From Pelagomonas calceolata (taxonomy: Eukaryota): 64,000 nucleotides of DNA. Positions 1 through 64,000 of the stretch are shown here, piece by piece. The stretch spans positions 4,588,001-4,652,000 of the forward strand of contig CAKKNE010000002.1 in the NCBI GenBank assembly GCA_918797485.1, in the 5' to 3' direction. Below the pieces are notes generated by a model. That model was not told the origin of the DNA. It did no database searches and saw only the letters and a list, made by a program, of their open reading frames with translations. The translations under genes and the position numbers were made by a program. The number at the start of each line of letters is the position of its first letter. Within the stretch, counting starts at the first letter, position 1.

Positions 1-21
1 CAACAACACCACATTACTCAC

Positions 22-1629
22 CTACCGAGACACCGCCGCCTCCCTTTCACGCTTGCGCCACGCCGTGATCGTCATGTCCCCGATGCGCTCGAGCGGCGGC
101 GGGTGGTTGTCCTTCCAGCGCGTGTACTTGTCCGACCACATCTGCGTCGCGTCGGGCCCGTGGCCGTACATTTCCCAGAGTTCTAAGCCACAGGCAGCTA
201 GCGCCGCCTCGATACGCTCCGCATCGCCGGCCGGCCAGAGCCCGTCCTCGGAGCAGAGCAGCGCGCCCTGATACGACTGGCCGGCCTTGCGCGCGGCACC
301 CGAATAGTGGAAGACGGCCCAACTGAGATCATCGGCCGCGTCGACCGTCGTCCAATGTTCTTCGCTGACGATGCCATTGTCGAGCGTCGTCAAGGTCCAC
401 AATCCCGGCACGCCGCCGCGGGGCACGCATCGGTAGTGGCGCTTCGTCCAGACCTGTGTGGAACCCGTCGCGGCGATGGCGTGGGGTTGAGCGATTTCCG
501 CACCGGTCCAGACCAGCTCGCCCTGCAGCGTCTCGACGCAGAATACAGGGTCATACCAGAGCCCATCGCCGCTCTTGGTCGGGTAGAAGATCTGGTGCTG
601 CATCGGAAACGCGTCGTAGGCCGGGTTCGCACCCACCACAATCTTCCAGGACCACGGCTGTTTAGAAGACGCCGAGGCGGGGTCCTCGAGGTGGCCGATG
701 AAGATCTGCCGCGCCGCCTCGAGGTCGACGGGCCGGCCGCGCCACTGAGAGAGGACAGGTACTTTTGGTTCAGTCAGGATCGGCGCATCGGATTGGAAAC
801 AATTGTTCTGCTGCAGGATGCACAGCGAGAACTCCTCCAGTTGTGGGGTCTCGTTGGACACGATCACTCGGTAAGACCCGACCTGATCCCTCAAATCCAC
901 GGCGTTGAGCGCGTCGATGGCCGACTTCGTCTTCGGGTCGCTCAGCGCCGCCGCGATCTGCGGGCCGCAGCAGTCGGTCATGGTCTTGAACTCCTGGAGG
1001 TTCCTCACGACTCCTTTCTCCCAGCTAGGATTGATGTCGCTCGCGACCACGGCGCACGGCCGCACCAGTGCGTGCACAAGGAACAATGCGGCGAAGAGCG
1101 CGTCCTCGGAGGAACCGCGAGCCAGGAGCAATTCGCTCTGCGCCAGCAGTCGCGCGCGACTCGCCTTCGTCGTGAACGGGAGGGCCTTCTGCAGTTTATC
1201 TAAAATGCTGGCGGCGCCCGGTGTCCACCCCGCGCAGAACGCGAGCGCTTTGACGTCCGACGAGCACTCGTCGTCCGCCACGAAGCACGACGGCTGGAGC
1301 CGCGCCAGCGTCGCCTTCGTCTTTGAGACGTCCGTCACGCCCAGACCAATCACGACGTCGCCGGCCGCCGCGTCCGTCGTGCCGCTCACCTTTGCGTCGA
1401 AGTGCCCCACGCGTCTCGCGAGTTGAGACGCTACGGTGGCGTGAGCTGGATTTGGTCGCGGGCTCGACGCGCCGTATACCTTCGAAACGCCGTCGCCGTG
1501 CAAGAAGAGCACCGTGGCATCGTCACTGACAGCTCGCAGCGCCGCTGGCGTGCGCACGCGTCGGGTTGGTGCCAGCAGAGCGGTGCTCAGCTGGCAGCCC
1601 AAGAGTAGTACTAGGGCCCGTGCAGTCAT
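22..1629 (-). CDS. VDR: Violaxanthin de-epoxidase-related (VDR-like) protein with an N-terminal targeting peptide; one in-frame 60-nt intron (454-513), about 515 aa after splicing
   Basis: VDE/VDR-family motifs DQVGSYRVIVSNETPQLEEFSLCILQQNNC, WKIVVGANPAYDAFPMQHQIFY, WYDPVF and HYSGAARKAGQSYQGALLCS. Hydrophobic N-terminus MTARALVLLLGCQLSTA. Removing 454-513 restores LVWTKRHY. Confidence 0.8.
   Translation of the reverse strand: MTARALVLLLGCQLSTALLAPTRRVRTPAALRAVSDDATVLFLHGDGVSKVYGASSPRPNPAHATVASQLARRVGHFDAKVSGTTDAAAGDVVIGLGVTDVSKTKATLARLQPSCFVADDECSSDVKALAFCAGWTPGAASILDKLQKALPFTTKASRARLLAQSELLLARGSSEDALFAALFLVHALVRPCAVVASDINPSWEKGVVRNLQEFKTMTDCCGPQIAAALSDPKTKSAIDALNAVDLRDQVGSYRVIVSNETPQLEEFSLCILQQNNCFQSDAPILTEPKVPVLSQWRGRPVDLEAARQIFIGHLEDPASASSKQPWSWKIVVGANPAYDAFPMQHQIFYPTKSGDGLWYDPVFCVETLQGELVWTGAEIAQPHAIAATGSTQVWTKRHYRCVPRGGVPGLWTLTTLDNGIVSEEHWTTVDAADDLSWAVFHYSGAARKAGQSYQGALLCSEDGLWPAGDAERIEAALAACGLELWEMYGHGPDATQMWSDKYTRWKDNHPPPLERIGDMTITAWRKREREAAVSR
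454..513 (-). mobile_element. Introner-type intron, 60 nt, GT-AG, phase 0
   Basis: Perfect 8-bp direct repeat gtccagac at 446-453 and 506-513 flanks a 52-bp element with TIRs ctgtgtggaa / ttccgcaccg. On the minus strand it reads GTCTGGAC-cggtgcggaa...ttccacacAG|GTCTGGAC. Confidence 0.92.
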
Positions 1630-1728
1630 CTTCGCGTCGACAGCGATGACAGCAGCAACAGATACAACAAGTTTGCCAACTATTGCGTCGCAAATAAGCG
1701 GAATACGCCTGGATGCGCTGGCTGTCGA

Positions 1729-1752
1729 GCTAGCGTCCTATAAAGACACTAG
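1729..1752. promoter_or_regulatory. Copy of recurrent upstream motif CTAGTGTCTWW-N-CGCTAGC (reverse orientation)
   Basis: gctagcgtcctataaagacactag lies between the divergent VDR and RlmJ starts. Confidence 0.6.
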
Positions 1753-1886
1753 GCAGCGCTTTGTTTTTGGCCTTGATCATCCTGCTCGCAACCACCCACA
1801 GGGATCGTAAAAATCCGTAATTAATCATTTCAAGACGCCTGCCGCCGCGTAATGCAGTCGTAGGAGCAATACCACTGCAGGCTGCA

Positions 1887-2933
1887 ATGTGCTCACTGCT
1901 GCTGCTGCTCGTCGTCGCGCCGGCAGCAGCGCTGCGCGGCACCCCACTGCGCGCAACAACACGCCTCGACTACGACCACCTCTACCACATCGGCTCGCCC
2001 GTCGACGTCTTCAAGCATTGCGTCCTCACGGCGCTGCTGCGGCGCTGCACGGAGAAGGCGTCGCCGCTAACTTATGTCGAGACGCACGCCGGCCGCGGGC
2101 TTTATCCGTTCGACTCCGAGGAAGCGGCAACGCTGGCCGAGTTCGAGGACGGGCATCATAAGCTGCGGGCGCGAGCCGCGGGCCGCGAGAAGCTTCATGC
2201 AGACATCGCGGCGTATCTTGCGGCCCAGCGACCAGAGGAGTATGTAGGATCCGCCGCTCTGGCAGCCCTAGCGCTGCGCGAGGGCGACCGCGGCGTCTTC
2301 TTCGAACGCGATGAAACGTGTGCCGACGCGCTCACGGACGCCTTGTCCCGTCTTGGGGCGGAGTCTACCGTCGAGGTTGGCGACGGCTACGTCGGCACCT
2401 GTGTGGAAATCAACCAGTGAGTTAGGTTGTCGCGTCGATGGCGTAGAATCTCCACGCCATCGAGCAGATGCAGTTACAGGGAAGACGCCGGGTCGATGGC
2501 GTGGGGCGTCCGAAATTTGGTTTCCGCACAGGCCGGCACGAAGAAGCTGCGCGTCTCAACCCGCGGCCTCGTGTTTGTGGACCCGCCGTACCAGTCGGGC
2601 AGCGACACTGACCTCATCGCCGCGCTCTGCGGCCACCTCAAGCAGTACTGGCGGGCCGCGCGTATCGCTGTGTGGTACCCGCGCGGCGACGGCGCCGACG
2701 CGCGTACGGAACGGCTGCGTCACGAAGTCCTCGCCGCGACCGGTGCGTTCGACGTGCTGGACGCGCACCTGACCGTGCCCGGGGACGCGTCGGCGCGACT
2801 CCGGTCGTCGGGGATGCTCCTCGTGCAGCCGCCGTACGGCTTCGACGACGACCTCGAGTCACTGTTGCCCGAGCTCGCGGAGCTGCTCGCGCCGGGCGGG
2901 AGTTGGGGCGTGGAGTGGCTTCGGCGGGGCTAG
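1887..2933 (+). CDS. rlmJ: RlmJ-like 23S rRNA adenine N6-methyltransferase with a signal peptide; exons 1887-2390 and 2532-2933, about 301 aa
   Basis: YHIGSPVDVFKH, YVETHAGRGLY, YVGS, DGY, RGLVFVDPPY, AVWYP and SGMLLVQPPYG match RlmJ/YhiR motifs. The two ORF-track halves join in frame after removing 2391-2531. Confidence 0.85.
2391..2531 (+). mobile_element. Introner-type intron, 141 nt, GT-AG, phase 0
   Basis: TSD gtcggcac (2391-2398) vs gccggcac (2532-2539), 7/8 identical. 15-bp TIRs ctgtgtggaaatcaa / ttggtttccgcacag. Internal hairpin tcgatggcgt (2435-2444) / acgccatcga (2454-2463). Confidence 0.92.
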
Positions 2934-2974
2934 TTGTGAATGTTGTAATCTTATCACTTTTTACACAGTTCCGC

Positions 2975-3817
2975 TCACTGGTCCAGTTCCCGGAGCATTC
3001 TCGCCGCGTCGGCTCTAGCGGTATCCGTCAGGTGCTTGTACTCGTACTCGCCGTCAAAGATCTTCTTGAGCCAGAACCGCGCGCGAGCGGGGTCTTTCGG
3101 CAGGCCGTGGCCGCCTTCGAAGAACGCCCAGCCAAGTTGATACGCGGCGAGGTCCGAACCCAGACCCGCCGCCTCGGTCGCGTTCATGATCCCAAATGCA
3201 GTGTCCTGGGGCCCACCGAGGCCAAGCAGGAGATATTCACCAAAAGCGGCCATCCCTTTCGGGTCTCGGGCCGCCGCGCTGCGCTCGTACCACGCGCGGG
3301 CTTGCGCATTGTCTTTCGCGAGGCCGTTCATACCTTCTCGGTACCACGCGCCGAGCATATACATAGCTTCCCCGTCGCCTCCTCCCGCCATCGCGCGCGT
3401 CTCCTTCACTTCCTTTTCATCCTCCAGCTTCTGTTTCCACGCCTCAGCAATCTCGCCCGCGATGGCGCCGCTCTCGACCAGCGCCTCGATCGTGTTTCGC
3501 GCTTGCGGTGCTGGGAATAACTTCGTCCCGATGACGGCACCCGTGCTCGGGCTGGTTGGCTCACCATCTTTCTTCGAGAACCACTCGCGGATGGCTTTCT
3601 CCTCGTAGATCTTGCCGTCTTCGGCGGTCACGGGTTTGATCGGCAATTCGTGCGTGATCGGACAGATGAACTCCCTCGCGATGGCGGCCAAGGTTTTTTG
3701 TTTCTTCTCTGCGTTCGCGTCCGCCTCGTCGCGTTCCTCGAGCGCCCTTTTTTTCATAGCATCGGCCACTTTCAGTAGATTTTTGCCCCGCGGCGGCGGG
3801 CCGGCGGCGTCAGCCAT
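2975..3817 (-). CDS. U-box plus Sel1-repeat protein
   Basis: U-box EFICPITHELPIKPVTAEDGKIYEEKAIREWF...TSPSTG, followed by Sel1-like repeats (AMYMLGAWYREGMNGLAKDNAQARAWYERSA; AAYQLGWAFFEGGHGLPKDPARARFW). Likely ATG at 3817. Confidence 0.85.
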   Translation of the reverse strand: MADAAGPPPRGKNLLKVADAMKKRALEERDEADANAEKKQKTLAAIAREFICPITHELPIKPVTAEDGKIYEEKAIREWFSKKDGEPTSPSTGAVIGTKLFPAPQARNTIEALVESGAIAGEIAEAWKQKLEDEKEVKETRAMAGGGDGEAMYMLGAWYREGMNGLAKDNAQARAWYERSAAARDPKGMAAFGEYLLLGLGGPQDTAFGIMNATEAAGLGSDLAAYQLGWAFFEGGHGLPKDPARARFWLKKIFDGEYEYKHLTDTARADAARMLRELDQ

Positions 3818-4020
3818 CGTCGCCGTCGGACGCGTCGCGCTGCCTCCGAGTACTGCAGGACAACAAGGTGTGTAGTCGCGTTGCAGCCGAAATTGCGCTG
3901 TTTCGCTCGGATCTCCCGTAGCGCAGCGCAACAGTGCCTGCCTCGGTCCAAAATCGACTGCAAAAGCACGGGTAGCGGCTGTCCTCTCGGCGCCAGAGAG
4001 CCTGAGACCCTGGAATTGCT

Positions 4021-4043
4021 CTAGTGTCTTACTAGCCGCTAGC
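4021..4043. promoter_or_regulatory. Copy of recurrent upstream motif
   Basis: ctagtgtcttactagccgctagc lies between divergent starts at 3817(-) and 4305(+). Confidence 0.6.
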
Positions 4044-4304
4044 AAAACGGGAGAGCGCTTCCGTCGTGCAACGACGAAGACTAGTTCGACGCCGCACCGA
4101 CTCCTCCAGCTCCGAACGCAACAACACTAGCGCTGGGCAACCAAACACAGCCTTTGCGGAGCGCCGCCTTTGGCACGGCCCGCCGAGGCGCGCGGCGCGG
4201 CACCGGGACACGGCAGCCGCCAAACAGTGGTCAGGGCTCCACGCCATCCCCTGAAGCAGAAGAGGGCTGCCCCCCATCACCTATCACCCAGGACAAGAGC
4301 AGCC

Positions 4305-6376
4305 ATGATCCACGCCCACGACGTCGAGGCCGAGCTCTGGCGCTTCGTCGACGACGGGGACCAACCTTCACCAAATGATTTGTGGAGGTGCATCCAGTAC
4401 ACGGCGCGCAAGAAGGCGACGGCGCTGCCCAGTAGCTTCACGCGGGACAGCGAGATGCATTTGGTCGATCAACACATGATCGATACGACGGACCGACATC
4501 TCGTCAAGGCCTTCTGCGAGCAGTTCCGGCCGGGCGCCACGGAGCGAGATATGCAGAAACCATTATTTTATCTCACGCCGTTCATCACTTGTAGCAAGTG
4601 CAATAGCATACTCTTTATCGACGCGGCGAACGCGCGGTGCTTCGGGGCGCCCGTGCCCGAATCCGTGCGGTTGAAGCGGGGCGGCAACGAGACGCTGGCC
4701 GTCTGTCCGGGCTGCGCCATGACGGAAAATTTGGAAGTGGGTGCTCATGACTTCATGGAGGACATCGAGGACGCGAGTCTCGGCGTCCCGTCGCGTAGAG
4801 ACGCCTTCACTTCATTAATACGACTCGTGTCCATCAGACGATTTTGAGGCAGTTCGGACCGATTTGACGGAAATGCTCCGCGCAGGCGAGGGAGGCCATG
4901 GCCAAGGAGATGAAGAAGCGGAAGCGGGCCGCATCTCTATTGATCATGGTCTACCGGTTTTATTTGAGGAGGCAGCTAGCTCGCGCAGCTAGAACGAGGC
5001 AGAAGTGCCGCTACTACCTGTATCATCGGTGCGCGTCTATTGTCGAGAGTGCGGCGCGTGGCAGACTCGGGAGACGACGAGCAAGGACCTTCGAGAACCT
5101 GAGGTACATTAAGAACAGGCATCCCATCAGTCTGAAGAAAGCATTAGCTCAAAAGTTCGAAGTCGACAAACGGACGGGCGAGTCGAAGCGCCTAAAAAAG
5201 GTCTTCTGGTACCATACGAAAGTCCAGCTCGATTGCCTGTACCGGGACTACTTCATCCTGTGTCAACGGACGGGCTTCGTACCTCCCAGAATTATCGTCG
5301 AGCAAAATATTGAAGAGATTGCTAGGCGTATTAGGGTACGGGAAGAGTACCTGATCACGCTCATCCAAGCGTTGTACCGCGGGATCATATTGAGGAAATG
5401 TTTGGAGATTTATAAATACGAGATCATACGAATACGAGAAATTCGGGCGCAGTCGTGCTTTCGCATCGGCACGATCTGGCGGGGCTACGTCGCGCGGAAG
5501 CTGCGCGTGCCGGCGCGCATAGCTCAGGTATTACGACGAAAACGCCCAGAACAGTACGCGCGCGAACGGCGGGAGAAGCGCGACCGCATCCGCGCGAAAG
5601 CGGCCCGATCTAGGTTGAGGCAGCTCTACGAGAAGGAGCGCGCCGAGGAGGCGACAGCTAGAGCGTCCGGTCTCGTGAACCCGAACAATGCGCCGGGCGG
5701 CGGCGGCAAGAAGATGGCCGCATTTCTCGACTCAGCCTATGGCTCCGACGACGTGCGGCGGGGCGGCCGGCAGCTCTTGGATGGCATCGCCGAATATGAT
5801 GCGCGCATTCAGAGAGAAAAGGAGGAGAAGCAAGCGCGCAAGGACTGGTTACGGAAGGCCGTGGCCGACGAAGCGGAGCGAGGACCGAAATTTCTACGGG
5901 GAAAAATAGCCAAGGACAACTACAATGGCACTTATGACATCGACTTCGAGGACGGCACGAAGGAGGCGAGTGTTGATGTGCTGAAGATCAAGCAGGCCGA
6001 GGGCTTTCCGAAGCCGTCGCTAGGCCACAAGTGGAAGGTCGGGATGGTATGCCTGGGCCGGTATTCGCATAAGCGGGATCTCTGCGGCCACGACGTGAAC
6101 GACGCGGGTGCGTATAAGCGCTACTATCATCGCGACGAGATGTCTGCTAACTCGCAACAGTTAATTGACAAGTTGACCACTTTTCAAGTGAAGCCGTCGC
6201 ACGATTCTCGATCGTTGCTGAAGAACCATAATCAAAGGATGGAGAAGCGGGGGCGAGGGATTTCTTTCGACTTTCCTTCCACATTATATGGCGACCCGCG
6301 CGCGGCGCTCTACGAGGGCGAGCGGAGTCCCATCTCGCCGAAGGACTCCGAGGCGCGCGCCGGGGAGTTCACGTAA
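4305..6376 (+). CDS. IQ-motif-containing protein with an N-terminal CxxC/CxxC module and a Tudor-like segment; exons 4305-4772 and 4886-6376, about 652 aa
   Basis: ORFs 4170..4847 and 4898..6376 join in frame (FMEDIED|AREAMAKEMKK). IQ-like motifs IQALYRGIILRK, IGTIWRGYVARK and VESAARGRLGRR. Cys pairs CSKC and CPGC. Tudor/SH3-like stretch GKIAKDNYNGTYDIDFEDG. Confidence 0.7.
4773..4885 (+). mobile_element. Introner-type intron, 113 nt, GC-AG, phase 0
   Basis: gcgagtct (donor) vs gcgaggga (next exon), 5/8 identical. The 5' end cggcgtcc and 3' end tttgaggcagttcggaccga...atgctccgcgcag are homologous to the 12768-12892 intron. Confidence 0.85.
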
Positions 6377-6477
6377 TTAGTTTGAGTGTATGGTCGTTTT
6401 GGGGGTGCGGCGGCGGCGTTTCGGGGAACTGCGTCGTAGTAGGGCGCATTTGCTCGTTTTTTTTTTAACCCCTACCA

Positions 6478-7197
6478 CTAGTCCTCCTCCGCGTTTCCTG
6501 CCCCGGTCCCCCGCCAGAAGGCAGTGGGCAAGGGGCGCGACGATGCGGCCTCCCAGATATACGTGAGAAACGGAGGATGGTAGGGGTCTCGTTCGTCGTC
6601 GGCCTCGGATGCATCATCGTCGTTGATGCTCGGCGCCCCGGCGCATGCGATTTCGCGCCGCGCGGCGGGCGTGTATGCGTGCAGCGGGTCACGGACCCAA
6701 GGATCTGACGGTACGACATCTGACGATAGCCAGACGAGCGCCTCGGAGCTCGCACGGCGCGCAGCTGTTGCATCGCCCTCGCGAGCGAGCGCACGGAGTC
6801 GTTCGACGTCGGCGGCGAGACGATTGCGCGCGATGCGGAGCGCATCGAGGTCGCTCGTCTCGCATCCAAGCGGGACTGCCTCAGCTTCGGAATCAGTCTC
6901 GTCCGCCCAACACCGCTCGACGGCGCGCCTTGCACTCTCGCGACTGGCCGCTCGCCTCGCGCGCGTTCGGCAGCACGCGCGCATTGCGACTTCAGGCCTC
7001 TCGCCTCCTGTCGCTGTGCTGCCACCTCTTGCCGTCCCGATAGCTGCTGGTGCCTCGCCCGCCGCGACGCGGCGCAGGTTCCTCGCCACGTACGCCCGAA
7101 CTTTGGTCACCGCGCGGACTCGCAGCGTGGCAGCCTCGAGCCGGGGTCGCGCATGCGTACGACGCGACGCGGTGTGCGGCCAAGACGCTGCTGACAT
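6478..7197 (-). CDS. Hypothetical protein
   Basis: 239-aa ATG-initiated ORF fills the gap. It converges on the 6376 gene end and diverges from the 7688 gene across a copy of the upstream motif. No domain recognised. Confidence 0.45.
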   Translation of the reverse strand: MSAASWPHTASRRTHARPRLEAATLRVRAVTKVRAYVARNLRRVAAGEAPAAIGTARGGSTATGGERPEVAMRACCRTRARRAASRESARRAVERCWADETDSEAEAVPLGCETSDLDALRIARNRLAADVERLRALAREGDATAARRASSEALVWLSSDVVPSDPWVRDPLHAYTPAARREIACAGAPSINDDDASEADDERDPYHPPFLTYIWEAASSRPLPTAFWRGTGAGNAEED

Positions 7198-7502
7198 CTT
7201 TGGCGCTTTTGCACGCCTGCTGAGCGTAGGAACGTCAGGCTTCGCCAGTTTGCCCGTCCCAGATTGTTTGGCAGTGTAGATCTAGGGACAGACGAGTATT
7301 TTGACCATTGTGTCTGGCTGCGCGTCGCGGCGACGGCGTTTTTTACAGCAGTGCAGTGGAGGGTGCTGCGGCGCTGCTTACAGTCCACGAGGACAGCTAG
7401 CGTTGCGCAGCTTGCAAGATCCGAGATCTTGCACGGCAGCGCTGCACCTCGGACGATTTATACGGGCGATAAGGCCCGGGCCGGCGTGCTTTGCTTTGAT
7501 GC

Positions 7503-7524
7503 CTAGTGTCTTACGACCGCTAGC
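7503..7524. promoter_or_regulatory. Copy of recurrent upstream motif
   Basis: ctagtgtcttacgaccgctagc lies between starts at 7197(-) and 7688(+). Confidence 0.6.
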
Positions 7525-7687
7525 TAGCTCCGCGGCGCAGCGCTTGTCCTTTGGGCCGTAGCCGTGGCTTGGCAGCAAACGCTGTAGTTCTCTTTGTTCC
7601 TACACCTCTTCGCTGTTGCACCGCGACAACGGACGTCTCCGCGTGCGCCAGCCGTCACACAAGCTAGCAAGAAGCAGCAGAGCCACC

Positions 7688-8410
7688 ATGCGCACGCGAC
7701 TGTACGCCATCGCGGCGCTCGCACAATTAGCACATGCTTCAGACCCGCTGTCCTACCACGGCGGCTCCATTTTAGCGATGGCCGGCAGGGACGCCGCGGT
7801 GCTCGTCCTCGACAAGCGCATCGGCGCCGGAAACAATCTCATAGGAGACGAGTGCTGCCGCGTGCTCGAAGCGTCAACGCGCTCCCTGCTGGCGGTGCGC
7901 GGTATTCAAGGAGACGTGCAATCGTTGCTCGAGGACGTCGCGGCGCGGCTACGACTGCGACGCCTCGAGGAGGGCGACGACGCGTGCCAAGAGCCCAAAA
8001 CGCTCGCTTCCCTAGTTTCCGTGATGCTCTACGGGCAACGAGCGCGGGGCGGCGCGCCCGGGTATAGTGTCGAGCCCGTCATCGCGGGCCTCGACAAAGA
8101 CGGCGCGCCCTTTTTGTGCGCCCAAGACGGGTTAGGAGCAAAAATGACTTCAAAAACGTTCGTCGTCGCCGGCACGGCGGCCCAATCGTTGTACGGGTCC
8201 TGCGAGGCACTTTATAAACCGGACCTGGCGGAAGAGGAACTTGTGGAAGCTGCTTGTGGCGCGATGGCCGCGGGCCTCGACAGGGACTGCCTCGCGGGCC
8301 GCGACGTCGCCGTCCACGTCGTATCCTCGACGGGCGTGCGGCGCGAGGACCGGCGGCTGGGGAGGGAGGCGGTCGCGCCGGCGGGCGGCGCGCCGGCCGG
8401 GTTTAGGTGA
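7688..8410 (+). CDS. PSMB3: 20S proteasome subunit beta type-3-like protein with an N-terminal signal peptide
   Basis: PLSYHGGSILAMAGRDAAVLVLDKRIG, GIQGDVQSL, YSVEPVIAGLD, FVVAGTAAQSLYGSCEALYKPDL and AGLDRDCLAG match beta-3/Pup3. Preceded by MRTRLYAIAALAQLAHA. Confidence 0.85.
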   Translation: MRTRLYAIAALAQLAHASDPLSYHGGSILAMAGRDAAVLVLDKRIGAGNNLIGDECCRVLEASTRSLLAVRGIQGDVQSLLEDVAARLRLRRLEEGDDACQEPKTLASLVSVMLYGQRARGGAPGYSVEPVIAGLDKDGAPFLCAQDGLGAKMTSKTFVVAGTAAQSLYGSCEALYKPDLAEEELVEAACGAMAAGLDRDCLAGRDVAVHVVSSTGVRREDRRLGREAVAPAGGAPAGFR

Positions 8411-8824
8411 CATAAAACTCCGCCCGTTTTTCTCACGTTGTGTTGAGCACTCACTGCGACGGCGTTCGCCGGCGACTCGTCTCTGACCCTGATCAGGATC
8501 GGCGGGCCAATCAGGCTCTCACGCCAGGTTGGAGATGCCGCTTGGCACGGCCTGCTTCCGCCAAGAAAAGGAGCTATTCTGCACTCGCGGCGCGGTAGGA
8601 GCGCACTGGACACGTTGGCTTCACGAGCAGCGCAGCAGCCTGCTCGCGATTTGCCCTAGCTCGTTTGAGCAGCGATAATTTGGAAGTGGCAGCAGAGTTG
8701 CAGGACGCGAGCGCGCGCAACAGGAGCGTACGATCAACGTCCAGACGAGCAACAGAGGAACAACGCAACAGACGAGCAACGCGGAAGCGCGCAACAGAGT
8801 CGCACAGCTACAAGCAACGCAGCG

Positions 8825-9565
8825 ATGGCGTCGATCCTCGACGCGAAGGTCCAGTCCTACATCGCCCTCTACAGCGGCATCATCTCGACGCTCTCGCCGT
8901 CGCTCACGACGCTCCAGCTCCTCAAGACGTTTGACCGGAGCATCTCGGCCAAGGAGCTCGCCACGATCTCTATACGAATTTTTCCGCACCAGTGCTTCCT
9001 CAAGTGGGCCCAGATGAACGCCGCGACGCCCGTGAAGGAGCACGCGAACCCCTGGCTGGCCTTTGGTGTTGTTGGTGTGCTGCAGGGCGGCGTGTATGGG
9101 CAGTGCACGACCTACGTCTCGAAATTGCTGGGGTTGGCCAAGAAGCCGCCGAAGCTCCAGGATTTGCTGCGAGGTTCTGCGTTCGCCGGGTCGCGGGACA
9201 CGATCTCGCAGGGCGTGCCCTTTGCCTATAGTGCCACTGTACAGTCGATGGTGGTGGACCCCCTCTACGCGTCGGTGGCGGGCCCCGTCTCCGGCGACGA
9301 CGCGTCGCAGCCCGTGCGGCGCATGGCCGCCGTGATGTCTTGTTCAATAGGTGCTACTGTAGCGTCGCAGTTCCCGCACAACTGCCAGATCCGGATGCAG
9401 GCCGACCCGTCCCTAGGCTACGCGGGCGTCGTGCGCGTCCTCACCTCCGAATTTGGGATCAGGGCGTTCTACATGGGTGCGTCGGCGCGAGTGGCGCTCT
9501 TGCTGGTCGTGAACTCGCTGAACGAGCTCGTGCTGAAGAAGGCGTGGGCGAAGGACGACAGCTAG
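8825..9565 (+). CDS. Divergent mitochondrial-carrier-like membrane protein
   Basis: Carrier-like signature region SQFPHNCQIRMQAD...YAGVVRVLTSEFGIRAFYMGASARV plus several hydrophobic segments. Confidence 0.6.
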   Translation: MASILDAKVQSYIALYSGIISTLSPSLTTLQLLKTFDRSISAKELATISIRIFPHQCFLKWAQMNAATPVKEHANPWLAFGVVGVLQGGVYGQCTTYVSKLLGLAKKPPKLQDLLRGSAFAGSRDTISQGVPFAYSATVQSMVVDPLYASVAGPVSGDDASQPVRRMAAVMSCSIGATVASQFPHNCQIRMQADPSLGYAGVVRVLTSEFGIRAFYMGASARVALLLVVNSLNELVLKKAWAKDDS

Positions 9566-9680
9566 CCCGCGTGTCATGTATATCTAAACTTATGTATATC
9601 GGGAGTATCTATGCGGACCATGCCACTGGCAGCGTCCGCCGTTATCATCGGCTTGCAAGTGGAAAAGTCTATGTAGAATC

Positions 9681-12600
9681 TTAGGACCCAGAACCAGGCG
9701 CGACGCGCGCGCCACCGCGCCGCATGCGCGTCGACGCCTGGACGGCGACGCCCGTCTTGCGCCGCCGCTGCGCCGGCGACGGCTTGACGGGCGACGGCGC
9801 CTTGGCGGGCGACGCCGGCGCCGCGGGCGCCGCGCGCAGCCGCGCGAGCTCGGCCTCCAACGCGGCCACGTCCTCGGACCGCGCAGCTAAAGCCGCCGTC
9901 GCCCGCTCCAGGGCGTCGCGCGTCGCGCTTAGTTCTTCCGACGTCTTCGCCACCTCATCGGCGTGGTCCCTTTTACTTTTCGCGGCGGCCCGGCGCATCA
10001 ACACGATCTTGTCGTGCTGCGCCGCGTTGCTCGCGCGCAGCTTATCGACGTCGTCCTCCTGGACGACCTCGGCGCCCCGTTGATGACGTAACCTCTCCAA
10101 ATCCTCGGGCGTCCGCAGCTGCCACGTGTCCGGATCTAAGAACGGTAATTTGTGCGAGAAGAGGTGCTTGCGTCGCTGGGCCTCGTCCAACGACGCGATC
10201 CGCCGGAACGGCTCGTCGTGCGTCTCGAGCGCGTTGTAGGACGCCAGGCCCAACCTGATGGTCGCGAGAGCCAGGTCCGCGCCCGCGAGCGACTCGTCGA
10301 AGGCCGGCGGCGCCGGCTCCTCCACAACTTCGCCGTCCATGACGCGCTCGACGACGTCCTTCAGGCGCCCCGGGCTCTCCGCCACGACGTCGTCAGACGG
10401 CGCTTCCTCGGGCGCCGGCACGGGCGCGTCTTCGATAGCAGTCTCCTCCTCGGAGGGCACCGTCTCCGGCGGCGGCACGGCCTCCTCCTCCTCTTCTGTG
10501 GAGGGAGGCGCCTCGACGCTCGTCCCCTTGTAGGCGTCGGGGTCCGCCGGGTAGGTTACGGTGACTTGCAGGTCCACCGAGGTCCTTTCCCATGGATGAG
10601 CCTGCCGCTCCAACAACCTAGCTCGAGACCTTTCCACTCGCAACGGCAAGTCGCCCTTATCTAACAAAGCGCAGAGACATGCCAATACATAGGGATCCTC
10701 GGCCTCCACTCGACATGAGACGCAGGCCGCCGTACTATCGGCAGACCGAGGCGGCCGCGTCGGCACGGCCACCAGGTCGCACCTTCGAGTGCCACCCACC
10801 AATAGCGCCCTTTCATCGGCAAAAGGTAAAGGAAAGACCAGGCCCGACAGGCCCAACTCGCAGGGGTGCGCCGCCGCGTTGATCTGATCGACGACGGCCT
10901 GCAACGCTCCGTATAGTACAGGCCGCGCCGCGGCCGCGCGAGCTCGCAAGTGCAGCTTCCGCGCGGCATCACCCGAGTCGGCATCGAAGGGACAGTCCTC
11001 AACAGCATGATCCGCGCGCCACCACGAGCTCGTCGCGTCGGCTCTCGGGGGTGGTTGTGCTGGCATACTCGCGGGGTTCCGCCGACACCTATCAGAGGCC
11101 TCTATGAGGGAAGACCATCTAGACCCCAGCGCCTCGTACTTCTGCGTCCGTAAAGCTTCGCGCACTTCCGACAGGCGCCGGTGCTCGTCGGAACAGACTT
11201 GCGCCGCACTATCTAGACAAGAACGCATCTCATTTAAATCAGGCTCCGGCGAGAGAACGTCGTCGCCCTCCACCACTCTTCTGGCAGTAGCCCGCGCGTA
11301 GGCCGCCGCCGCGGATCGCAAGCCCCGTACTACTTCTGAACGAGCGTTCTCATTATCCGGGGGATCGTGCAGCGCCGTGTCGCTCTCCGTGCCTACAACC
11401 GTCGAGACTTTGATGCGCTCGTCCCGGTCTCGCTGTAACAGGGCGTGTCTTTGTATTTTACGGTGCCAGAGTCGCGAGGCGAGCTGCGGTTTGAGAGATG
11501 TACTGAGCTGCCTTTTCGTCGTCTCGACGAATCTGAGGGACTTATTCACCTCGTCCAGACTTAGTAACGCATCCAATTCGACCTCACTTAAACTGAACAG
11601 TTCTGCAGCCGAGACCGGTTGCGTCGTCTGTGACCCGTTCGCCAGTCGGTCGCAGATCGCGTCGGTAGCCAGAGGCCCGTGCCAAGACTGCACTCTAAAC
11701 CATCTTGCCACGTCGTCCGGGCTCCTTATATCTTGCTCATCTAAGACCTCGACCGCTCCCGCGCTTACTAATTCATCTAAGATTGCATGAGATGCTTCGC
11801 TCTCCTCCGCACAAGTCGCCAAACGCAAAGGAGTAAATTGGGGAGGAAACGTCAACGTCTCGGCCCCGTCCTCCTCCTCCATGATGCCGCAGAGCTCCAA
11901 TTCTTCCTTGGATCGCGTGGCCGCGTTGACGTCCGCGCCGTGTGACAATAACAGGCGTACGAGACCCAATCGACCTCGATACACGGCCGCGTGTAAGGGT
12001 GTGGCGCCCTTTCCATCGGTCCCGTCCACTTGGGCCCCCTTCTGGAGGAGCAATTTACATAACGCATCATCACCTTCAGCTAACGAAGCCGCCACGAGTA
12101 GAGGCGGCCGCCCCTGCCCGTCGACACTGTTCGCGTCGGCCCCCACATCTAGTAGCCTCTTCGCTAATACTAAGGAACCTCGCTGGCACGACGCCGTCAG
12201 GGGCGTATGGTTTTCTGACGTCTGGTCGGCGTCGGCGCCGCCCGCGAGTAGTGTTTCACATAGAGCATCTCTCAGCGTCTCCGGAAAGTCTCGTAATGGC
12301 TCAATACGCCTCCCTCGCCTACGTCTAGTTCTGACCGGAGAACTCTGTACGGGAGCTTCATTTTCCACAGCAGCCAACAATGGCGTCGCGCCGCTTTCGT
12401 CGGCGATGTTCGCGTCGGCCCCGTGACACAGTAAGAATCTACAAACGTCGGAAGCACCCCGACGCACCGCCGCATGGAGCGGCGTCGCCCCTGTTTGTCT
12501 TTTGCGCAGGTTCACGTCGGCCCCGTGCTCGACCAAAACTTTCACGGCCTCTTCGTCACCATTGCTACAAGCCAGGAACAAGGGCGCCGTCCCACTCACA

Positions 12601-13066
12601 TTGCACCGATCGACGCCGGCCCCATGTTCTAAGAGCATGGTCATCGGTTTTACATGGCCCTCCTGGACAGCTAAAGCCAACGAAGTCAAACCCGCGGAAT
12701 CGGTCTTGTCGACTTCCGCCCCATTTCGCAGCAGCAGCGACACGACTTCTTCATTATTGGTCGCGACCTGCGCGGAGCATCGCGGTTCGGTCCGAACGGC
12801 CTCAAATTCGAAAAAGAAACCACCCCCGGCCTCCTCTCCTGGAGACGACGTGCGTCGATGGCGTGAAGGCACCGCAGGACGCCGAGATATACGGCCATCA
12901 TGAGCGGGAACCAGTCCCGATCGCATTCGTTGATGTCCGCGCCGCTGTCAATAGCTCTTTTCATCGCTGTGGTTTCTCCTCTTTGCGCCATGAGGTTGAG
13001 GGCGTTGGCGTGGAGGGACCAGGGCGAGGCGGCGCCCCGCGTCGTGGTCTTGCTTGGTGTGGCCAT
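9681..13066 (-). CDS. Ankyrin-repeat protein with a C-terminal coiled coil; exons 13066-12893 and 12767-9681, about 1086 aa
   Basis: Multiple ankyrin repeats (GATPLHAAVRRG, GTAPLFLACSNG, GATPLHAAVYRGRLGLVRLLLSHGADVN). Splicing gives FPLMMA|VATNNEEVVSLLLRNGA, a complete repeat. Confidence 0.85.
12768..12892 (-). mobile_element. Introner-type intron, 125 nt, GT-AG, phase 0
   Basis: gtatatct-cggcgtcc...acgccatcgacgcacgtcgtctccaggagag...tgaggccgttcggaccg...ctccgcgcag|gtcgcgac. The body is clearly homologous to the introns at 40570-40702 and 4773-4885. Confidence 0.88.
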
Positions 13067-13558
13067 GGCGCTGTGTCTTGGCTGTGTCTCGCTTGGTGCC
13101 GGGCCGCTGGCTGCCCGCGCGTCGGCGGCCGGTCGCTCTGGACGGGCTGCCTCGTCGCGCGCGTTGCGTCGTGCGTCGCGCGCGTGTGCTGCTATAGCAA
13201 GGCGTTGTCCAGCCAACTCGTTGCGATGAAGGCTAGTGGCACTAGGACAAGCCCGGCATCGATCATCGATTAAGGCACCGCCTGGCGACGGCTGGGACCG
13301 GGTCCCAGGACGCATGATGCGCGTCCGCGTTTCGCGACAAAGCCAGCACGCCCGGGCGCCCCGACGTCGGCGCAGTTGACTGCGCGAGGACGGCCGTGGG
13401 AGCAAGCGCTGCCCCGAAACGCCTTGCCTTGAAACCGTTCAGGCAATAAACGAACGCCGGCGGCGTGCTGCAGCGGCGCAGCCCCTCCCGGGATTGGAGT
13501 CCACACACCACCACTGCATTCGCCGCACGAGCGCGCGACGCGCACCAAGCAATAAATC

Positions 13559-16500
13559 ATGGGCTGGTTCGGCGGCAAGAAGGCGCCCAGTAACGGCACC
13601 AGCAATGGCGCGCGTCAAGAAGCTACGACGCCGCAGTCGCCGCCGCAGATCAGCCGAGAGGACAAGGCTAAAGTGGATGCGGCGGGCGGCGTGCCGGACA
13701 TGACGGCCCTCGAGAATCTGGGGGAATGGTCCATGCTGCGGAATCTGGAGCTGCGGCTCATAGGAAAATCAGAGCCGTATACGCTCGTCAGTACAGTATT
13801 AGTGGCAGTCAACCCCCTGAAAGAAACCGCAAAACCGGACTTCAAGTCCTTCGTGGACGCGTCCTGGGATCCCACGCGGCCGCATCCGAATCAACTGGCG
13901 GAGCTGGCCTACCAGCGGCTGCAGGGCGGCCGCGCGCCCGACCAATCACTTGTAGTGAGTGGAGAGTCGGGCGCGGGCAAGACGGAAACCTCAAAAATTG
14001 TCGTCAAGTACTTAACACAAAGGGGCACGGCGTCGGGCGCCGGCGACACGCAGTTGGCGAAACGGATCTCCGCCGTAAGTCCTGTGCTCGAGTCCTTTGG
14101 GAACGCGGCTACCATGCGCAACCACAACTCGTCGCGGTTTGGTAGATTTGTGAAGTTATTGTTTGCGCCGTCCGGTAAAAAAGTGGTAGGCGGCGATGAC
14201 CTACTCTTAGCTGGAGGTGCTCTAGAAACGTACCTCCTCGAGAAAAGTAGAGTGGTAAGGCAAGGTTCGGGCGAGCGGAACTTCCACGCCTTCCACATGA
14301 CGCTCGACCAGAGGCCGTCGCGCCAGCTGGGCGACCGCAAGCTGCTCCTGGACCCCTCGAAGCATGCGCATCGGAGCATGCCGCCCTATGGGCAACAAAT
14401 GAGGGCAAAAGCCGGTCTGGAGCACGTGCCCGAGTACCGAGCCTGTGACCAAGCGCTGGAGGCCATCGGCTTCGATGCGGCGACCAAGGCGGCGGCCTGG
14501 GACCTGCTCGGGGGTATTGTTTCATTAGCGGACGTCGTAATCAAGGTCAAAGTCGATGCTGCATCACAAGAAGACGTCGCCGATGTGGAGCTGGACGGGG
14601 CTTGTCTGAGAGCTGCTAAACTATTAGGATGGGACGTTTCCGCTCTCTCACAAATCCTGTGCGAGCGAACCGTAAAAATGCGCAGCGAAGAGGTTACTGT
14701 CAAACGCACACCAGGAGAAGCGGCTGGCGCTAGAGATGCCGCCTGTCGGTGGCTCTACGGCGCCCTCTTCGAGAAGCTCGTGGTCCAGTGTAATGAGGCG
14801 CTCGACGGTGGCCTCGCAGCAAAATCAACGCGCTTCGTCGGGATTTTAGACATCTTCGGCTACGAAACGCTCGAAGAGAACGGCCTCGAGACGCTCCTCA
14901 TAAACTACGCGAACGAGTCCTTGCAGCAGCTGTTTTGCGATGCCATTTTTGCGGCAGAATTGCAGTTGTACGAGGACGAGGGCATCCTGACGGAGGAGGA
15001 CGCGAAAGCTTTAGCACCACCTGACTCGACCGCAACTCTCCAGTTCTTGGCGGGCAAGGGGCCGCCACCGGGCATCCTGCGGTTGCTCGATGCCCAGTGC
15101 GCCACGGGCGGCACGACTACCGGCAAAAAAACTGGGCAAGATGAAAGGGACTCGCGCTTCTTAGGAGAGGTCGCGCGCGTCCACAAGGGGAACAATTCAC
15201 TTGCAAATACGAAGCCGAAGGATCGGAGGTACATGTTCCACGTGCAGCATTATGCGGGCGTCGCGGGCTATACTGTGGTAGACGATTCGCAGAAGGAGGG
15301 CCACGAGGGCTGGGTCGTCACGAACTTGGATCAAGTTCCGGAAAGGTTAGCTAAGCTCGCGTTGACGTCTACCGTATCACTAGTCAAGGGTTTGGAGGCA
15401 GTGGGTCAAAAAGCATCAAATGAGAATCAGAACCGACGGGGCAGCATGGGCAAGCCCAAGACCGTCGCTTCTAGGTTTGCCGCCTCGATGAGCGAACTCA
15501 CGAAGGTCCTCGAGGCGACCGACTGCGGCTTCTGCCGGTGCATCAAGCCGACGCCCAAGATGGTGCCGAATGAATTTGATGGGCCCTACGTCGCGGAACA
15601 GTTGAGGGCATTGGGTTTAGTTGCGGCCACCGAAGTTTTACGAGTAGGCTTACCTCATAGGGTCGAGTACGCGTCTCTGTTAAATACGCTACCGGCCGAA
15701 GCGAAACGGGTGTTGAGTGGCGAGCCGAACGACATCGTGGTCTCCTGCACGCTGTCGGCCTTCGACGTGCCCGCGTCCCACTTCCGACTCGGTAAGACGC
15801 GGGTCTTCTTCCCGGCGGCCGCTCTCCGACAGATCAATGATTTGTTGGAATTTGATCCAGCGAAGGACCCGGAGCGAGCGGCACTCATCGCTGGTAAATT
15901 ACAAGCTGCTAAGCAAGCAGCACAAGAGGCGCGGAAGGCCGCGCAAGAAGCGGTAGATGCATTATCACGAGCCGACGCGGCCGTAGCTTCCGCGAGGCAA
16001 TGTGTGGCTTCGTTACCAGATGATGACGGTGATGATCAATGCGACGAGGACGCGCGACAAGCTGGATTAGATGCGCAGACCGCAGGTGCGGATGCGGAAG
16101 ATGCGCAAGACTGCGCGACGCAAGCCAAACAAGCGGCGGACAAGCAGCCGAACGCCCCGAAGGCGGCCGAGGCGGCTCGAAAAGCTCAATTGTGTGCGGA
16201 CAAGGCGAAGGAGGCGTCGGACCAGGCCGATGCTGCGGCTTCGAAGTGCGACGACGTCGCCGAGGCGCTCGGTGGGGCGCGTCGAGCCGCAGCGCAATCT
16301 CAAACGGCGTTGACCATTTGTGTGGCCGCTAGGAAGGCCTGTCTCGCAGCCAAGGACGGCGCGACGTCGGCCGTGCGAAGGTTGAAATTGAGTGAAGTGA
16401 CGGTTAAAGTGCAAGAGGCCAAGGCCGCGGCCCAAGAATGTATTGATGCGGGCAAGGCGTGCGAGAAGGCGGCCGCCGCCGCAAGTGCGGGGCCCCGTGC

Positions 16501-18116
16501 TGGTACTGGCGACCTGGCTCAATTGGCCAAACGGTGCGCCGAGAAGCGCGAGATGGCTTCACAAGCGCATGCCGAAGCGCGAGCCTTCCGAGATGAAGCT
16601 TTGAAGTTTGCGGAGGCGCAGCGGTTAGCCGACGAGGAAGAACGTAGAAGGAAGGAGGAGGAAGAACGTCGACGTAGAGAAGAGGAGGCGCGTTTACGGA
16701 GAGAAGCGGAAGAGCGTAAACGTAAAGAAGAGGAAGCGAGGGTCGCGGCCGAGGCCGAACAACTTCGTAGGAAGGAGGAGGAGGCTAAGCAACAGCATGA
16801 GGCCCGCATCGCCGCCGCGAAGGACGCCGCTGCTGCTGAAGAATTAAGGAAGGCCGAGTTGATACGCGAAGCCCAAGCTAGAGAGAATGAAAGACAACTA
16901 AGGGTCAAGGCCGAGAAGCTGCGGCGGGCCAAGGAGAAGGCGGCCAACGACGCGAAGGCCGCGCAAGCGTTTGCCGCGTTCGATGTACCAAAAACGCGCC
17001 TGTCCGACGTCCAGCCGCCCACGCCCCAGAAGCTCACGACGCAGTTGTCGGGCGGGTTTTCGTCCCCAAAACCGCCGCCGCCGCCGGATGATGAAGATGA
17101 AGAATTTGTGGACGACGAGGCCGGTCCGTATCGCAGCGTCTTCATTGACCCGTACGCCATCGACGCGTCTCGCGACGATATCGATCGACACAGGCTACGA
17201 CCAGGACGACGACGACTTCATCGAAGAAGCCCTGAGCCCGTCGAAGAAAGTGAGTGCCGAGTGGGTCGTCCAACATTTACGACGGTTCAAGCGGTGGTAC
17301 GTGGTCGAGAGACTTGGTAGTGACGGGAACGTCTGCAAGTACGAGCCGCCTCCCCCGCCGCCCTTGGAGATTCTGAACCGGCCCCACCCGCCCCTACCGC
17401 CGAGACGAGAGGTCAACGCTCTCAGAGATATGGCTTTTAGAGGTGTCGACCTGTGCCCGGAAGATCCAGCACCTAGAGATAGACGGACTTGTTTATTGCA
17501 CTGCGTCGTGAAGCGGAAGAAGTCGACGTTAGGTTCAGCACAATTTGAGTTTTCCTTGTCTTGCTTGCCTGATGATACATTACTCACAGCTAAGTTGTCA
17601 GGCAAGCACTGGCAGCTGTTTGATGGAGACGCGACGTTACCCTACGGCCAGTTGCGGGACGCCATGTCCATGACGGCTAGGCCTGATTCGGAGATGGGTC
17701 TGTTCGGCCACCAGCGAGCGAACCGAGGTGGCGCTCCCAGGGAGATCGGCGTCGTCGTGGAACCACCTGTCTCTGATGCGGGCTTTCTGGAAAGCTTGGG
17801 AGGGGCCAAGAACCTACCCGGCGGCGCGTTGTTCGATCGGTTCTCGCGGCACGACCCGCGCTTGGTGGTCTGCATGCAGCGCGACCCCGTGAAGCGCAAC
17901 GGGAAGTACTCGCTGGACTTCCGGGGAAGAGGCAAGGTCGCGTCGGTCAAGAACTTCCAACTACAGGCCGCGGCGGACCCCGGGCGACGCTCCAAAAAGG
18001 CGGACATCGTCTTGCAGTTCGCCAAGGTGTCTGCCAATAGATTTCACTTGGACTTCGCGGCGCCGTTCACGCCGACGACGGCCTTCGCGCTGGCCGTGTC
18101 GACGTGCGTGACCTAG
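13559..18116 (+). CDS. Unconventional myosin with an Ala-rich coiled coil, an ER/K single-alpha-helix tract and a C-terminal Tubby domain; exons 13559-17123 and 17194-18116, about 1495 aa
   Basis: Motor motifs LVAVNP, SGESGAGKT, NHNSSRFG, YLLEKSRV, GILDIFGYE, INYANESLQ and FCRCIKP. Exon 2 has the Tubby C-terminal signature YSLDFRGRGKVASVKNFQL...VLQFAKVSANRFHLDFAAPFTPTTAFALAVS. The frames join exactly across a 70-nt intron. Confidence 0.85.
17124..17193 (+). mobile_element. Introner-type intron, 70 nt, GT-AG, phase 1
   Basis: gtccgtat-cgcagcgtc...tacgccatcgacgcg...cgacacag|gctacgac. It shares the 5' end cgcagcgtc and the core with intron 62763-62902. Confidence 0.82.
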
Positions 18117-18345
18117 GCGCTTCGATCTAATTTCATTACACATATCTCCCTCTAGGCAGCCCTCCCCCGCACAGCAGAGCGCGTAAAACAGGTTTTCATC
18201 TTGGAATTTTAGCTGAAAACCAAGACCACGCGCTCAGTCTGGCAAGCAAAACGGAGTGCGCTCGTAGGAACGGACGGACTTCGAGTCATAAGCATCTCAG
18301 CACATCAATCTCGCGACTGCTTGCTGATAAATTAAGCTTAACAAA

Positions 18346-18741
18346 ATGAACTCTGAAGCTGCTCCTCTGCGTGAGCCGCGGTCGCGCGAACAGCCACGGT
18401 CGCGCCGCGTACGCGCGGCGGCGCTAGCCCTCGTCCTGGGATCGCTCGGCCTGTGGGCGGTCGTTGCGACGCGCGCGGGGCCCCTCGCGGGCACACGGCC
18501 CGGCGTCGCCGTGGACATGAAGCAGGAAGAACGGACGTGCTGGATGGAATACCGAGCCAAGAGCGGGAACGGCTATAAGCTCAAGAAGAAGAAGATCGCG
18601 TGCGACTGCGGCGCTGGCGAAAGTGGCGGAGGCGGCACCGGTGGCGGAAGCGACCCACCAGTGCCACCAGTTGTCGACGATCGTCAGCTGCCCTACTTCG
18701 AGGACTTTGAGGAAGATCTCCAGCAGCCCTACGCTGATTGA
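18346..18741 (+). CDS. Small hypothetical single-pass membrane protein
   Basis: 131-aa ORF with aaaATG context, hydrophobic segment AAALALVLGSLGLWAVVAT, a Gly-rich linker and an acidic tail. Confidence 0.5.
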   Translation: MNSEAAPLREPRSREQPRSRRVRAAALALVLGSLGLWAVVATRAGPLAGTRPGVAVDMKQEERTCWMEYRAKSGNGYKLKKKKIACDCGAGESGGGGTGGGSDPPVPPVVDDRQLPYFEDFEEDLQQPYAD

Positions 18742-18831
18742 CGTTGTCCATTTGTCCTCGCGTCGGCCCCGCGGCCCGCGCGTGTAAAAATTAGTGTGCG
18801 ACGCCCGCGGCGCGTCGACACCTCTCGGAGC

Positions 18832-18839
18832 AAAAAAAA
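18832..18839 (-). terminator. RNA polymerase III terminator (T8) of the tRNA-Val gene
   Basis: Run of 8 A on the + strand (T8 on -), 8 nt downstream of the tRNA discriminator base. Confidence 0.7.
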
Positions 18840-18847
18840 GAGAGTCG

Positions 18848-18947
18848 TACTGGATGCCGGGTTCGAACCGGCGACCTACTGCGTGTAAAGCAGACGTGAT
18901 AACCACTACGTTGGAGCTTCGGAGAAAAAAAGCTTCACCAATCCAGC
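18848..18947 (-). tRNA. trnV-UAC: tRNA-Val(UAC) with a 27-nt non-canonical intron at position 12/13 (exon 1 18947-18936, intron 18935-18909, exon 2 18908-18848)
   Basis: The spliced 73-mer GCTGGAT TG GTG|TAGTGGTTATCAC G TCTGC TTTACAC GCAGT AGGTC GCCGG TTCGAAC CCGGC ATCCAGT A forms a full cloverleaf. Acceptor GCTGGAT/ATCCAGT, T-arm GCCGG/CCGGC, anticodon TAC at 18887-18885. Confidence 0.88.
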
Positions 18948-19164
18948 AGTTCCTCCAAGGGTGCAGCCATCGGGCGCACTCCTCGGTCAGAGCTGGCCGA
19001 TTTTTCGCTTATGAAAGCCCAAACCTGGGTTTTGTGCCGCCGCCGCGGCGCGTCACGGGTCCGTTTTTGCCTCCAGGCCGTCGCAGGCACACTGCCGGCA
19101 TTGTTTGCAACCGCTGCTCGCAGGTCTGCTGGTTGCGCGAGACATTTGAGGCCGGAGAGCCAGC

Positions 19165-20133
19165 ATGCTCTCCCTTGCAGCCAGGCGCACAAGTCGCCGC
19201 GCGGCGCCGATACTGCGACGAGCGCCGCTGACACGCCGCGCATCACCGCCGCGCGTGCATATACAAAAGCTCAGCACCACCGCACCACAAACAAAAAACG
19301 TAGCCCTGAGACTCGCCCTCGCGCCCTACGCCGCTTTATCATGCTTCCCACTGGCGAGCGGCGCCGCGGCACTCTACCACTCCATCAACGGCGACGAGGA
19401 CGCCGCGCGCGGCTGCGCCTTCTTCAGCTGGACCGGATGGTTGTCTTTACCAGCGACGATACCGATGTTCCTCGTGGCGGCGCCGTATACCTTACTCTGT
19501 GATCCCTACGAGCGGAGCCTCCCGGATAAGGTAGCCAAGGCCTGGGGCCGTTGTACCACAACACCCTTCTTCTCTACTCATGTAGAAGGGCTGGAAGCGT
19601 GCGAAAAACAACTCAACGGCCGACCGGCGGTCTTCGTGGCGAACCACCAGTCGTGGTTGGATATATATGCTTCGTTTTGGCTGGACTGGGACCGCGCCTT
19701 AAAAATCGTGTCCAAGGCATCTATTTTCCGGATTCCTCTGTGTGGGTGGGTCATGTCTCTGATCGGCCACGTGCCCTACGACCGGTCCAAGCCGGGCGGC
19801 CACGTCGTCGGCGCGTGCGAGAAGCTCGTCGAGAACGGCGCGAGCATCCTCTTCTTCCCGGAGGGGTCACGGTCCAAGGACGGCCGGCTCAAGCCGTTCA
19901 AGCCCGGCGCGTTCGTGGTCGCGGCGCGCGCTGGATGTGCTGTCGTGCCGGTCACCATAAAAAACACGGGATATTTGATGCCCGTCGGCGACGAATTCTA
20001 CGCCGGCGGGCGCCTACGGCGGGGCGACGTCGAAGTGGTCGTCCACGCGCCTTTGTATGCCGATCCTACGAAGGCGGACCCCGTCGCCGATCTGCAAGAG
20101 AGGGCGCGACAAGCGATCGCGTCGCGGCTCTGA
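19165..20133 (+). CDS. 1-acyl-sn-glycerol-3-phosphate acyltransferase (LPAAT/PlsC family) with a basic N-terminal transit-like peptide
   Basis: Acyltransferase blocks NHQSWLD, GHVPYDR, FFPEGSRS and FKPGAF...VVPVTI. Confidence 0.9.
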   Translation: MLSLAARRTSRRAAPILRRAPLTRRASPPRVHIQKLSTTAPQTKNVALRLALAPYAALSCFPLASGAAALYHSINGDEDAARGCAFFSWTGWLSLPATIPMFLVAAPYTLLCDPYERSLPDKVAKAWGRCTTTPFFSTHVEGLEACEKQLNGRPAVFVANHQSWLDIYASFWLDWDRALKIVSKASIFRIPLCGWVMSLIGHVPYDRSKPGGHVVGACEKLVENGASILFFPEGSRSKDGRLKPFKPGAFVVAARAGCAVVPVTIKNTGYLMPVGDEFYAGGRLRRGDVEVVVHAPLYADPTKADPVADLQERARQAIASRL

Positions 20134-20207
20134 TGATGTTCGTTCGCTCGCTCGTTATTTATTACGCTGTATAAGTTTGAGTGTTATTTACAACAGGATG
20201 AGGAGGC

Positions 20208-20690
20208 CTACACGACGTCGGCCCAGGCCCGCGCCGAGGGAGTGCCGACGGTGCCGTTGAACGTGAGCGAGTCGATCTCGAGGTAGTGGTGGTAGGGCAG
20301 CTCGACGTAGAGCTGGAAGACGCCGTCAGCGCGGCGCACGGGCCCGAAGAACGGCTTCGAGTCGATCTCCAGCGCGGCGACGACGGGCGTGAGGTCGTCG
20401 ACGCTCCACGCGCAGTGCGTGTTGCAGAAGACCGTCCACGCCCGCATGTCGTCGTCAGCTTCGTCGATCCACTCCTGGAGCGTCGCCTCGGTGATGCTTC
20501 CCATCTCTTCCTTGGAGACGACGCCGTCGCCGTCCAGATCGATGCCGCCGCGGAGCGCGAGCGACTTGTAGGAGGCGCCGCCTTACTCGACGGCCGTGTA
20601 CGGTCACCGCTGGGTCTTGGAGGTGACGGTGCCGCCGTCGGACTCCGCGGCGAAACGGAGGCGGTTCTCGGCCGTCCACGTGGCGCCGCG
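20208..20690 (-). pseudogene. Probable pseudogene or gene fragment with an EF-hand-like loop
   Basis: Coding-like frame continues upstream of ORF 20208..20504 (…AENRLRFAAESDGGTVTSKTQR*PYTAVE*GGASYKSLALRGGIDLDGDGVVSKEEM…). In-frame TGA at 20606-20604 and TAA at 20585-20583. Confidence 0.55.
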
Positions 20691-20779
20691 CACGCGGCCG
20701 CGGCGCGGCGCGGCGCCCGGACCGCCGACGGCGGGCACTCCTGGCAGCGACGCGTCCCAGAACTAACAACAGTCAGTGG

Positions 20780-21907
20780 TTACTCCATCTCCCCCGCGAC
20801 GCCCTCCACAAGATCGTCGACCCAGTCCAGGAACGGCGCCTTGTCGTCGCGCATGGCCCGCATCGCGTAGTCCAGGTGGCCGCCCTCGACGTCGACGCGC
20901 GTAAAAACAACGTCAGGCGCGGCCGCGTGGACCGCCGCGACGGCGTCGGCGCCGCTCGTGAGCGGCGCCGTCAGGTCCGCGGCGCCGTGCACGAGGAGCA
21001 CTTTATCCGCGAAGGTCTTCCCGCAAACGGGCGAGTAGGCCCGCATCTTGCCCGCGTAGGCCGCGCCGAGCGCCGACACGTCGTGCACTCCTCTCCTACT
21101 CTCGTGCGCGTAGTGCTCCTCGAGATCGAAGACGCCCGAGCAGAGCGCCGCGGCCGCGGGCCGCGCGCCCCGCGTCGTCGACGCCGCGGCGACCAAATGC
21201 GCGCCGGCCGACAGCCCGACGGCCACGACGCCGCCGGGCCGCCGCCGTTCGGCCCACGTCAATGCCGCCGCGACGGCGTCGACCATGTCCTCCCCGTCGC
21301 CCAACGGCCAGGGGGCGTACTGCGCGACCGCGACCTCGCACCGGCTCCGCTTGGCGACGCGCGCCGCGAGCAGGCGGTAGAGCCGCGCGTCGTCCCCGTG
21401 GCACCAGCCGCCGCCCGGGACTAATACAACGAGCGGCCGCGTCGAATCGCCCCCTGCATAGAGGTCGATGGCGTGGCCGCCCTCGTCGCGAGACTCGACG
21501 AGCGTCTCGCCGGCGCGCCGCCACTGCTCTAATAAAGCCCGGCCGGCCTGGACCAGCGACCGGCCCGAGTCCTTCGCGTCGGCGGCGGCGAGCGCCACGA
21601 AGCCCGCGACCGCTTCGAACGCCGTGAATTGGCGCCACGCTATTCTAGAATCTCGGAGCAACCGGGCCAGCCGCGTCGGGATGACTTTCCCGACGGCGCC
21701 TTCCGCGTCCTCGGCGCCCGCGGCCGCGGCGCCGACGACGCCGAGGAGGACTGCAGGCATGACCGCGCCGGCCGCCACATCAGACGCGGTGCGGACGAGC
21801 GGGTTGCGCCGTTTTGGCGGCGGCTGACTTGGTTTGAGTGCCGCTGCCAGACAGGCGAGGCTCGTCGCGGCGATGGCCCAGACCATGCCTTGCTGGGGCA
21901 TGCGCAT
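20780..21907 (-). CDS. Alpha/beta hydrolase (isoprenylcysteine methylesterase / BD-FAE-like esterase) with a hydrophobic N-terminus
   Basis: Oxyanion region VVLVPGGGW, nucleophile elbow GLSAGAHL, SGVFDL, HGAADLTAP and GGH. First ATG at 21907; the ORF-track start is a GTG. Confidence 0.8.
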   Translation of the reverse strand: MRMPQQGMVWAIAATSLACLAAALKPSQPPPKRRNPLVRTASDVAAGAVMPAVLLGVVGAAAAGAEDAEGAVGKVIPTRLARLLRDSRIAWRQFTAFEAVAGFVALAAADAKDSGRSLVQAGRALLEQWRRAGETLVESRDEGGHAIDLYAGGDSTRPLVVLVPGGGWCHGDDARLYRLLAARVAKRSRCEVAVAQYAPWPLGDGEDMVDAVAAALTWAERRRPGGVVAVGLSAGAHLVAAASTTRGARPAAAALCSGVFDLEEHYAHESRRGVHDVSALGAAYAGKMRAYSPVCGKTFADKVLLVHGAADLTAPLTSGADAVAAVHAAAPDVVFTRVDVEGGHLDYAMRAMRDDKAPFLDWVDDLVEGVAGEME

Positions 21908-22154
21908 GGTGGTGGTGGTGAGATACTGCCAGCACTGTGCGGCCACTTTTATTTTGATCGATGTGCGCGCGCGTGCTGCTCAAAACCTCCCGGAGAGCCT
22001 TTGGCTGGGGCGCTGCGCTGCACGCTCTGAGATGCGTTGTGGATGTTACTGGGGTCAAGTTCTGTAAGAGGACGACCCCCGAGACCTATTCCGATCACTC
22101 GTAAGCTGCTGTAGCTGGCGTACAGAGCGTTTTTGCGTGGCATGCTCGTGCTGG

Positions 22155-22173
22155 CTAGTGTCTTACCGCTAGC
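22155..22173. promoter_or_regulatory. Copy of recurrent upstream motif
   Basis: ctagtgtcttaccgctagc about 250 nt upstream of the hydrolase start. Confidence 0.6.
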
Positions 22174-22278
22174 TCAGTCGCGCTCGCGCACTAGTCCGAG
22201 GGCTACGATAGAAGTCTCTCTAAGCGCGATGGAAAGTAACGCCGGCCGACGCGTCCCTAAAAACCAACGAGCGCGAGT

Positions 22279-23208
22279 CTACGAAGAACACACATTACAC
22301 GCCGCCGCCGCGACACTAAACTCCCAGGACGCCTCCGGGCAGACGGCTTTCAGCCAATCCCGCGGCGACGGCACCTCGTGGAGCACGTCCATGTACAGAT
22401 CCGCCACGGCCTTGGCGCCCTTCAGCGGCAATCGACATAGAGTCGTCGTCTTTCGTTTGACCGGATCATAAAACGCGACGATGACGTGCGGCGGGCAGTT
22501 GATGGCCGTCATTTTCCGTTGGTAGTCGTCGCAGTCGAGGGCGTCGGGGGGCTGGACCGTCAGTTGCGCGCGGCCGACGTTCTTCGTTGCCCACTTGGCT
22601 ATCAATGCTTCGTCATCTATTAATGACTCGCCCTTCAGCGTCGCGCAGCAATCACGTAAAGCAGTGAGCTTCCCGAAATATTCGCGCAAATCCCCGCCAT
22701 TCAACTGAAGACAATACGGCGACGACGCCCACTGCAATGCTCTAAATCCAGCGTGGAACGGCGCGACTCGTCTAGAATCAGTAGAGGAAGCCGGCATGGC
22801 GATCTCGCGCGCGAGCAGCACGCGGCTACTTTCCGCCTCAAATTCCACCGTCACGCGCTGGTCCAACACCTTCAGGGAGAGCACCGATCGTTTGTGTTGT
22901 GCACAGATTGCCCAGAGGCTCCCCGGCCACTTGCTCCAAGCCATCTTTTCTTTCGTGGCGCGCGCCCAGAAGGCGTCGGCGAACTCGTTGGTGTCGTCAA
23001 GGTCTCCCAATTCGCGGGGCAGCAGCTCGGACTCATCTATCTCAGGTTCGGTTGGTGTGAATTGTGCTAATAACCGTCGCATGGCTGCGATCTCGGGGGG
23101 TTCCTCCGTGCTCATTGATTGGCGCCTCTCTTCCACCTCTCTGATCAAGGTTTTGGCGTCCTCTTGGGCTTGGTTCGGGGGCGGCGGCGGCGGCGGGGCG
23201 TCTGCCAT
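22279..23208 (-). CDS. Hypothetical protein
   Basis: Long ORF with coding-like composition from MADAPPPPPPPNQ (ATG 23208). No domain recognised. Confidence 0.65.
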   Translation of the reverse strand: MADAPPPPPPPNQAQEDAKTLIREVEERRQSMSTEEPPEIAAMRRLLAQFTPTEPEIDESELLPRELGDLDDTNEFADAFWARATKEKMAWSKWPGSLWAICAQHKRSVLSLKVLDQRVTVEFEAESSRVLLAREIAMPASSTDSRRVAPFHAGFRALQWASSPYCLQLNGGDLREYFGKLTALRDCCATLKGESLIDDEALIAKWATKNVGRAQLTVQPPDALDCDDYQRKMTAINCPPHVIVAFYDPVKRKTTTLCRLPLKGAKAVADLYMDVLHEVPSPRDWLKAVCPEASWEFSVAAAACNVCSS

Positions 23209-23529
23209 GATGATTTGGGCAGCCTCACTGTCCTGGTGGCTTGGTGCCAGCAGCTGGGGTGCAGATGGCGGTGGCCGCAGGCCAGTCGACTTCTTAGAAA
23301 CCCCGTTGCCGCGGGGATTGCAATAGGGCAGCAAAAAGCGGCAAACGAGCGCAAAAATGATTTTCACGACCCGTTTTGCAACATAAAAAAACGCGATAAA
23401 TTTTTAGAGTTGAATAGCGGTACGCGGCCCTACACACGCAGCGCAGTTGTCATTTATCGCATTCATCGACGACGTGAGCTCACAGCCCGCGAAAGCCGTG
23501 CGTGCATCGCCGGCACGACAACACACCAA

Positions 23530-24063
23530 ATGGCCAAGCCCAAAACTAGACCAACGCGGCGCGAGCCGACCTACGCCGCCGTCGCGAAGCCCGTTGCCGT
23601 AGAAGCGCCGCCGCCCGCGCCAAGTGCACCGGCGCCGCCGCCGGCCGCCGTGGATGTGCGCGGCCGCAACGTCTCCGGCCGGCCCTGGAAGCAGCCGCCG
23701 AAGAGCCGAAGCTCATCGCTAAAAATGACGCAGCCGCGCAAGTCCTGGGACGCGAAGAAGCGGGACCGCGAGGCGCGGCAGCGGGCGCGCGAGAAGGAGG
23801 CGGAGTTGGTCGAAGCGCGGAAAGAACGGATCGCCGAGCAGAAGCGCAAGACCGAAGAAAAAAGGAGTCGGAAAAGGAGGAATGAATTCCGGAACGCCCA
23901 GTACCAGGTCATCACGAACGACAAGACCGTCAAATCTTTATCGAAGAAAAAATTGCGGCAAATCAAGCGGACGCGCGTCGCGGCCGACGGCGAGGTGGAG
24001 CTGGTCGACGCCTACGCGCCCATGCACGGTCCTCGGGCGAAGCGCGTGCGGGGGGGGAAGTGA
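23530..24063 (+). CDS. CCDC86: CCDC86/Cgr1-family nucleolar coiled-coil protein
   Basis: GRNVSGRPWK, KSWDAK, a charged coiled coil, and NEFRNAQYQVITNDKTVKSLSKKKLRQIKR. Confidence 0.8.
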   Translation: MAKPKTRPTRREPTYAAVAKPVAVEAPPPAPSAPAPPPAAVDVRGRNVSGRPWKQPPKSRSSSLKMTQPRKSWDAKKRDREARQRAREKEAELVEARKERIAEQKRKTEEKRSRKRRNEFRNAQYQVITNDKTVKSLSKKKLRQIKRTRVAADGEVELVDAYAPMHGPRAKRVRGGK

Positions 24064-24415
24064 GTTTTCTTCGCGCGGACGCGGCCGTCGCGGCGACGGC
24101 GTCACATCGTGGGGGCGGCGGTGCAAGTAATGACCTGTGTAATCGTGCTCCCGTGTTGTCGCAGTTCAGGGTTCGCCGGCCGTGCAGCCAGCTTGAGCCA
24201 TGCCCAACTTTTGCTTCTGGCAAGCCAAAGCTCGCTCTCGCACAGGAACAGTAGCACCGGCGCCGAATTTCGCTGCCCTACCGCACCGCGCGCGCGCCGG
24301 CCGACGTATCCGGTCGGCTCGCGACCGCTGCCCCGCGGCGAAAGCATGAAAGCACCACAACCACTGCCCTAGACATTACATTGCAAACCGCAGGTCCTCG
24401 CGCACGAATCGAGAA

Positions 24416-24652
24416 ATGAAGCACCGGCGCCCCCGCGCCGCGCAGAACAAGGACGTCGTGCCGCTGATCGCGGACCAGGTCTTCCAGCCCGCCGTCGTCC
24501 ACGCGCCGCGGAAACCGGCGCCGAAGCGGAAATCCCTCAACAAGAAGGCGCCGAAGCGCGCCAGGGCCAAGACTGTCGTGAAAAAATCGCGTGGGTCCGG
24601 CAACCGCGGCGGCTCGCGGAAGGGCGGCGGCCGCAAGAGCGGGCGGCGCTAG
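24416..24652 (+). CDS. Possible small, highly basic protein (may have an upstream exon)
   Basis: 78-aa Lys/Arg/Gly-rich ORF with GC3-biased codons. A possible acceptor ccgcag lies at about 24393. Confidence 0.35.
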   Translation: MKHRRPRAAQNKDVVPLIADQVFQPAVVHAPRKPAPKRKSLNKKAPKRARAKTVVKKSRGSGNRGGSRKGGGRKSGRR

Positions 24653-24747
24653 GCGGCGCGCGCGTCCCCCGTAACGATCGACACACTCAGTTCTTACTTT
24701 TTTCGCGCCAGAGCGATCTTGTCCCAGACGCGACACACGCACATGTC

Positions 24748-25527
24748 CTATTTCGTCGCGCGCCAAAACGAGAGCACGTTCCAGACGACGCCGTTGTCGC
24801 CGAGGCGCGCGAGGAAGGCGACGGCCGCCGTCCACTCGGCGGTGCCTCGCGTGCGACGACGAGGTATGAGGTGGCCCCGCATCGCGAGGCCGCGGAGCAG
24901 CAGCACCTCGCGGTGCGGCTCGCGGCAGTAGCTCTTGAAGGAGCCCGCGCGGCGCACGCCGGCGACGAGGGCTCTCATGGCGGGCCAGAATGATTCGGGG
25001 ATGTCCCGACCTCCAGTATCATCATCAGAATCCGGGAAATGGTATTCAAGTGGATGTCCCTGATAGACACGGTCAAGCGACGCGCCCGCCCTCAGCAGAG
25101 CAGTCACGCACTCCAAGCTGGTAGTTCCGCCGTAACTCACGAGGGCGCTGAGGCATGTTCGGTCAATGTCATTCCTTGCGTTCGGGTCAGCGCCCGCCGA
25201 AAGCAGCAGCTGTATCATTTCTGCCACAGGCCCGTTTTCGTGGCGGTAGCAAGCCCTCAACAGCACCGTATTTCCAATTGCATTGCGAACCTCAGTCGAC
25301 GCGCCGCGGGACAGGAGGTAGCGTGCCACCTCGACGTTCCCTAGAGTCAAGCCACCATCTTCTCCAGAAGTGCCCCCCGCACACCGCATCAGAGGCGTCA
25401 TTCCAACCACATCTTCGCAGAGGCCGTCCACGTCTCGCGCGCCATCGCTCTCGTCTTCAAAATAGACCCTGATGGTCTCAAGGTCTCCTTCAGTTGCTGC
25501 GACACTAATGTGCTCTGGCAGGGTCAT
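24748..25527 (-). CDS. Ankyrin-repeat protein
   Basis: GMTPLMRCA, ARYLLSRGASTEVRNAIGNTVLLRAC and QLLLSAGADPNARND. C-terminal tail ...LGDNGVVWNVLSFW. Confidence 0.85.
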   Translation of the reverse strand: MTLPEHISVAATEGDLETIRVYFEDESDGARDVDGLCEDVVGMTPLMRCAGGTSGEDGGLTLGNVEVARYLLSRGASTEVRNAIGNTVLLRACYRHENGPVAEMIQLLLSAGADPNARNDIDRTCLSALVSYGGTTSLECVTALLRAGASLDRVYQGHPLEYHFPDSDDDTGGRDIPESFWPAMRALVAGVRRAGSFKSYCREPHREVLLLRGLAMRGHLIPRRRTRGTAEWTAAVAFLARLGDNGVVWNVLSFWRATK

Positions 25528-25690
25528 TGCCAGCCGAGCTGAAAAACGCGCTGCCGAGGCACGGCGGCGGCTTAGCGCTGCAGAATACGCTGTAGCACAG
25601 CGCAGCCGCTGTGCAACAAACTAGATAGCTGCTTGATCAGCGCTCTGCGCTGCGCTGCGGCGGCTGCTCCACCTCTGCCCCAATACATTC

Positions 25691-25712
25691 CTAGTGTCTT
25701 ACAGGCGCTAGC
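25691..25712. promoter_or_regulatory. Copy of recurrent upstream motif
   Basis: ctagtgtcttacaggcgctagc lies between divergent starts at 25527(-) and 25973(+). Confidence 0.6.
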
Positions 25713-25972
25713 TCGTAGACAAGGCAGACAACCTCAAAGCACCGGTCCAAACCTCCCGGAAGCACGCCTCGCGCGAAGGGAAACTAGAGAGGCCGCCTGC
25801 GAGGCACATCGGTTGGCCGTGCGCCAGGGTCACGATAATATTGCGGCGCGGGACGCCAACGGCTGCACGAGGAAGGTCCGTAGGACTCCTCCGGAGCCAC
25901 GTCGCACCGCGCACGCGCAGCAACGGCTGCCCCGGCCGCGCGCACAGGAACCACCAGCAAGACCCAGCCAAG

Positions 25973-28342
25973 ATGAGCAGCCCCGAGCTGCGCAACGTGG
26001 AAGTAAGAGTACGGGTGCGCCCCGGCTCGAAGAAGAGCGCTGTACGCACGCACTCCACGAAAGAACTCTCGGTCGACGACAAGCGCTGGGCCTTCGACCG
26101 CGTCTACGGTCCCGACTCGCAACAATCCGACGTCTACGAGGAGGCAGTGAAACCGCTCGTCGAGGCGACGCTGGATGGCTACAACTCGACGGTCTTGGCC
26201 TACGGCCAGACGGGCAGCGGCAAGACGTATACGATGGGCACCGGGCACGAAACGCTCAGTCAAAACGAAGGCGTGGTCCCTAGGGCGCTGCGGGACCTGT
26301 TTGATCATGGTAGTGCCGTGAAGATCCGCGGGTCGTATGTGGAAGTGTATAATGAAGAACTCAGGGACCTCCTCGACCCCGCACCGAAGAAACTCCATAT
26401 CCGCGAAGACGCGACGCGAGGCATTTTCGTCGACGGTGCCCGGCAAGTGTCCCTGACCTCGGTCGAGGACGCCGTCACTTTGCTAGAGAGAGGTGCTGCT
26501 TCAAGAGCGACGGAGGCCACGAAGCTGAACGACCGCTCTTCCAGAAGCCACGCGATTTTAACGCTGACGGTCGAGCGGCGCAAGCACTTGGTCGAGGACT
26601 CCAATGGTGATGTCAGAGCCTCGTCGCACATCGCCGTCGTGCGGTCGAAGATCCACTGCGTCGATTTGGCGGGGAGCGAGCGGTGCAAGCGGAGCGGGGC
26701 CCAAGGCGCGCGTCTGAAGGAAGGTATACATATCAACGGTGGGCTATTGGCGCTCGGTAAGGTCATCTCGGCCCTCTGTGACCGCGAGGAGGGCAAGTCG
26801 GCCCACGCGCCCTATAGGGAGTCGAAGCTTACAAGGTTATTGCAAGACTCGCTGGGCGGGACAGCGAGAACGTGCATGCTCGCCTGCGTCTCTCCTGACT
26901 CACAAGATCTGCCGGAGACACTCACAACTTTGGGATACGCGTCTCGGGCGCGACGGGTGAAGAACACCATTCAACAAAACGCCACTACTGTCGTCGTGCA
27001 GGGCCCTTCGCACCTAGAGTTGGAGAACCGGAGACTGCGGGCGCAACTCGCGGCCATGAGCGTGGACAAGCCGCCGCCGCCGCCCTCGCCGAGGGACGAC
27101 TTCGGGGATGGGCCTCATCGGTTGCAGCAGGCTGTCTGCGAAGGCAATCGGCGGCTGGCGCATGTCAAGGTCGCTTTAGAGTCCATAGTGGCCAAGGGCG
27201 GCCTGGATCTGAGGACGCGGGACGCGATTCGAGCTATTGTGGAGAGCGTAGGTGGGAATAAAGGTGATCCTCCTCTAGGTGAGCTCGTGACCGGAGGACC
27301 GGTCCGTGCTGTGTTAGAATTACAAGCGGCCGTCGACCAGCGGGATGCGAAGCTAAGATGTCTGGAAACGCAACTACGCGAAGCTAGAAGTGACTTACAA
27401 CGCGACGAGGAGATCTTCGCGACGCGAGCGAGGGAGCTGCGAGACTGCAAGGATGCATTGCGACGGAAAGATAGAGAAGTGTCTGACTTGAGGGCGCATC
27501 TCGTGAGGGCCGAAGCTAGAGCGGACGCGACGGAGCAGGTCCTGAAGTCGGCCAAGAGTCGCTTATCGACCGATAACACAGAGAATCAAGACCCCCTCGA
27601 CCTGACTTCTAAGTTGAGAGCGTCCTGTTTGAGAGCCGAGTCAAAAGCTAAAAGGGACTTGGATCGCGAGCAGGAGTCCCTCAAGCAGCGCGAACAGGCC
27701 CAAAAGAGGCTGCAGGTCCTCGAAGCGGAGATCTCCACGAAGGAAGCGTGCATTGCATCGTTGGCGGCGTCGGAACGGGAAGCGACGAGGGCCGTGTCGC
27801 AGTACCAGAAGCGCATCACTTTGTTGGAGCGCGAGGCCGAGCAGCTACGGTCCATGCAGTCGCCTTGCACCGTACGCGAGAAGAAGAATGAACTAGCGCA
27901 GCTGAAGATGCAGGATATTGAAAGAGTGGAGCAGCTGCGGAAGGCCTCGGAGGTTAGGATTTGTGAGTTGCACGAGGAAGTTTCTACTCTCAAATCGCAG
28001 CGCGACTCGCAACGACCTTCTACTTCTAGACCGGTCACGGCGCGGACGCGCGACAAGCTCGAGAAGCGGGCGCACCGCTGGCTGCGACGACGTTTAGATG
28101 CGGTAACACGACCGCCGACGGCCGGCGCCTCGGTTGAAACGGACCCCTTCGACGCTTTACGAAGTGACGTCGCCGAACTCCCGCAAAAGCACTGCGCGGC
28201 CGCGCTGACGGAGGCGCTGCGCCAGCTCGTCTCTCATAGAATCAACCGCGTCGTCACGCCTCCTGTTCCTCCTGCCACTATTCAAGCTTACGAACAGAAG
28301 ATCGACATGCTCCTGCGGGAGCTGCATAAGTATGAATCATAA
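25973..28342 (+). CDS. Kinesin motor protein (kinesin-4/KIF21/KIF27-like) with a coiled-coil stalk
   Basis: VRVRP, GYNSTVLAYGQTGSGKTYTMGT, NDRSSRSHAI, VDLAGSER, INGGLLALGKVISAL and PYRESKLTRLLQDSLGG. Confidence 0.92.
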   Translation: MSSPELRNVEVRVRVRPGSKKSAVRTHSTKELSVDDKRWAFDRVYGPDSQQSDVYEEAVKPLVEATLDGYNSTVLAYGQTGSGKTYTMGTGHETLSQNEGVVPRALRDLFDHGSAVKIRGSYVEVYNEELRDLLDPAPKKLHIREDATRGIFVDGARQVSLTSVEDAVTLLERGAASRATEATKLNDRSSRSHAILTLTVERRKHLVEDSNGDVRASSHIAVVRSKIHCVDLAGSERCKRSGAQGARLKEGIHINGGLLALGKVISALCDREEGKSAHAPYRESKLTRLLQDSLGGTARTCMLACVSPDSQDLPETLTTLGYASRARRVKNTIQQNATTVVVQGPSHLELENRRLRAQLAAMSVDKPPPPPSPRDDFGDGPHRLQQAVCEGNRRLAHVKVALESIVAKGGLDLRTRDAIRAIVESVGGNKGDPPLGELVTGGPVRAVLELQAAVDQRDAKLRCLETQLREARSDLQRDEEIFATRARELRDCKDALRRKDREVSDLRAHLVRAEARADATEQVLKSAKSRLSTDNTENQDPLDLTSKLRASCLRAESKAKRDLDREQESLKQREQAQKRLQVLEAEISTKEACIASLAASEREATRAVSQYQKRITLLEREAEQLRSMQSPCTVREKKNELAQLKMQDIERVEQLRKASEVRICELHEEVSTLKSQRDSQRPSTSRPVTARTRDKLEKRAHRWLRRRLDAVTRPPTAGASVETDPFDALRSDVAELPQKHCAAALTEALRQLVSHRINRVVTPPVPPATIQAYEQKIDMLLRELHKYES

Positions 28343-28413
28343 TTCGAGATATATATTATGTTAAAGACCGCCTTCGCGGCCACAAGCAGACCTGCAAGAG
28401 CATACGAGCAGGC

Positions 28414-28893
28414 CTAGAACGTCGGGCGCGGGTGGTCCGTTCTCGAAGGCGGCTCCCAGACCCCACTGCTGTAGACGCTCTCGCCGACGGTCCAGCCCTT
28501 GACGCCCTCCATGACGCGCGCCTCCTCCGCGTCCTCCGCGTCTTCGGACGCGCAGAAGCGCCTATCTTCTTCCGCTTGTAAATAAGGGACCATGTTCATG
28601 CGGGCTTCGCGCTTCTCGCGCTTCGCCGCGTTCCTTTCTAAATTCGTCTGGCCGACGCGGTAGAAGCCGACGGCCACGACGGCCATGGCCGCGGCCCAGA
28701 TCTTCCAGCCCTCGGGGCCCCGGTCCTTTTGCGCCTTCGCGAAGAGCACGGAAGGGTAGCCGCCGGGCGGCGGCATGTCCTGGTGGATTGGTCTCAATTC
28801 TTGGGAGACACCATGCTTGGTGGGGGCGCCGCCCGACAAGCGGCGGCGCTGCGGCCGCGCTCTTGTAGCAACGACGCGGGCGCTGCGCAACAT
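28414..28893 (-). CDS. NDUFA13: NADH:ubiquinone oxidoreductase subunit A13 (GRIM-19 / B16.6)
   Basis: QDMPPPGGY, a TM helix, EKREARMNMVPYLQAEEDRRF and MEGVKGWTVGESVYSS. Mitochondrial-type presequence MLRSARVVATRARPQRRRLS. Confidence 0.9.
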   Translation of the reverse strand: MLRSARVVATRARPQRRRLSGGAPTKHGVSQELRPIHQDMPPPGGYPSVLFAKAQKDRGPEGWKIWAAAMAVVAVGFYRVGQTNLERNAAKREKREARMNMVPYLQAEEDRRFCASEDAEDAEEARVMEGVKGWTVGESVYSSGVWEPPSRTDHPRPTF

Positions 28894-29372
28894 GACCTGT
28901 GTGAAATGCGCGCGCGTGAGGCGGGCCGCTCGAGGGTATAAAACTCTCGGGACCGGTGCGCTCCCGGCTGCGAACAGCCCGCGCCGGGCGTCGCGAGGCG
29001 AAAACCGCCGGGGCCGCGCCGCCCGTCCTCTCGCAAGCCGTATGAAGGTCCCCACGCTACGTGAGAGCGCGGCGACTGATTAATTAGGTGCTTTTTTGGC
29101 CTTGGTTCGGGACGCCGGTGGGCGCAAGTTGTTGGCGCTGCCCTCGAAGTGCTGTTTTGCGTGAGCACGCGTCGGCGGCGTCCACTCCCGCGCGTGATTA
29201 GCAAATTGCTGGTGCAGCCCTCAAGTGCTGTGTTTTGCGTGAGCGGCCCGTCGGCGACCGCTTATTCCGCGGCAGGTCGATAGCGTGACTAGAAGCGATG
29301 TACCGAGGGGCTGTGCCACCTCGTGACCTCTCTCGCGCCGCTGTTTATCCCGGCCTTAGCAAGACGGGCGCG

Positions 29373-29393
29373 CTAGTGTCTAACTACGCTAGC
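29373..29393. promoter_or_regulatory. Copy of recurrent upstream motif
   Basis: ctagtgtctaactacgctagc lies upstream of NDUFA13. Confidence 0.55.
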
Positions 29394-29461
29394 CGAACCG
29401 AACGCTCGACCGCACGCCGCCGCCGCGACCCGCACAGAAGATTAATCCAATCAACCAATTC

Positions 29462-30292
29462 TTAGGCCACGACGCAGCTCAGCTCCGAGCAGGGCGCGCT
29501 TTCTTCCCCGAACGTCGTCGCCAAACAAGACTCTCTACCTTGTCGAGCCTTCGCTAATTCTGGATCTTGACGTTCCAAAAAAGCCACGACGTCGTCCCTT
29601 TGCGCGCGTTTAGCCACCTCCAACGGCGTCCGACCGTGCCCGTCGATGGCCCTCGCGTCGAGACCCCGTTCCACCGCCAAGAAAGCCACGACATCGAGGT
29701 GGCCCCGATAGCAGGCCATGTGGAAGGGCGTGATGCCGTTCTTGCCCCGCTTGCAGTCCACTCCTCTTTTGGCCAAGAAATCGACCACCGCAAGGTTCCC
29801 CTCCTGGCACGCGAAAAAGAAGGGAGTGGAGCCGGCCTCGTTGACCGGCTCCAATGCAACACCTCTGTCTGCGAGTAACTCCGCAATATCCAACCGACAA
29901 TGCTGGCAACATATAAAGAAGGGCGTGTTGCCTTTGGAGTTCGGCCGCTCGAGGTCCGCGCCCTTCTCGATCAAGAACTTCACGATGTCGACGTAGCCCC
30001 TATAAGCTGCTATAAACACAGGAGTAGCTCCGTCGTGGATGGGCCTATCGACGTCCGCACCGATCGAACAGAGAAAGCGCACGATCTCCAGATGGCCGTT
30101 CTGGACGGCCGCGGCGAAGGCCGTGCCCCCGTGGATCTCGGCGTTGACGTCGAGCGGCGGCTGGTTCGGCTGGTTTACGACTCGTTTTACTTCGTCGAGC
30201 TTCCCATCATAGCAGGCCGTGTAGCACTTTAAGGCGCGGCTCGAGACGGCCGGTGCCGTGGCTTTGTAGGTGGTGTCGGCGTCTGAACTCAT
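29462..30292 (-). CDS. Ankyrin-repeat protein ending in a CaaX motif (CVVA)
   Basis: About 6 ankyrin repeats (GATPVFIAAYRGYVDIVKFLIEKGAD, GSTPFFFACQEG, GITPFHMACYRGHLDVV). C-terminus ...PCSELSCVVA*. Likely ATG at 30292. Confidence 0.85.
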   Translation of the reverse strand: MSSDADTTYKATAPAVSSRALKCYTACYDGKLDEVKRVVNQPNQPPLDVNAEIHGGTAFAAAVQNGHLEIVRFLCSIGADVDRPIHDGATPVFIAAYRGYVDIVKFLIEKGADLERPNSKGNTPFFICCQHCRLDIAELLADRGVALEPVNEAGSTPFFFACQEGNLAVVDFLAKRGVDCKRGKNGITPFHMACYRGHLDVVAFLAVERGLDARAIDGHGRTPLEVAKRAQRDDVVAFLERQDPELAKARQGRESCLATTFGEESAPCSELSCVVA

Positions 30293-30718
30293 CGGGCTGC
30301 CTTTGATGGGTTTTGTGAGATGCGACGGGGCCAGTGCTCGCCGCCGTCGGGCTGCCCGCGGCGGTGTTAGATGCGAATTTGGGGTGCCAATTCGAAGCTG
30401 CGGCACCGGTGCCGGGTTTTGCGGCAGCGCCTCTGCCACGGAATCTATTGGGAGGTAGGGCTCCGTTGTGTCGCCGGAGGGTTCACACCTTCGACTCGCG
30501 CGCCGCGGGTACCGAGGCTAGTAGAGGCTAGTAGGGCCAAAAGCAATAGCGCCGCGCGAGCCCATTAGGCTGGGAGACGGCCGGGAGCAGGCGCCAGGCC
30601 TTGCACGGGCTCCCCCGCAGCCAAGGGCAGCAATAACGAGCGTCTGCGCCGCGCGCGTGCGCCCGCAGCGCCGCTAGCCAGCCCCCAAGGGCAGCCCAGA
30701 CAAGCAGCCCAGACACCA

Positions 30719-33700
30719 ATGGAGCAACCAACAATGAAGAGCGTCCAGTCCGCCGCGACGAAGGACGGCCTCGGTGGACTCGAAAGAGAACTGCATGCGA
30801 CCTTCCAGGCGTCGCGCCTGCCCGCGCGCCAGAAGCACGAGCATGCTCTAGTTGCCCAAATAACAAATGCCTGCGAGGACCACTCGCCGGAGGGCGTGGC
30901 CTTCGTCATGAACCCTTTGGTGGTGCTGGGGCCGCCTGGGAGCGGTAAGTCGACCATCGTCGCGGCTTGGTTGGCGAAGCGCCGAGCGGCCGAGAAAAGG
31001 TTAATAAGGCAGCACCCGTCACTCACGCCGGAGTTCCAGTTCGTCCACGTCGTCGGGTGTACCCGACAAAGTCTCTTGGTGAGAGAGTTGCTCAATCGAT
31101 TGGTGTCGGAGTTAGTGCAGCGATTTGATTTGCCAGAGCCCCGCGACTGGTCGCCAAAGACCCTAGCCTGGAAATTGCCCGGACTGCTCGAGAAGGCGGG
31201 CGCGAAGGGCGACGTGTTGATTGTTATTGATGGCTTGAATCGCTTGCGGAACGACGACGGCGAGGTGAATCTAGCCTGGCTGCCGCAGGTGTTTCCGCCC
31301 AACGTGCGGGTCGTAGTAGCTACTACTCTACCCACGGGCATGGAATTGCCCGATGCGGCCTCAATGTTGTTAGATGACGACGACGTCGTGCTGGAAGGCC
31401 ATGCCGCGGAATTACGGAGGAACCAACGGCGCGTCGTAGCCGAACTAAGGAGAAGAAGGTGGCACGTCGCGCGCGCGGACTGCAACGAGACCACCAAGAG
31501 TAGTATCATGCGTACGTATTTGGAGTGGCACGAGCCGGACCACGAGAGCGACGACGAGACGCACGTTTCCGACTCCGTCTTCCTCACGACGACGGGCCAG
31601 ACGCTGGGCAGCGGTTCCATTGAAAGCAGTACATTAACGAAGCCCTCGCAAGGACCGCGAAGAGGCGCTCTCAGAGAACGGTCCCAAGCTAAATTAGATT
31701 TATTTGACGCGCAGCACCGAGCGCTGGAAGACACGCCTACTTCTTCTCTGACGCTAGCGACGTTTCTACGAGCGTTGGTCTGGTCCGCGGCGCGCGGCTT
31801 CGACGTCTGGTCGCTCCAAGAGCACTGGCTGTCGACGGAGAAAGAAAGTACTCCCGAAGAACTTTTTGAACACATATTGGACACCTGGGAGGCGGGCCAC
31901 GACGATTCGGAGGAGAAGAGGGAACGGGCTCGACGCGCTTCCAACGAGGCCGGCGTCATGGTCGGCCGGGATTTGAAACGTAGATTGGCCAATGTCGTTT
32001 CTTCGTCCGAGTCGGAGGCCGAGTCGACGGATTCGGAGGGGCCCGCCGCCGCCGATCGGAACTCGTTGTCGGGACGCTTCGCGAGCGACCACCCCGCGAC
32101 GACCGGAAGTCGCCGGTCCCTCGACCACGTCCAGTCACCTACAACAGATAGAGTGCGTGTCAAAGGGGAGGCGACGCCGTGCGACGCCCACGCCATCGCG
32201 GACCAGAAGTGGCTCAAGGTGCAAGCAGGATGCGCTAGGAGGTTGGACCACGTGCTGGAGGTGGCGTCGCTGGTCACGGAACGACTACTCGCGACCGACG
32301 CTCAAGATCATTCGTTCCTAGATGCCTTCCTGCAAGGCGTCGACGACCTCGAAGACGACAAGGAGGAGTCGCTCGTATCCATGAGCATCCCGACGGGCGG
32401 CGCGTCGCTCGTAGAAGAGCCAACAGTGGTCGAGGAAGCTCCCGCCGAGCCGCCCGCACCTTCACCCGTGGAAGAGGCCGAAGAAGAGAGTGATGATGAC
32501 TACGGCGACGACTCCTACGAGGACGAGGAGTACGGCGATGATGATTTTGACGACTTCGAAGACGAGGGCGGAGACTTCTCGCAAGATATCAGTATAGAAG
32601 ACTATTTGCGGAAGGTCTTCGCGAGTGTGGACGTCAATGGGGACGGGGAGATCTCTACCCAAGAAGCGGTGAAGGCCGTCAGGTCAGATCCCGAGTTTGC
32701 TGCGATGCTTGGATTTGACTCCGCTATACAAGTGAAGCGCTCGGACTACACGAAGGACCAATTGGAAATGGCTCTTGAGCAGCTGGATACGGACGAGTCT
32801 GGTAGCGTGAGCTGGGAGGAGTTCCGGAACGCGTTTTTGCCGCCCTCCGTCGACGAAGATACGTATCAGGAGACCTTTGACGAAGCCGAGGACCCCTTCG
32901 CTTCGTATCTTAGAGATTATGAGACCTACCTCAAGGCGGTCTTTGACCAGTGTGACAGTAACAGCGATGGCCAATTATCCTATCAAGAAATCGTAAATGC
33001 TCTATCTTCAGATGAGTTCGTGGAAATCGCCGTCGACGCCATGGGCTTTGTGGAGTCCGGCGTGTCTCGGGAAGAGTTCGCCCGACAATTTCTCGCAGCG
33101 TGCGACTGGGACGGCGACCGAGCGATCGACTGGAGCGAGTTCCGCGAAGCGGCTCTGGCGTCGGCGCTGGACGCCATGCACGAGGCGCGCATGGAGCACG
33201 CCTTGCGGGAGGTGTTTGAGCGCATCGACACGGATGGTTCTGGATCCATAGACATCCGGGAAGCTGTGGAGGGTCTCCGGGACGACGCCGATTTCGCTGA
33301 TATACTAGGCTTCTGGAGCACGCACCAAGCTAATAGAGAAGATGGTAGTCTCGACTATTTGTTGGATCAGCTGCAAGCTCTAGATACGAACCAAGATGGT
33401 GTCATTTCGTGGGCTGAGTTCCGGGCCTCCGTGTTCGGTGGCGAAGAGGCTGAAGAACCAGTAGTCCAGGAAACGGAACCACTCCCGGACTACCTGTTGG
33501 GTGGGTCCAAGGTGCCTGGGTTGGGTACGTTGCTGGGGGACGCGCTGGCGCTGCTATGCGTCGCGCGCTACGGCCTGCTCGAGGACGAGCTCTGGGCGCT
33601 GCTCGGTGACTTGGATCGGGAACGCAAGGAGGATTTGGAAGCGTATGAAAAAAGACAAGCTGATCTGGAACGAGAACGCCTGGAACAGGAGAACGAGCTC

Positions 33701-36700
33701 ACGAGACATTCGGTCATCGAGACAGATCAAAAAGAGGAAAGCGACGAGGACCTGGACGACCTGGAGGCCTTCCTGTCCGATGACGGTGCGGTGCGCGCGT
33801 CGGAGCCTACCGTGTTTCCTCCAGAAGTTGTGGAAGAGCTTCCCAAAATGCTCGCGGCGCTCGGCGTGCTGTGGGACCCCGTGGAGCGGTGTTTGGTGCT
33901 GCCTCTTGAGAGTGAGGCTTTACGCACAGTAGTTCATCAAAGATATGTGGCACCCGGCGCGGAACGGGTGCGGATCTCGCTCCTGAGGGAACGCGAGGCG
34001 TTCGAGCGCGAGAGAAATTCATTGTGGGGCCAGGCCGACGCAAGTCATCAATCGACACTCACGACGGAGGAGGAGAGTAGAGGTGGGGACTGGTGGCACG
34101 CGCGCGTTGCCGCTTACTTTGCGGCAAGACCACCTTCGCGACGACGCGCGGAAGAATTACCGTGGCATCTGAAGGAGTGCCGCCAGTGGACGCCTCTCTG
34201 TGAGGCATTGTCGGACATTCATACGTTTGAGGTCATGTTCCTGGGGCCGCCCCAGATGAAGCTGGAGCTCGCGAGCTACTGGAAGCTTCTGGTAGATGGA
34301 CCCTTGTTTCTGTCCGAGGCCGCGGAGCACGCCCAGGCCGTGGCCCACCAGGGCATGACGCCCAATCAAATCATCCTGTCTGGTTTAGATACGGCCCACG
34401 CCCTGGGGTTGACCGAGTCTCGCGCGAAGCGAGACGGGCACGAGCACCAGGCCGCGCGTTTCGACGTGGTAGACTGCTACACGAAGTCCATTGATGTGTG
34501 GCACGCCGAGGAGAAACCGTCGTTGCATCGTCTCCAAGAATGTTTACATCGCATTGGCGACTTCCTGGTCGTTTTTTCCGAGACCGTAGACCCGGCCGCA
34601 CCGTTTCTCCGCGGAAATCTGAACTGGGAGCGGTTGGAGGGCATCGGCGTGCCGAAGCCGACGCCCTGCAAGACGCTGGAGAGTACACCATCAATCATTC
34701 CCGATGATAGTAGCTATAATTCCAATCAAGACGCGTCCGTGGGCCTCGGGGCCGCGGACGACGCCACTGTCAATAGTTTGGAGTTCCTGCTGCAGGGTGC
34801 CGGCGTGCCGAACGCTGGTTTAGTACAAAGAGATCGCCAGCAGAACTTCTACCATTTCTGGCGCTGGACCTGGATCCAATATGTATGGTCGGCTATGGCT
34901 AGTGGCGCCGCGGTCAGTTGGGCCGTGGGCAATATATATAGGGGCGTGCCCGAGGACGAAAGTATCGGGGAAGAAGGTGTCGAGGAGTCACAGCCTACGA
35001 ACGTACCTCTGGATACGATGGTCGGCCAATTGGCGGTGCGAGCCGCGAAAAGAGCAACAGCATCACTACATGGCTCGTCCTACAAACGGAGCTGGGAGAT
35101 CAAGCGCAAGGACCCCATCAACGGCGCGAATTTGGCGCACCTGACGGAGCACCAGTTCCGGTCGCGAGCAAGGCCCAATCCTCTGAAAGACGCTCCTTTA
35201 TCTTTGCGAGATGGCGGTTTTCGGTCCATGGCCCGACTAGCTGCGGGTGTGGACTTGGACGCGGCGTGCGGTCCCCTACGCCTAGGGCAAGAAGAATATG
35301 GTAGCGTGCAGGAGGAGGAGTCACTCTTCAGTGAAGACGCTCTTTCTCCGGATGATCGCACGATCAATACGATGGATAGGATAGATGCCCAAACATCGAA
35401 GGGCAACCCGTTGACGGCGGATCTGACCCTGGCCAAGCTCCACGCTACGAAATCACCGGAAGGGAGGAAGATGGTTAGGTTGCGACGTGTCGCGAATCGA
35501 CTACTACCTCGTAGAATGAGGATCGGCCCGACGTACGGCGACGGGAAGAACATCCATTTGGAGAATGGTGCCGGTCCGTATTCCGCGTCATCAATAAGAT
35601 ACCAGCGGCGCGGCACGCGCTTCCCGACCGCCGCGAAGCACATCGAGGAGACGCAACGGGCGAAGCTGAAAGCTTTGGATAAGCATACGGTCAAGTGCCT
35701 GAAGCGGTTCGGGGGCGTCACGGAGCCGCAGGACCTCATGGGGCAGATCAAGCTCAAGGAGATTGAAAGGATGACGGACTCTGTGGCGAGAAATTGCAAG
35801 GACATTGGAAGCTTAAATCACACGTCGATGATCTTCCCGGCCCAACCCTTCGACCTCGTGCTGGCGCAAGCGAACGCTCAGAACGGGATGCTCCGGACGG
35901 AGTGCGATAGATTAGTTGCGGCGCGGCGCGAGAAGCGGCGGCAGTTGGAGAAGGACGAGGTCGAGCTCGCGGACATGAACCGGGCGAACGACTTTTGTTT
36001 GACGCAGCTTACCAGGGGCGAGGAGACGCTGAAGATCCTCGATGATCGCTTGACGAATGTGCGGGTGGCTCTCGCCGAAGCTGCTGCGTTGGGTGCTTGT
36101 TACGGCGAGATCGTGCGAGCGGCGCAAGAGGATCGACCGACGGGCTGTGCGCAGCGCATGGAAGTTGTCGAGAGGCAACTCAAATTAGCCCAAGTGCAAG
36201 CTGAGGACTTGATCGAGCAGCGTCGAACCTTGCACGAGCGCGTGGAAGATGATGCTGCCAAGAGGACACCTCACTATCATAGAGAGCAGCAGAAGTGGCA
36301 GGCCATGAGAGCTGTTACCAGAGAACGAAATAGATTAGTGTTATTCTCGGTCAACGAGCTCAATGAGAAGATCGACGCTTGTATCGCACGCATGAACCCT
36401 CCCCCAGTGGAGGAAGTACCTGTTATCTATGAGGAGGAGGAGGACAAGCATGCTACTCTTAATAAGCTCGCTATTGCAAGGATGTTCAAAACTACCATGG
36501 CCCATGGCTCAGCTATGGATGTGTTGACCGCGTTGGAGGATCTGAATCAAAAACTGAAGATTGCCGCGGGTGCGACCGACCCGGAGGGCGTCGCTCACAA
36601 GTTACGAACAGCTAGGGAGTTGAGTGCTTCATTGGAGCACCAGCACCACCAGGCCGTGGCCAAGGCGTCGCACCTGAAGACGCAATTGGAGCGCCACCAG

Positions 36701-37732
36701 CAAATTCTATCAGATATGAAGATGACCGGCGAGTCGGCTGTGCCGGATCCGGTCGTTACGTTGGACGATGGGACAGTGGCCACTCTCTCCTCCACAAAGA
36801 CCCCAGACCTCTTCCAGGCCGACCTGGATCTGGAGCACGCTCGTCGCACGGCGAACGAAGCGCAGCGCGACATTGCAAGCGTCAGCACGGGTGTCATACA
36901 CTTGGCCAAGCTCCTGGAGGCCTACACGAAGAAGACGCCCAAGGACGACCCCGTCAAGAGGCTGTCACTCGATAGAAATACTATCAGAGACGTGGAGCGC
37001 GGCGATTTGCCGGACCTCGAGAAGGTCGACACCGAGAGGGCGGCCGTCGTCCGGTTACTGTCGAGGTGTGAGCTGACGATCGTGAGCGTGCGCGAAGCTT
37101 TAGCTATTGCCAAACAATTAGGGGACGATGATGATGATGATAATGGCATGATCGACGCGTGCCACCAAAGCCCGAAGAAAGGGCATAGCCTTGAAGGGCC
37201 AGTTAGGTTACATAAAACACAACCCCTGGACCACCACGACGGCCCGGACTTCATGCACCGACACTGCGACCCTAGTGTTCGTGCGCGCACGCGTCGGTCC
37301 GTCGAGAAGGAAGTGTCGAAGGCCGCGAAGCGCCGAGCGAAGGCCGACCGCGAGGCCGCGAAACTCGATGACATGCCCCGGCCGATCGTCGACGCGCCGG
37401 CGGCCTTAATTGTCAAGCGCGCCATGGGCCGGAAGGCCGTGCAAGACGCCCAGCGGCAAGCCAATATGCTCAGTCGCTTGAAGCAAGGCGCTCGGGCTCC
37501 GTTGGGCGTTGCCGTCGCCGAGGCGCTGCGGACGACGAAGGACGCGGCGGACGCGGAGTTTCGTCAATCGCGCGGCCGCAAGCCGCGCCAGCTCGGGCTG
37601 TCGACGCCCGGCCTGCCTCTGACGACGCGGGATCTGGTGAAATCCCAAGCGGCCGAAATTGCAGCGCAGAAGGAGCGGGAGCGGCTCGAGGCTGCTAAGC
37701 GGAAGCGCATGTTGGAGATGATGGAGGACTAA
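30719..37732 (+). CDS. Giant NACHT/P-loop (NPHP3/TEP1-like) protein with an internal EF-hand cluster and long C-terminal coiled coils, 2337 aa
   Basis: Walker A GPPGSGKS, Walker B LIVIDGLN, WLPQVFPPNVRVVVAT and RRAEELPWHL. Six EF-hand loops: DVNGDGEISTQE, DTDESGSVSWEE, DSNSDGQLSYQE, DWDGDRAIDWSE, DTDGSGSIDIRE and DTNQDGVISWAE. Confidence 0.85.
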   Translation: MEQPTMKSVQSAATKDGLGGLERELHATFQASRLPARQKHEHALVAQITNACEDHSPEGVAFVMNPLVVLGPPGSGKSTIVAAWLAKRRAAEKRLIRQHPSLTPEFQFVHVVGCTRQSLLVRELLNRLVSELVQRFDLPEPRDWSPKTLAWKLPGLLEKAGAKGDVLIVIDGLNRLRNDDGEVNLAWLPQVFPPNVRVVVATTLPTGMELPDAASMLLDDDDVVLEGHAAELRRNQRRVVAELRRRRWHVARADCNETTKSSIMRTYLEWHEPDHESDDETHVSDSVFLTTTGQTLGSGSIESSTLTKPSQGPRRGALRERSQAKLDLFDAQHRALEDTPTSSLTLATFLRALVWSAARGFDVWSLQEHWLSTEKESTPEELFEHILDTWEAGHDDSEEKRERARRASNEAGVMVGRDLKRRLANVVSSSESEAESTDSEGPAAADRNSLSGRFASDHPATTGSRRSLDHVQSPTTDRVRVKGEATPCDAHAIADQKWLKVQAGCARRLDHVLEVASLVTERLLATDAQDHSFLDAFLQGVDDLEDDKEESLVSMSIPTGGASLVEEPTVVEEAPAEPPAPSPVEEAEEESDDDYGDDSYEDEEYGDDDFDDFEDEGGDFSQDISIEDYLRKVFASVDVNGDGEISTQEAVKAVRSDPEFAAMLGFDSAIQVKRSDYTKDQLEMALEQLDTDESGSVSWEEFRNAFLPPSVDEDTYQETFDEAEDPFASYLRDYETYLKAVFDQCDSNSDGQLSYQEIVNALSSDEFVEIAVDAMGFVESGVSREEFARQFLAACDWDGDRAIDWSEFREAALASALDAMHEARMEHALREVFERIDTDGSGSIDIREAVEGLRDDADFADILGFWSTHQANREDGSLDYLLDQLQALDTNQDGVISWAEFRASVFGGEEAEEPVVQETEPLPDYLLGGSKVPGLGTLLGDALALLCVARYGLLEDELWALLGDLDRERKEDLEAYEKRQADLERERLEQENELTRHSVIETDQKEESDEDLDDLEAFLSDDGAVRASEPTVFPPEVVEELPKMLAALGVLWDPVERCLVLPLESEALRTVVHQRYVAPGAERVRISLLREREAFERERNSLWGQADASHQSTLTTEEESRGGDWWHARVAAYFAARPPSRRRAEELPWHLKECRQWTPLCEALSDIHTFEVMFLGPPQMKLELASYWKLLVDGPLFLSEAAEHAQAVAHQGMTPNQIILSGLDTAHALGLTESRAKRDGHEHQAARFDVVDCYTKSIDVWHAEEKPSLHRLQECLHRIGDFLVVFSETVDPAAPFLRGNLNWERLEGIGVPKPTPCKTLESTPSIIPDDSSYNSNQDASVGLGAADDATVNSLEFLLQGAGVPNAGLVQRDRQQNFYHFWRWTWIQYVWSAMASGAAVSWAVGNIYRGVPEDESIGEEGVEESQPTNVPLDTMVGQLAVRAAKRATASLHGSSYKRSWEIKRKDPINGANLAHLTEHQFRSRARPNPLKDAPLSLRDGGFRSMARLAAGVDLDAACGPLRLGQEEYGSVQEEESLFSEDALSPDDRTINTMDRIDAQTSKGNPLTADLTLAKLHATKSPEGRKMVRLRRVANRLLPRRMRIGPTYGDGKNIHLENGAGPYSASSIRYQRRGTRFPTAAKHIEETQRAKLKALDKHTVKCLKRFGGVTEPQDLMGQIKLKEIERMTDSVARNCKDIGSLNHTSMIFPAQPFDLVLAQANAQNGMLRTECDRLVAARREKRRQLEKDEVELADMNRANDFCLTQLTRGEETLKILDDRLTNVRVALAEAAALGACYGEIVRAAQEDRPTGCAQRMEVVERQLKLAQVQAEDLIEQRRTLHERVEDDAAKRTPHYHREQQKWQAMRAVTRERNRLVLFSVNELNEKIDACIARMNPPPVEEVPVIYEEEEDKHATLNKLAIARMFKTTMAHGSAMDVLTALEDLNQKLKIAAGATDPEGVAHKLRTARELSASLEHQHHQAVAKASHLKTQLERHQQILSDMKMTGESAVPDPVVTLDDGTVATLSSTKTPDLFQADLDLEHARRTANEAQRDIASVSTGVIHLAKLLEAYTKKTPKDDPVKRLSLDRNTIRDVERGDLPDLEKVDTERAAVVRLLSRCELTIVSVREALAIAKQLGDDDDDDNGMIDACHQSPKKGHSLEGPVRLHKTQPLDHHDGPDFMHRHCDPSVRARTRRSVEKEVSKAAKRRAKADREAAKLDDMPRPIVDAPAALIVKRAMGRKAVQDAQRQANMLSRLKQGARAPLGVAVAEALRTTKDAADAEFRQSRGRKPRQLGLSTPGLPLTTRDLVKSQAAEIAAQKERERLEAAKRKRMLEMMED

Positions 37733-37758
37733 GATACTAGTATTGTCACATTATACAG

Positions 37759-38532
37759 CTAGTGGCCGCCGCAATCCGCCCAGATCGATACGATGTGGTG
37801 TATCACTTCGACCGGGAGACCGGGGAATTTTGGGATGAAGATCGCTGCGAGTCGCGCGCGGTGGGCGCGCTCGTAAGCGCGGTAGCCGCCTGGGGTCGCG
37901 GCGATCTTTCTGAGGTACGCGTTGCGGCGACTTATGGGCGGCAGCGTGGCGCCGGCCCTGAGGAGGGGAGCGTAGGCCCGAACATTGCGCGTTAGTGTCG
38001 CACCCTCCATGGCCGTATACTTAGGGACACGGAGCCTCCGGTGGACATTGGCACCCGCAGCAATGAGCCGAGCGACAGTGTCGGCGCACGCGTTCCGGGC
38101 TGCCGTGTACAGCACAAAAAAACCATGATCGTCAGTTGCTTCGATTTCGGCGCCGGCTGCCATTAGTTGTGCGACTATGCTACTGGGCGGAAAGTCTCTG
38201 TCATAGACAGCGGCCATCAAGGGCGTCAAATCAACGGTAGGGTACATTCCACATCTCGCGTTCACGTTCGCGCCGGCACGCAGTAATGCAGCGACAATCG
38301 CCTCGCGCTCGCGAACCTTTTCCCTCCATATTGGCGGCGCCATCGTGACCACCGACGGGGGCGGCCTCGCTTTGCAAGCGACGTACAGAGGCGTCCTGCC
38401 CGATTCGTCGATAGCGTCGACGTTGGCGCCAGCCGCGAGCGCACGGCGCAGCGCCTCAACGTCTAAATTTCGTACTGCTGCATGGATCGCAGGCAGCGGC
38501 TGCGCATCTGAGTCCGATTCCGAGTCCGACAT
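37759..38532 (-). CDS. Ankyrin-repeat protein
   Basis: ALAAGANVDAIDESGRTPLYVAC, LLRAGANVNA and LTPLMAAV. C-terminal tail ...LPVEVIHHIVSIWADCGGH. Confidence 0.85.
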   Translation of the reverse strand: MSDSESDSDAQPLPAIHAAVRNLDVEALRRALAAGANVDAIDESGRTPLYVACKARPPPSVVTMAPPIWREKVREREAIVAALLRAGANVNARCGMYPTVDLTPLMAAVYDRDFPPSSIVAQLMAAGAEIEATDDHGFFVLYTAARNACADTVARLIAAGANVHRRLRVPKYTAMEGATLTRNVRAYAPLLRAGATLPPISRRNAYLRKIAATPGGYRAYERAHRARLAAIFIPKFPGLPVEVIHHIVSIWADCGGH

Positions 38533-38701
38533 CCGCGCGGCTCACGCTCACACAAGTAGCTCTGTGCACAGTCGGGATGTGACTAGTGCCAGACAGCCGC
38601 ACGACTGCCGCCTTGGCAGAGAGCACGAGACAGCAAGTTTGAATCGTTTTGCTCGCCGCTGGAACAGCGCCGCGTACATACACACACGCGACCCGAGATT
38701 A

Positions 38702-38725
38702 GCTAGCGGCATATAAAGACACTAG
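38702..38725. promoter_or_regulatory. Copy of recurrent upstream motif (reverse orientation)
   Basis: gctagcggcatataaagacactag lies between divergent starts at 38532(-) and 39007(+). Confidence 0.6.
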
Positions 38726-39006
38726 CACGCAAGGATCCCCTCCCCGGCACGGCCACGCCCTCGCTCGCGACGCGTCACGAGACCTCTCGAATCCCTCTCC
38801 GCCTTCAAGAATTGATTCCAAGCCTCTGCGCTGCCCCTGCAGCAGAAGGCAGGAGGACGGCGGCCGCGCGCGCAGCAGGCCCCGCGGACGCACGCGAGGC
38901 ATCCGTACCGGGCTCACGACCGGGCTTGACGCCGCCCCCGCGCCGCCGCAGCGATCCCAGCTCCTTAACATCAGAGTGACAGCGGGGCAGCCCCGGACGC
39001 GCCACC

Positions 39007-41935
39007 ATGCTCCAGGGCGGCAACATGGACCGCGTAGGTGCCTACAACCAGCGCTCGAGCGCCTACAACATGTGCGGCGCGAACGAGGACGACGTCGTCG
39101 AGCCCCAACGAACTAGACGAAGTAGACGCCCGAGGGAGTACGATGAAGTACAATATGAGGACGACGACTCCCAGTCGACGGCGCCCTCGCGCGGCGACCG
39201 TGGGAGCTTTGATGATGCGCCGCCGCGACGGCCGCGTCGGCGCCAGCGGGAGTGGCCCCAGGAGGACCCCGAGGACCAGCTTGCGCCGCCCCCGACCCAC
39301 GAGAGAAGGGCCGTGAAAGCAATAGCATACACGAGACAAGATGAAAAGAGCCCTGGTCCCGCCGCGACGCCGTCGTCCAAAGGCTCGGCGTTCGGCAAGC
39401 TGTTCACACCTAAAAAACCGAAGGAAAGCTTCAGAACGAAAACTCTGACCGAATTAACTGAGACGGGAACGTCGAGCGTAGCTAGGGTCAAGGAGGGCAA
39501 CGTCAAGTTCCCGAATTCGTGGTCAGGACATAAGGTCACGGTCTTCAATCCCTATCACCCGCGGCGGCTCATGTGGGACGCGACGATGCACCTTTCTGTG
39601 TGGAAATGCCCTTCAATCTGGGGTGCTGCTCTCTGGATACGGTCGAGTGTATCCCTTGGAGATCGTGTCCGAGTTTGGGCCGAAAACATGGCCGCGGTGC
39701 CGAGATAGCGAGACGCGATAAGCTGACTCACACACAGGCTCATACTCATTATCATTATTGCGGTGGTGACGCCCTTTGAGTTGACGTTCCTGGACGGGGT
39801 CCCCTTCGGCAAGGCCGACTGCCCGACGGACAAGCACGGCTGCCCGGCGCCGGGCGACTTGTTCTTGTTCTGGCTCAATCGTTTGAGCGACTGCTTCTTT
39901 TTGGTTGATATGGTCCTGACGTTCAACACGTCGTTCTTCGATAGTATACGAGGGCGGTGGGTGGAAGAGCGGTCGGTCATCGCGCGGGAGTACCTCCGTT
40001 GCTGGTTCTGGCTCGACGTCCTCTCGCTCCTCCCCTACTCCCTGATGTTCTCGGAGATCAAGGCTGCTGGATTAATCAGAGTCATCCGTTTAGTTCGACT
40101 ACTGAAGCTCCTCAAGCTCGCGAAGCAGCCGCGGATCATGGCCAAGCTCCGCCAGTTCGTGACCATGCCCATCAAGCAGCAGACGCTGATCAAGTACTTC
40201 TTCATCATCTTCTTCATCATCCATTGGACGGCCTGTACGCTACGATTACTTACGTCATTTGCGGTCGGCGACTGTCGGCCCAAAGGTAGCGATATGCACA
40301 GTGGCCTACCTTTTGATGATGAATGTGCGAGAACCTACTTGAACACGAACAGGAGGTGGGGCCAGGGCCCCTGGTCGCAATATGCCTCGGCCATCATCTG
40401 GAGCATCGGCGCGATGTCGGGCGAGGCTTATCTGCCCGCGAACATGGAGGAGACCGTATTAAACACTTTAGTGATGCTCATGGGCATCGTGGTCATGGCC
40501 TTCTTGGTGGGCGAGCTCTCAAATATTCTCGGGAATTTTGATCCGGTCGGGAACGAATTCGAGCAGACCGTACGGGCTCGGTGTCTCGTATCTCAACAGT
40601 TTTACGCCATCGACGCGCGTCGTCTCCAGGAGAGCTTGTGAAGGGTGGTCGCTTTTGCGATTCTGAGGCCGTTCGCACCGCGACGGTTCCGTCCGCACAC
40701 AGGTCGACAACCTCGACGCGTACTTTGAGAGCAACCAGTACCCGGAGATGCTGCGGTTGAAACTGAGGGAGTATGTACTACTTACTGAACCCATATATAG
40801 AGAAAAGTATTACATCGAGCTCATGAAGCAGTTCTCGCCGGCTCTGAGGACTACCGTGGCCAATTTCCAGTTGTCTCATTATGTGGCCAATATCCCCTTT
40901 TTTGCATTTGCTATTCAAAGAGGCTGCGGGTTTGAAGAGGGCGCCATCATGGACGTGCAGGAGCCCCCGCAACAGGTCGGTTCTGGTGACAGGGAGGAAG
41001 TGTGGAGACGAGCCACCATCGTGGCTGCGGATCCCATGACCGAAGGCTACGAGGTGGCCTACCATGACGGGCAAAGTACGAATGAAACGAAGGTTTCTGT
41101 GAATAGGCTGCGGGCGGTAGATCAAAGGTTACACTACCGGATGATCCACATTAACAGATTAAGGCGCAAGTTCGTGGGCGACTTCGCGTTACGGCTAGAA
41201 CCCATGTTATTTATGCCGGGCGACGCCATCATCGAGGCGAACTGGTCTCGATGCGATTCCCTCTACTTGGTGACGACGGGCACGTGTATCGTGGTCAAAG
41301 AAAGGTTAAACAGTATGTTCGATATTAGATTGAGACACTACGGTTCCACGATCGGTGGCGACATCTCGACGTTGCTGATAGCCGGCGAGAAACGGCGCTT
41401 ACGACACTACGACTGCAAGGCGCACAACGCCGTTCAAATTTACAAGATGGCCGACGGTGAATTTCTGAGCTTGATGGCCTTCGAGAACTACGCGGAGTTC
41501 GCGCGGACGATCAAATATTTCGGGTTCTGCATGCTCGTCAAGATGCTCACGTTCCGACAGATGGAGAAGGCGACGGCGGCCGGCCTGACGCTGCAGCAAC
41601 AATTCGCCAAGCTCGAGGCGGCGAATCCGTTCGTGCGCGAGAATGAAACTCCTAAAAGTAAGGAAAAGCCGGTCAAGGTTCGCTTGGCTTCCGATCTAAC
41701 TGGTTTGTTGGATCAGCTCGGTTTGTCGAAGTCTGTCAGGTCGAAAGTTGTAGCGGAGTTGAAGAAGCACGAGATCTACAACCTCGAGACTGCTCAAAGT
41801 CTGAGAGTGGAGGACTGGGACATGCTAGATTTGAAGATGGGGACGCGGCGCCTAATCCTGGCGAAGCTCGGCGCGCTCGGCGGAAGTTATTTGGGGTCGT
41901 TGACGGACCCGTCCCAGGGCTGCGCGCGGCCCTAG
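39007..41935 (+). CDS. Voltage-gated CNBD-family (EAG/HCN/CNG-like) ion channel with an atypical pore, a Tudor-like insert and a C-terminal SAM domain; exons 39007-39587, 39738-40569 and 40703-41935, about 881 aa
   Basis: S1 WDATMLILIIIIAVVTPFELTF (after splicing), S2 DCFFLVDMVLTFNT, S3 YLRCWFWLDVLSLLPY, S4 IRVIRLVRLLKLLKL and S5 IHWTAC. C-linker EQT|VDNLDAYFESNQYPEMLRLKLREY. CNBD-like FMPGDAII...DSLYLVTTG. SAM-like tail. Confidence 0.82.
39588..39737 (+). mobile_element. Introner-type intron, 150 nt, GC-AG, phase 2
   Basis: gcaccttt followed by TIR ctgtgtggaaat; ends acacacag|gctcatac. Removing it deletes the stop at 39706-39708 and restores the S1 helix. Confidence 0.8.
40570..40702 (+). 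mobile_element. Introner-type intron, 133 nt, GT-AG, phase 0
   Basis: Contains acgccatcgacgcgcgtcgtctccaggagag...gggtggt...tgaggccgttcgcaccg, homologous to 12768-12892. Ends gcacacag|gtcgac and joins the frames. Confidence 0.88.
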
Positions 41936-42003
41936 TTCTTTGGCCCTCTTGTGGGCGACATATCCACTGCTTGCTTGCTTAGTATAAGTATATAGTTGCG
42001 GAC

Positions 42004-43473
42004 TTATATTACTGTAGTCGCCCGCGCCCCGGCCAGGGGGTCTGACCTCTCTGTTTGCGCCTCGGAGCGCGCGCGCCGCGCCGCGATCGCGGCCTCGAAG
42101 GGCGATTGCGTCTTCTGGTCGACGTCTGCCGCGGGCGCGGCCTCGAAGGCAGCGAAGTCGTCGCCGTCGTCCGCGGCCGGCGTGGCATCGAAGGAAATGA
42201 GGCCCTCGTCTGCGTCCGCGGGCGCCGCATCGAGGGTCGTCTCAAGGTTCAGAATATCGGCCTCGATGGCGTCGAGCATCGCGGTGCCGGTCGTTGTGGG
42301 CCTATAGGGCTCGACGGCCGGCGGCGGCGGCGCCGGTTCTGCGGGCGGCGGCGCCCTGGACACCGAGCCGGACGACATGGTCACGACGCGGTGGCCTTGC
42401 GGCGTCGCCGTCTTCGTCGAGGCCGCCCGGCTCACTGGCGGGGGCGCCGCGTCGACCGCGTCAGGAATCGGCCGAATTGCGTCGACCGCCGGGGGCGGCG
42501 CGTCGACAACCGCGGCAGGAGTCTGCGCTGGCGACATGATCGGCGACACGGGCCTCGCAGCTTCCAGAGTGGGCGACACGGCCCGGGGCGGCGCGTCGTC
42601 GTCGCTGGCCTCAACGACGTCTTCGGTACTGGAGGCCCGCCGCACGGCCTCGGCGCGCACGGCCGCCACGAGCTCGTCGCTGGAGAGCTCGGCGACGGTG
42701 TCAAGCACCTTCGCGGTTACCTCGGGCGACGGCAGCGGCGACGTCGACGCCTGGCGCTCAAATTCCGGGGTTGTGAGCGGCAAACGCGTGGCATTCAGGG
42801 CCTTCTGCGCGTCGCCCGGCGACGTCTGGAAGCGGTAGCGGAACCCATCCTGCGCCGGCGTCGACACGAGCGCCGCGGGGCTCGCCGCTCTGGGAGTTGC
42901 GGCGTCGAGCCAGTCGGCGTAGCTCCGCAGCTTCAGGGCCAGCGCTATTTTATCCGCCGCGCTCAAGTCGGCCTTCGCGAGGCGCCCGAGCGCGACGTCG
43001 AGGTCGTCGACCGGGTTCGTCTCTTTGCCGAGTAACTTGTTCACGCCGTCGAGGAGCGAGCCACGGCGCTTCCGCGCGGACGCCGCCCGGGGCGATTGCG
43101 CCGGCGTCGACGCCACCGACGACTTGGGCAGCGACGCCGGCGACGCGCTCGTGCTCGCCGGCGGCGGCGGCGGCGTGGGCGCGGCGACGCGCGCCGGCAG
43201 GGGCGGCGGCGTCGCGTCGGCCGGTGGCGCTGGCGGCGGCGCCGGCGGCGGCGCCGGCGGCGTCGCCGGCGGCGGCGCCGTGACGACGATCGGTGCGACC
43301 TCCTTGGGCCGGAGGTGCGCCGGTACCGGCTTCTTGTGCCGGAGGGCGGACGCCGCGAACTTCATATCCTCGGAGGGCGGGGTGCCGAGCTTGAGCAGGT
43401 GCCCCGTCTTCAGGCACATCTCCATCATCTCGCCCGTGTTCGCGTCGCGCACGAGCATGCGCTCGTTGTTCAT
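42004..43473 (-). CDS. Pro/Ala-rich, largely disordered hypothetical protein
   Basis: Long ORF with GC3-biased codons from MNNERMLVRDANTGEMMEMC (ATG 43473), with poly-Pro tracts. Confidence 0.6.
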   Translation of the reverse strand: MNNERMLVRDANTGEMMEMCLKTGHLLKLGTPPSEDMKFAASALRHKKPVPAHLRPKEVAPIVVTAPPPATPPAPPPAPPPAPPADATPPPLPARVAAPTPPPPPASTSASPASLPKSSVASTPAQSPRAASARKRRGSLLDGVNKLLGKETNPVDDLDVALGRLAKADLSAADKIALALKLRSYADWLDAATPRAASPAALVSTPAQDGFRYRFQTSPGDAQKALNATRLPLTTPEFERQASTSPLPSPEVTAKVLDTVAELSSDELVAAVRAEAVRRASSTEDVVEASDDDAPPRAVSPTLEAARPVSPIMSPAQTPAAVVDAPPPAVDAIRPIPDAVDAAPPPVSRAASTKTATPQGHRVVTMSSGSVSRAPPPAEPAPPPPAVEPYRPTTTGTAMLDAIEADILNLETTLDAAPADADEGLISFDATPAADDGDDFAAFEAAPAADVDQKTQSPFEAAIAARRARSEAQTERSDPLAGARATTVI

Positions 43474-43875
43474 CTTGACCGGCTCGTCTCTTGGCTCTTG
43501 CGTGTTATGTGGCTCCTCTGGCTTTTGCGTGTTGTGCGGGCCCAGGACCGGCTCTTGCTTGTTATGCGGTTTTAGCCCCCAGGCGAGGCGCGCGCGCCGC
43601 GCGCCGGGCCGCAGGCCGCGGCGGAGCGGGATCTTGACGTGTCTGCGCAGCGATGGGCTGCTTGTGCGCGCGTCGCGGAGCTCAAAACGTCGGCACAATC
43701 CGAAAATCGATGCGTGCCCCGCACGATATCAACCAGCACTAGTCCTAGCACCGTAACAGAAATCCCACGAGCATGAATCGTGCCAAGAATCAGCGCCGCA
43801 AGGAGACTAAAGTTAAGTTAAACACGGGCTGGGGCGCATGGAAGATACGCGGATGGGGGAAGAGCCAGAGAGGGC

Positions 43876-44520
43876 TCACACGAGGAAAGACCCCGCACAG
43901 ACCGACATGCTTTCGCGGGCCGCCGCCTCGAACTCCTCGCTGACGACGCGGCCGCCGAAGCGGTCCGCGTCCGCGAGGGCCCGCAGCAGGGGCGACGCGG
44001 CGAGGTCGAGGGGGCCGAGGGGCGGCGACTCGGGCCGCGCCGCGCGGTACTCCGCTGCGAGGCGTTCGACGTCCGACTCCGGACTGGCGTCGCGTGGTGA
44101 TACGGGCACCCACGTCGGCACGGCCTGTTTGGAGGGCGATGCGAGGTGCCAGCCGCGCCGCGCGGCGCCGTCTGTTGCGTAGAGCAGGGTGGGTACGAAA
44201 GGCGAACGGCAATTCGGGCAGGTCGGATTCGGAGCGCGCGTCACGACCTCCTTCAGACACTTCACATGGAACGCGTGCCGCGCGCTGCACGGCAGCGCGA
44301 CGGCCGGGGCCAGACTGAGGTCGTCGAGGCAGATCGGGCAGGGCTCGCGGCCCTGGAATGAAAAGAGAGGGTGGGGCTCGATGGTCGTGGGGCACTCGAC
44401 GCGGTAGGGCGCGATGCCGTATCCAGACCCAATGCTGCCCCGGCTGCCCCGTTGCTCCGCGCGCGCCGCGCGTGCGTCGAGGCGCGCCGTTCGGCGCTGG
44501 GCGCTCGACGCCGGCTCCAT
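43876..44520 (-). CDS. RING-H2 finger protein (putative E3 ligase)
   Basis: CPICLDDL...LPCSARHAFHVKCL...CPNCR (C3H2C3 pattern). Confidence 0.8.
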   Translation of the reverse strand: MEPASSAQRRTARLDARAARAEQRGSRGSIGSGYGIAPYRVECPTTIEPHPLFSFQGREPCPICLDDLSLAPAVALPCSARHAFHVKCLKEVVTRAPNPTCPNCRSPFVPTLLYATDGAARRGWHLASPSKQAVPTWVPVSPRDASPESDVERLAAEYRAARPESPPLGPLDLAASPLLRALADADRFGGRVVSEEFEAAARESMSVCAGSFLV

Positions 44521-44775
44521 GCTGCCCCCGGCTGCCCTCGGCAATGCGGCAGCGAGGCCGGCAGCGAGGGTGCAACGCAAAAATGTCTTATAGGCGTCTT
44601 CTGATTCCTGACGTGTCCCGACCCGCAACGGGCGCAGCCGATCCAAGTCTGACCAGCGCCTTTCTGTGTCATCTACCCGTCGGCGACGCCTCGAGGGGCA
44701 GGCTGGCACCGCGGCCCGCGGCGCCACCCGACTCCCCAGACGCCGTCGACGAGGCGTCCCCTCAATTGCTACAAC

Positions 44776-45873
44776 TTACTCGATCCCACAAGTCTCCCGC
44801 CGCGGGAAGCGCCAGGGCGCCGCCCAGCCCGGCGGGTGCTTCCGCGTAACCTCGACCTCGTCCCACGGCTTCGCCCCGCCCGGGTAGTGGCGGATGAACG
44901 CGCCGCCCCAGCACCGCGTGTTGTGGGCGTGCTGCCGGTGGATGCCCCGCATGCAGTTCCACCTTGGATCCAATCTCACGAGGTCCGGGCCGACCGCCAG
45001 CACGAAGGGCGGATTCGAACCGAGCTTGTAGACCTTGCCCTGTGACACTTCATTCCTCGAGATCCAGCGCGCGACGCTATCCAAGCGCTTCGTCGACCGC
45101 CACCGATCTAGTTCGAAGACGACGACGCCCGCGTTAAAGCTGTGCATCTCGCCCCTACTTCTTACCATGGGCAATTTACAATTCACGACGCCGTCGCATG
45201 GTTTTTTAAAGTCCCGCGGCACGGCTGCTATGACACTATTTGGTTTCTCTTGAAATAACTGTCGCGCGGCGTCATCGAGGTCTGCCAGCGACCTCTCCAC
45301 AAAAACGTCCGTGTCGAGGTAGATGCATCTTTGTGAAGAAGGTAGGAGTTCGCCCACGAAAAAGCGCGCGTAATTCAACGGGTCGCGCAATCGAGGATCT
45401 CTGGCCCTCGGCGCCGGGAATCTAGAGATGTCGTGGAAGTGTTTCACAGCAATTTGAGCTTTGTTCTCAACAGCGCAGCGGGCCGCGCGTCCTATGCTCT
45501 CGACCTTGGCAGCGTCATCAACTAAAAGTAAAAAACGGAGCCGGTGTCGCTGTGAACGCGTGGCGTTCGTCGCCGACGCGACGACCGCCAAAGCTCCCGT
45601 GTAGTGCGCCTTGGAACAGGCAACCACCACATTGATATCATGTTGCATGGGCGCCGCGGCCGGCGCAAGCGTCGTCGGCGGCGGCGTCGGGCCCTCGTCG
45701 GTGGGCATGCGCGTCGTCGGTACTTGGGTGGGCCCCACGGGCGTCGGCGCCCGCGTCGGCGCCGGCGTGTGCTTGCGGAGGTGCTGCTGCTGGCGGCGCT
45801 CGAATTTGTGGAGGCCGCCCTCCTTGGCCGCAGCAGTGCAGAGGCAGAGGGCTGCCCACCACCTCCTTCTCAT
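44776..45873 (-). CDS. Glycosyltransferase family 8 (GAUT/GATL/GLT8D-like) with a signal anchor and a mucin-like stem
   Basis: NYARFFVGELLP, DxD in CIYLDTDV, SFNAGVVVFEL, GSNPPF, RWN and HYPGGAKPW. Confidence 0.88.
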   Translation of the reverse strand: MRRRWWAALCLCTAAAKEGGLHKFERRQQQHLRKHTPAPTRAPTPVGPTQVPTTRMPTDEGPTPPPTTLAPAAAPMQHDINVVVACSKAHYTGALAVVASATNATRSQRHRLRFLLLVDDAAKVESIGRAARCAVENKAQIAVKHFHDISRFPAPRARDPRLRDPLNYARFFVGELLPSSQRCIYLDTDVFVERSLADLDDAARQLFQEKPNSVIAAVPRDFKKPCDGVVNCKLPMVRSRGEMHSFNAGVVVFELDRWRSTKRLDSVARWISRNEVSQGKVYKLGSNPPFVLAVGPDLVRLDPRWNCMRGIHRQHAHNTRCWGGAFIRHYPGGAKPWDEVEVTRKHPPGWAAPWRFPRRETCGIE

Positions 45874-46107
45874 GGTGGCAGCGTCACGCGAGACGTCTCA
45901 TTTTGCATGTATGCGGCAGCCCGGCTGCGCTTTCGTGCCTGCAATATTTTTTGCATGCTTGCTAGCACGTCTAACCTAGCAAGCACTTCTGGGGCGCCAG
46001 CCTGGTGCTGATTCCGCTGGCCAAATTGGCCCGTTTTATCGTTGATTGGACACATTAGACTGCTGAACGCGCCGACAAGCGGCGAGAGAATCGATACGAC
46101 ACATACC

Positions 46108-47202
46108 ATGCATCGACTCATTCTCACCCTGCTGCTGACCAGCGCCGCAGCGATGCGGTTCGAGGACTATGAGGTCGCATTCAACAAGAAGTATTCCTTC
46201 GGAGAGCGCATGATTCGCCGCGCGCATTTCGAGCAGTCGCTCCAACGCGTCGCGGCCCACAACGCGGGCGGCCACTCGTGGAGAGCTGGCATCAACCAAT
46301 TCTCTGACCTCTCCGACGAAGAATTTAAGAACAGCTACCTGATGAGACCGCAAAAGTGCAGCGCCACGAACACCGTCGGCGTTCCGGGGGAAACTGCGCA
46401 TCTCCGCGGCGCCGAGAACAAGAAGAAAACGGCCGATCTGCCCCCGAGCATCGACTGGCGCTCGCGCGGCATCGTCTCCGAGGTGAAGAACCAGGGCGGC
46501 TGCGGAAGCTGCTGGACCTTCTCGACGACTGGAGCACTCGAGGCTCACCTCGCGCTCAAGGCGGGCGCGTGGCGAGCGCCGCGATTGTCCGAGCAGCAGC
46601 TGGTGGACTGCGCGGGCGCCTTCGACACGAAGGGCTGCGACGGCGGGCTACCATCGCACGCTTTTGAATACATAAAACATGCCGGGGGCCTCTCGACCGA
46701 GTTCGCCTATCCGTACCACGCGAAGGACCAGAAGTGCTCGTTCAACGCCTCGGCGTCGGTCACGGCCCCGCAGTCCAACGGCATCGGCATCCGAGTGCCC
46801 GGTGGGAGCGTGAATCTCACCAAGGGCGACGAGGTGGCTCTCAAGTACTACCTGGCCACCAAAGGGCCGGTGTCGGTGGCGTTCGATGTGGCGTCCGATT
46901 TCAGAGATTACAAGAGCGGCGTCTACTCGTCGACGATCTGCAGCCACGACGCGGAGCACGCGAGTCACCGTGCGAAAAAAAATGTTGCGACGCGAGCTCA
47001 CCGGTCGATGTCCACGCAGGTCAACCACGCGGTGCTGGCCGTCGGCTACGGCGTCGATCCGGTCTCGGCCAAGCCCTACTGGCTCATCAAGAACTCGTGG
47101 GACTACACCTGGGGCGATTCGGGATACTTCCGCATGGAGGCGTTCAAGAATATGTGTGGTGTTGCCGACTGCAACTCGTTCCCTGATCTATACGGCGCCT
47201 GA
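46108..47202 (+). CDS. CTSH: Cathepsin H-like papain-family cysteine protease; in-frame intron 46960-47019, about 344 aa
   Basis: Signal peptide, I29 prodomain (ERFNIN-like, GINQFSDL), mini-chain PQKCSAT, QGGCGSCWTFSTTG, GGLPSHAFEYI, NHAVLAVGYG and YWLIKNSW. Confidence 0.9.
   Translation: MHRLILTLLLTSAAAMRFEDYEVAFNKKYSFGERMIRRAHFEQSLQRVAAHNAGGHSWRAGINQFSDLSDEEFKNSYLMRPQKCSATNTVGVPGETAHLRGAENKKKTADLPPSIDWRSRGIVSEVKNQGGCGSCWTFSTTGALEAHLALKAGAWRAPRLSEQQLVDCAGAFDTKGCDGGLPSHAFEYIKHAGGLSTEFAYPYHAKDQKCSFNASASVTAPQSNGIGIRVPGGSVNLTKGDEVALKYYLATKGPVSVAFDVASDFRDYKSGVYSSTICSHDAEHASHRAKKNVATRAHRSMSTQVNHAVLAVGYGVDPVSAKPYWLIKNSWDYTWGDSGYFRMEAFKNMCGVADCNSFPDLYGA
46960..47019 (+). mobile_element. Introner-type intron, 60 nt, GC-AG, phase 0
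   Basis: gcgagtca-ccgtgcgaaaa...gatgtccacgcag|gtcaacca. The 3' end is identical to that of intron 63850-63928. Removal restores CSHDAEH-VNHAV spacing typical of cathepsin H. Confidence 0.82.
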
Positions 47203-47342
47203 CTCTGAGCCGACGTCAACGCTGTCGACGCGACTACTCGATGGCTAGACTCGATGGCGTACGTCGCGACAACGACAATTGCGCGAAGACATGTGTTCCC
47301 CCTTCCTGTGTAATATACGATAACATCTTACAAAGATAGTGG

Positions 47343-48401
47343 TCACGCGAGTGAAATCGCAATGAGCTCGGCCTTGACCTGGTCCCCGGCCAGCGTCGGG
47401 GGGAAGTCCGCCGCCGCGTCAGAAGTCGCAAACCGCCCGAGCGGCTCGAGCACCTCGTCCGACGCGATGTGGGCGAAGCACGTCGACGACACGCGCCACA
47501 GCGATCTACCAGAAGCCTTCGCTTTCCGGGCGGCAACGGCCGTTTTTTCCGAGGCCACAACTTCATGAAAACCGGCCAAAACGTGTCCAGCGGTCAGGTG
47601 GTGGAACTGCTGGCCCGCCTGGAGCAGCAAGCACCCCTCCGGTATCACCGGAGCCACGGCTCTACCAGAACGCGTCCAGACGGTCAGCCCCGGGAAGCGC
47701 GACTTGCCATGTACACTTAAAAAGTTCAGGTCCGTGTGGAAACCAGCCAACACGGTCCCAAGTCTCACCTCATGGGCCTTCCTTTTCAGGGGCGGCTCGT
47801 CCTCCGCTAGTAATCTCAGATCCGAACCAGTGGGCGCTAACAAGTGCGGCGCTTTATTCATTTTCGAAGAGAACGCGCCTCGCTCCAGCCCAAACCCAAG
47901 AGCGGCCATCTCCGCCACGGTGGTCGCCGTTTCTACGAGGGACGAGCCCCAAGCATTCATGGTCGTTTCCCACTCATCAAACCCTTCGGGAATGACAGCG
48001 GGCGCGTTGAGCTCCTCGAATTTTGATTGAGAAGGTCGCTCCCCGATGCGCCAGAAGAAGCGCCACTTCGCGTCCGGCTGCGGGGGGCACTCGGAGCGCG
48101 GCTTGTCGGTTAATTGGGAAGCTTCGTCACAGCGCGGTCGAGCTTTCTCGACGCCCGACGGCGTCACGCCGACCTGGTAATGTAAGTCCGGTCGCGCGTC
48201 TTCCACGCCGTCGGACTGCTCGAAGTAGGCCTCCATGAGGTCGAGGAATTCTTCATTTTTTGAAGCGTCGACGCGCGGATCCTTGACGACCAAACAGCCG
48301 CAGTCGTGCAGCGCCCTTGCCACCGCTTCGCAGGCTTCGGCGTCGTCGCCGCTCTTGACAAAAGTACCGACGTCTATCACTGGAATGAGGGCTTCCGCCA
48401 T
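47343..48401 (-). CDS. 2-oxoglutarate/Fe(II) dioxygenase (IPNS-like family)
   Basis: IPVIDV N-terminus, HxD in FHTDLNFL, distal His FHEVV, and RxS in RVSST. Confidence 0.88.
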   Translation of the reverse strand: MAEALIPVIDVGTFVKSGDDAEACEAVARALHDCGCLVVKDPRVDASKNEEFLDLMEAYFEQSDGVEDARPDLHYQVGVTPSGVEKARPRCDEASQLTDKPRSECPPQPDAKWRFFWRIGERPSQSKFEELNAPAVIPEGFDEWETTMNAWGSSLVETATTVAEMAALGFGLERGAFSSKMNKAPHLLAPTGSDLRLLAEDEPPLKRKAHEVRLGTVLAGFHTDLNFLSVHGKSRFPGLTVWTRSGRAVAPVIPEGCLLLQAGQQFHHLTAGHVLAGFHEVVASEKTAVAARKAKASGRSLWRVSSTCFAHIASDEVLEPLGRFATSDAAADFPPTLAGDQVKAELIAISLA

Positions 48402-48946
48402 CGGTCCGAGTCGTGTTCTTTTTGGGGGCGCCTTTCGTCGCGCGGTTTTGAGGCTGGTTCGCTGGACGGTGTCCGCGGTGCGTTCCGTGCGTGGCGTCTG
48501 CGTCTACGGGCGCTCCTCGTCTGGGCAGCGCCGATGCGGTGCCCTCGGTTGCGAGAGCAATGCGGCGAATACAGGCCCGTTTTGAGCGCAGTCTTCGACG
48601 GCAAGCCTTCGTGAAGGTCTATGAGGTGCCGCACACGCAGCGGGTAGTACCCTAGCCAGATATTTGGGCTAAAATTGTTGATTGGCTTTGACTGAAAAAC
48701 CCGTGATTCTCAAATTATTCAAACACGCACTCAAATTAAAGCGCAAAAGGGCCTAGCTCAGCTGCAAGGCCTTTTTGCATTGTGCCGCAGCTCATATAAA
48801 TCACATATAACTTGGAGCTGCGCTGCGCGCCGAAACCGCGCGTTGAGGCCATCGCTGCGCGCCAAAAAGCGACCAGCCGCCAGCCGCCGCTCTGCGCTGC
48901 AGAAGCACCCTAGCGCGCCACCGGCACGCCTCCACAGGAAGACAGC

Positions 48947-51900
48947 ATGGCCGCCGTCCTAGCCAGGGCGCCGCCGCGGCCGGCCCGCGGCGCGGCCAAG
49001 GGCACGTCCGTCGAGCTCGAGCAGGGCATGCTCGACGAATTGTTACTGGTGTGCACTTTCGTAGGGACGAGGAAAGTCAATGATGATGAGTCCGACGTCG
49101 AGTCCTTCGTGCGGGGCGAGGACTGCGTCGCGTGGCTCCAGGACTTGCAACGGGCTCTCAGAAGAGACGACGGCGACGCGCGGGCCGTAAGGACCACTGT
49201 AGGCGCCTGGGACGTTTTGCGGTCCAAACTCTTACCTCTCGCCGAGCAGTCCGGTAACGATCTGGTCGCCACGCGCACCCTGTGCAAAATTTTTGTGCTG
49301 CTCACGATGCCTCTGTCCGAGAAGTGCCATCAAGCATTGGCCGCGCGGCCGGACCCCGTCAAGGACAAGATGAGGAATGGTGAGGCGTTGAAGAAGCGAC
49401 AGTTGTTGCGGGAGGCCGCGGAACGGCAGGCGCGCCAGCTGATCGAGGCTCGCATGGCCTTTGCCGAAAGACCGAAAGTATTGAGAGGGTTGTTGCGCAT
49501 GTTCGAAGGGGCGCGCAAGCCGAGAGAACGTAGATCGTCGAACGATGATGCCGATGTGGAGCTAGCTCTCACACTCCTGCGAAATCTCGTCGCACCGCTA
49601 CCCCATACGTCGGACCGGAACGAGCGCGACGCGGGTTCGTCATTGGACGCGCTCGTCAAGGCTTTGTCTGATGAGTTGGTGCTCGACACCGTCGCTGATC
49701 TTTGTAGTGCCTCATCGAAGCGAGAAAACCGGCACTGGGGCCTCGTACTTGTGGAGGTGTTAGCTCCTTTGTTAGCGCAGCACAAGCCGGCGGACATCGC
49801 CCAAACCGAAGTCCTCAGTCAGAAGAAGTCGGAACGCGCTTCTACTAGAAAAGATGTGGATGACAGATTAGAACGAGCCCTGCTGTCGAGGGACGAAGCT
49901 GCGGTAGAAAAGGACCTCCAGAAGCGGAAGGCCCTGGACGACGCGTCGAAGCGGCCGGTCGGCGGCGGGGCCCTGTCGCGGGCGCGGGACCGGGAGAAGG
50001 CGGCTCGCACATTAGCTTTTGCTTCGAGGCACCATAGGTTCGGGACGTGTCTTCGCGTGACGCCGGCCGGTTCGGAAGATTCGAAGCTAGTGGCCGGTAC
50101 TAGAGCATTATTGTCCAGAGAAACGGTGAAAGGTGACGGCGATCTGACGTTACACTCCAAAACAGCGGCACAGCGACGGAGGCCGGTGTTCGTCGCGCCG
50201 CACAAGGTCGGGGCCGTGCGGAAGGCCGGCCGGCGGAAGAAGCGAGATGAGGAGGAAGATGATGAACCTCATAGGGATGAGCTGTCCGATGACGACCATG
50301 ATGAGGACTGGGGCCAGGGCCGCCAGCAGGACGAGGTGCTGCGGGTCACGACGGTGACTCGAAGGGGTGTTGCTGCCGATGATGCGCGTGAGGCCGTATC
50401 TACTCTAGTATTGCGGCTGGCGAGACATGGCGCTGGAAGGCTACTAGATAGAGTGAAGCACGAACTCCGAACGGACTCGGCAGCGGTCCAGAAACGCGAC
50501 GCGCATTATTTTTTCTGTTTGGCCGAGTGGTTATTAGCTTGGAGGAGGGAAAGGGCCGCCGTACTTAGTCGTAGGTTGAGCCGTGCTGCGAGAGAAGGGT
50601 CGTCGAGCGAGGACTTCAGTGAAAGCGTCTTCTTCCCGCGATCGCTACTCAAACTCGTAGATGTCTTCACGGTGAAGTCTTGTCTGGACGATTTGTCCAG
50701 AGCCAAAGACCGGAAGCAACGACTGGAGGTCGAGCGGTCCGCATCGCTCTACCGAGAGATTTTGAGGGCGCTAGAGGCTTTACAACACGGCGACCGCGAC
50801 TCGAGGAAGGACCGTTCTAGATTAGCAAAGAAAGAAGTGCCTCCCGACGAGACATGTTCGGCAGTCGCCTCGGGCATGCTCGACAAAGTATTTTTCGCCC
50901 CAGAAGCGGCGGACCCCCTGCCTACGCTATTGCGCGATTGGAAAGGCGGACAGCACACGAAGCGCTACGCTTGTGACCTCGTGGAGATCCTGCACGCTAC
51001 GACGAAGATCATGGATTCACACAAGCATGGCAACTCCCAGGAGTATTTGAGAAAGATCCTCAAGCCCGTCCAAACGCTAGATATATATGGCGCTTTACTG
51101 GAGGCTTTTAGTTCGAACGCGCCGGCGATCAACCACTTCGTCTACGCGTTTCTGCGGCGGGTCGCGCAGTGTCCTTTGGAGGGCATGACCGACAAACCTT
51201 CGTCAGAAAAGATTACTACATTAGAACCGCTGCTGTACCGAGCCACGTTTTTCGTGGCCTTCGCGTCGCTTCTCGAGGACAAGACGCCGGACGCGACTAT
51301 TGACCGATTAAGGGATCTGGCTTCGTCAGTACTAAGGCACTTCGACGCCCACGCGCAGCGGACGCCTCTACTGTATGTCGAGGCGCTGTTTGGACACGCG
51401 GGAGCGCCCGTCGACCAGTACTGCCGGTCTCTCTCGTATGACGACGGGGTGGAGGCCTTCGGTGGTGTTGCTTCATCCAGAATCGACAGTGGACCGGTCT
51501 GGCAGGGGTCCGACGAGGAGGAAGCGGTCGACGACGACGTCTTCGCGCGCCTCGCGGAAGAAGATGCCAGAGCCGCGGAGCGGTTGAAACAAGCTAAACT
51601 GAATAAGCCGCCCGTTGACAGAAGAAGGTGGCAGCCCGCGGAAGACGCGGCGTTGTGCTTGGTCTATGCGAAAGTGACGGAAAACGACGGCGACTTCGAC
51701 CCCGTTCAGGCTTCCAAGCTGAGTGTTCTATTGCCCCACCATAGAGATGCGAAGAAGCTGCGGGCGCGCGTCAATAAATTAGTAGATGATGCCGTCAAGG
51801 CGTTTCCTGTACCTAGCGAGATGGACGAAGCCTCCGGATGGGTCCGCGCGTTGCGCTTGTACGCGGAGCAGCTAGGGACCAAGAAAGTGTCAAAGAAGAA

Positions 51901-52291
51901 GAGGGCTGATAGTGATGATGAGGACTCTGTTGATGATGAGCCCATTGTGTATGATGATAGGGAGATGGAAGTTGATACTTCACTCGGACGGACGCGCCTC
52001 GAGACGCAGACTGAGAGAAGGGCGTCCGAGCCCGCGGCTGCTCCTTGGGACGACGACGAGGAGGTCGACGACCGCTGGTCTGATAGGAGAACGTTCAAGG
52101 GGCGCGCGGAGGCGCCTGCTCCGGAGCCGGCCCCGGGCCGGCTCAAGCGTATGTCTGAGGCCGCTCAAGAGTCGGAGGAGGAGTTCGACTTCGAGGCGCC
52201 GGCGTCGCCGGCCGCCGTGGCGGCGCCCACCCCAAAAACGGCGCCGAAGCGGCGCCGCGTCGTTGTCGAGGACGAGGACGAGGAGGACTAG
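48947..52291 (+). CDS. TIMELESS: Timeless / Tof1 / Swi1 replication fork protection protein
   Basis: GEDCVAWLQDLQRALRRDD, VGAWDVLRSKLLPL, VLLTMP, LTLLRNL, SRHHRFG and LEPLLYR. Confidence 0.8.
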   Translation: MAAVLARAPPRPARGAAKGTSVELEQGMLDELLLVCTFVGTRKVNDDESDVESFVRGEDCVAWLQDLQRALRRDDGDARAVRTTVGAWDVLRSKLLPLAEQSGNDLVATRTLCKIFVLLTMPLSEKCHQALAARPDPVKDKMRNGEALKKRQLLREAAERQARQLIEARMAFAERPKVLRGLLRMFEGARKPRERRSSNDDADVELALTLLRNLVAPLPHTSDRNERDAGSSLDALVKALSDELVLDTVADLCSASSKRENRHWGLVLVEVLAPLLAQHKPADIAQTEVLSQKKSERASTRKDVDDRLERALLSRDEAAVEKDLQKRKALDDASKRPVGGGALSRARDREKAARTLAFASRHHRFGTCLRVTPAGSEDSKLVAGTRALLSRETVKGDGDLTLHSKTAAQRRRPVFVAPHKVGAVRKAGRRKKRDEEEDDEPHRDELSDDDHDEDWGQGRQQDEVLRVTTVTRRGVAADDAREAVSTLVLRLARHGAGRLLDRVKHELRTDSAAVQKRDAHYFFCLAEWLLAWRRERAAVLSRRLSRAAREGSSSEDFSESVFFPRSLLKLVDVFTVKSCLDDLSRAKDRKQRLEVERSASLYREILRALEALQHGDRDSRKDRSRLAKKEVPPDETCSAVASGMLDKVFFAPEAADPLPTLLRDWKGGQHTKRYACDLVEILHATTKIMDSHKHGNSQEYLRKILKPVQTLDIYGALLEAFSSNAPAINHFVYAFLRRVAQCPLEGMTDKPSSEKITTLEPLLYRATFFVAFASLLEDKTPDATIDRLRDLASSVLRHFDAHAQRTPLLYVEALFGHAGAPVDQYCRSLSYDDGVEAFGGVASSRIDSGPVWQGSDEEEAVDDDVFARLAEEDARAAERLKQAKLNKPPVDRRRWQPAEDAALCLVYAKVTENDGDFDPVQASKLSVLLPHHRDAKKLRARVNKLVDDAVKAFPVPSEMDEASGWVRALRLYAEQLGTKKVSKKKRADSDDEDSVDDEPIVYDDREMEVDTSLGRTRLETQTERRASEPAAAPWDDDEEVDDRWSDRRTFKGRAEAPAPEPAPGRLKRMSEAAQESEEEFDFEAPASPAAVAAPTPKTAPKRRRVVVEDEDEED

Positions 52292-52315
52292 GCCCCTTCC
52301 CCACCTAAAGCTATA

Positions 52316-53396
52316 TTATTCACATGCCGTGCGCGCGACCACGAACACGACGGGCTGCGCCCGCGGACGCCCTCCCCGGACCGGGTCGAGAACGAGCCCG
52401 ATGCACGGGTGCCGCCGCAGGAAGCGATACAACGCGCGCATCTCCTGGTCCGGGCGCACGCACTTCATGTCGTCTCCGCACCTGCCCCGCTGGAACTCGA
52501 CGAGCTCGTGGCTGTGCGGAAATCCAATGTCACGCGACGCCTGCTCGATGGCGAATATTCCACACAGCTGCATACAAGTGGAGGCGCGTGCCGACGACGA
52601 AGCGCTCGTGGAGCCGTTCGAGCACGTCGAGGGCGCCCTCGTAGAGGTCGTTGTCGATGTTCAGGAACGTGACGTCTCCAGCGTTCGCCTCCAGAAATGG
52701 CCCGAGCGTCTCGTTGAACAAGCCAGTGACGAGCTCGACGCCCGCGCGTACCGGCGGCGTCGGCGTGCCGTGGTCCTCGCGCCAGCTGAACGCGCCCTGC
52801 TTCCACTTGGGGCGGGCCTGGCGCTTCGACGTCTTCCATTCGGTAGGAATGCCCTCGAACGTGTCAAAACCAACGACGCGCGGCAGCGCCCCGGGGAAGC
52901 CGCGGGCCTCGAACGTGTCCCGGAGTGCGGCGGTCGCATTTATAGATGTGCCCCGATACACGCCGAACTCGAGCCACAGCGCCGGCCGCGCGTGCGCCCT
53001 CGCAAATGTAGGATCCTGCGTCGCGCGCCACAGCGCCACCGTCAGCGTCTCGTACGCCTGGAGCGCGCTGCGGTATTGTCGAGCGTCGCGGTCGGGCCAG
53101 CCCACGCGTTTCAGAGCAGCGCGCGCGGCCTCAGCGTCCGCGACGGCGGGCCGCCGCGCGACGACGTAGCGCGCGAGGGCCGCGGTCAGTGGGCCGACGC
53201 CGCCGCCTGACACCGGTATGGCGCGCGCGCCGTGGCCCGGGCAGTGACCGATGCATGGCCAGCTCGCGTAGTTATACTTGTTGTTGTGCGCCGCGAGCCG
53301 CTCGGCCGCGTTGCGCCGCGCGCGCGCCAGGGCGGTCTCGCCGGTCTCGTCCGCGACCGCGGCCGCGCAAGCGGCGAGCAAAAGAGTCGCGCGCAT
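52316..53396 (-). CDS. Class I SAM-dependent methyltransferase (TylF/MycF/NovP-like) with a signal peptide; exons 53396-52576 and 52511-52316, about 338 aa
   Basis: WLEFGVYRGTSIN, GFDTFEGIP, LVTGLFNETL and FLNIDNDLYEGA. The spliced junction gives GTRLHF|HEL...QEMRALYRF. Confidence 0.8.
52512..52575 (-). mobile_element. Introner-type intron, 64 nt, GT-AG, phase 2
   Basis: gtatgcag-ctgtgtggaa...cgccatcgagcag...atttccgcacag|ccacgagc. Near-perfect TIRs but no recognisable TSD. Confidence 0.85.
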
Positions 53397-54567
53397 ATTT
53401 ACGGATCCGGCAGGAGCCCCGCGAGCCACGCAGCTGCGAATATTAATGCCACGAATAGGAGTACGTGTTGCCCGGTGACCTCAAATTGCGGTCCATCGCC
53501 AGAGTGGCCTCTGTGGTGTCGCTTGCGGAGAGGCTTTTTGTATTTTGGCTCTGCACTTTTATTCCCTCTTATTAATGCCATCGTTAATCTATACCGGAAC
53601 TATGGCAGCAAAAAACAGATACAAATGCGGGAATACGCTAGCTCGACATCGTCGATACGGCGCAAATTGCCTGGAAAACCCGTTTTTATGGAATTGATAT
53701 AGGTATCTCTGGCTTTTTTTTCGCGGTTTTGAGCCAACGCGGGAGGCGTTCGGGCCCCGTGGGTGCGCACACACGCGTCGGCGTACTGCGCAGAAACGTG
53801 CCACACGGGGCACCGCCACGACACAAGCGCGAGACTACAAACAAACAAAACCCACGCCCCACAAGCGTCGAGCAGCAGCCCAGGGGCGCGCGCACAGCCT
53901 ACGGTGAGGGGCGCGGCCTCTGGAGGACACTAGTGCCGCGCGCGTGGGGCACATGTACGGAAAGGTCTCGCACTCGCCGTCACTTTTCCGGGGACGGCTG
54001 TGTGCAACGCGAGGCGCGCGGGGACAGCTTTGCACGGTTTTTTTGTCGCGGCACCCAAGCTGGCTTTGTAATTGGCAACACCCCAGGTATAAGGCGAAAA
54101 CCACCTTAAGGAGTCCAAACAGACGCTTGACAGGCGCTCGAGCAGCGTCTGTAACACGGTGGAGCCGTCCCCGTAGCTTTCTAGGAGCGTCTGAGACGCC
54201 TACAAGCCAGGAGCGGCCTGAAACAGGCGGACACAGCTGTGCTCGGGTTGTGCTGCCAAAGGGCGCCGCATTTGGCCGCCGCGCGCCCAAGATACGCACT
54301 CGGGACCGGTTCCAGTGCCAAGGGCTTTCAAGAACACATACTTTGCTAAGGTTCGGAGCAGCGCTGCGATCGCTGCGGCAGTATATTCACCGCCTGAGCG
54401 ATTTGACAGGAAAGACACCCAAGCGCGGGATATACCAAAAAACGATAGCGCAGACCCGCAGATCCGCCGCAAAAGTCGCACGGCTCACCGAACAAGCTGC
54501 TGCGCGAATCTCCCGCGCATTTGAGCCCAGCGCGGCCGCGTCGGAAATCCGCGCCGTTCGAACGATT

Positions 54568-57500
54568 ATGGCGTCCGACGACGAGGCCGCGCCGGCCGCC
54601 TTCGACGACGAGGACGCCACACGGCTGGCCAAGAAAATGAAGGTCGATGAACTCCGCGCCGCCCTCGAGGCGGCGGGCGCGGACACCGAGGGTACGAAGC
54701 CGGCGCTCGTCGAGCGATTGGTCGCCGCGCAGCGCGCCGCGGCCTCGCCACAACCGATGGAGGAGGACAGCGACGCTGACGCGCCGATGGAGGCCCGCAA
54801 CGGCCACGACAGCGGCGACGAGGCCGAGGAGGACGAGGCCGAGCCGGCGGCGTTCGACGAGGAGGAAGCCACGCGGCGGGCCAAGAAAATGAAGGTCGAG
54901 GAGCTCCGCGCGGCGCTCGAGGCCGCGGGCGAGGACACGGAGGGTACGAAGCCCGTGCTCGTCGAGCGCGCGGTCGCCGCGGCGCGCGCCGCGGCCGAGG
55001 AGGAGAACTCCGGCGAGTACGGCGAAGAAGGCTACGACAGCGACGAGGGCTACCCCGTCGAGGAGGGCGACGATATCGACGTCGGCGCCAGGCTGCTCGG
55101 CAAATTCAGTGGAGACGGCCGGTACTACGATTGTGTGGTAGAAGAGGTGACGGAGACGGGCTACCAGGTCTTGTTCACGGAGTACGGCGACAGCGAAGAA
55201 TTATCAAGGGAGCGCCTGCGCTACTACGCCGCCGAGGACGACTCTTGCGCCGGCGACGAGGAGGGCTACTTCGTCGAGGAAGTTGTTGAAGGCGCCGAGC
55301 TGCTCGGCCGGAAGTCTGATGATGGCCAGTACCACAACGTTATGGTCGAAGAGGTGACGGAGGCGGGCTGCAAGGTTTTATTCACAGAATTCGGCGACGA
55401 CGAGGAGAACCGCGCGGAACTCCCTCTGGAAAATCTGCGCTACCCTTACGCCGCCGAGGAGGAGGAAGAGGAGGGCTACGACGCGGAGGACGGCTACTAC
55501 GACGATAGTAACGACGAGGCCATCGCCGTGGGCGCGGAGCTGAGCGGCAAGTTCAGCGGAGACGGCCTCTACTACGACGTGGTCGTCGAGGAGGTTACTG
55601 AGAATGGCTACCAGGTCCTGTTCCCGGGGGGCCCGATCCGCGAGGTTGTTCCAAGGGAGCAACTGCGGCCGCGTCCTACTGAAAACGACGAGTTCCGCTA
55701 TTATGACGAGGAGGGGGGTTATTATGATGAACAAGGTCATTACTACGACGCCGAGGGGAACCAGTACGTCGTAACCGAGGAGGACGGAGCCGAGGAGGAC
55801 GACGGCGACGAGGTGGGCTATTTTATCCAGGAGGGTCAAGAGATCGCGGTCGGCAATGTGCTGCTCGGCAAGAAGTCTGATGATGGCCAATACCACAATG
55901 TTATTGTAGAAGAGGTGACGGAGTCGGGCTACAAGGTCCTGTTTACGGAGCACGAGGGCGAAGACGGCGACCGCGAGGAACTGCCGCGCGAGCACCTGCG
56001 CTACTACTACGAGGAGGACTACGCCGACGACGAGCCGGGCTACCCCGTTGAGGAGGGCCACGACATCGCGGTCGGAAATAACCTGCTCGGCAGAAGTGAC
56101 GGCCGGTACTACGACGTTATTGTCGAAGAGGTGACCGAGACGGGCTACAAGGTTTTATTCACGGCAACCGGCGACCGAGAGGAACTCCCACGGGAGCGCC
56201 TGCGCTTCTACGACGGCGACGAGGAGGGCTACTTCGTCGAGGAGGGTGCGGCCATCGCGGTCGGCGCCGAGCTGCTCGGCCGGAAGTCTGATGATGGCCA
56301 GTACTGCAATTGTGTGGTAGAAGAGGTGACGGAGACGGGCTGCAAGGTCTTGTTCACGGCGTACGACGATGGCGAGGGGAACCGCGCGGAACTCCCGCGG
56401 GAGCACCTGCGCATAGCTTACCCCTACGAGGAGGGCGACGACGACGACGACGAGGAGGAGGAGGGCGACGAGGAGGGTTACTTCGTCGCGGAGGAGGGCA
56501 TACCGGTCGGAGCCGAGCTGCTCGGCAGAAAAAGTGACGACGGCCAGTACTACGACGTCGTCATCGAAGAGGTGACGGAGACCGGCTACAGGGTGCTCTT
56601 TACGGCGTACGAGGGTGAAGACGGCGACCGCGAGGAACTCCCGATCGAGCACCTGCGCTACTATTATCCTGATGAGGAGGGCGACGGCGACGACGACGAC
56701 GAGGAGGGCGACGGCGACGAGGAGGGCTTGTTCGTCGAGGAGGACTGCGACGACATCGCGGTCGGCGCCGAGCTGCTCGGCAGATGGAGTGAGGACGGCG
56801 AGTACTACGACGTCGTCGTCGAAGAGGTGACGGAGACCGGCTACAGGGTACTCTTCACCGCGTACGAGGGTGAAGACGGCGACCGCGAGGAACTCCCGAT
56901 CGAGCACTTGCGCTATTATTACCCCGACGAGGAGGGCGACGACGACGAGGGCGAGGAGGAGGGCGCCGACGAGGACGCGGCGCCGAGCGAGGACGGCCTG
57001 GCCGTCGGCGACGACGAGGGGCCCACGTTCCGCGTCGGCGACGCCGTCGTCGACGGCAAGACGGGCGAGGTCGGCGAGGTCGTCGGCAAGGTGCCGGGCT
57101 GGTGGAAGATCCGGATCCCGAGCTCCGCCCAGGTCCAGTCGCGGCGGGAGAAGGACCTCACGGCCGCGGGCGAGGGCGACGAGGGCTCTGACGATATCAA
57201 CGTCGGCGCCGAGTTGTTGGGGAGATGGAGCGAAGACGGCGAGTACTACGACTGCGTCGTCGAAGAGGTGACGGAGACTGGATATCTAGTTTTGTTCACG
57301 GAGTACGGCGACCGCGAGGAACTCCAGATTGATGATTTGCGGTGGTATGACGACGAGGACGAGGAGGAGGATGGCTACGGTACTGATGATTGCTACTCCA
57401 TCGAGTCGAGTGACGACATAGACGTAGGCGCCGAGCTGCTCGGTAAGTACAGTGACGGCCTCTACTACGATTGTGTGGTCGAAGAGGTGACGGAGAATGG

Positions 57501-58974
57501 ATACATTGTGCTCTTTACCGAGTATGATGAAAGAGAAGAATTAGCAAGGGAGGACCTGCGCTGGTATGAAGACGAAGACGAGGAGGAGTATGAGGACGAG
57601 GTAGCATCGTACGAGGAAGAAAAGCCCCCCGAGCGCGGCTCGCGGCCCGGCGAGGTCGTCCAGGAAGCTCCAGAGCCGAAGGAGGCGGGCGACGGCGACG
57701 GGGAAGAGCCAGAACATAAAGAGGCGAAGTGGGGGGGACCCTTGACCGAGGGCGGCCACGACGATCCTCGCGCCGATACCACACCTAGAGATGATTATGG
57801 GCGACGGCTGAAAGGTTCGAGGCTGCTGGAGTACATGGACCAGGGGCCGCTTGGGGCCGATGCGGTCTACTATAGGTATAGGCGGGGTCCTCCTGACGAG
57901 GACGTCGAGGAACTGGAAGGTGATGCGGTGAATGAGGCTCTACGAATACCGGCCTGGCCGCCGGCTCCACTACTACCACTGTCAAATGAGGAGTATAACC
58001 AGCGGCCCGAACAACCGTCATCAGAATACGAGAATTGTGCTGGCGACTTTGCGGAGGGTGATGAGGATAGGACCGTGGAGTTGTGGGACCCTTCTGATGA
58101 TAAGAAGCGCAAGAGTCGTGTGGAGAGGGAATTACCCAGTATTATGCCAAATGAGGAGGGTCCTCGGGGCTCGAGGAAAGACGACGACGCCGTCTATGCA
58201 GCCGACCGGGTAGAAAAGGAAGCGACTCAGGATCCGAAGGTGCTTGCGTTGAGACGGTTGCGGGTCGGCCAACGCGTCGATTACCGGGACCCCGTCGGCG
58301 GGTGGGGCCATTCTGGAGGCGTCATCGTTGGGGAAGTCGGTCGTACTACGTGGGACGTGGAACTCGATCGCGGCGGCATCCTGCGAGATGTCGATGAGCG
58401 AGACCTCAAGAAACTCAACAAGAAGCAACAGGGTATCTTGGAGAACGCGTGGGATCGGGGACCGACGGATATGTGCGCATCGACGGCGTTTTTGCTGGGG
58501 CAGCACGATCATAATAGAGCATCAGTACCAGTACCTGAGCGGTTGCGGTGCTTTGCGTGCGAGGGGTGTCTGGCGACGCCGTGCGGGGAATGCGCGCCTT
58601 GTAAAGACGATCGCGCGAACGGCGGTCCGGGAAAACTTCGACGAGTGTGTGTCCGGTGTCGGTGCAAGGAAGCCAGCGAGGTCGCGGCGTCGGCGCTGGC
58701 GCGTGCCGGGAGGTATCGGCAGGCGCCGCAAGCCCCGCAGATCCTCGAGCAGCTCGAGGACTACCTGCAAAACTGCGGCGGTGCCGCGGGTAGTGCCGAT
58801 GGGTGGACCATTGATGTGGTCGAACGCAAGGGCGGCGAGACGGCAGGCGGCCACGACGTCTACTACTTCCCGCCCGACGGCGGCAAGCGGTGCCGGAGTC
58901 GCGCTGAAGTGGCTCGTGCCTTGGGGCTGCAGCCGGCGAAAGGGAAAAAATATTCTAGCAAATCTAAGAAATAG
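54568..58974 (+). CDS. Multidomain chromatin protein: 2x SAP, 10x SMN-type Tudor repeats in acidic linkers, 2 divergent SH3/Tudor-like folds, a CXXC zinc finger and a C-terminal MBD
   Basis: SAP KKMKVDELRAALEAAGADTEGTKPALVERL (x2). Tudor VGAELLGRWSEDGEYYDCVVEEVTETGYLVLFTEYGDREEL. CXXC RCFACEGCLATPCGECAPCKDDRANGGPGKLRRVCVRCRC. MBD DGWTIDVVERKGGETAGGHDVYYFPPDGGKRCRSRAEVARAL. Confidence 0.85.
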   Translation: MASDDEAAPAAFDDEDATRLAKKMKVDELRAALEAAGADTEGTKPALVERLVAAQRAAASPQPMEEDSDADAPMEARNGHDSGDEAEEDEAEPAAFDEEEATRRAKKMKVEELRAALEAAGEDTEGTKPVLVERAVAAARAAAEEENSGEYGEEGYDSDEGYPVEEGDDIDVGARLLGKFSGDGRYYDCVVEEVTETGYQVLFTEYGDSEELSRERLRYYAAEDDSCAGDEEGYFVEEVVEGAELLGRKSDDGQYHNVMVEEVTEAGCKVLFTEFGDDEENRAELPLENLRYPYAAEEEEEEGYDAEDGYYDDSNDEAIAVGAELSGKFSGDGLYYDVVVEEVTENGYQVLFPGGPIREVVPREQLRPRPTENDEFRYYDEEGGYYDEQGHYYDAEGNQYVVTEEDGAEEDDGDEVGYFIQEGQEIAVGNVLLGKKSDDGQYHNVIVEEVTESGYKVLFTEHEGEDGDREELPREHLRYYYEEDYADDEPGYPVEEGHDIAVGNNLLGRSDGRYYDVIVEEVTETGYKVLFTATGDREELPRERLRFYDGDEEGYFVEEGAAIAVGAELLGRKSDDGQYCNCVVEEVTETGCKVLFTAYDDGEGNRAELPREHLRIAYPYEEGDDDDDEEEEGDEEGYFVAEEGIPVGAELLGRKSDDGQYYDVVIEEVTETGYRVLFTAYEGEDGDREELPIEHLRYYYPDEEGDGDDDDEEGDGDEEGLFVEEDCDDIAVGAELLGRWSEDGEYYDVVVEEVTETGYRVLFTAYEGEDGDREELPIEHLRYYYPDEEGDDDEGEEEGADEDAAPSEDGLAVGDDEGPTFRVGDAVVDGKTGEVGEVVGKVPGWWKIRIPSSAQVQSRREKDLTAAGEGDEGSDDINVGAELLGRWSEDGEYYDCVVEEVTETGYLVLFTEYGDREELQIDDLRWYDDEDEEEDGYGTDDCYSIESSDDIDVGAELLGKYSDGLYYDCVVEEVTENGYIVLFTEYDEREELAREDLRWYEDEDEEEYEDEVASYEEEKPPERGSRPGEVVQEAPEPKEAGDGDGEEPEHKEAKWGGPLTEGGHDDPRADTTPRDDYGRRLKGSRLLEYMDQGPLGADAVYYRYRRGPPDEDVEELEGDAVNEALRIPAWPPAPLLPLSNEEYNQRPEQPSSEYENCAGDFAEGDEDRTVELWDPSDDKKRKSRVERELPSIMPNEEGPRGSRKDDDAVYAADRVEKEATQDPKVLALRRLRVGQRVDYRDPVGGWGHSGGVIVGEVGRTTWDVELDRGGILRDVDERDLKKLNKKQQGILENAWDRGPTDMCASTAFLLGQHDHNRASVPVPERLRCFACEGCLATPCGECAPCKDDRANGGPGKLRRVCVRCRCKEASEVAASALARAGRYRQAPQAPQILEQLEDYLQNCGGAAGSADGWTIDVVERKGGETAGGHDVYYFPPDGGKRCRSRAEVARALGLQPAKGKKYSSKSKK
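55075..57562 (+). repeat. Intragenic tandem array of 10 Tudor-coding repeats
   Basis: Recurring DNA ctgctcggc...gacggc...tactacga...gaagaggtgacggag...ttcacgg. Units 7 and 8 (about 56506-56660 and 56761-56910) are nearly identical. Confidence 0.85.
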
Positions 58975-58981
58975 CACATTA

Positions 58982-60067
58982 TCAGACTTTTCCCATTTCC
59001 ACCGCGTCCCCGATCTGGTCGTAGCCGCCCTTCGACCCCCTCAATGGATTCGGGATGGACGGCATCGACGTGCGCATCGCTGGAGGGCGAGAAGGCACGT
59101 CGACGAACTGCGCGCCGCCCAGCGCCTCGCGCTTCCGCCGCTTCACAATGGCCTGGCGGATGGCGCAGGCCGTGATCGCCGCGGCGACGAGCGCGATCAG
59201 GATCGCGGCCGTCGACGACGCGTCGGCCGACGCGGCGCCGAACGGCGTCGGCGCCAGCGTGCCGTCGTCGTCGTCATCATCGCTGCGCAGCGGCCGCGTG
59301 CTGATCACATCACCGCCGTGGCTGGCCATATGTGGCGGCGCCGTCGGTCGATTCCCCGAGGAGTAGGCCGCCGCCCAGCTGGACGGCACGCAGGCGGCGT
59401 CCGCGCTCCGCGAGACGACGCCGCCGCAGGCGTCGCAGTCGTTGCCGATACATTTAGTATCGTGCGCGCACTGACAGAGGGGGCATAGAGTGGTGGCGTC
59501 GAGGGGGCCCGCCCGGTCCGACAGGTAGGAGCCGCCGCCACATTGGTAGGTACCGTGAAAGGGGCCTGCGATGGCCGCCGAGCGCGCGGGGCAGAAGCCG
59601 GCCATGCTGCCCCAACCCACACACTGCGCGTGCACCTCGCGAGCCGCACATTTGATGGCTGTGGCCGAATCGCACTCGATGACGACCGTGGCGCCGCCAC
59701 TTTCGCTGTGACAATCGAACGAGTCCGCCCAGGCCTCGCAGGCCGGCAGGTCGGACGTGGCTTCGAGCTGCACCTTCAGAGGCCTTCCGTCGAGGCATGG
59801 AATAGACACATCACCTAAGGCGTCGACCTCGCCGCGCCACGTCGGCACATCGACCACAGCTCTCACCTTAGGATAGGTCAGCGTCGCCTTCTGGGCGCAG
59901 CGGTTGGCCACGCGGAACTCGGCGCCGCTCGGCGGCGACTCGTGCGGCAGCTGCGACGGCGCCTTGCCCTCGAGTTCCTTGCCTTTTTTTTCTACAGAAC
60001 CTTCGCTTGGCAGCGAGGGCGACGCGGCTGCGAGCGCGATAATGACTGCTAGTGTGTGGGCGCGCAT
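58982..60067 (-). CDS. Cys-rich type I membrane protein, hypothetical
   Basis: Signal peptide MRAHTLAVIIALAAA, Cys-rich ectodomain, TM AAILIALVAAAITACAI, basic stop-transfer KRRKR and a short cytosolic tail. Confidence 0.75.
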   Translation of the reverse strand: MRAHTLAVIIALAAASPSLPSEGSVEKKGKELEGKAPSQLPHESPPSGAEFRVANRCAQKATLTYPKVRAVVDVPTWRGEVDALGDVSIPCLDGRPLKVQLEATSDLPACEAWADSFDCHSESGGATVVIECDSATAIKCAAREVHAQCVGWGSMAGFCPARSAAIAGPFHGTYQCGGGSYLSDRAGPLDATTLCPLCQCAHDTKCIGNDCDACGGVVSRSADAACVPSSWAAAYSSGNRPTAPPHMASHGGDVISTRPLRSDDDDDDGTLAPTPFGAASADASSTAAILIALVAAAITACAIRQAIVKRRKREALGGAQFVDVPSRPPAMRTSMPSIPNPLRGSKGGYDQIGDAVEMGKV

Positions 60068-60561
60068 CGCTGCCGTGTCGCGCGCGCGGCGTTTCTGCGA
60101 CTGGCGCTAAGTGGTGCTCTCTTGCGCGGCGAATTTCCGCCTCGCTTCGTGCGGTGCGTCAACGCCGTATGTAAGACGTGTGCACGGTGAACTCTGCGTG
60201 ACCAGTAAGCCGGTTTTGAGGCGGTGCGCAGCGATTTCTCTCCTTTGCGAGCAGCGCGATTATCTAGCGTACCGTGAGATACTAGCAATGTATACCTATC
60301 TGATACTTCATCTATCATACTTATAATAAGAAATAAAATTAAGGAATACCAAGAAGAGACTTCTGACCTGCTTGGCTTACCCAACGTGGTAAGGTAAAGT
60401 ACTTACTACCTAGGACCCCTATACATCTATACATATGTAGGGGCAAAATTTTTCTTGGATGAGAAAACCGGCCGGTCCTGTCTGTTCTGTTCGTTCTGTT
60501 TGTTGGGTTGCTATGGAAAACGAGATATTAGCCGGCGGTACGCCGTCGCCGCGACCGCTCG

Positions 60562-61333
60562 CTACACGGCGAGCTCCGCCGGCAGGAAGTACCGGAACGC
60601 GTCGCGCAAATCGTCGTCCCGGCCGCGCGCGAAGAGGCGGTCCATGGACCGCGCGACCTGCTTCTCCGACAGGAGCCCCTGGTCGTAGCGGCGGAGCGTG
60701 GCCAGGGCCTCGGCGTGGGCCGTAGGACCCAAACCGCGGCGGAGCTCCTCCAAAAACTCGGCGACGAGCCGCGACTCGTCTTCATCAACAGCGATGATGC
60801 CGGCGTCGTCCTCGTCGTCGGTGTTGGGATCGGGATCGCCGACGACGAGGAAGTAGCGCGCGACCTGTGCGGTACGTCGCGTCGATGGCGTGGCGCCACG
60901 AAGAGTTGATTTCCGCGATTTCCGCACGGCGCGATACGACGCGCCGCAACCGCGTGCCGACGGATTTTCGGATCTTATCTAAATCGTCGCCGTACTTGCG
61001 CACGGCGCGCTCGAATTTTTGAGAAGTCTCCGGCGACCAGTCCTTGCCCCGTATCGCCATCTCGCGCTCGAGCGCCGCGGGGTCCTCCACAAACGACCCG
61101 CCCCGCCCCTCGGCGGGCGGCGGGCGGCGCCGGTCGAGCCGCGGCAGCGACGCCTGGTGCCGCGGCCCAATTTTTATTTTGGCGTGGCTCCAGTCCGTCT
61201 TGTTCGAGAGCGGCCGCGGCCGCGGGCGGCTCTCCTTGCGGACCGCGGTGTGCATCGCGCGGTCGGCCTCTTTTTCCGCGGCCGCATAGAAACCCTCGGG
61301 CAGTTTGCCGGGGCGGCGGCGGGCGGCGAGCAT
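60562..61333 (-). CDS. ELM2-like + SANT/Myb + PAH-like small nuclear protein; exons 61333-60938 and 60864-60562, about 232 aa
   Basis: KIKIGPRHQASLP (ELM2 start), WSPETSQKFERAVRKYGDDLDKIRKSVGTRLRRV|VARYFL (SANT) and FLEELRR...LATLRRYDQGLLSEKQVARSMDRLF...DLRDAFRYFLP (PAH-like). Confidence 0.75.
60865..60937 (-). mobile_element. Introner-type intron, 73 nt, GT-AG, phase 0
   Basis: TSD gtatcgcg vs gtcgcgcg (6/8). TIRs ccgtgcgg / ccgcacag. Core acgccatcgacgcg. Confidence 0.9.
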
Positions 61334-61922
61334 CGTGGTTCGGCGGCGCGCTCGCGGCGTGTTTTGAGGGTTCGCCCTCGCGTTGCGGCGGTGTCGCGCG
61401 CGCAGCGAATCGACCTGTTTTACTCGGGTCACTCTGAGAGAGCAGGTTGCAACTTGCAACTTGCAAGCTCTCCTGAGCCCGGCGATTATCAATGCGGCGT
61501 TGCGTCGCGCGTACTTGGCGATCTGCGTTATTTACGCAACACACTGATCGATGCCTAAGAAAAAAGTTGCGCTGGGCTCGTAAAACCCGTTTTGTTTTTC
61601 GGAGTTCTCTTCCGGTGAAGCATGCATGCTTCTCCACAGGGATGGCTCCCCGGGCTACAGCTTGCCTTCCATTTATGATTTCTCCTCTCCGCAGGCATCT
61701 GGAGGGGGGGAGCAAAAAGCTGCAAAAACGAAGCCATTCCTGGGTTCGCCTTGGCAGCAAGTGCCACAAAAGAAGCCAATCAATTGCCCATCAATACCGA
61801 TCGAGCGCGGAGCTGTCTATCGTGCATTCGGCAGCTCCAGGCAGAGATCTCTGCTGTGCGCTCGGGAACAGGGAGAGTTTCGGCAACCGCGCGAGACAGC
61901 CGAAAGGCTGCGCGGCTGACAC

Positions 61923-61989
61923 CGCGGCCGGCCCTGCATAGCTAGCACCGCAAAACACGCGGCCGGCCCTGCAGCTAGCACCGCAAAAC
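61923..61989. repeat. Two-copy tandem duplication (34/32 nt) just upstream of the PH-PDZ ATG
   Basis: cgcggccggccctgca(ta)gctagcaccgcaaaac at 61923-61956 and 61958-61989. Confidence 0.8.
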
Positions 61990-62000
61990 CGCGCGTCAAA

Positions 62001-64000
62001 ATGAGCGGCATCCCGCGCAGTAGGGAAGGCGAGCTCCTCAAAAAAGAAAAGGGCCCCTTGGGAGCGAAGTGGACGCGGAAACTCGTCGTTGTTGATGGAA
62101 GAAAAGGCACGGTAAGGTATCATCGGCCGACGGACGACAAGAGCGATGTTCCCAGAAAAATCTTCCATTTGAAGTCCATGACGCTCATTGAAGATTGCAT
62201 GGGCCCGAAGAAAGCCCCCCACGCTCTAGAATTGAGGGATCTCAAGGGCTATTCTCTTATTTTAGCTTGCGAGAGAGGTGCAGGAGAAAAAGAGGCCTGG
62301 CGGAGCCTGTTAGCACCCTTATGTGCGGGCGGCACGCCTGTTGCTGCAGCTCGCACGGCATCGACGGACTGGGTCGATCCACAATCAAAACCACCGGAGG
62401 AGGACGAGCCGTGGCCCGTGCCGCAAACTTTTGACAGTGCTCTGGCCAAGCCGTTCGAGACCTACGAGGCGACCTTCCTGCCGGACCAACCGCTGGGTAT
62501 CCAACTACGACTCGAACCGGAGGTGGATGGGAAGCGCGCCATCCTCGTGCTCGAGGTCAAGGACACGTGTCCGCAGAAAGGTACTATACAATCGGGCGAC
62601 GAGTTGGTAGGGGTACAAAATGAACCGCCCTTGACACCACGAACGACCGATGAATTCAAGAAGTGCACGACCGAACTGGCGCGAAAACCGAGACCATTGG
62701 TACTAGTTTTCCGGCGGGAGGTCAGTGAGACGCCGTTCGACGAGCCCGACGACTCGCCCAAGGTCCGCGACGCAGCGTCCTTACGCCATCGACGCGACTC
62801 GGCTCCATCTTCTGAGCCAATTCATTCGCGTCGGGGCCTCGCGTCAATGGCGTCTTCACGAGACCGCGCCGCCGCGACGCCGTCATAATGATCACAACGC
62901 AGGCGCCCTCCTTCGACGAGGCCCCTCCTTCACATGTCGTGGACGAGCCCGTGCGGCTGAACGCGACGTGCGAGCAGCCGCCTACGTCGTTAACTCTCTG
63001 TTTGGCTCGTAGTGATGAATTTTCGCGCGCGTGTGTCCGAGTCGAGAAAGGATCATGTGCTGGGTTACAGGTATTAGATGACCTCGTGGCCCTGGACGCG
63101 GAGGACCTGACGCTCGTCGACGCGGAGACAGCTCTAGAACGCCTGACGCAGCGATTGATGCGGGGACCCTTTCCTTGCAGGGTCGGCGTGCTGAGGAGGC
63201 CGAGCGTCTTCAGCCTCGAGTTCCCCGACGACGGGAGGCCTCTTGGTGTCGTATTACGACTGATAACACCTCCCACGGGCGGCGCGTCGCGCGTTCTAGT
63301 GGAGAGTATACATAGAGACGACGGGCCGGCGGGGGAATTAGAACCGAGGAATGATGAATTGGTGGCGATCGAGGGCGAGCCCATTGGCCGGGACTGCGGG
63401 CCGGCCGACTTTGATGCTTTATTACTCAAATTGAAGGGTGCTGCAAGACCGCTCAAACTCACATTCGTGCGCGCGGGGAGCATGTCCCAGGACCCGCGCG
63501 ACGCCACGATTTATGGAAGAGCCGTCATCGAGGAGCCGCCTGTATCCTTCGAGGAAACCAGAGCGGCGGCGATGTCGCCGTCAGCGGCCTTCGGGGCTCC
63601 GGTCGATCCCGTGGCAGCAGATGATGGAAGTGACTGGGGCGACCCTCCTCCTTCAACGGACGATTCTTCATCCGACGAGGGCGCCGCAATTGGTGTGGAT
63701 GCGAACATCGTGGAAGTCTCCGACGACGCGGCGGCCGTCTCTGATGAAGAGCCGCCGCCTCCACCCATCGTCGTGCCGCCGGTCGCCGACGTCCCGGCGC
63801 CGACGCCGTCGAAGCTCGCGGCATTTATGGCCAGCACGCCGAACCCCACGTCGCCGACCGCGTGAAAATCAAATTTCAGGCGTCTCACGCGACATGAGGA
63901 CCTCAATCACTGGTTGATGTCCACGCAGGTCGCCGAAGCCCACAAGTCAACAGACGCCGTCGCCGCCGCCGCCTCCCCAGGACGAGTCCCCGGGCGAACT
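62001..64000 (+). CDS. PH + PDZ-like domain protein, 3'-truncated by the window; exons 62001-62762, 62903-63849 and 63929->64000
   Basis: PH domain REGELLKKEKGPLGAKWTRKLVVV...EKEAWRSLL. PDZ-like PLGIQL...IQSGDELVGVQ...RPLVLVFRR and PLGVVL...NDELVAIEG...RPLKLTFVR. Frames join across two introns. Confidence 0.8.
62763..62902 (+). mobile_element. Introner-type intron, 140 nt, GT-AG, phase 0
   Basis: gtccgcga-cgcagcgtccttacgccatcgacgcg...caacgcag|gcgccctc. Joins ORFs 62001 and 62888 in frame. Confidence 0.85.
63850..63928 (+). mobile_element. Introner-type intron, 79 nt, GT-AG, phase 2
   Basis: Perfect TSD gtcgccga at 63850-63857 and 63929-63936. TIRs ccgcgtgaaaatcaa / ttgatgtccacgcag (12/15). 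The frame stays open to the window end after splicing. Confidence 0.92.

What the first reader, a model, noticed from the sequence alone, without database searches (positions are those of the whole stretch)
454..63928. Every reconstructable coding intron is an introner of one TIR/8-bp-TSD superfamily
Seen: 12 introns of 60-150 nt in unrelated genes, at 454-513, 2391-2531, 4773-4885, 12768-12892, 17124-17193, 39588-39737, 40570-40702, 46960-47019, 52512-52575, 60865-60937, 62763-62902 and 63850-63928. All 12 end in RCRCAG, the end of a TIR with consensus about CTGYGYGGAAATCAA. In 11/12 the element body starts with C exactly 8 nt after the donor. In 11/12 the downstream exon starts with GT or GC. 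Two have perfect 8-bp TSDs and most share the core ACGCCATCGACGCG. Each restores a reading frame or a conserved domain. Established: Aureococcus-type introners are non-autonomous DNA transposons that supply the AG and co-opt a GT/GC in the TSD, so splicing is scarless. Inference: intron content here is dominated by one long-running transposon invasion. No transposase is encoded in this window.
Basis: partly seen in the sequence, partly recalled or inferred. Interest (0 to 1): 0.78.

Follow-up and report, generated by a model that had tools for sequence, protein, structure and literature searches.

The report
Intron-making mini-transposons in a pelagophyte alga
All twelve proposed introns hold up against RNA reads or related proteins, seven are clear copies of a small jumping-DNA element that is cut out of the message without a scar, and the other five are likely an older related kind; this way of making introns is already known from these algae.

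Summary
The 12 introns are real: 5 of 5 within the RNA-tested 18.7 kb splice at the stated coordinates, and the other 7 fit related proteins without a scar. They are not one uniform family. Seven carry two terminal inverted repeats (TIRs) and remnants of an 8-bp target-site duplication (TSD). Five have no donor-side TIR and no TSD signal; they join the rest only by a short core motif and the acceptor end. In 98 metagenome copies of the TIR family the TSD is 8 bp and the modal length 203 bp. All 71 copies I could orient take a GT/GC donor from the TSD on the gene's strand, in either orientation (34:37). Close relatives carry copies at sites that are empty here, and a more distant lineage appears to lack five of these introns. 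No transposase was found. This is the Aureococcus-type introner, already reported for Pelagomonas. What may be new: nearly all introns here trace to it (15% published for P. calceolata), and a TIR-less second class. The scan's notes hold similar introners in other genomes, none with this sequence.

The parts
454..513 (-). Class A introner intron, 60 nt, in frame, perfect 8-bp TSD, in a VDE-lipocalin gene
   Evidence: (RNA junction)
2391..2531 (+). Class A introner intron (subfamily A2), 141 nt, TIRs 15/15 and 13/15, TSD 7/8, in an RlmJ-like gene
4773..4885 (+). Class B intron, 113 nt, GC donor, no donor-side TIR; 81% like 12768 over 47 nt
7318..7447 (-). Candidate 13th intron in a 5' untranslated region, 130 nt: GT donor, CTG at position 9, RCRCAG end; boundaries inferred, RNA support weak, family similarity not significant
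   Evidence: (joint 7308-7450, short side)
12768..12892 (-). Class B intron, 125 nt, in an ankyrin-repeat gene
17124..17193 (+). Class B intron, 70 nt, exact core motif, in a myosin-head plus Tub-domain gene
39588..39737 (+). Class A intron, 150 nt, GC donor, both TIRs (12/15, 11/15), interior unlike A1-A3; ion-channel gene
40570..40702 (+). Class B intron, 133 nt, 81% like 12768 over 80 nt; same ion-channel gene
46960..47019 (+). Class A intron, 60 nt, in frame, GC donor, in a papain-family protease gene
47188..47249 (-). Core-motif remnant without TIRs at and behind the end of the protease gene; not shown to be an intron
52512..52575 (-). Class A intron, 64 nt, both TIRs, TSD decayed (2/8), exon starts CC; TylF-like methyltransferase gene
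60865..60937 (-). Class A intron, 73 nt, TSD 6/8, inside a Myb domain
62763..62902 (+). Class B intron, 140 nt, exact core motif, PH-domain gene
63850..63928 (+). Class A intron, 79 nt, perfect 8-bp TSD, same PH-domain gene

Best explanation
Seven of the twelve introns are copies of a roughly 203-bp non-coding element with inverted-repeat ends and an 8-bp target duplication, likely moved by an unidentified cut-and-paste transposase, and the other five are likely an older related class that lacks the donor-side repeat. Steps: (1) inferred: a transposase encoded elsewhere makes a staggered 8-nt cut and inserts the element, duplicating 8 bp; (2) shown: both ends read CTG...CAG, so either orientation puts an AG at the 3' end; (3) shown: the donor is the first two bases of the upstream TSD copy, GT or GC, so splicing removes the element plus one TSD copy and leaves the original message; (4) inferred: insertions without GT/GC on the gene strand are purged by selection, not avoided through a palindromic target preference; (5) shown as a correlation, inferred as history: copies then shrink by internal deletion to 50-150 nt and lose TSD identity while keeping the splice dinucleotides.
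For: RNA junctions 5 of 5; gap-free homolog alignment for the other 7. Metagenome scan with a 19-nt TIR: 120 loci held, 123 matches, 102 with a partner TIR within 700 nt, 98 kept after filters. Flank identity peaks only at 8 nt: mean 0.81, 40 of 98 perfect, against 0.36 for shuffled pairs and 0.19-0.33 at lengths 2-7 and 9-12. A codon model that ignores splice signals oriented 71 of 91 copies with enough flank: donor GT 57, GC 14, other 0; 34 forward, 37 reverse. TSD mismatches are rarest at positions 1-2 (4 and 5 of 71, against 11-18). Shorter copies have poorer TSDs (rho 0.34, p 6e-4). Filled sites in close relatives that are empty here: P0088 (92% identical) reads through a near full-length A1 copy in the Myb gene (E 1e-26); P0022 reads both TIRs in the methyltransferase gene. 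P0086 (98%) reads into the same insertion as 60865 but with a different interior. A more distant lineage encodes uninterrupted proteins across 39588, 40570, 52512, 62763 and 63850, on record on contigs of up to 57-117 kb. Other copies occur in the same organism's RNA (hundreds of reads with loose ends at the 2391 TIR).
Against: Five introns fail the donor-side TIR and TSD tests; their best match to family A covers the core region, not the TIR, and 4773 has no significant match. 39588 has TIRs but no interior match. No autonomous element: no long two-TIR element among the 19 loci rechecked and no Pfam transposase in 42 frames from 10 loci, so DNA transposition rests on the TIR/TSD signature alone. 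Empty sites in relatives are read from protein records, not DNA; it is inferred that those gene calls ignore splicing because several read through introns. One of the 98 copies (L030) was mis-paired in the count. Preferential keeping of the terminal AG at the acceptor end was only borderline (33 of 34 against 30 of 37, p 0.057). The metagenome copies come from several organisms, not this genome alone.
Confidence: 0.88

Rival explanations
1. All twelve are one family of different ages: class B is simply class A whose donor-side TIR decayed or was deleted copy by copy.
For: All 12 join one single-linkage cluster (liberal threshold, 78 pairs); class B shares the core motif and an RCRCAG end; shorter, older copies lose TSD identity.
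Against: Class B copies share their own 5' motif at position 9-10 in the 5 window copies and 2 metagenome copies; independent decay would not give the same new end. 12768 and 40570 are 81% alike over 80 nt, most of it not found in A1-A3. The split in TIR match is clean (10-15 against 2-4 of 15).
Confidence: 0.25
2. Class B spreads by a different route, for example an element with unequal ends or an RNA-based copy mechanism, and only borrowed the core motif and acceptor from class A.
For: No TSD signal at positions 3-8 (6 of 30) and no TIR pair; all five lie in one orientation relative to the gene, unlike class A.
Against: All five downstream exons start GT/GC and four of five bodies start at position 9, as a TSD-derived donor predicts; 4773 matches its exon at the first five bases. 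With copies about 80% alike, loss of the TSD is expected.
Confidence: 0.15
3. The old-looking introns are ordinary ancient introns, and RCRCAG|GY is just this alga's splice-site consensus.
Against: The RNA-found junctions are unbiased and 5 of 5 fit; unrelated genes share 47-80 nt of intron sequence; relatives, including an Aureococcus-cluster protein on a 14-kb contig, have uninterrupted frames at the tested positions, three of them class B.
Confidence: 0.05

Closest known systems
Aureococcus anophagefferens introner elements (Huff, Zilberman and Roy 2016; paper not held; known here from passages of 10.1101/2020.10.14.339549, PMC10228655, PMC9481584 and from recall)
   Same: One splice site carried, the other recruited from the TSD; introns made in either orientation; length near 210 bp. 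Subfamily A3, from contigs of 67-75% GC, resembles an insertion read through in an Aureococcus-cluster protein (P0078, E about 2e-4, weak).
   Different: Interiors A1, A2 and class B are unlike A3. That the Aureococcus TSD is 8 bp is recalled and only implied by the passage I read. Most copies in this window are short and decayed.
Putative introner elements of Pelagomonas calceolata (Guerin et al. 2022, PMC9481584 and preprint 10.1101/2021.10.25.465678; passages and supplement passages read; figure S3 not seen)
   Same: 956 putative elements, intron length peak near 210 bp (203 + 8 = 211 here), GT and GC donors, AG acceptor, conserved TIR; genome GC 63% (62% here). Probably the same family.
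   Different: The passages give no TSD length or TIR sequence and count 15% of introns as over 90% repeat; no second class is described. That the window is this species is my inference from GC content and homologs, not tested.
Pelagomonas and Pelagococcus introner families in Gozashti et al. 2022 (PMC9860276 supplement rows; preprint passages)
   Same: Introner families are listed for Pelagomonas metagenome assemblies.
   Different: TSD and TIR are scored '?' for the four Pelagomonas families shown; here both are resolved. Their Aureococcus family 4 adds 12 nt to the message; the elements here are scarless.
Polarella glacialis introner-like classes 6, 8, 10 (10.1101/2020.10.14.339549, passages)
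   Same: 8-nt TSD, donor from the TSD, either orientation.
   Different: Dinoflagellate host, GA donors allowed, orientation bias; no sequence relation tested.

Membership tests
TIR/TSD introner, Aureococcus type (class A: 7 introns) | Spliced out as an intron at the element boundaries | tested here: met
   RNA for 454 and 2391; homolog alignment for the other five
TIR/TSD introner, Aureococcus type (class A: 7 introns) | Terminal inverted repeats | tested here: met
   10-15 of 15 at the donor side and 8-13 of 15 at the acceptor side
TIR/TSD introner, Aureococcus type (class A: 7 introns) | 8-bp target-site duplication | tested here: met
   29 of 42 at positions 3-8 in the window; peak at 8 only in 98 copies
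TIR/TSD introner, Aureococcus type (class A: 7 introns) | Donor co-opted from the TSD, acceptor carried, both orientations, scarless | tested here: met
   71 of 71 GT/GC, 34:37 orientation; gap-free junctions
TIR/TSD introner, Aureococcus type (class A: 7 introns) | Dispersed multicopy family with filled and empty sites among relatives | tested here: met
TIR/TSD introner, Aureococcus type (class A: 7 introns) | Insertion into nucleosome linkers | not testable with these tools
   No nucleosome data; modal length 203 bp (13 of 98) shared by three unrelated interiors
TIR/TSD introner, Aureococcus type (class B: 5 introns) | Paired terminal inverted repeats | tested here: not met
   2-4 of 15 at the donor side; no end-to-end stem in RNA folds
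TIR/TSD introner, Aureococcus type (class B: 5 introns) | 8-bp target-site duplication | tested here: not met
   6 of 30 at positions 3-8, chance 0.26; only the GT/GC exon start remains
Introner in the wide sense (class B) | Similar introns at unrelated positions, absent in relatives | tested here: met
   81% over 80 nt and 47 nt between unrelated genes; 2 more copies in metagenome loci; uninterrupted frames in relatives at 40570 and 62763
hAT superfamily MITE | 8-bp TSD | tested here: met
   that hAT, P and Merlin elements all make about 8-bp TSDs is recalled
hAT superfamily MITE | Autonomous partner with the same TIRs encoding a hAT transposase | tested here: inconclusive
   None in the window or in the loci checked; no whole genome held
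hAT superfamily MITE | Palindromic GT....AC-like target preference (recalled for hobo/Hermes) | tested here: not met
   Far end of the TSD is AC/GC in 16 of 71, background 17.5%

The most novel reading that the evidence does not exclude
Almost the whole intron complement of this alga's gene-dense chromosome arms was built by successive waves of mini-transposons that share one TIR and one 203-bp size but swap interiors, including an older wave that spread with unequal ends; the published 15% share counts only the youngest copies, and the lineage's unusual 14% GC-AG introns come from GC donors co-opted in target duplications and not from genome GC content.
Probability: 0.4. Interest if true: 0.55.

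Novelty: new member of a known kind. Interest (0 to 1): 0.3.

Why it matters
The mechanism is known, so the core result is confirmation. The added value is scale and decay: 12 of 12 coding introns in an ordinary 64-kb stretch show introner ancestry, against 15% of introns counted as repeats for P. calceolata, so standard searches may miss most introner-born introns once they shrink. It gives a testable alternative to the GC-content explanation of the 14% GC-AG introns in pelagophytes (10.1101/2024.10.30.620910, passages): GC donors are 14 of 71 among young copies and 3 of 12 here. The resolved TIR and 8-bp TSD give a handle for finding the mobilising transposase, and filled or empty sites could mark populations of an abundant ocean alga.

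Tried and rejected
Palindromic target preference (transposase choosing GT....AC sites): rejected, 16 of 71 against 17.5% background. Drift of old donors toward a better U1 match at position +3: no sign in 18 changed copies. Viral carrier: 0 hits for a 21-nt TIR; 13 hits for a 16-nt TIR, none with core or a TSD-flanked partner, taken as chance. Class B acceptor end in prokaryote genomes: 0 hits. Autonomous element: L030 looked 647 bp long but is two separate short copies; L028 is a chance match in coding sequence; unpaired TIRs in L001, L055, L071, L075 lead to no transposase domain (42 of 161 listed frames scanned). RNA folding: only 2391 and 63850 fold better than shuffles (z -3.5, -3.7; 2 of 12), so structure is no shared feature. 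Other RCRCAG|GY sites (16 of 27): 2399 is the second TIR of 2391; of the rest I inspected 24135 and 28897 by eye and found no donor-side TIR. No whole genome is held. Huff et al. 2016 is not held. Earlier scan notes: nothing by sequence or place. Literature searches showed no paper naming the transposase or a TIR-less second class in pelagophytes; most subscription papers, figure S3 of PMC9481584 and bioRxiv supplements could not be seen and may bear on this.
Full report
Setting. The window is 61.9% GC and gene-dense. The nearest named homologs are Aureococcus anophagefferens proteins at about 60% identity. I infer a pelagophyte alga, probably Pelagomonas or a close relative; this was not tested further. 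No whole genome is held.

Are the introns real? Yes. All 12 lie where stated, four on the minus strand. RNA could be laid on 1-18,700 only. There, all 5 listed introns are skipped at the stated coordinates in two raw runs of one sample and in contigs of two other samples (2391 in one of the two), and they are the only displayed joints with GT/GC..AG ends; 9 weaker joints were not displayed. For the 7 others I used homologs. The spliced ion-channel protein aligns without gaps at both junctions to the close homologs, Aureococcus included. The protease read through 46960 has 20 residues more than cathepsin H at that place. The methyltransferase, PH-domain and Myb genes align across 52512, 62763, 63850 and 60865.

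RCRCAG 12 of 12, C at position 9 11 of 12, exon start GT/GC 11 of 12 and two perfect TSDs are right. The 14-nt core is exact in 5 of 12, not most; as a 10-mer it is still strongly enriched in the introns (8 of 11 hits in 1.9% of bases). 454 and 46960 are in frame without stops.

Two classes. Scored against the TIR, seven introns match 10-15 of 15 bases at position 9 and keep 29 of 42 TSD bases at positions 3-8. Five (4773, 12768, 17124, 40570, 62763) match 2-4 of 15 and 6 of 30, both at chance. These five resemble each other (12768 and 40570 81% over 80 nt; 4773 and 12768 81% over 47 nt), share a 5' motif of their own, lie in one orientation, and have two more copies in metagenome loci. They touch class A through the core and the acceptor end. 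So 'one TIR/8-bp-TSD superfamily' is shown for 7 and inferred for 5.

The family outside the window. Flank identity peaks only at 8 nt (0.81; 40 perfect; shuffled pairs 0.36). The modal length is 203 bp (13 of 98) with a tail down to 54, and shorter copies have poorer TSDs (rho 0.34). Three unrelated interiors (A1 58, A2 20, A3 4 of 82 assigned) share the TIR and the 203-bp size; 39588 seems to be a fourth. A codon model oriented 71 of 91 copies: all 71 have GT (57) or GC (14) at the TSD start on the gene's strand, 34 forward and 37 reverse. The far end of the TSD shows no enrichment (16 of 71 against 17.5%), which rejects a palindromic target preference and leaves selection, or a one-sided preference, as the filter. 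Only 2 of 98 copies lack GT/GC on both sides.

Gain, not inheritance. Protein records whose gene calls read through introns show different filled sites in close relatives. P0088 carries a near full-length A1 copy at a Myb-gene site that is empty here (E 1e-26). P0022 carries both TIRs at another site of the methyltransferase gene. P0021 and three relatives carry a different 64-nt intron 6 nt from the 52512 site (read from the translation only). P0015 spans 63850 without a break but begins just behind 62763, as expected if the first is young and the second older. A more distant lineage encodes uninterrupted proteins across five of the junctions, with contigs of 57-117 kb on record, and an Aureococcus-cluster protein on a 14-kb contig spans both ion-channel junctions. 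This is indirect: the DNA behind these records was not fetched.

Mechanism. Shown: symmetric ends that supply AG in either orientation, an 8-bp TSD, a donor taken from its first two bases, scarless splicing. Inferred: cut-and-paste mobilisation by a transposase encoded elsewhere, purging of insertions without GT/GC, and shrinkage by deletion. No transposase domain was found in 123 of 125 long frames of the window or in 42 frames from 10 loci. The superfamily is open; an 8-bp TSD fits hAT among others (recalled).

'Every intron'. No coding counter-example appeared in the RNA-tested part or in a coarse frame track. In-frame introns beyond 18.7 kb could be missed. A candidate 13th intron at 7318-7447 on the minus strand, in a 5' untranslated region, has weak RNA support and only the minimal features.

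What is in print. Guerin et al. 2022 report 956 putative introners in P. calceolata with a 210-bp peak, GT/GC donors, AG and a conserved TIR, 15% of introns (passages and supplement passages). The Aureococcus pattern is described in passages of 10.1101/2020.10.14.339549 and PMC10228655; Huff et al. 2016 itself was not available. Gozashti et al. 2022 list Pelagomonas families with TSD and TIR unresolved (supplement rows). Passages of PMC12130899 and PMC11282704 give the general picture and do not name pelagophytes. Sibbald et al. ascribe 14% GC-AG introns to GC content (passages).

Verdict. A real, well-supported example of a known kind. The parts worth following are the share of decayed introner-born introns, the TIR-less class, and the missing transposase.

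Noticed in passing
   Followed up: partly
window 47188-47249: Core-motif remnant without TIRs between two convergent genes.
   Followed up: partly
window 52319-53480 (-), with P0021, P0022, P0057-P0059: Three different intron insertion sites within about 100 bp of the methyltransferase gene among close relatives, two of them 6 nt apart and both 64 nt long; a possible insertion hot zone.
   Followed up: partly
window 2391-2531: The youngest long copy may splice incompletely: 14 and 1 junction reads at depths near 20 and 6, and no junction contig in X5. Numbers are small.
   Followed up: no
L003, L005, L009, L010, L015, L098, L115 and others: Three unrelated interiors share one TIR and a 203-bp length; the A3 interior sits in contigs of 67-75% GC and weakly resembles an insertion in an Aureococcus-cluster protein.
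   Followed up: partly
window 13556-18116 (+): One spliced transcript joins a myosin motor domain to a Tub-family domain.
   Followed up: no
window 53908-58974 (+): A 1688-codon frame with SAP, about nine Tudor-like repeats, CXXC and MBD domain matches; a likely chromatin or methyl-DNA reader.
   Followed up: no
window 1821-2933 (+) and 52319-53480 (-): RlmJ-like and TylF-like methyltransferases, families mostly known from bacteria (own knowledge), each now holding an introner intron.
   Followed up: no
window 3416-3512: Reads with six or more differences lie on the U-box/Sel1 gene, which itself has almost no coverage; probably from a paralog.
   Followed up: no
window 30569-37732 (+): A 2387-codon uninterrupted frame with a NACHT/AAA-like start and many EF hands.
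   Followed up: no

Follow-up and report, generated by a model that had tools for sequence, protein, structure and literature searches.

The 64,000-nucleotide stretch of DNA analyzed here (the window), from Pelagomonas calceolata, a member of an algal genus abundant in the ocean, contains a recurrent bipartite motif upstream of genes, raising the question of what, if anything, this motif does. The initial annotation had listed seven copies and proposed a lineage-specific, general and bidirectional promoter element, with a transposon footprint as the alternative.

Copies and internal structure of the element

All seven copies were verified in the window sequence at the positions and on the strands originally given, as compared with a mean of 0.01 and a maximum of 1 match in 100 dinucleotide shuffles of the window. 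Hand annotation agreed with the earlier assignment of five copies to divergent and two to tandem gaps. The divergent gaps are those between a VDE-lipocalin-like gene (−) and an RlmJ-like gene (+) (1729..1752, − strand, 24-bp core), a U-box/Sel1 gene (−) and a gene of unknown kind (+) (4021..4043, + strand, 23-bp core), a gene of unknown kind (−) and proteasome beta-3 (+) (7503..7524, + strand, 22-bp core), an ankyrin gene (−) and a kinesin (+) (25691..25712, + strand, 22-bp core), and an ankyrin gene (−) and a gene of unknown kind (+) (38702..38725, − strand, 24-bp core). The copies in tandem gaps lie upstream of an alpha/beta hydrolase gene (−) (22155..22173, + strand), where the 19-bp core is the shortest form, and upstream of GRIM-19 (−) (29373..29393, + strand, 21-bp core). 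An eighth, degenerate copy had been overlooked; it is situated in a tandem gap (60263..60285, − strand, 23-bp core) and has three mismatches, and it scored 25.8 bits when the reversed-sequence null gave at most 15.1.

The element proved to be longer than first described, with a weaker gcTTG upstream and one T downstream. It is near-palindromic, spans approximately 28 bp and has the consensus gcTTG-CTAGTGTCTTAC-AGGC-CGCTAGC-t. The two arms had been thought to be separated by a variable spacer of 1–6 nt. The length does vary, mostly by one base: among 125 metagenome copies, recovered with a pattern allowing a gap of 0–8 nt between the arms, the core measured 19 bp in one, 21 in five, 22 in 33, 23 in 77, 24 in eight, and 25 in one. 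The spacer is not free in sequence, however, as the middle four bases of the 77 23-mers have a consensus of their own (A 78%, G 65%, G 73%, C 65%).

The conservation was also evident in 24 unselected copies, recovered by a search in which all weights were flat and no base was fixed. Of the 23 positions, nine were invariant, whereas others differed in 7–10 of the 24 copies (chi-square p = 8e-14); CTAGT and CTA never changed, while adjacent positions varied freely. Such position-specific conservation resembles a binding-site logo, as is the case for the sites of general regulatory factors (GRFs). Intermediate scores were rare, with four copies at 15–18 bits against 24 that reached at least 18 bits, and a null maximum of 15.1.

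The 125 copies were found in marine metagenomes, and spot checks point to Pelagomonas as their source. The density is one copy per 8–15 kb, and by extrapolation we estimate 2,000–4,000 places in the genome. The tight pattern had no match in viral contigs, and viral matches to a looser pattern were regarded as chance, since their lengths were spread over 18–28 without the peak seen in the metagenome copies. In prokaryotic genomes, 15 matches were obtained in 596 Gb, six or seven of them consensus-like, in marine bins and mostly near contig ends; five such bins searched whole held one copy apiece. We rejected these as true prokaryotic copies, since the matches examined look like chimeric algal pieces (by ORFs in 2 of 15 and by composition in 7 of 15). 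A description of the motif was not found in the published literature.

Position relative to genes and transcript ends

None of 149 copies lay in predicted CDS, although CDS made up 65% of the 361,673 bp examined, and the original statement that the motif is absent from CDS thus holds. Both neighbors could be called for 68 copies, of which 31 were in divergent, 34 in tandem and three in convergent gaps. Since convergent gaps constitute about a third of the unseeded classified gap length, approximately 22 of the 68 would be expected there (hand arithmetic). The motif is therefore not equally common in promoter gaps, CDS and convergent gaps; equal frequencies would, according to the initial annotation, have counted against its proposal. 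At least one gene start was faced by 65 of the 68 copies, the other three being those in convergent gaps. One of the three was inside a 69-codon ORF, which was not scored as coding by the gene model. These calls were made with a purpose-built Markov model, by which two divergent genes in the window were overlooked.

The motif showed no preferred orientation: a gene start was found on the CTAGTG side 69 times and on the CGCTAGC side 67 times. The median distance to the ATG was 204 and 196 bp on the two sides, and none of 118 distances was shorter than 40 bp; stop codons came as near as 10 bp. The flanking genes belong to mixed Pfam families and are functionally unrelated, as had been noted before, and the scan of 115 downstream genes revealed no evident common function. 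Expanded gene families were not over-represented beside the motif (5 of 105 motif-adjacent genes versus 9 of 111). The motif is thus frequent in promoters of unrelated genes, as are GRF sites. Of the promoter-type gaps, 8 of 21 within the window and 8 of 33 unseeded ones elsewhere carried it, which amounts to about a quarter to a third, and the element is therefore not universal. Divided by gap type, the counts are small: 5 of 12 divergent versus 3 of 9 tandem gaps in the window, and 5 of 22 versus 3 of 11 in the unseeded set. Divergent gaps showed no clear enrichment beyond that of holding two promoters.

When the motif was masked, CTAG by itself was not over-represented in promoter gaps (observed/expected ratio 0.8; convergent gaps gave 1.0 and CDS 0.3). 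Outside the motif we saw short T-runs at a distance of 9–25 bp and, near 145 bp, CACTGC, but no sharp element that would correspond to a fixed initiator or TATA-like word.

At three window copies, stranded reads and contigs placed RNA 5' ends at 18–45 bp beyond the arms, counting five directions in all. This evidence covers three of the eight window copies and derives from poly(A) RNA-seq that was not cap-selected; two of the five ends are read pile-ups (5–7 molecules each) and the rest are contig ends, which cannot show a start. At 1729..1752, + strand RNA was found from 1785 (contig) or 1797 (pile-up), and the − strand depth was approximately zero from 1722 on. At 4021..4043, the RNA contig of the − gene ended at 3989, and the bin 3810–4070 had depths of 0 and 0.72 in the two runs. 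At 7503..7524, − strand ends accumulated at 7478 in two runs from a single sample, with a contig end at 7485, and the + strand contig started at 7561; the + strand reads may start inside the motif. One orientation-independent site would thus lie between two starts, on both sides of 7503–7524, as is known for sites of the SBS/ZNF143 kind. The 5' ends near these three copies would agree with a fixed relation to transcription start sites, on which the earlier proposal also depended.

Nucleosome-scale CG periodicity phased on the motif showed no peak at 160–200 bp above a shifted null. A value above the null occurred only at 260 bp, on the border of the tested range, and was read as a trend.

A putative site for a promoter-opening factor

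The absence from CDS (0/149), the scarcity in convergent gaps (3/68) and the lack of orientation bias (69 versus 67) lend partial support to the main idea of a lineage-specific, general bidirectional promoter element. The motif is probably bound by a general DNA-binding factor that opens promoters, which would make it functionally like the sites of yeast Abf1, Reb1 and Sap1 or human ZNF143; in sequence it is unlike them. An abundant sequence-specific protein would bind the element and hold the promoter open. Its two CTAG-centred half-sites, 17–19 bp apart, would be recognized in duplex DNA, either by a dimer or by a protein of two domains, with a certain play between the two halves. Once bound, the factor would keep a nucleosome off, and the polymerase II machinery could be recruited to both flanks, so that one site might serve both genes of a divergent pair; transcription would start some 20–45 bp away, on one or both sides. 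Judged from the genes concerned, the factor would be a general rather than a pathway-specific regulator.

The Abf1 site is, like the Pelagomonas element, bipartite. Yeast GRF sites (Abf1, Reb1, Cbf1, Rsc3/30) are lineage-specific words in the promoters of functionally diverse genes, and their repertoire depends on the clade (Tsankov et al. 2010, PMC2897762). The Pelagomonas element shares the first two properties, but it has no evident sequence likeness to the yeast consensus sequences, and it is far longer (approximately 28 bp) and near-palindromic with a conserved middle. The GRF class is defined by nucleosome depletion, which for the present element is a prediction.

The ZNF143/Staf site (SBS) resembles the element in being long and in serving both directions from a single copy. 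As described by Anno et al. (2011, PMC3082894), it comprises 18 bp, or 27 with the RRACTAYRN extension, and one site acts in both directions; between a quarter and a half of bidirectional promoters carry it, and it is enriched 2.4-fold in these over unidirectional ones. By contrast, the Pelagomonas motif has no clear enrichment of this kind in divergent gaps, and the SBS is non-palindromic. A comparison by eye of our consensus with this published description revealed neither the CCCR core nor the RRACTAYRN extension.

Unequal inverted half-sites and slack in spacer length are also features of the RFX X-box. The X-box is an imperfect inverted repeat with two unequal half-sites, bound by a dimer, and its spacer varies by a few bases. 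It differs from the present motif in sequence, is about half as long and has a defined ciliary regulon; the term RFX gave no match among the listed annotation entries of the species.

A 28-bp site of high information at an estimated 2,000–4,000 promoters would be an unusually clean bait for its putative factor, and the motif could be used as a gene-start marker in genome annotation and metagenome binning. It is also a candidate minimal two-way promoter for genetic tools in Pelagomonas, and it would show how head-to-head genes in a very compact eukaryotic genome share a promoter of less than 100 bp.

Alternative explanations

A further-reaching proposal, which seems unlikely to us, is that the element itself constitutes the two-way core promoter of thousands of Pelagomonas genes in place of a TATA box or initiator. 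It would then be read by a pelagophyte-specific, transposase-derived factor, and would still be spread or targeted by mobile modules that give promoters to new genes. The modules in question, A and B, are longer repeats found co-oriented beside approximately 17 of the 149 copies (about one in nine); one of them has a sharp TG start and a ragged other end. The head of module B, a repeated non-coding sequence that elsewhere adjoins the motif, is also found in the window (43737..43758, − strand), where the main motif was not found beside it.

The possibility exists that a protein does bind the motif at promoters but that its main task is not transcription initiation, the site being a replication origin, fork barrier, insulator or loop anchor. 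A long, information-rich, orientation-free, strictly intergenic and conserved motif would suit such roles, and promoter opening and fork blocking are combined at the Sap1 sites of fission yeast (PMC5371812). We nevertheless consider this rather doubtful, since the motif is scarce in convergent gaps, in which an insulator or a barrier would be of use as well, and lies near RNA 5' ends, and since one copy per 8–15 kb is dense for a defined origin when set against the spacing in yeast.

It is quite improbable that the motif serves a condition-specific transcription factor whose regulon is very large and which responds, for example, to iron, nitrogen, light or the cell cycle. Regulated dimeric factors typically bind palindromic sites, and the presence of the motif in a minority of promoter gaps would agree with this explanation. 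Against it speak the 115 scanned downstream genes, which have no evident function in common and include housekeeping genes, among them a proteasome subunit, threonine synthase and GRIM-19.

Still less probable is that a small, promoter-preferring transposon left the motif behind as a selectively neutral relic or excision footprint, even though the middle and flanks follow the consensus, the mismatch counts are overdispersed (variance 4.1 versus 2.2) and modules A and B adjoin some copies. The species also has introner transposons, which, according to PMC9481584, are approximately 200 bp long, reside inside genes and are spliced out; an example in the window is at 2391–2531. Introners resemble the motif in organism group, high copy number and short inverted repeats, but the motif measures 28 bp, is intergenic and has no target-site duplication. 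No duplication was found at any boundary tested (143 copies, 600 tests, best z 2.6), a test that is blind to one within the fixed arms (CTAG itself). Nor was there uniform neutral decay. Conservation was strongly position-specific, decayed copies were few, the variable positions showed no transition excess (85 transitions, 190 transversions), and the divergence of the left block and that of the middle were not significantly correlated (rho 0.18, p = 0.11). A DNA run compared with the window for empty sites had no indels but was near-identical to the window, and carries no weight either way.

The motif was, furthermore, kept in place in five homologous pairs from lineages approximately 83–85% alike in coding DNA, while the flanks were mostly scrambled, with six of nine measurable 40-bp flanks in the range of random pairs. 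Both members of each pair had been picked by the pattern, and the identity of the arms is thus partly given by construction. As a full explanation, the transposon footprint suggested earlier is disfavored, since target-site duplications are lacking and conservation is position-specific; a link to transposons is left open by modules A and B, and a transposon origin followed by domestication may be compatible with the evidence against a neutral relic. According to PMC5371812, the Sap1 site opens a promoter, attracts transposon insertion and is carried in the transposon's own repeat. A similar attraction could explain the modules beside a minority of copies, although, unlike at Sap1 sites, no transposon tied to the Pelagomonas motif was found. 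A likeness to Helitron or CRESS origins was considered and rejected: the conserved bases do not end in CTAG followed by T, and TAGTGT is in the stem and not in the loop.

Finally, the imperfectly inverted arms can pair, but it is extremely improbable that the motif acts through such pairing, as a DNA or RNA hairpin or cruciform, in place of protein binding. Rfam searches of the window and seven loci gave no match, folding was weak (z −2.6 to +0.1 for eight copies), complementary covariation was not significant in three of four flank pairs (p = 0.04 in the fourth), little or no RNA covered two of the three copies tested, and pairs are broken by the consensus C of the middle and by the T/C asymmetry that is fixed in the arms.

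Consensus and occurrence of the motif

All seven copies of the motif described in the initial annotation were recovered at the same coordinates and on the same strands (1729–1752 (−), 4021–4043 (+), 7503–7524 (+), 22155–22173 (+), 25691–25712 (+), 29373–29393 (+), and 38702–38725 (−)), against a mean of 0.01 matches across 100 shuffles, and a looser scan of the window revealed an eighth, degenerate copy at 60263–60285 (−). When metagenome contigs were scanned with a tight pattern permitting a gap of 0–8 nt, at least 125 matches at no fewer than 121 loci were obtained. Among the matches listed, the core (both arms and the middle) measured 19 bp in one, 21 bp in 5, 22 bp in 33, 23 bp in 77, 24 bp in 8, and 25 bp in one; in the 77 23-mers, the central four bases were A (78%), G (65%), G (73%), and C (65%), the upstream positions −5 to −1 (121 flanks) were G (54%), C (45%), T (70%), T (75%), and G (76%), and position +1 was T (54%), with information at background further out. 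These base frequencies in the middle and flanks define an element of about 28 bp, gcTTG-CTAGTGTCTTAC-AGGC-CGCTAGC-t, in which the spacing of the two CTAG cores is mostly 17–19 bp. The spacer had been described as variable; its length does vary, but the middle has a consensus of its own, AGGC, and 23-mers predominate among the matches listed.

The tight pattern had no matches in viral contigs, where a loose pattern gave scattered lengths and TTAC in only 2 of 120. In 596 Gb of prokaryotic genomes there were 15 matches, 6 or 7 of them consensus-like and all of these in marine bins; where read, they look like chimeric algal pieces (bin contigs L244, L249, L254, L242, L246, and L248), and the motif might be used to flag contamination in genome bins. 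One of the metagenome contigs with the motif encodes a protein identical to a Pelagomonas calceolata protein, and we take the window itself to be Pelagomonas DNA, likely that of P. calceolata.

After one seed (the match by which a locus was picked) per locus had been set aside, 20 copies remained in 297,673 bp of loci (16 from a flat-weight scan at ≥18 bits and 4 extra seed matches). The resulting density of approximately 67 per Mb is likely an underestimate, since one promoter per locus is already occupied by the seed; the density in the window, which was flagged for its copies, was 125 per Mb. Given a genome of 32.4 Mb, as stated in PMC9481584, extrapolation from 67–125 per Mb suggests roughly 2,000–4,000 copies genome-wide.

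The motif had not been recognized as a described one, and full-text literature searches by organism and motif terms or by literal words, in which subscription journals are poorly covered, likewise returned no description of it among the hits listed. The words motif, promoter, and palindrom have 0 occurrences in the main text of the genome paper, its four readable supplements contained nothing relevant, and the available portion of the pelagophyte pangenome preprint had 0 for promoter and motif. The motif is a real, apparently undescribed, genome-wide promoter-proximal element of Pelagomonas.

Position relative to genes and RNA ends

The window is gene-dense eukaryotic DNA (62% GC) with introner-like introns. 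Hand annotation of its 32 intergenic gaps placed the motif in 5 of 12 divergent gaps, as previously described, in 3 of 9 tandem gaps, and in none of 11 convergent gaps, a zero that carries little weight alone because the convergent gaps sum to only about 0.9 kb. Genes were also called with a Markov coding model, trained on 19 window genes and then iterated on the loci; it is imperfect and failed to call two of the genes in divergent pairs in the window. By this model, none of 149 copies lay inside predicted CDS, which made up 65% of 361,673 bp, and the absence from CDS noted in the initial annotation thus extends to the loci.

Both neighbours were called for 68 of the 149 copies, one for 52, and none for 29. 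The 68 comprised 31 divergent, 34 tandem, and 3 convergent copies, so that 65 faced at least one gene start. Since convergent gaps accounted for about a third of the unseeded classified gap length (7.3/21.9 kb), approximately 22 of 68 convergent copies were expected by hand arithmetic. One convergent copy lay in a gap filled with repeats, the second in a long gap that may contain a small ORF, and the third inside a 69-codon ORF not called coding by the model. Among unseeded gaps, the motif was present in 8 of 33 promoter-type, 0 of 50 convergent, and 3 of 34 unclear ones (promoter-type versus convergent, Fisher p 3.5e-4; about 0.04 when length-weighted). Gene starts faced the CTAGTG side in 69 cases and the CGCTAGC side in 67, the median motif–ATG distances being 204 and 196 bp, with none of 118 distances below 40 bp.

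RNA was analyzed at 1200–9000, which holds three of the eight window copies, using two stranded poly(A) runs from one sample and two aligned contig sets, one RNA-type and one DNA. At 7503–7524, minus-strand molecules ended at 7478 (5/19 and 7/27 in the two runs), a minus-strand contig ended at 7485, and a plus-strand contig started at 7561; the 260-bp depth bins are compatible with plus-strand coverage across this copy. At 1729–1752, plus-strand RNA started at 1785 (contig) or 1797 (5/15 molecules), and minus-strand depth fell from approximately 19 to 0.03 at 1722. At 4021–4043, a minus-strand contig ended at 3989, and the depth of the motif-containing bin was 0 and 0.72. RNA 5′ ends in poly(A) reads and contigs thus lay 18–45 bp outside the arms at three copies, although the reads were not cap-selected and a contig end is no proof of a start. 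A clear RNA 5′ end was also seen at 8565–8571, in a motif-less tandem promoter with an inverted CTTGG...CCAAG approximately 5–30 bp upstream.

Conservation and candidate function

Conservation was examined in 24 unselected copies (16 in flanks and 8 in the window), scored with equal weights and no base fixed. No copy deviated in CTAGT, in the T at position 9 of the core, or in the right-arm CTA, whereas the upstream TTG, AC, and the base preceding the right arm varied in 7–10 of the 24 (uneven variation across positions, p 8e-14). Intermediate scores were rare: four copies scored 15–18 bits and the null maximum was 15.1, and decayed copies are accordingly few. In five homologous pairs the motif was at the same place, its middle differing in length in three of them. 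Six of nine measurable flanks were within random-pair likeness and the remaining three (0.72, 0.65, and 0.57) at or over the top of that range; coding DNA was approximately 83–85% alike in two pairs, and the protein of one pair had relatives at 94–100%, one at 81%, and Aureococcus at 63%. As both members were picked by the pattern, the pairs show retention, not a rate.

The motif is probably a two-way site of a candidate general regulatory factor, the protein and the pol II steps being inferred from the position of the motif, its orientation independence, the RNA ends nearby at three copies, and its position-specific conservation. A dimer or two-domain protein would recognize a pair of half-sites in double-stranded DNA, each centred on CTAG but the two unequal, accommodating about one base of slack between them, and once bound would open a short gap, so that polymerase II could start on either side. 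An indirect test for nucleosome phasing around the motif was negative. In layout, the motif resembles the X-box. With the chromatin state taken by analogy, it would work like the sites of yeast GRFs (PMC2897762), human ZNF143 (PMC3082894), and Sap1 (PMC5371812), whereas by sequence it appears to be a member of none of them.

CTAG-pair words were also observed in motif-less divergent promoters at 45957–45984 (a perfect 9-bp inverted repeat enclosing 10 bases), 13233–13245, 30518–30531, and 61941–61980, and a related form, CTAGTG...CACTAG, in loci L143 and L224. Each could be a weaker site or the target of a related factor.

Alternative explanations and other features of the window

That the motif is instead an origin, barrier or insulator is unlikely. 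Its being the site of a large conditional regulon is more doubtful; a Pfam scan of 115 downstream proteins showed no function in common, consistent with the earlier description of the flanking genes as unrelated. A neutral relic, the transposon footprint proposed in the initial annotation, is slightly less probable again: mismatch counts were overdispersed and about 17 copies adjoin one of two longer modules, always co-oriented, but no target-site duplication was found in 143 copies, there was no transition excess, and block-to-block divergence showed no significant correlation. The annotation table entries listed included one DDE transposase gene and 0 matches for Helitron, RFX or BED-type, the THAP matches being locus names only. 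The least probable explanation, that the motif acts by structure, is disfavoured relative to sequence by weak folding and the lack of an Rfam family match.

Module A is a co-oriented repeat of approximately 45 bp immediately past the CGCTAGC arm, mostly with that side towards a gene end (L127:1357, L132:760, L143, L152:1, L153 (two), L182, L208:344, and L238, as locus and position); in L143, degenerate telomere-like repeats and more inverted repeats come after it. Module B, which is non-coding, repeated, and approximately 85 bp long, lies co-oriented on the CTAGTG side with a sharp TGTTACGG start (TG), a ragged other end, and variable truncation in the motif direction, its far side towards a gene end where called (window 43737–43758 (−), L152:3196, L179:2172, L187:218, L220 (two), L225 (two), L226:190, and in part L162). 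It may be what remains of a mobile element, or it may block antisense transcription. The modules have the word GGAGCCC(C)TGG in common, and no locus carried both.

Introner-like introns with common inverted repeats were observed at 2391–2531, ~4805–4870, 12774–12867, 39593–39740, 40571–40748, and 62772–62888; RNA reads identified 2391–2531 as a GT..AG intron, on which many reads from other copies stack. Reads at the U-box/Sel1 gene 2975–3817 (−) came mostly from a paralogue that has diverged, which suggests that the family has expanded. The gene at 54568–58974 (+) encodes a long acidic protein that may read chromatin or methylated DNA; by eye, it has what we take to be two SAP-like repeats, about nine repeats of Tudor type, a CXXC-like region rich in cysteine, and an MBD-like terminus.

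Follow-up and report, generated by a model that had tools for sequence, protein, structure and literature searches.

A likely non-canonical intron in the D-stem of a nuclear tRNA-Val(UAC) gene from a pelagophyte

The tRNA-Val(UAC) locus and its surroundings

The window, by which we mean the whole 64,000-nt stretch of DNA analyzed here, is a gene-dense eukaryotic stretch with a GC content of ~60%. The proteasome subunit that it encodes shares 68% identity with a cluster that includes Aureococcus anophagefferens, versus 41% or less with the other named matches, and it has many closer unnamed relatives too; a pelagophyte origin is accordingly likely. On the minus strand, from 18947 to 18848, lies a tRNA-Val(UAC) gene in which a 27-nt insert separates exons of 12 and 61 nt (Table 1). 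On one side its neighbors are a small reading frame and a myosin-Tub gene, and on the other an acyltransferase gene whose RNA reads start near 19035. In its unspliced form the gene is easily overlooked: ARAGORN reports no tRNA gene in the unspliced 64,000-nt window, and Rfam returns a partial tRNA match to the locus at 28.4 bits, just below the cut-off of 29. Excising the insert in silico yields a 73-nt tRNA-Val(UAC) cloverleaf that ARAGORN does call and in which the invariant bases are present (U8, A14, G15, U33, A37, TTC at 54-56, A58, and A73). Three of its stem pairs are imperfect, namely the G1-U72 wobble and the mismatches 13-22 and 27-43. The canonical intron site at 37/38 is unoccupied and the anticodon loop unbroken, the insert lying instead at 12/13. 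A tRNA-Val split in this manner had been proposed by the first-pass annotation, and both the minus-strand letters and the 73-nt cloverleaf that it gave hold up, albeit with the three imperfect pairs. As ten long reading frames contain 78 GUA codons among 675 for Val, a UAC-reading tRNA is needed.

Table 1. Features of the tRNA-Val(UAC) locus in window coordinates. L015, L019, and L066 designate the copies of the locus in relatives; with the window they make up the four copies.
Feature	Position	Strand	Remarks
Leader region resembling L066 exon 1 plus the first 16 intron bases	18948..18975 (28 nt)	-	19/28 match
tRNA-Val exon 1 (tRNA positions 1-12)	18936..18947	-	12/12 identical in L015 and L066, 10/12 in L019
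Intron at 12/13, 27 nt, with predicted HBh′ motif	18909..18935	-	27/27 in L015, 26/27 in L019; L066 has instead a 25-nt sequence with the same geometry
Helix H, 5′ strand (tRNA positions 7-10)	18938..18941	-	4/4 Watson-Crick in the window, L015, and L066; 3/4 in L019
Inner helix h′	18915..18934 (arms 18934-18930 and 18919-18915, 10-nt loop)	-	pair probabilities 0.90-0.95
T7 run in the intron, possible Pol III terminator	18925..18931	-	absent from the L066 intron
Helix H, 3′ strand (intron bases 22-25)	18911..18914	-	retained in all four copies despite the differing L066 core
tRNA-Val exon 2 (positions 13-73)	18848..18908	-	61/61 identical in L015, L019, and L066
Anticodon UAC	~18887-18885	-	in exon 2
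B box	18869-18859	-	in exon 2
T8 run, likely Pol III terminator	18832..18839	-	present in all four copies

The neighborhood itself shows further variation among relatives. The distance from the tRNA end to the myosin-Tub stop is 731 nt in the window versus 150 nt in L066, from which ~570-580 nt lying between the two (18156-18730) are missing. The two copies of an 8-nt direct repeat (18156-18163 and 18723-18730), of which L066 has just one, mark the borders of this extra segment, within which, on the plus strand at 18346-18741, lies a 131-aa reading frame with a hydrophobic stretch; the segment represents either an insertion next to the tRNA or a deletion in L066. Between the myosin and Tub reading frames, the frame changes at 17120-17190, where a short intron-like stretch with a terminal AG is located; its L066 version is ~80 nt longer with the same ends. 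This stretch is probably a conventional spliceosomal intron within a single myosin-Tub gene. Elsewhere in the window, 53908-58971 carries a 1,688-aa reading frame with SAP, Tudor-like, CXXC, and MBD domain matches.

Position and geometry of the splice motif

ARAGORN by itself cannot locate the junction, as many cut choices pass, and the product is identical whether the cut is placed at 11/12 or at 12/13. We set the junction at 12/13 on two grounds. The first is an uninterrupted tRNA-Val(AAC) that carries the same 12-nt 5′ part (L013 and L035, described below). The second is the geometry of the motif: a cut at 12/13 gives a central helix H of 4 bp and an inner helix h′ of 5 bp, as compared to 0 and 0 for 11/12, and 0 and 1 for 13/14. 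With the junction so placed, the predicted cuts fall after the second base of each bulge, flanking the 4-bp central helix. All four copies possess 5 bp in h′, where the relaxed HBh′ form requires at least 2 bp, and all four have no outer exon-exon helix (h = 0), which belongs to the strict hBHBh′ form. The splice motif is thus a relaxed HBh′ and not a full hBHBh′: the BHB described at first pass stands as regards the 4-bp H, the 5-bp h′, and the bulge cuts at 12/13, and falls short in the absent outer helix. The base common to the acceptor stem and H, U7, has a pair probability of 0.10, as compared to ~0.5 for the other three H pairs.

How often would such geometry arise by chance? None of 1,000,000 shuffles of the window insert combined H = 4 with an h′ of at least 5 Watson-Crick pairs, and 6,373 of 1,000,000 gave the relaxed motif; for the L066 insert, 2 of 1,000,000 shuffles matched its geometry. 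When every motif in the window was spliced in silico (11,889 motifs), three tRNA calls resulted, this tRNA-Val included, and the same scan returned no tRNA call on three Markov control windows. Two overlapping Ala(GGC) calls of 85-93 nt near 43230 were judged false (GC-rich repeat). The feature is real and well beyond chance.

Copies of the locus in relatives

A metagenome scan with a motif built from the T-arm and acceptor end produced 68 matches, three of which are this locus in relatives (L015, L019, and L066) and two tRNA-Val(AAC) genes; the remaining 63, prokaryote-type tRNAs or chance matches, were dropped. All three relatives carry an insert at 12/13, and no intron-free copy with this 3′ end was found in this lineage among the 68 matches. 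Elsewhere, motif scans returned nothing from prokaryote genomes and, from viral contigs, nothing and then one unrelated tRNA, while a myosin-based scan for further loci brought up two irrelevant bacterial loci. The two tRNA-Val(AAC) genes, L013:2464-2573 and L035:3880-3989, are mutually 99.99% identical and come from another eukaryote. They share the first 12 bases of the window gene, have no insert at 12/13, and harbor a normal 37/38 intron. Their acceptor stem is the same as that of the tRNA-Val(UAC), including G1-U72, and they lie beside SacI, exonuclease, and MYST genes.

The most informative comparison is with L066. This locus is syntenic, with the same myosin-Tub gene at 93% amino-acid identity, and 326 of 579 fourfold sites of the myosin are identical (56%), or ~0.66 substitutions per site. 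Against this divergence, the exons are identical to those of the window at 73 of 73 bases, for which the probability by chance is 8e-8 at 80% and 5e-4 at 90% background identity, the sequence just downstream of the tRNA in L066 being also fairly conserved (27/30). The L066 intron, by contrast, is 25 nt long with a different core and a purine-rich loop, and still retains H (4/4), both bulges, and h′ (5/5). Three of the five h′ pairs are changed on both sides and none is broken; the rough probability that the six changes would fall so by chance is 0.002. These compensatory changes point to selection on the splice motif, acting on fold and not sequence, in what is a single independent comparison. 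They are what the first-pass annotation had suggested looking for in related strains. Its further expectation, that orthologues conserve H, is borne out in L015 and L066 and fails in L019, where the helix is broken. The L066 contig starts exactly at tRNA position 1, leaving its leader invisible, and this assembly break may mean that variants differ just upstream.

The two other copies are closer to the window. L015 is identical across the gene (100/100), with flanks at ~87-94%. In L019, a 6-nt stretch holds three changes (positions 8 and 12, and intron base 1) that break U8, the 12-23 pair, and H (H pair probability of 0.01 or less); either the contig is misassembled here or the copy is dead. 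Across the window, L015, and L019 the identity is patchy and block-like, and L019 is mosaic, so that the intron common to the three counts as weak evidence of selection. The mosaicism of L019 (1-1162) is visible in the Tub stop, which is nearer to L066 (96/105 versus 86/103), and across the extra segment and the tRNA, where L019 is window-like at up to 118/120; either introgression or a chimeric assembly accounts for it.

Transcription signals and RNA reads

The B box is intact, and in the unspliced gene the first intron bases substitute for positions 13-15, so that the A box still agrees with the consensus at 6 of its 7 informative positions, but a T7 run lies inside the intron. Runs of T7 or longer are scarce, only 11 occurring in the window on both strands together. 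Primary Pol III terminators in yeast most commonly consist of 6 or 7 Ts, and the first T run ends transcription in vivo with only partial efficiency, according to the available part of one study (10.1101/2021.08.27.457903). Two of the seven Ts pair within the perfect h′ helix, which implies that the motif persisted, or was rebuilt, in the presence of the T run and favors leaky read-through rather than a dead allele. The first-pass annotation, in claiming a working tRNA-Val(UAC), had left this T7 run unweighed; what supports its claim is that the orthologue keeps the motif.

Both ends of the gene offer possible sources for the intron cores. The T7 run and the next 6 nt match the trailer of the gene itself at 12 of 13 bases, a score attained by 2 of 6,366 tiles and by none of the 59 tiles with a run of T6 or longer, and reached in 5% of trials when the trailer is shuffled with its T8 fixed. 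On the other side, the likeness of the 28-nt leader region to L066 was equaled by 7 of 20,000 shuffles and, among 1,422 window tiles, by this one tile, and the likeness of the L066 intron core alone to the window leader is expected by chance at ~1%. Both likenesses were noticed post hoc and serve as leads only. They suggest that intron cores might be refreshed by local copying of the flanks. An origin of the T run by inversion of the L066 loop was also considered and rejected, as its score is at background.

No TATA-like sequence was seen in the 75 nt upstream of the tRNA-Val gene, Rfam gave sub-threshold noise only on the upstream region, and the folding of the upstream 78 nt (z = -2.1 and -1.6) is not convincing. 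The same 75 nt (18948-19022) are identical to the window at 74/75 positions in L015 and 70/75 in L019, which exceeds the flank beyond, and they directly precede the divergent acyltransferase transcript start (~19035); they may constitute a shared promoter region.

RNA reads were drawn from three poly(A) runs of one sample, ~6% of each, mapped on 18911-19400. They number 110 on the neighboring gene and zero on 18911-19029, in 3/3 runs, so that this part of the tRNA gene does not lie inside a detected mRNA. Neither precursor nor spliced tRNA appears among the poly(A) reads on 18911-19400, such libraries losing tRNA and the 3′ junction being uncovered.

Interpretation and alternatives

Considering these observations together, we regard it as probable that the locus is a nuclear tRNA-Val(UAC) gene with an intron at 12/13, excised by the tRNA-splicing endonuclease, which would read the local HBh′ fold and not the distance from the tRNA body. 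The insert would then likely be a functional non-canonical tRNA intron. This reading is supported by the unique 12/13 geometry, the shuffles, the conservation in L066, and the inserts in 3/3 relatives. The lack of mRNA over 18911-19029, the need to read GUA, and the precedent of Cyanidioschyzon merolae (below) are also counted for it, and the T7 run in the intron, the damage in L019, and the reliance on a single informative orthologue against it.

The sequence of events that we envisage is as follows. Pol III would transcribe the gene, with enough polymerases passing the intronic T7 to reach the T8. In the precursor, positions 7-10 would pair with intron bases 22-25 and the 5-bp inner helix would form, generating a 3-nt bulge and an open 3′ site as U7 switches from the acceptor stem to H. 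At both sites the endonuclease would then cleave behind the second base, leaving the exons to be joined by a tRNA ligase. The D-arm would fold only afterwards, yielding a tRNA that reads GUA codons.

Four other explanations have to be weighed. First, the ancestral gene, like that of L066, may have been spliced, with the window allele dead or dying through the copying of a terminator into its intron and another gene supplying the tRNA-Val(UAC). The 12-of-13 match of the intronic T7 to the trailer, rare among tiles, is what this scenario would predict, and L019 shows the same intron in a gene damaged at U8, G12, and H. The near-identity blocks and mosaicism could moreover explain why decay is absent. 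Conversely, the T8-fixed shuffles make the trailer match far less striking, the pairing of two of the seven Ts in a perfect h′ indicates a motif kept or rebuilt, L015 is unchanged across the gene while its flanks differ, and the exons have stayed identical to those of L066 at a fourfold-site divergence of ~0.66. We therefore hold a dead window allele to be unlikely, albeit the most serious of the four.

Second, the insert may never have been an intron at all, in which case the locus would be a pseudogene broken by insertion or would yield a tRNA-like RNA that stays unspliced, and the motif would have come about incidentally through hairpin-forming mutation. Template switching can indeed perfect a hairpin without selection, and taken by itself the hairpin of the insert shows no unusual stability (z = -0.8 and 0.1). 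The two stem mismatches of the mature form agree with such an origin, as does the lack of spliced RNA in the poly(A) reads, which come from a library type that loses tRNA. According to the available text of one review, D- or T-arm insertions are treated as pseudogenes in most eukaryotes (PMC4090602). Yet the exact cut geometry, exon pairing included, arises from each of two unrelated insert cores, and a pseudogene would not retain all of its 73 exon bases, which renders this explanation improbable, and more so than a dead allele.

Third, the T7 run could end a short 5′ piece that is then trans-spliced to a separately started 3′ piece, in the manner of archaeal split tRNAs. The T run does begin in the 5′ arm of h′, such that a truncated transcript would retain all five pairing bases. 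However, no second start is evident, a Pol III start in the loop would probably be too near the split A box, L066 is without the T run, and split tRNAs are tabulated for archaea only in the available text of one review (PMC4033280). We give trans-splicing very little credence.

Lastly, pelagophytes are rich in introner introns and the insert contains short inverted repeats, but an overlapping mRNA with a spliceosomal or introner intron here, or a footprint left by a transposon, can practically be set aside, for GT/GC-AG ends are missing from the insert on both strands and in both registers, no mRNA reads cover 18911-19029, and its ends pair with the exon with no target-site duplication.

Beyond the preferred reading of a fold-guided D-stem intron in this one gene, a broader picture may be sketched, which we put forward tentatively and consider doubtful as a whole. 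In it, pelagophytes would have an archaeal-style, position-independent endonuclease and part of their tRNA set hidden behind BHB introns, two points that the first-pass annotation had also inferred; the intron cores would be copied from the flanks (a trailer-like core in the lineage of the window, a leader-like one in L066), and the intronic terminator would act as an attenuator for the rare GUA.

Comparison with known systems

Precedents for such introns exist in other algae. The nuclear tRNA genes of Cyanidioschyzon merolae contain 42 introns in 27 of 43 genes, five of them in the D-stem, and two of these five have been shown to be spliced by RT-PCR (Soma et al. 2013, PMC3728597, available text). 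The present case resembles them, as far as that text describes them, in being a short D-stem intron in a nuclear tRNA gene that interrupts the A box, in having a length within the range of 11-69 nt, and in its HBh′ form, which is among the motif types of C. merolae. It differs in belonging to a stramenopile rather than a red alga, in comprising one gene known from sequence as opposed to 27/43 with splicing shown, and in that no TATA-like sequence was seen within 75 nt, whereas C. merolae genes mostly have one upstream. Chondrus crispus, also a red alga, provides a second parallel: its nuclear tRNAs were likewise missed or called pseudogenes by standard scans, and splicing of its introns was shown by RT-PCR (PlantRNA 2.0, 10.1101/2021.12.21.473619). 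Unlike the insert described here, at 12/13 in the D-stem, its introns are fixed at the loop sites 20/21 and 58/59. Two heterokonts are included in PlantRNA 2.0, and its main text reports no such introns for either (10.1101/2021.12.21.473619).

The nucleomorph of Guillardia theta also has short introns in the D and T arms of eukaryotic tRNA genes, according to the available portions of PMC4090602 and PMC3978253; it is a relict red-algal nucleus, and many of its introns are without a defined BHB, in contrast to the host nuclear gene and clean motif found here. With the archaeal hBHBh′/HBh′ introns, as the available text of PMC4090602 presents them, the intron shares the 4-bp central helix, the 3-nt bulge, the relaxed HBh′ form, and position independence. 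What sets it apart is its setting in a eukaryotic Pol III gene with A and B boxes, a T-run terminator, and no encoded CCA. The 12/13 site is absent from the non-exhaustive list of archaeal example positions in the available part of that review (PMC4090602). Of the precedents named at first pass, Cyanidioschyzon and the nucleomorphs are borne out, and Chondrus crispus was missing from the list.

The BHB-type tRNA intron is therefore of a kind already described, and it is likely that the lineage is what is new, as we found no report for it. In its available text, a 2026 review confines the eukaryotic cases to nucleomorphs and red algae, and adds some green algae for permuted genes (PMC13578239). 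The terms Pelago- and Aureococcus have no match in the available contents of PMC13578239 (text and supplements), PMC3978253, PMC12168002, and PMC12530127; Aureococcus alone has none in those of PMC4090602 and occurs in one reference only in those of PMC8450103. Our search of the literature, GtRNAdb entries and bioRxiv supplements aside, turned up no such intron in pelagophytes or stramenopiles.

Implications

It is proposed in the available text of a 2023 review that an archaeal-like (alpha-beta)2 endonuclease able to splice non-canonical introns may exist in eukaryotes other than animals, fungi, and amoebae (PMC10485636). That text also has such genes escaping standard scans, and tRNAscan in its eukaryote mode considering canonical introns alone (PMC10485636). 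If the reading of the insert as a spliced intron is true, the tRNA annotations of pelagophytes are incomplete, and the locus offers a substrate for direct tests in a group that is abundant in the sea. The intronic T7 run raises a separate question, on the rules of Pol III termination in these algae. A case in the host nucleus of a stramenopile would, if true, extend the trait to the SAR supergroup.
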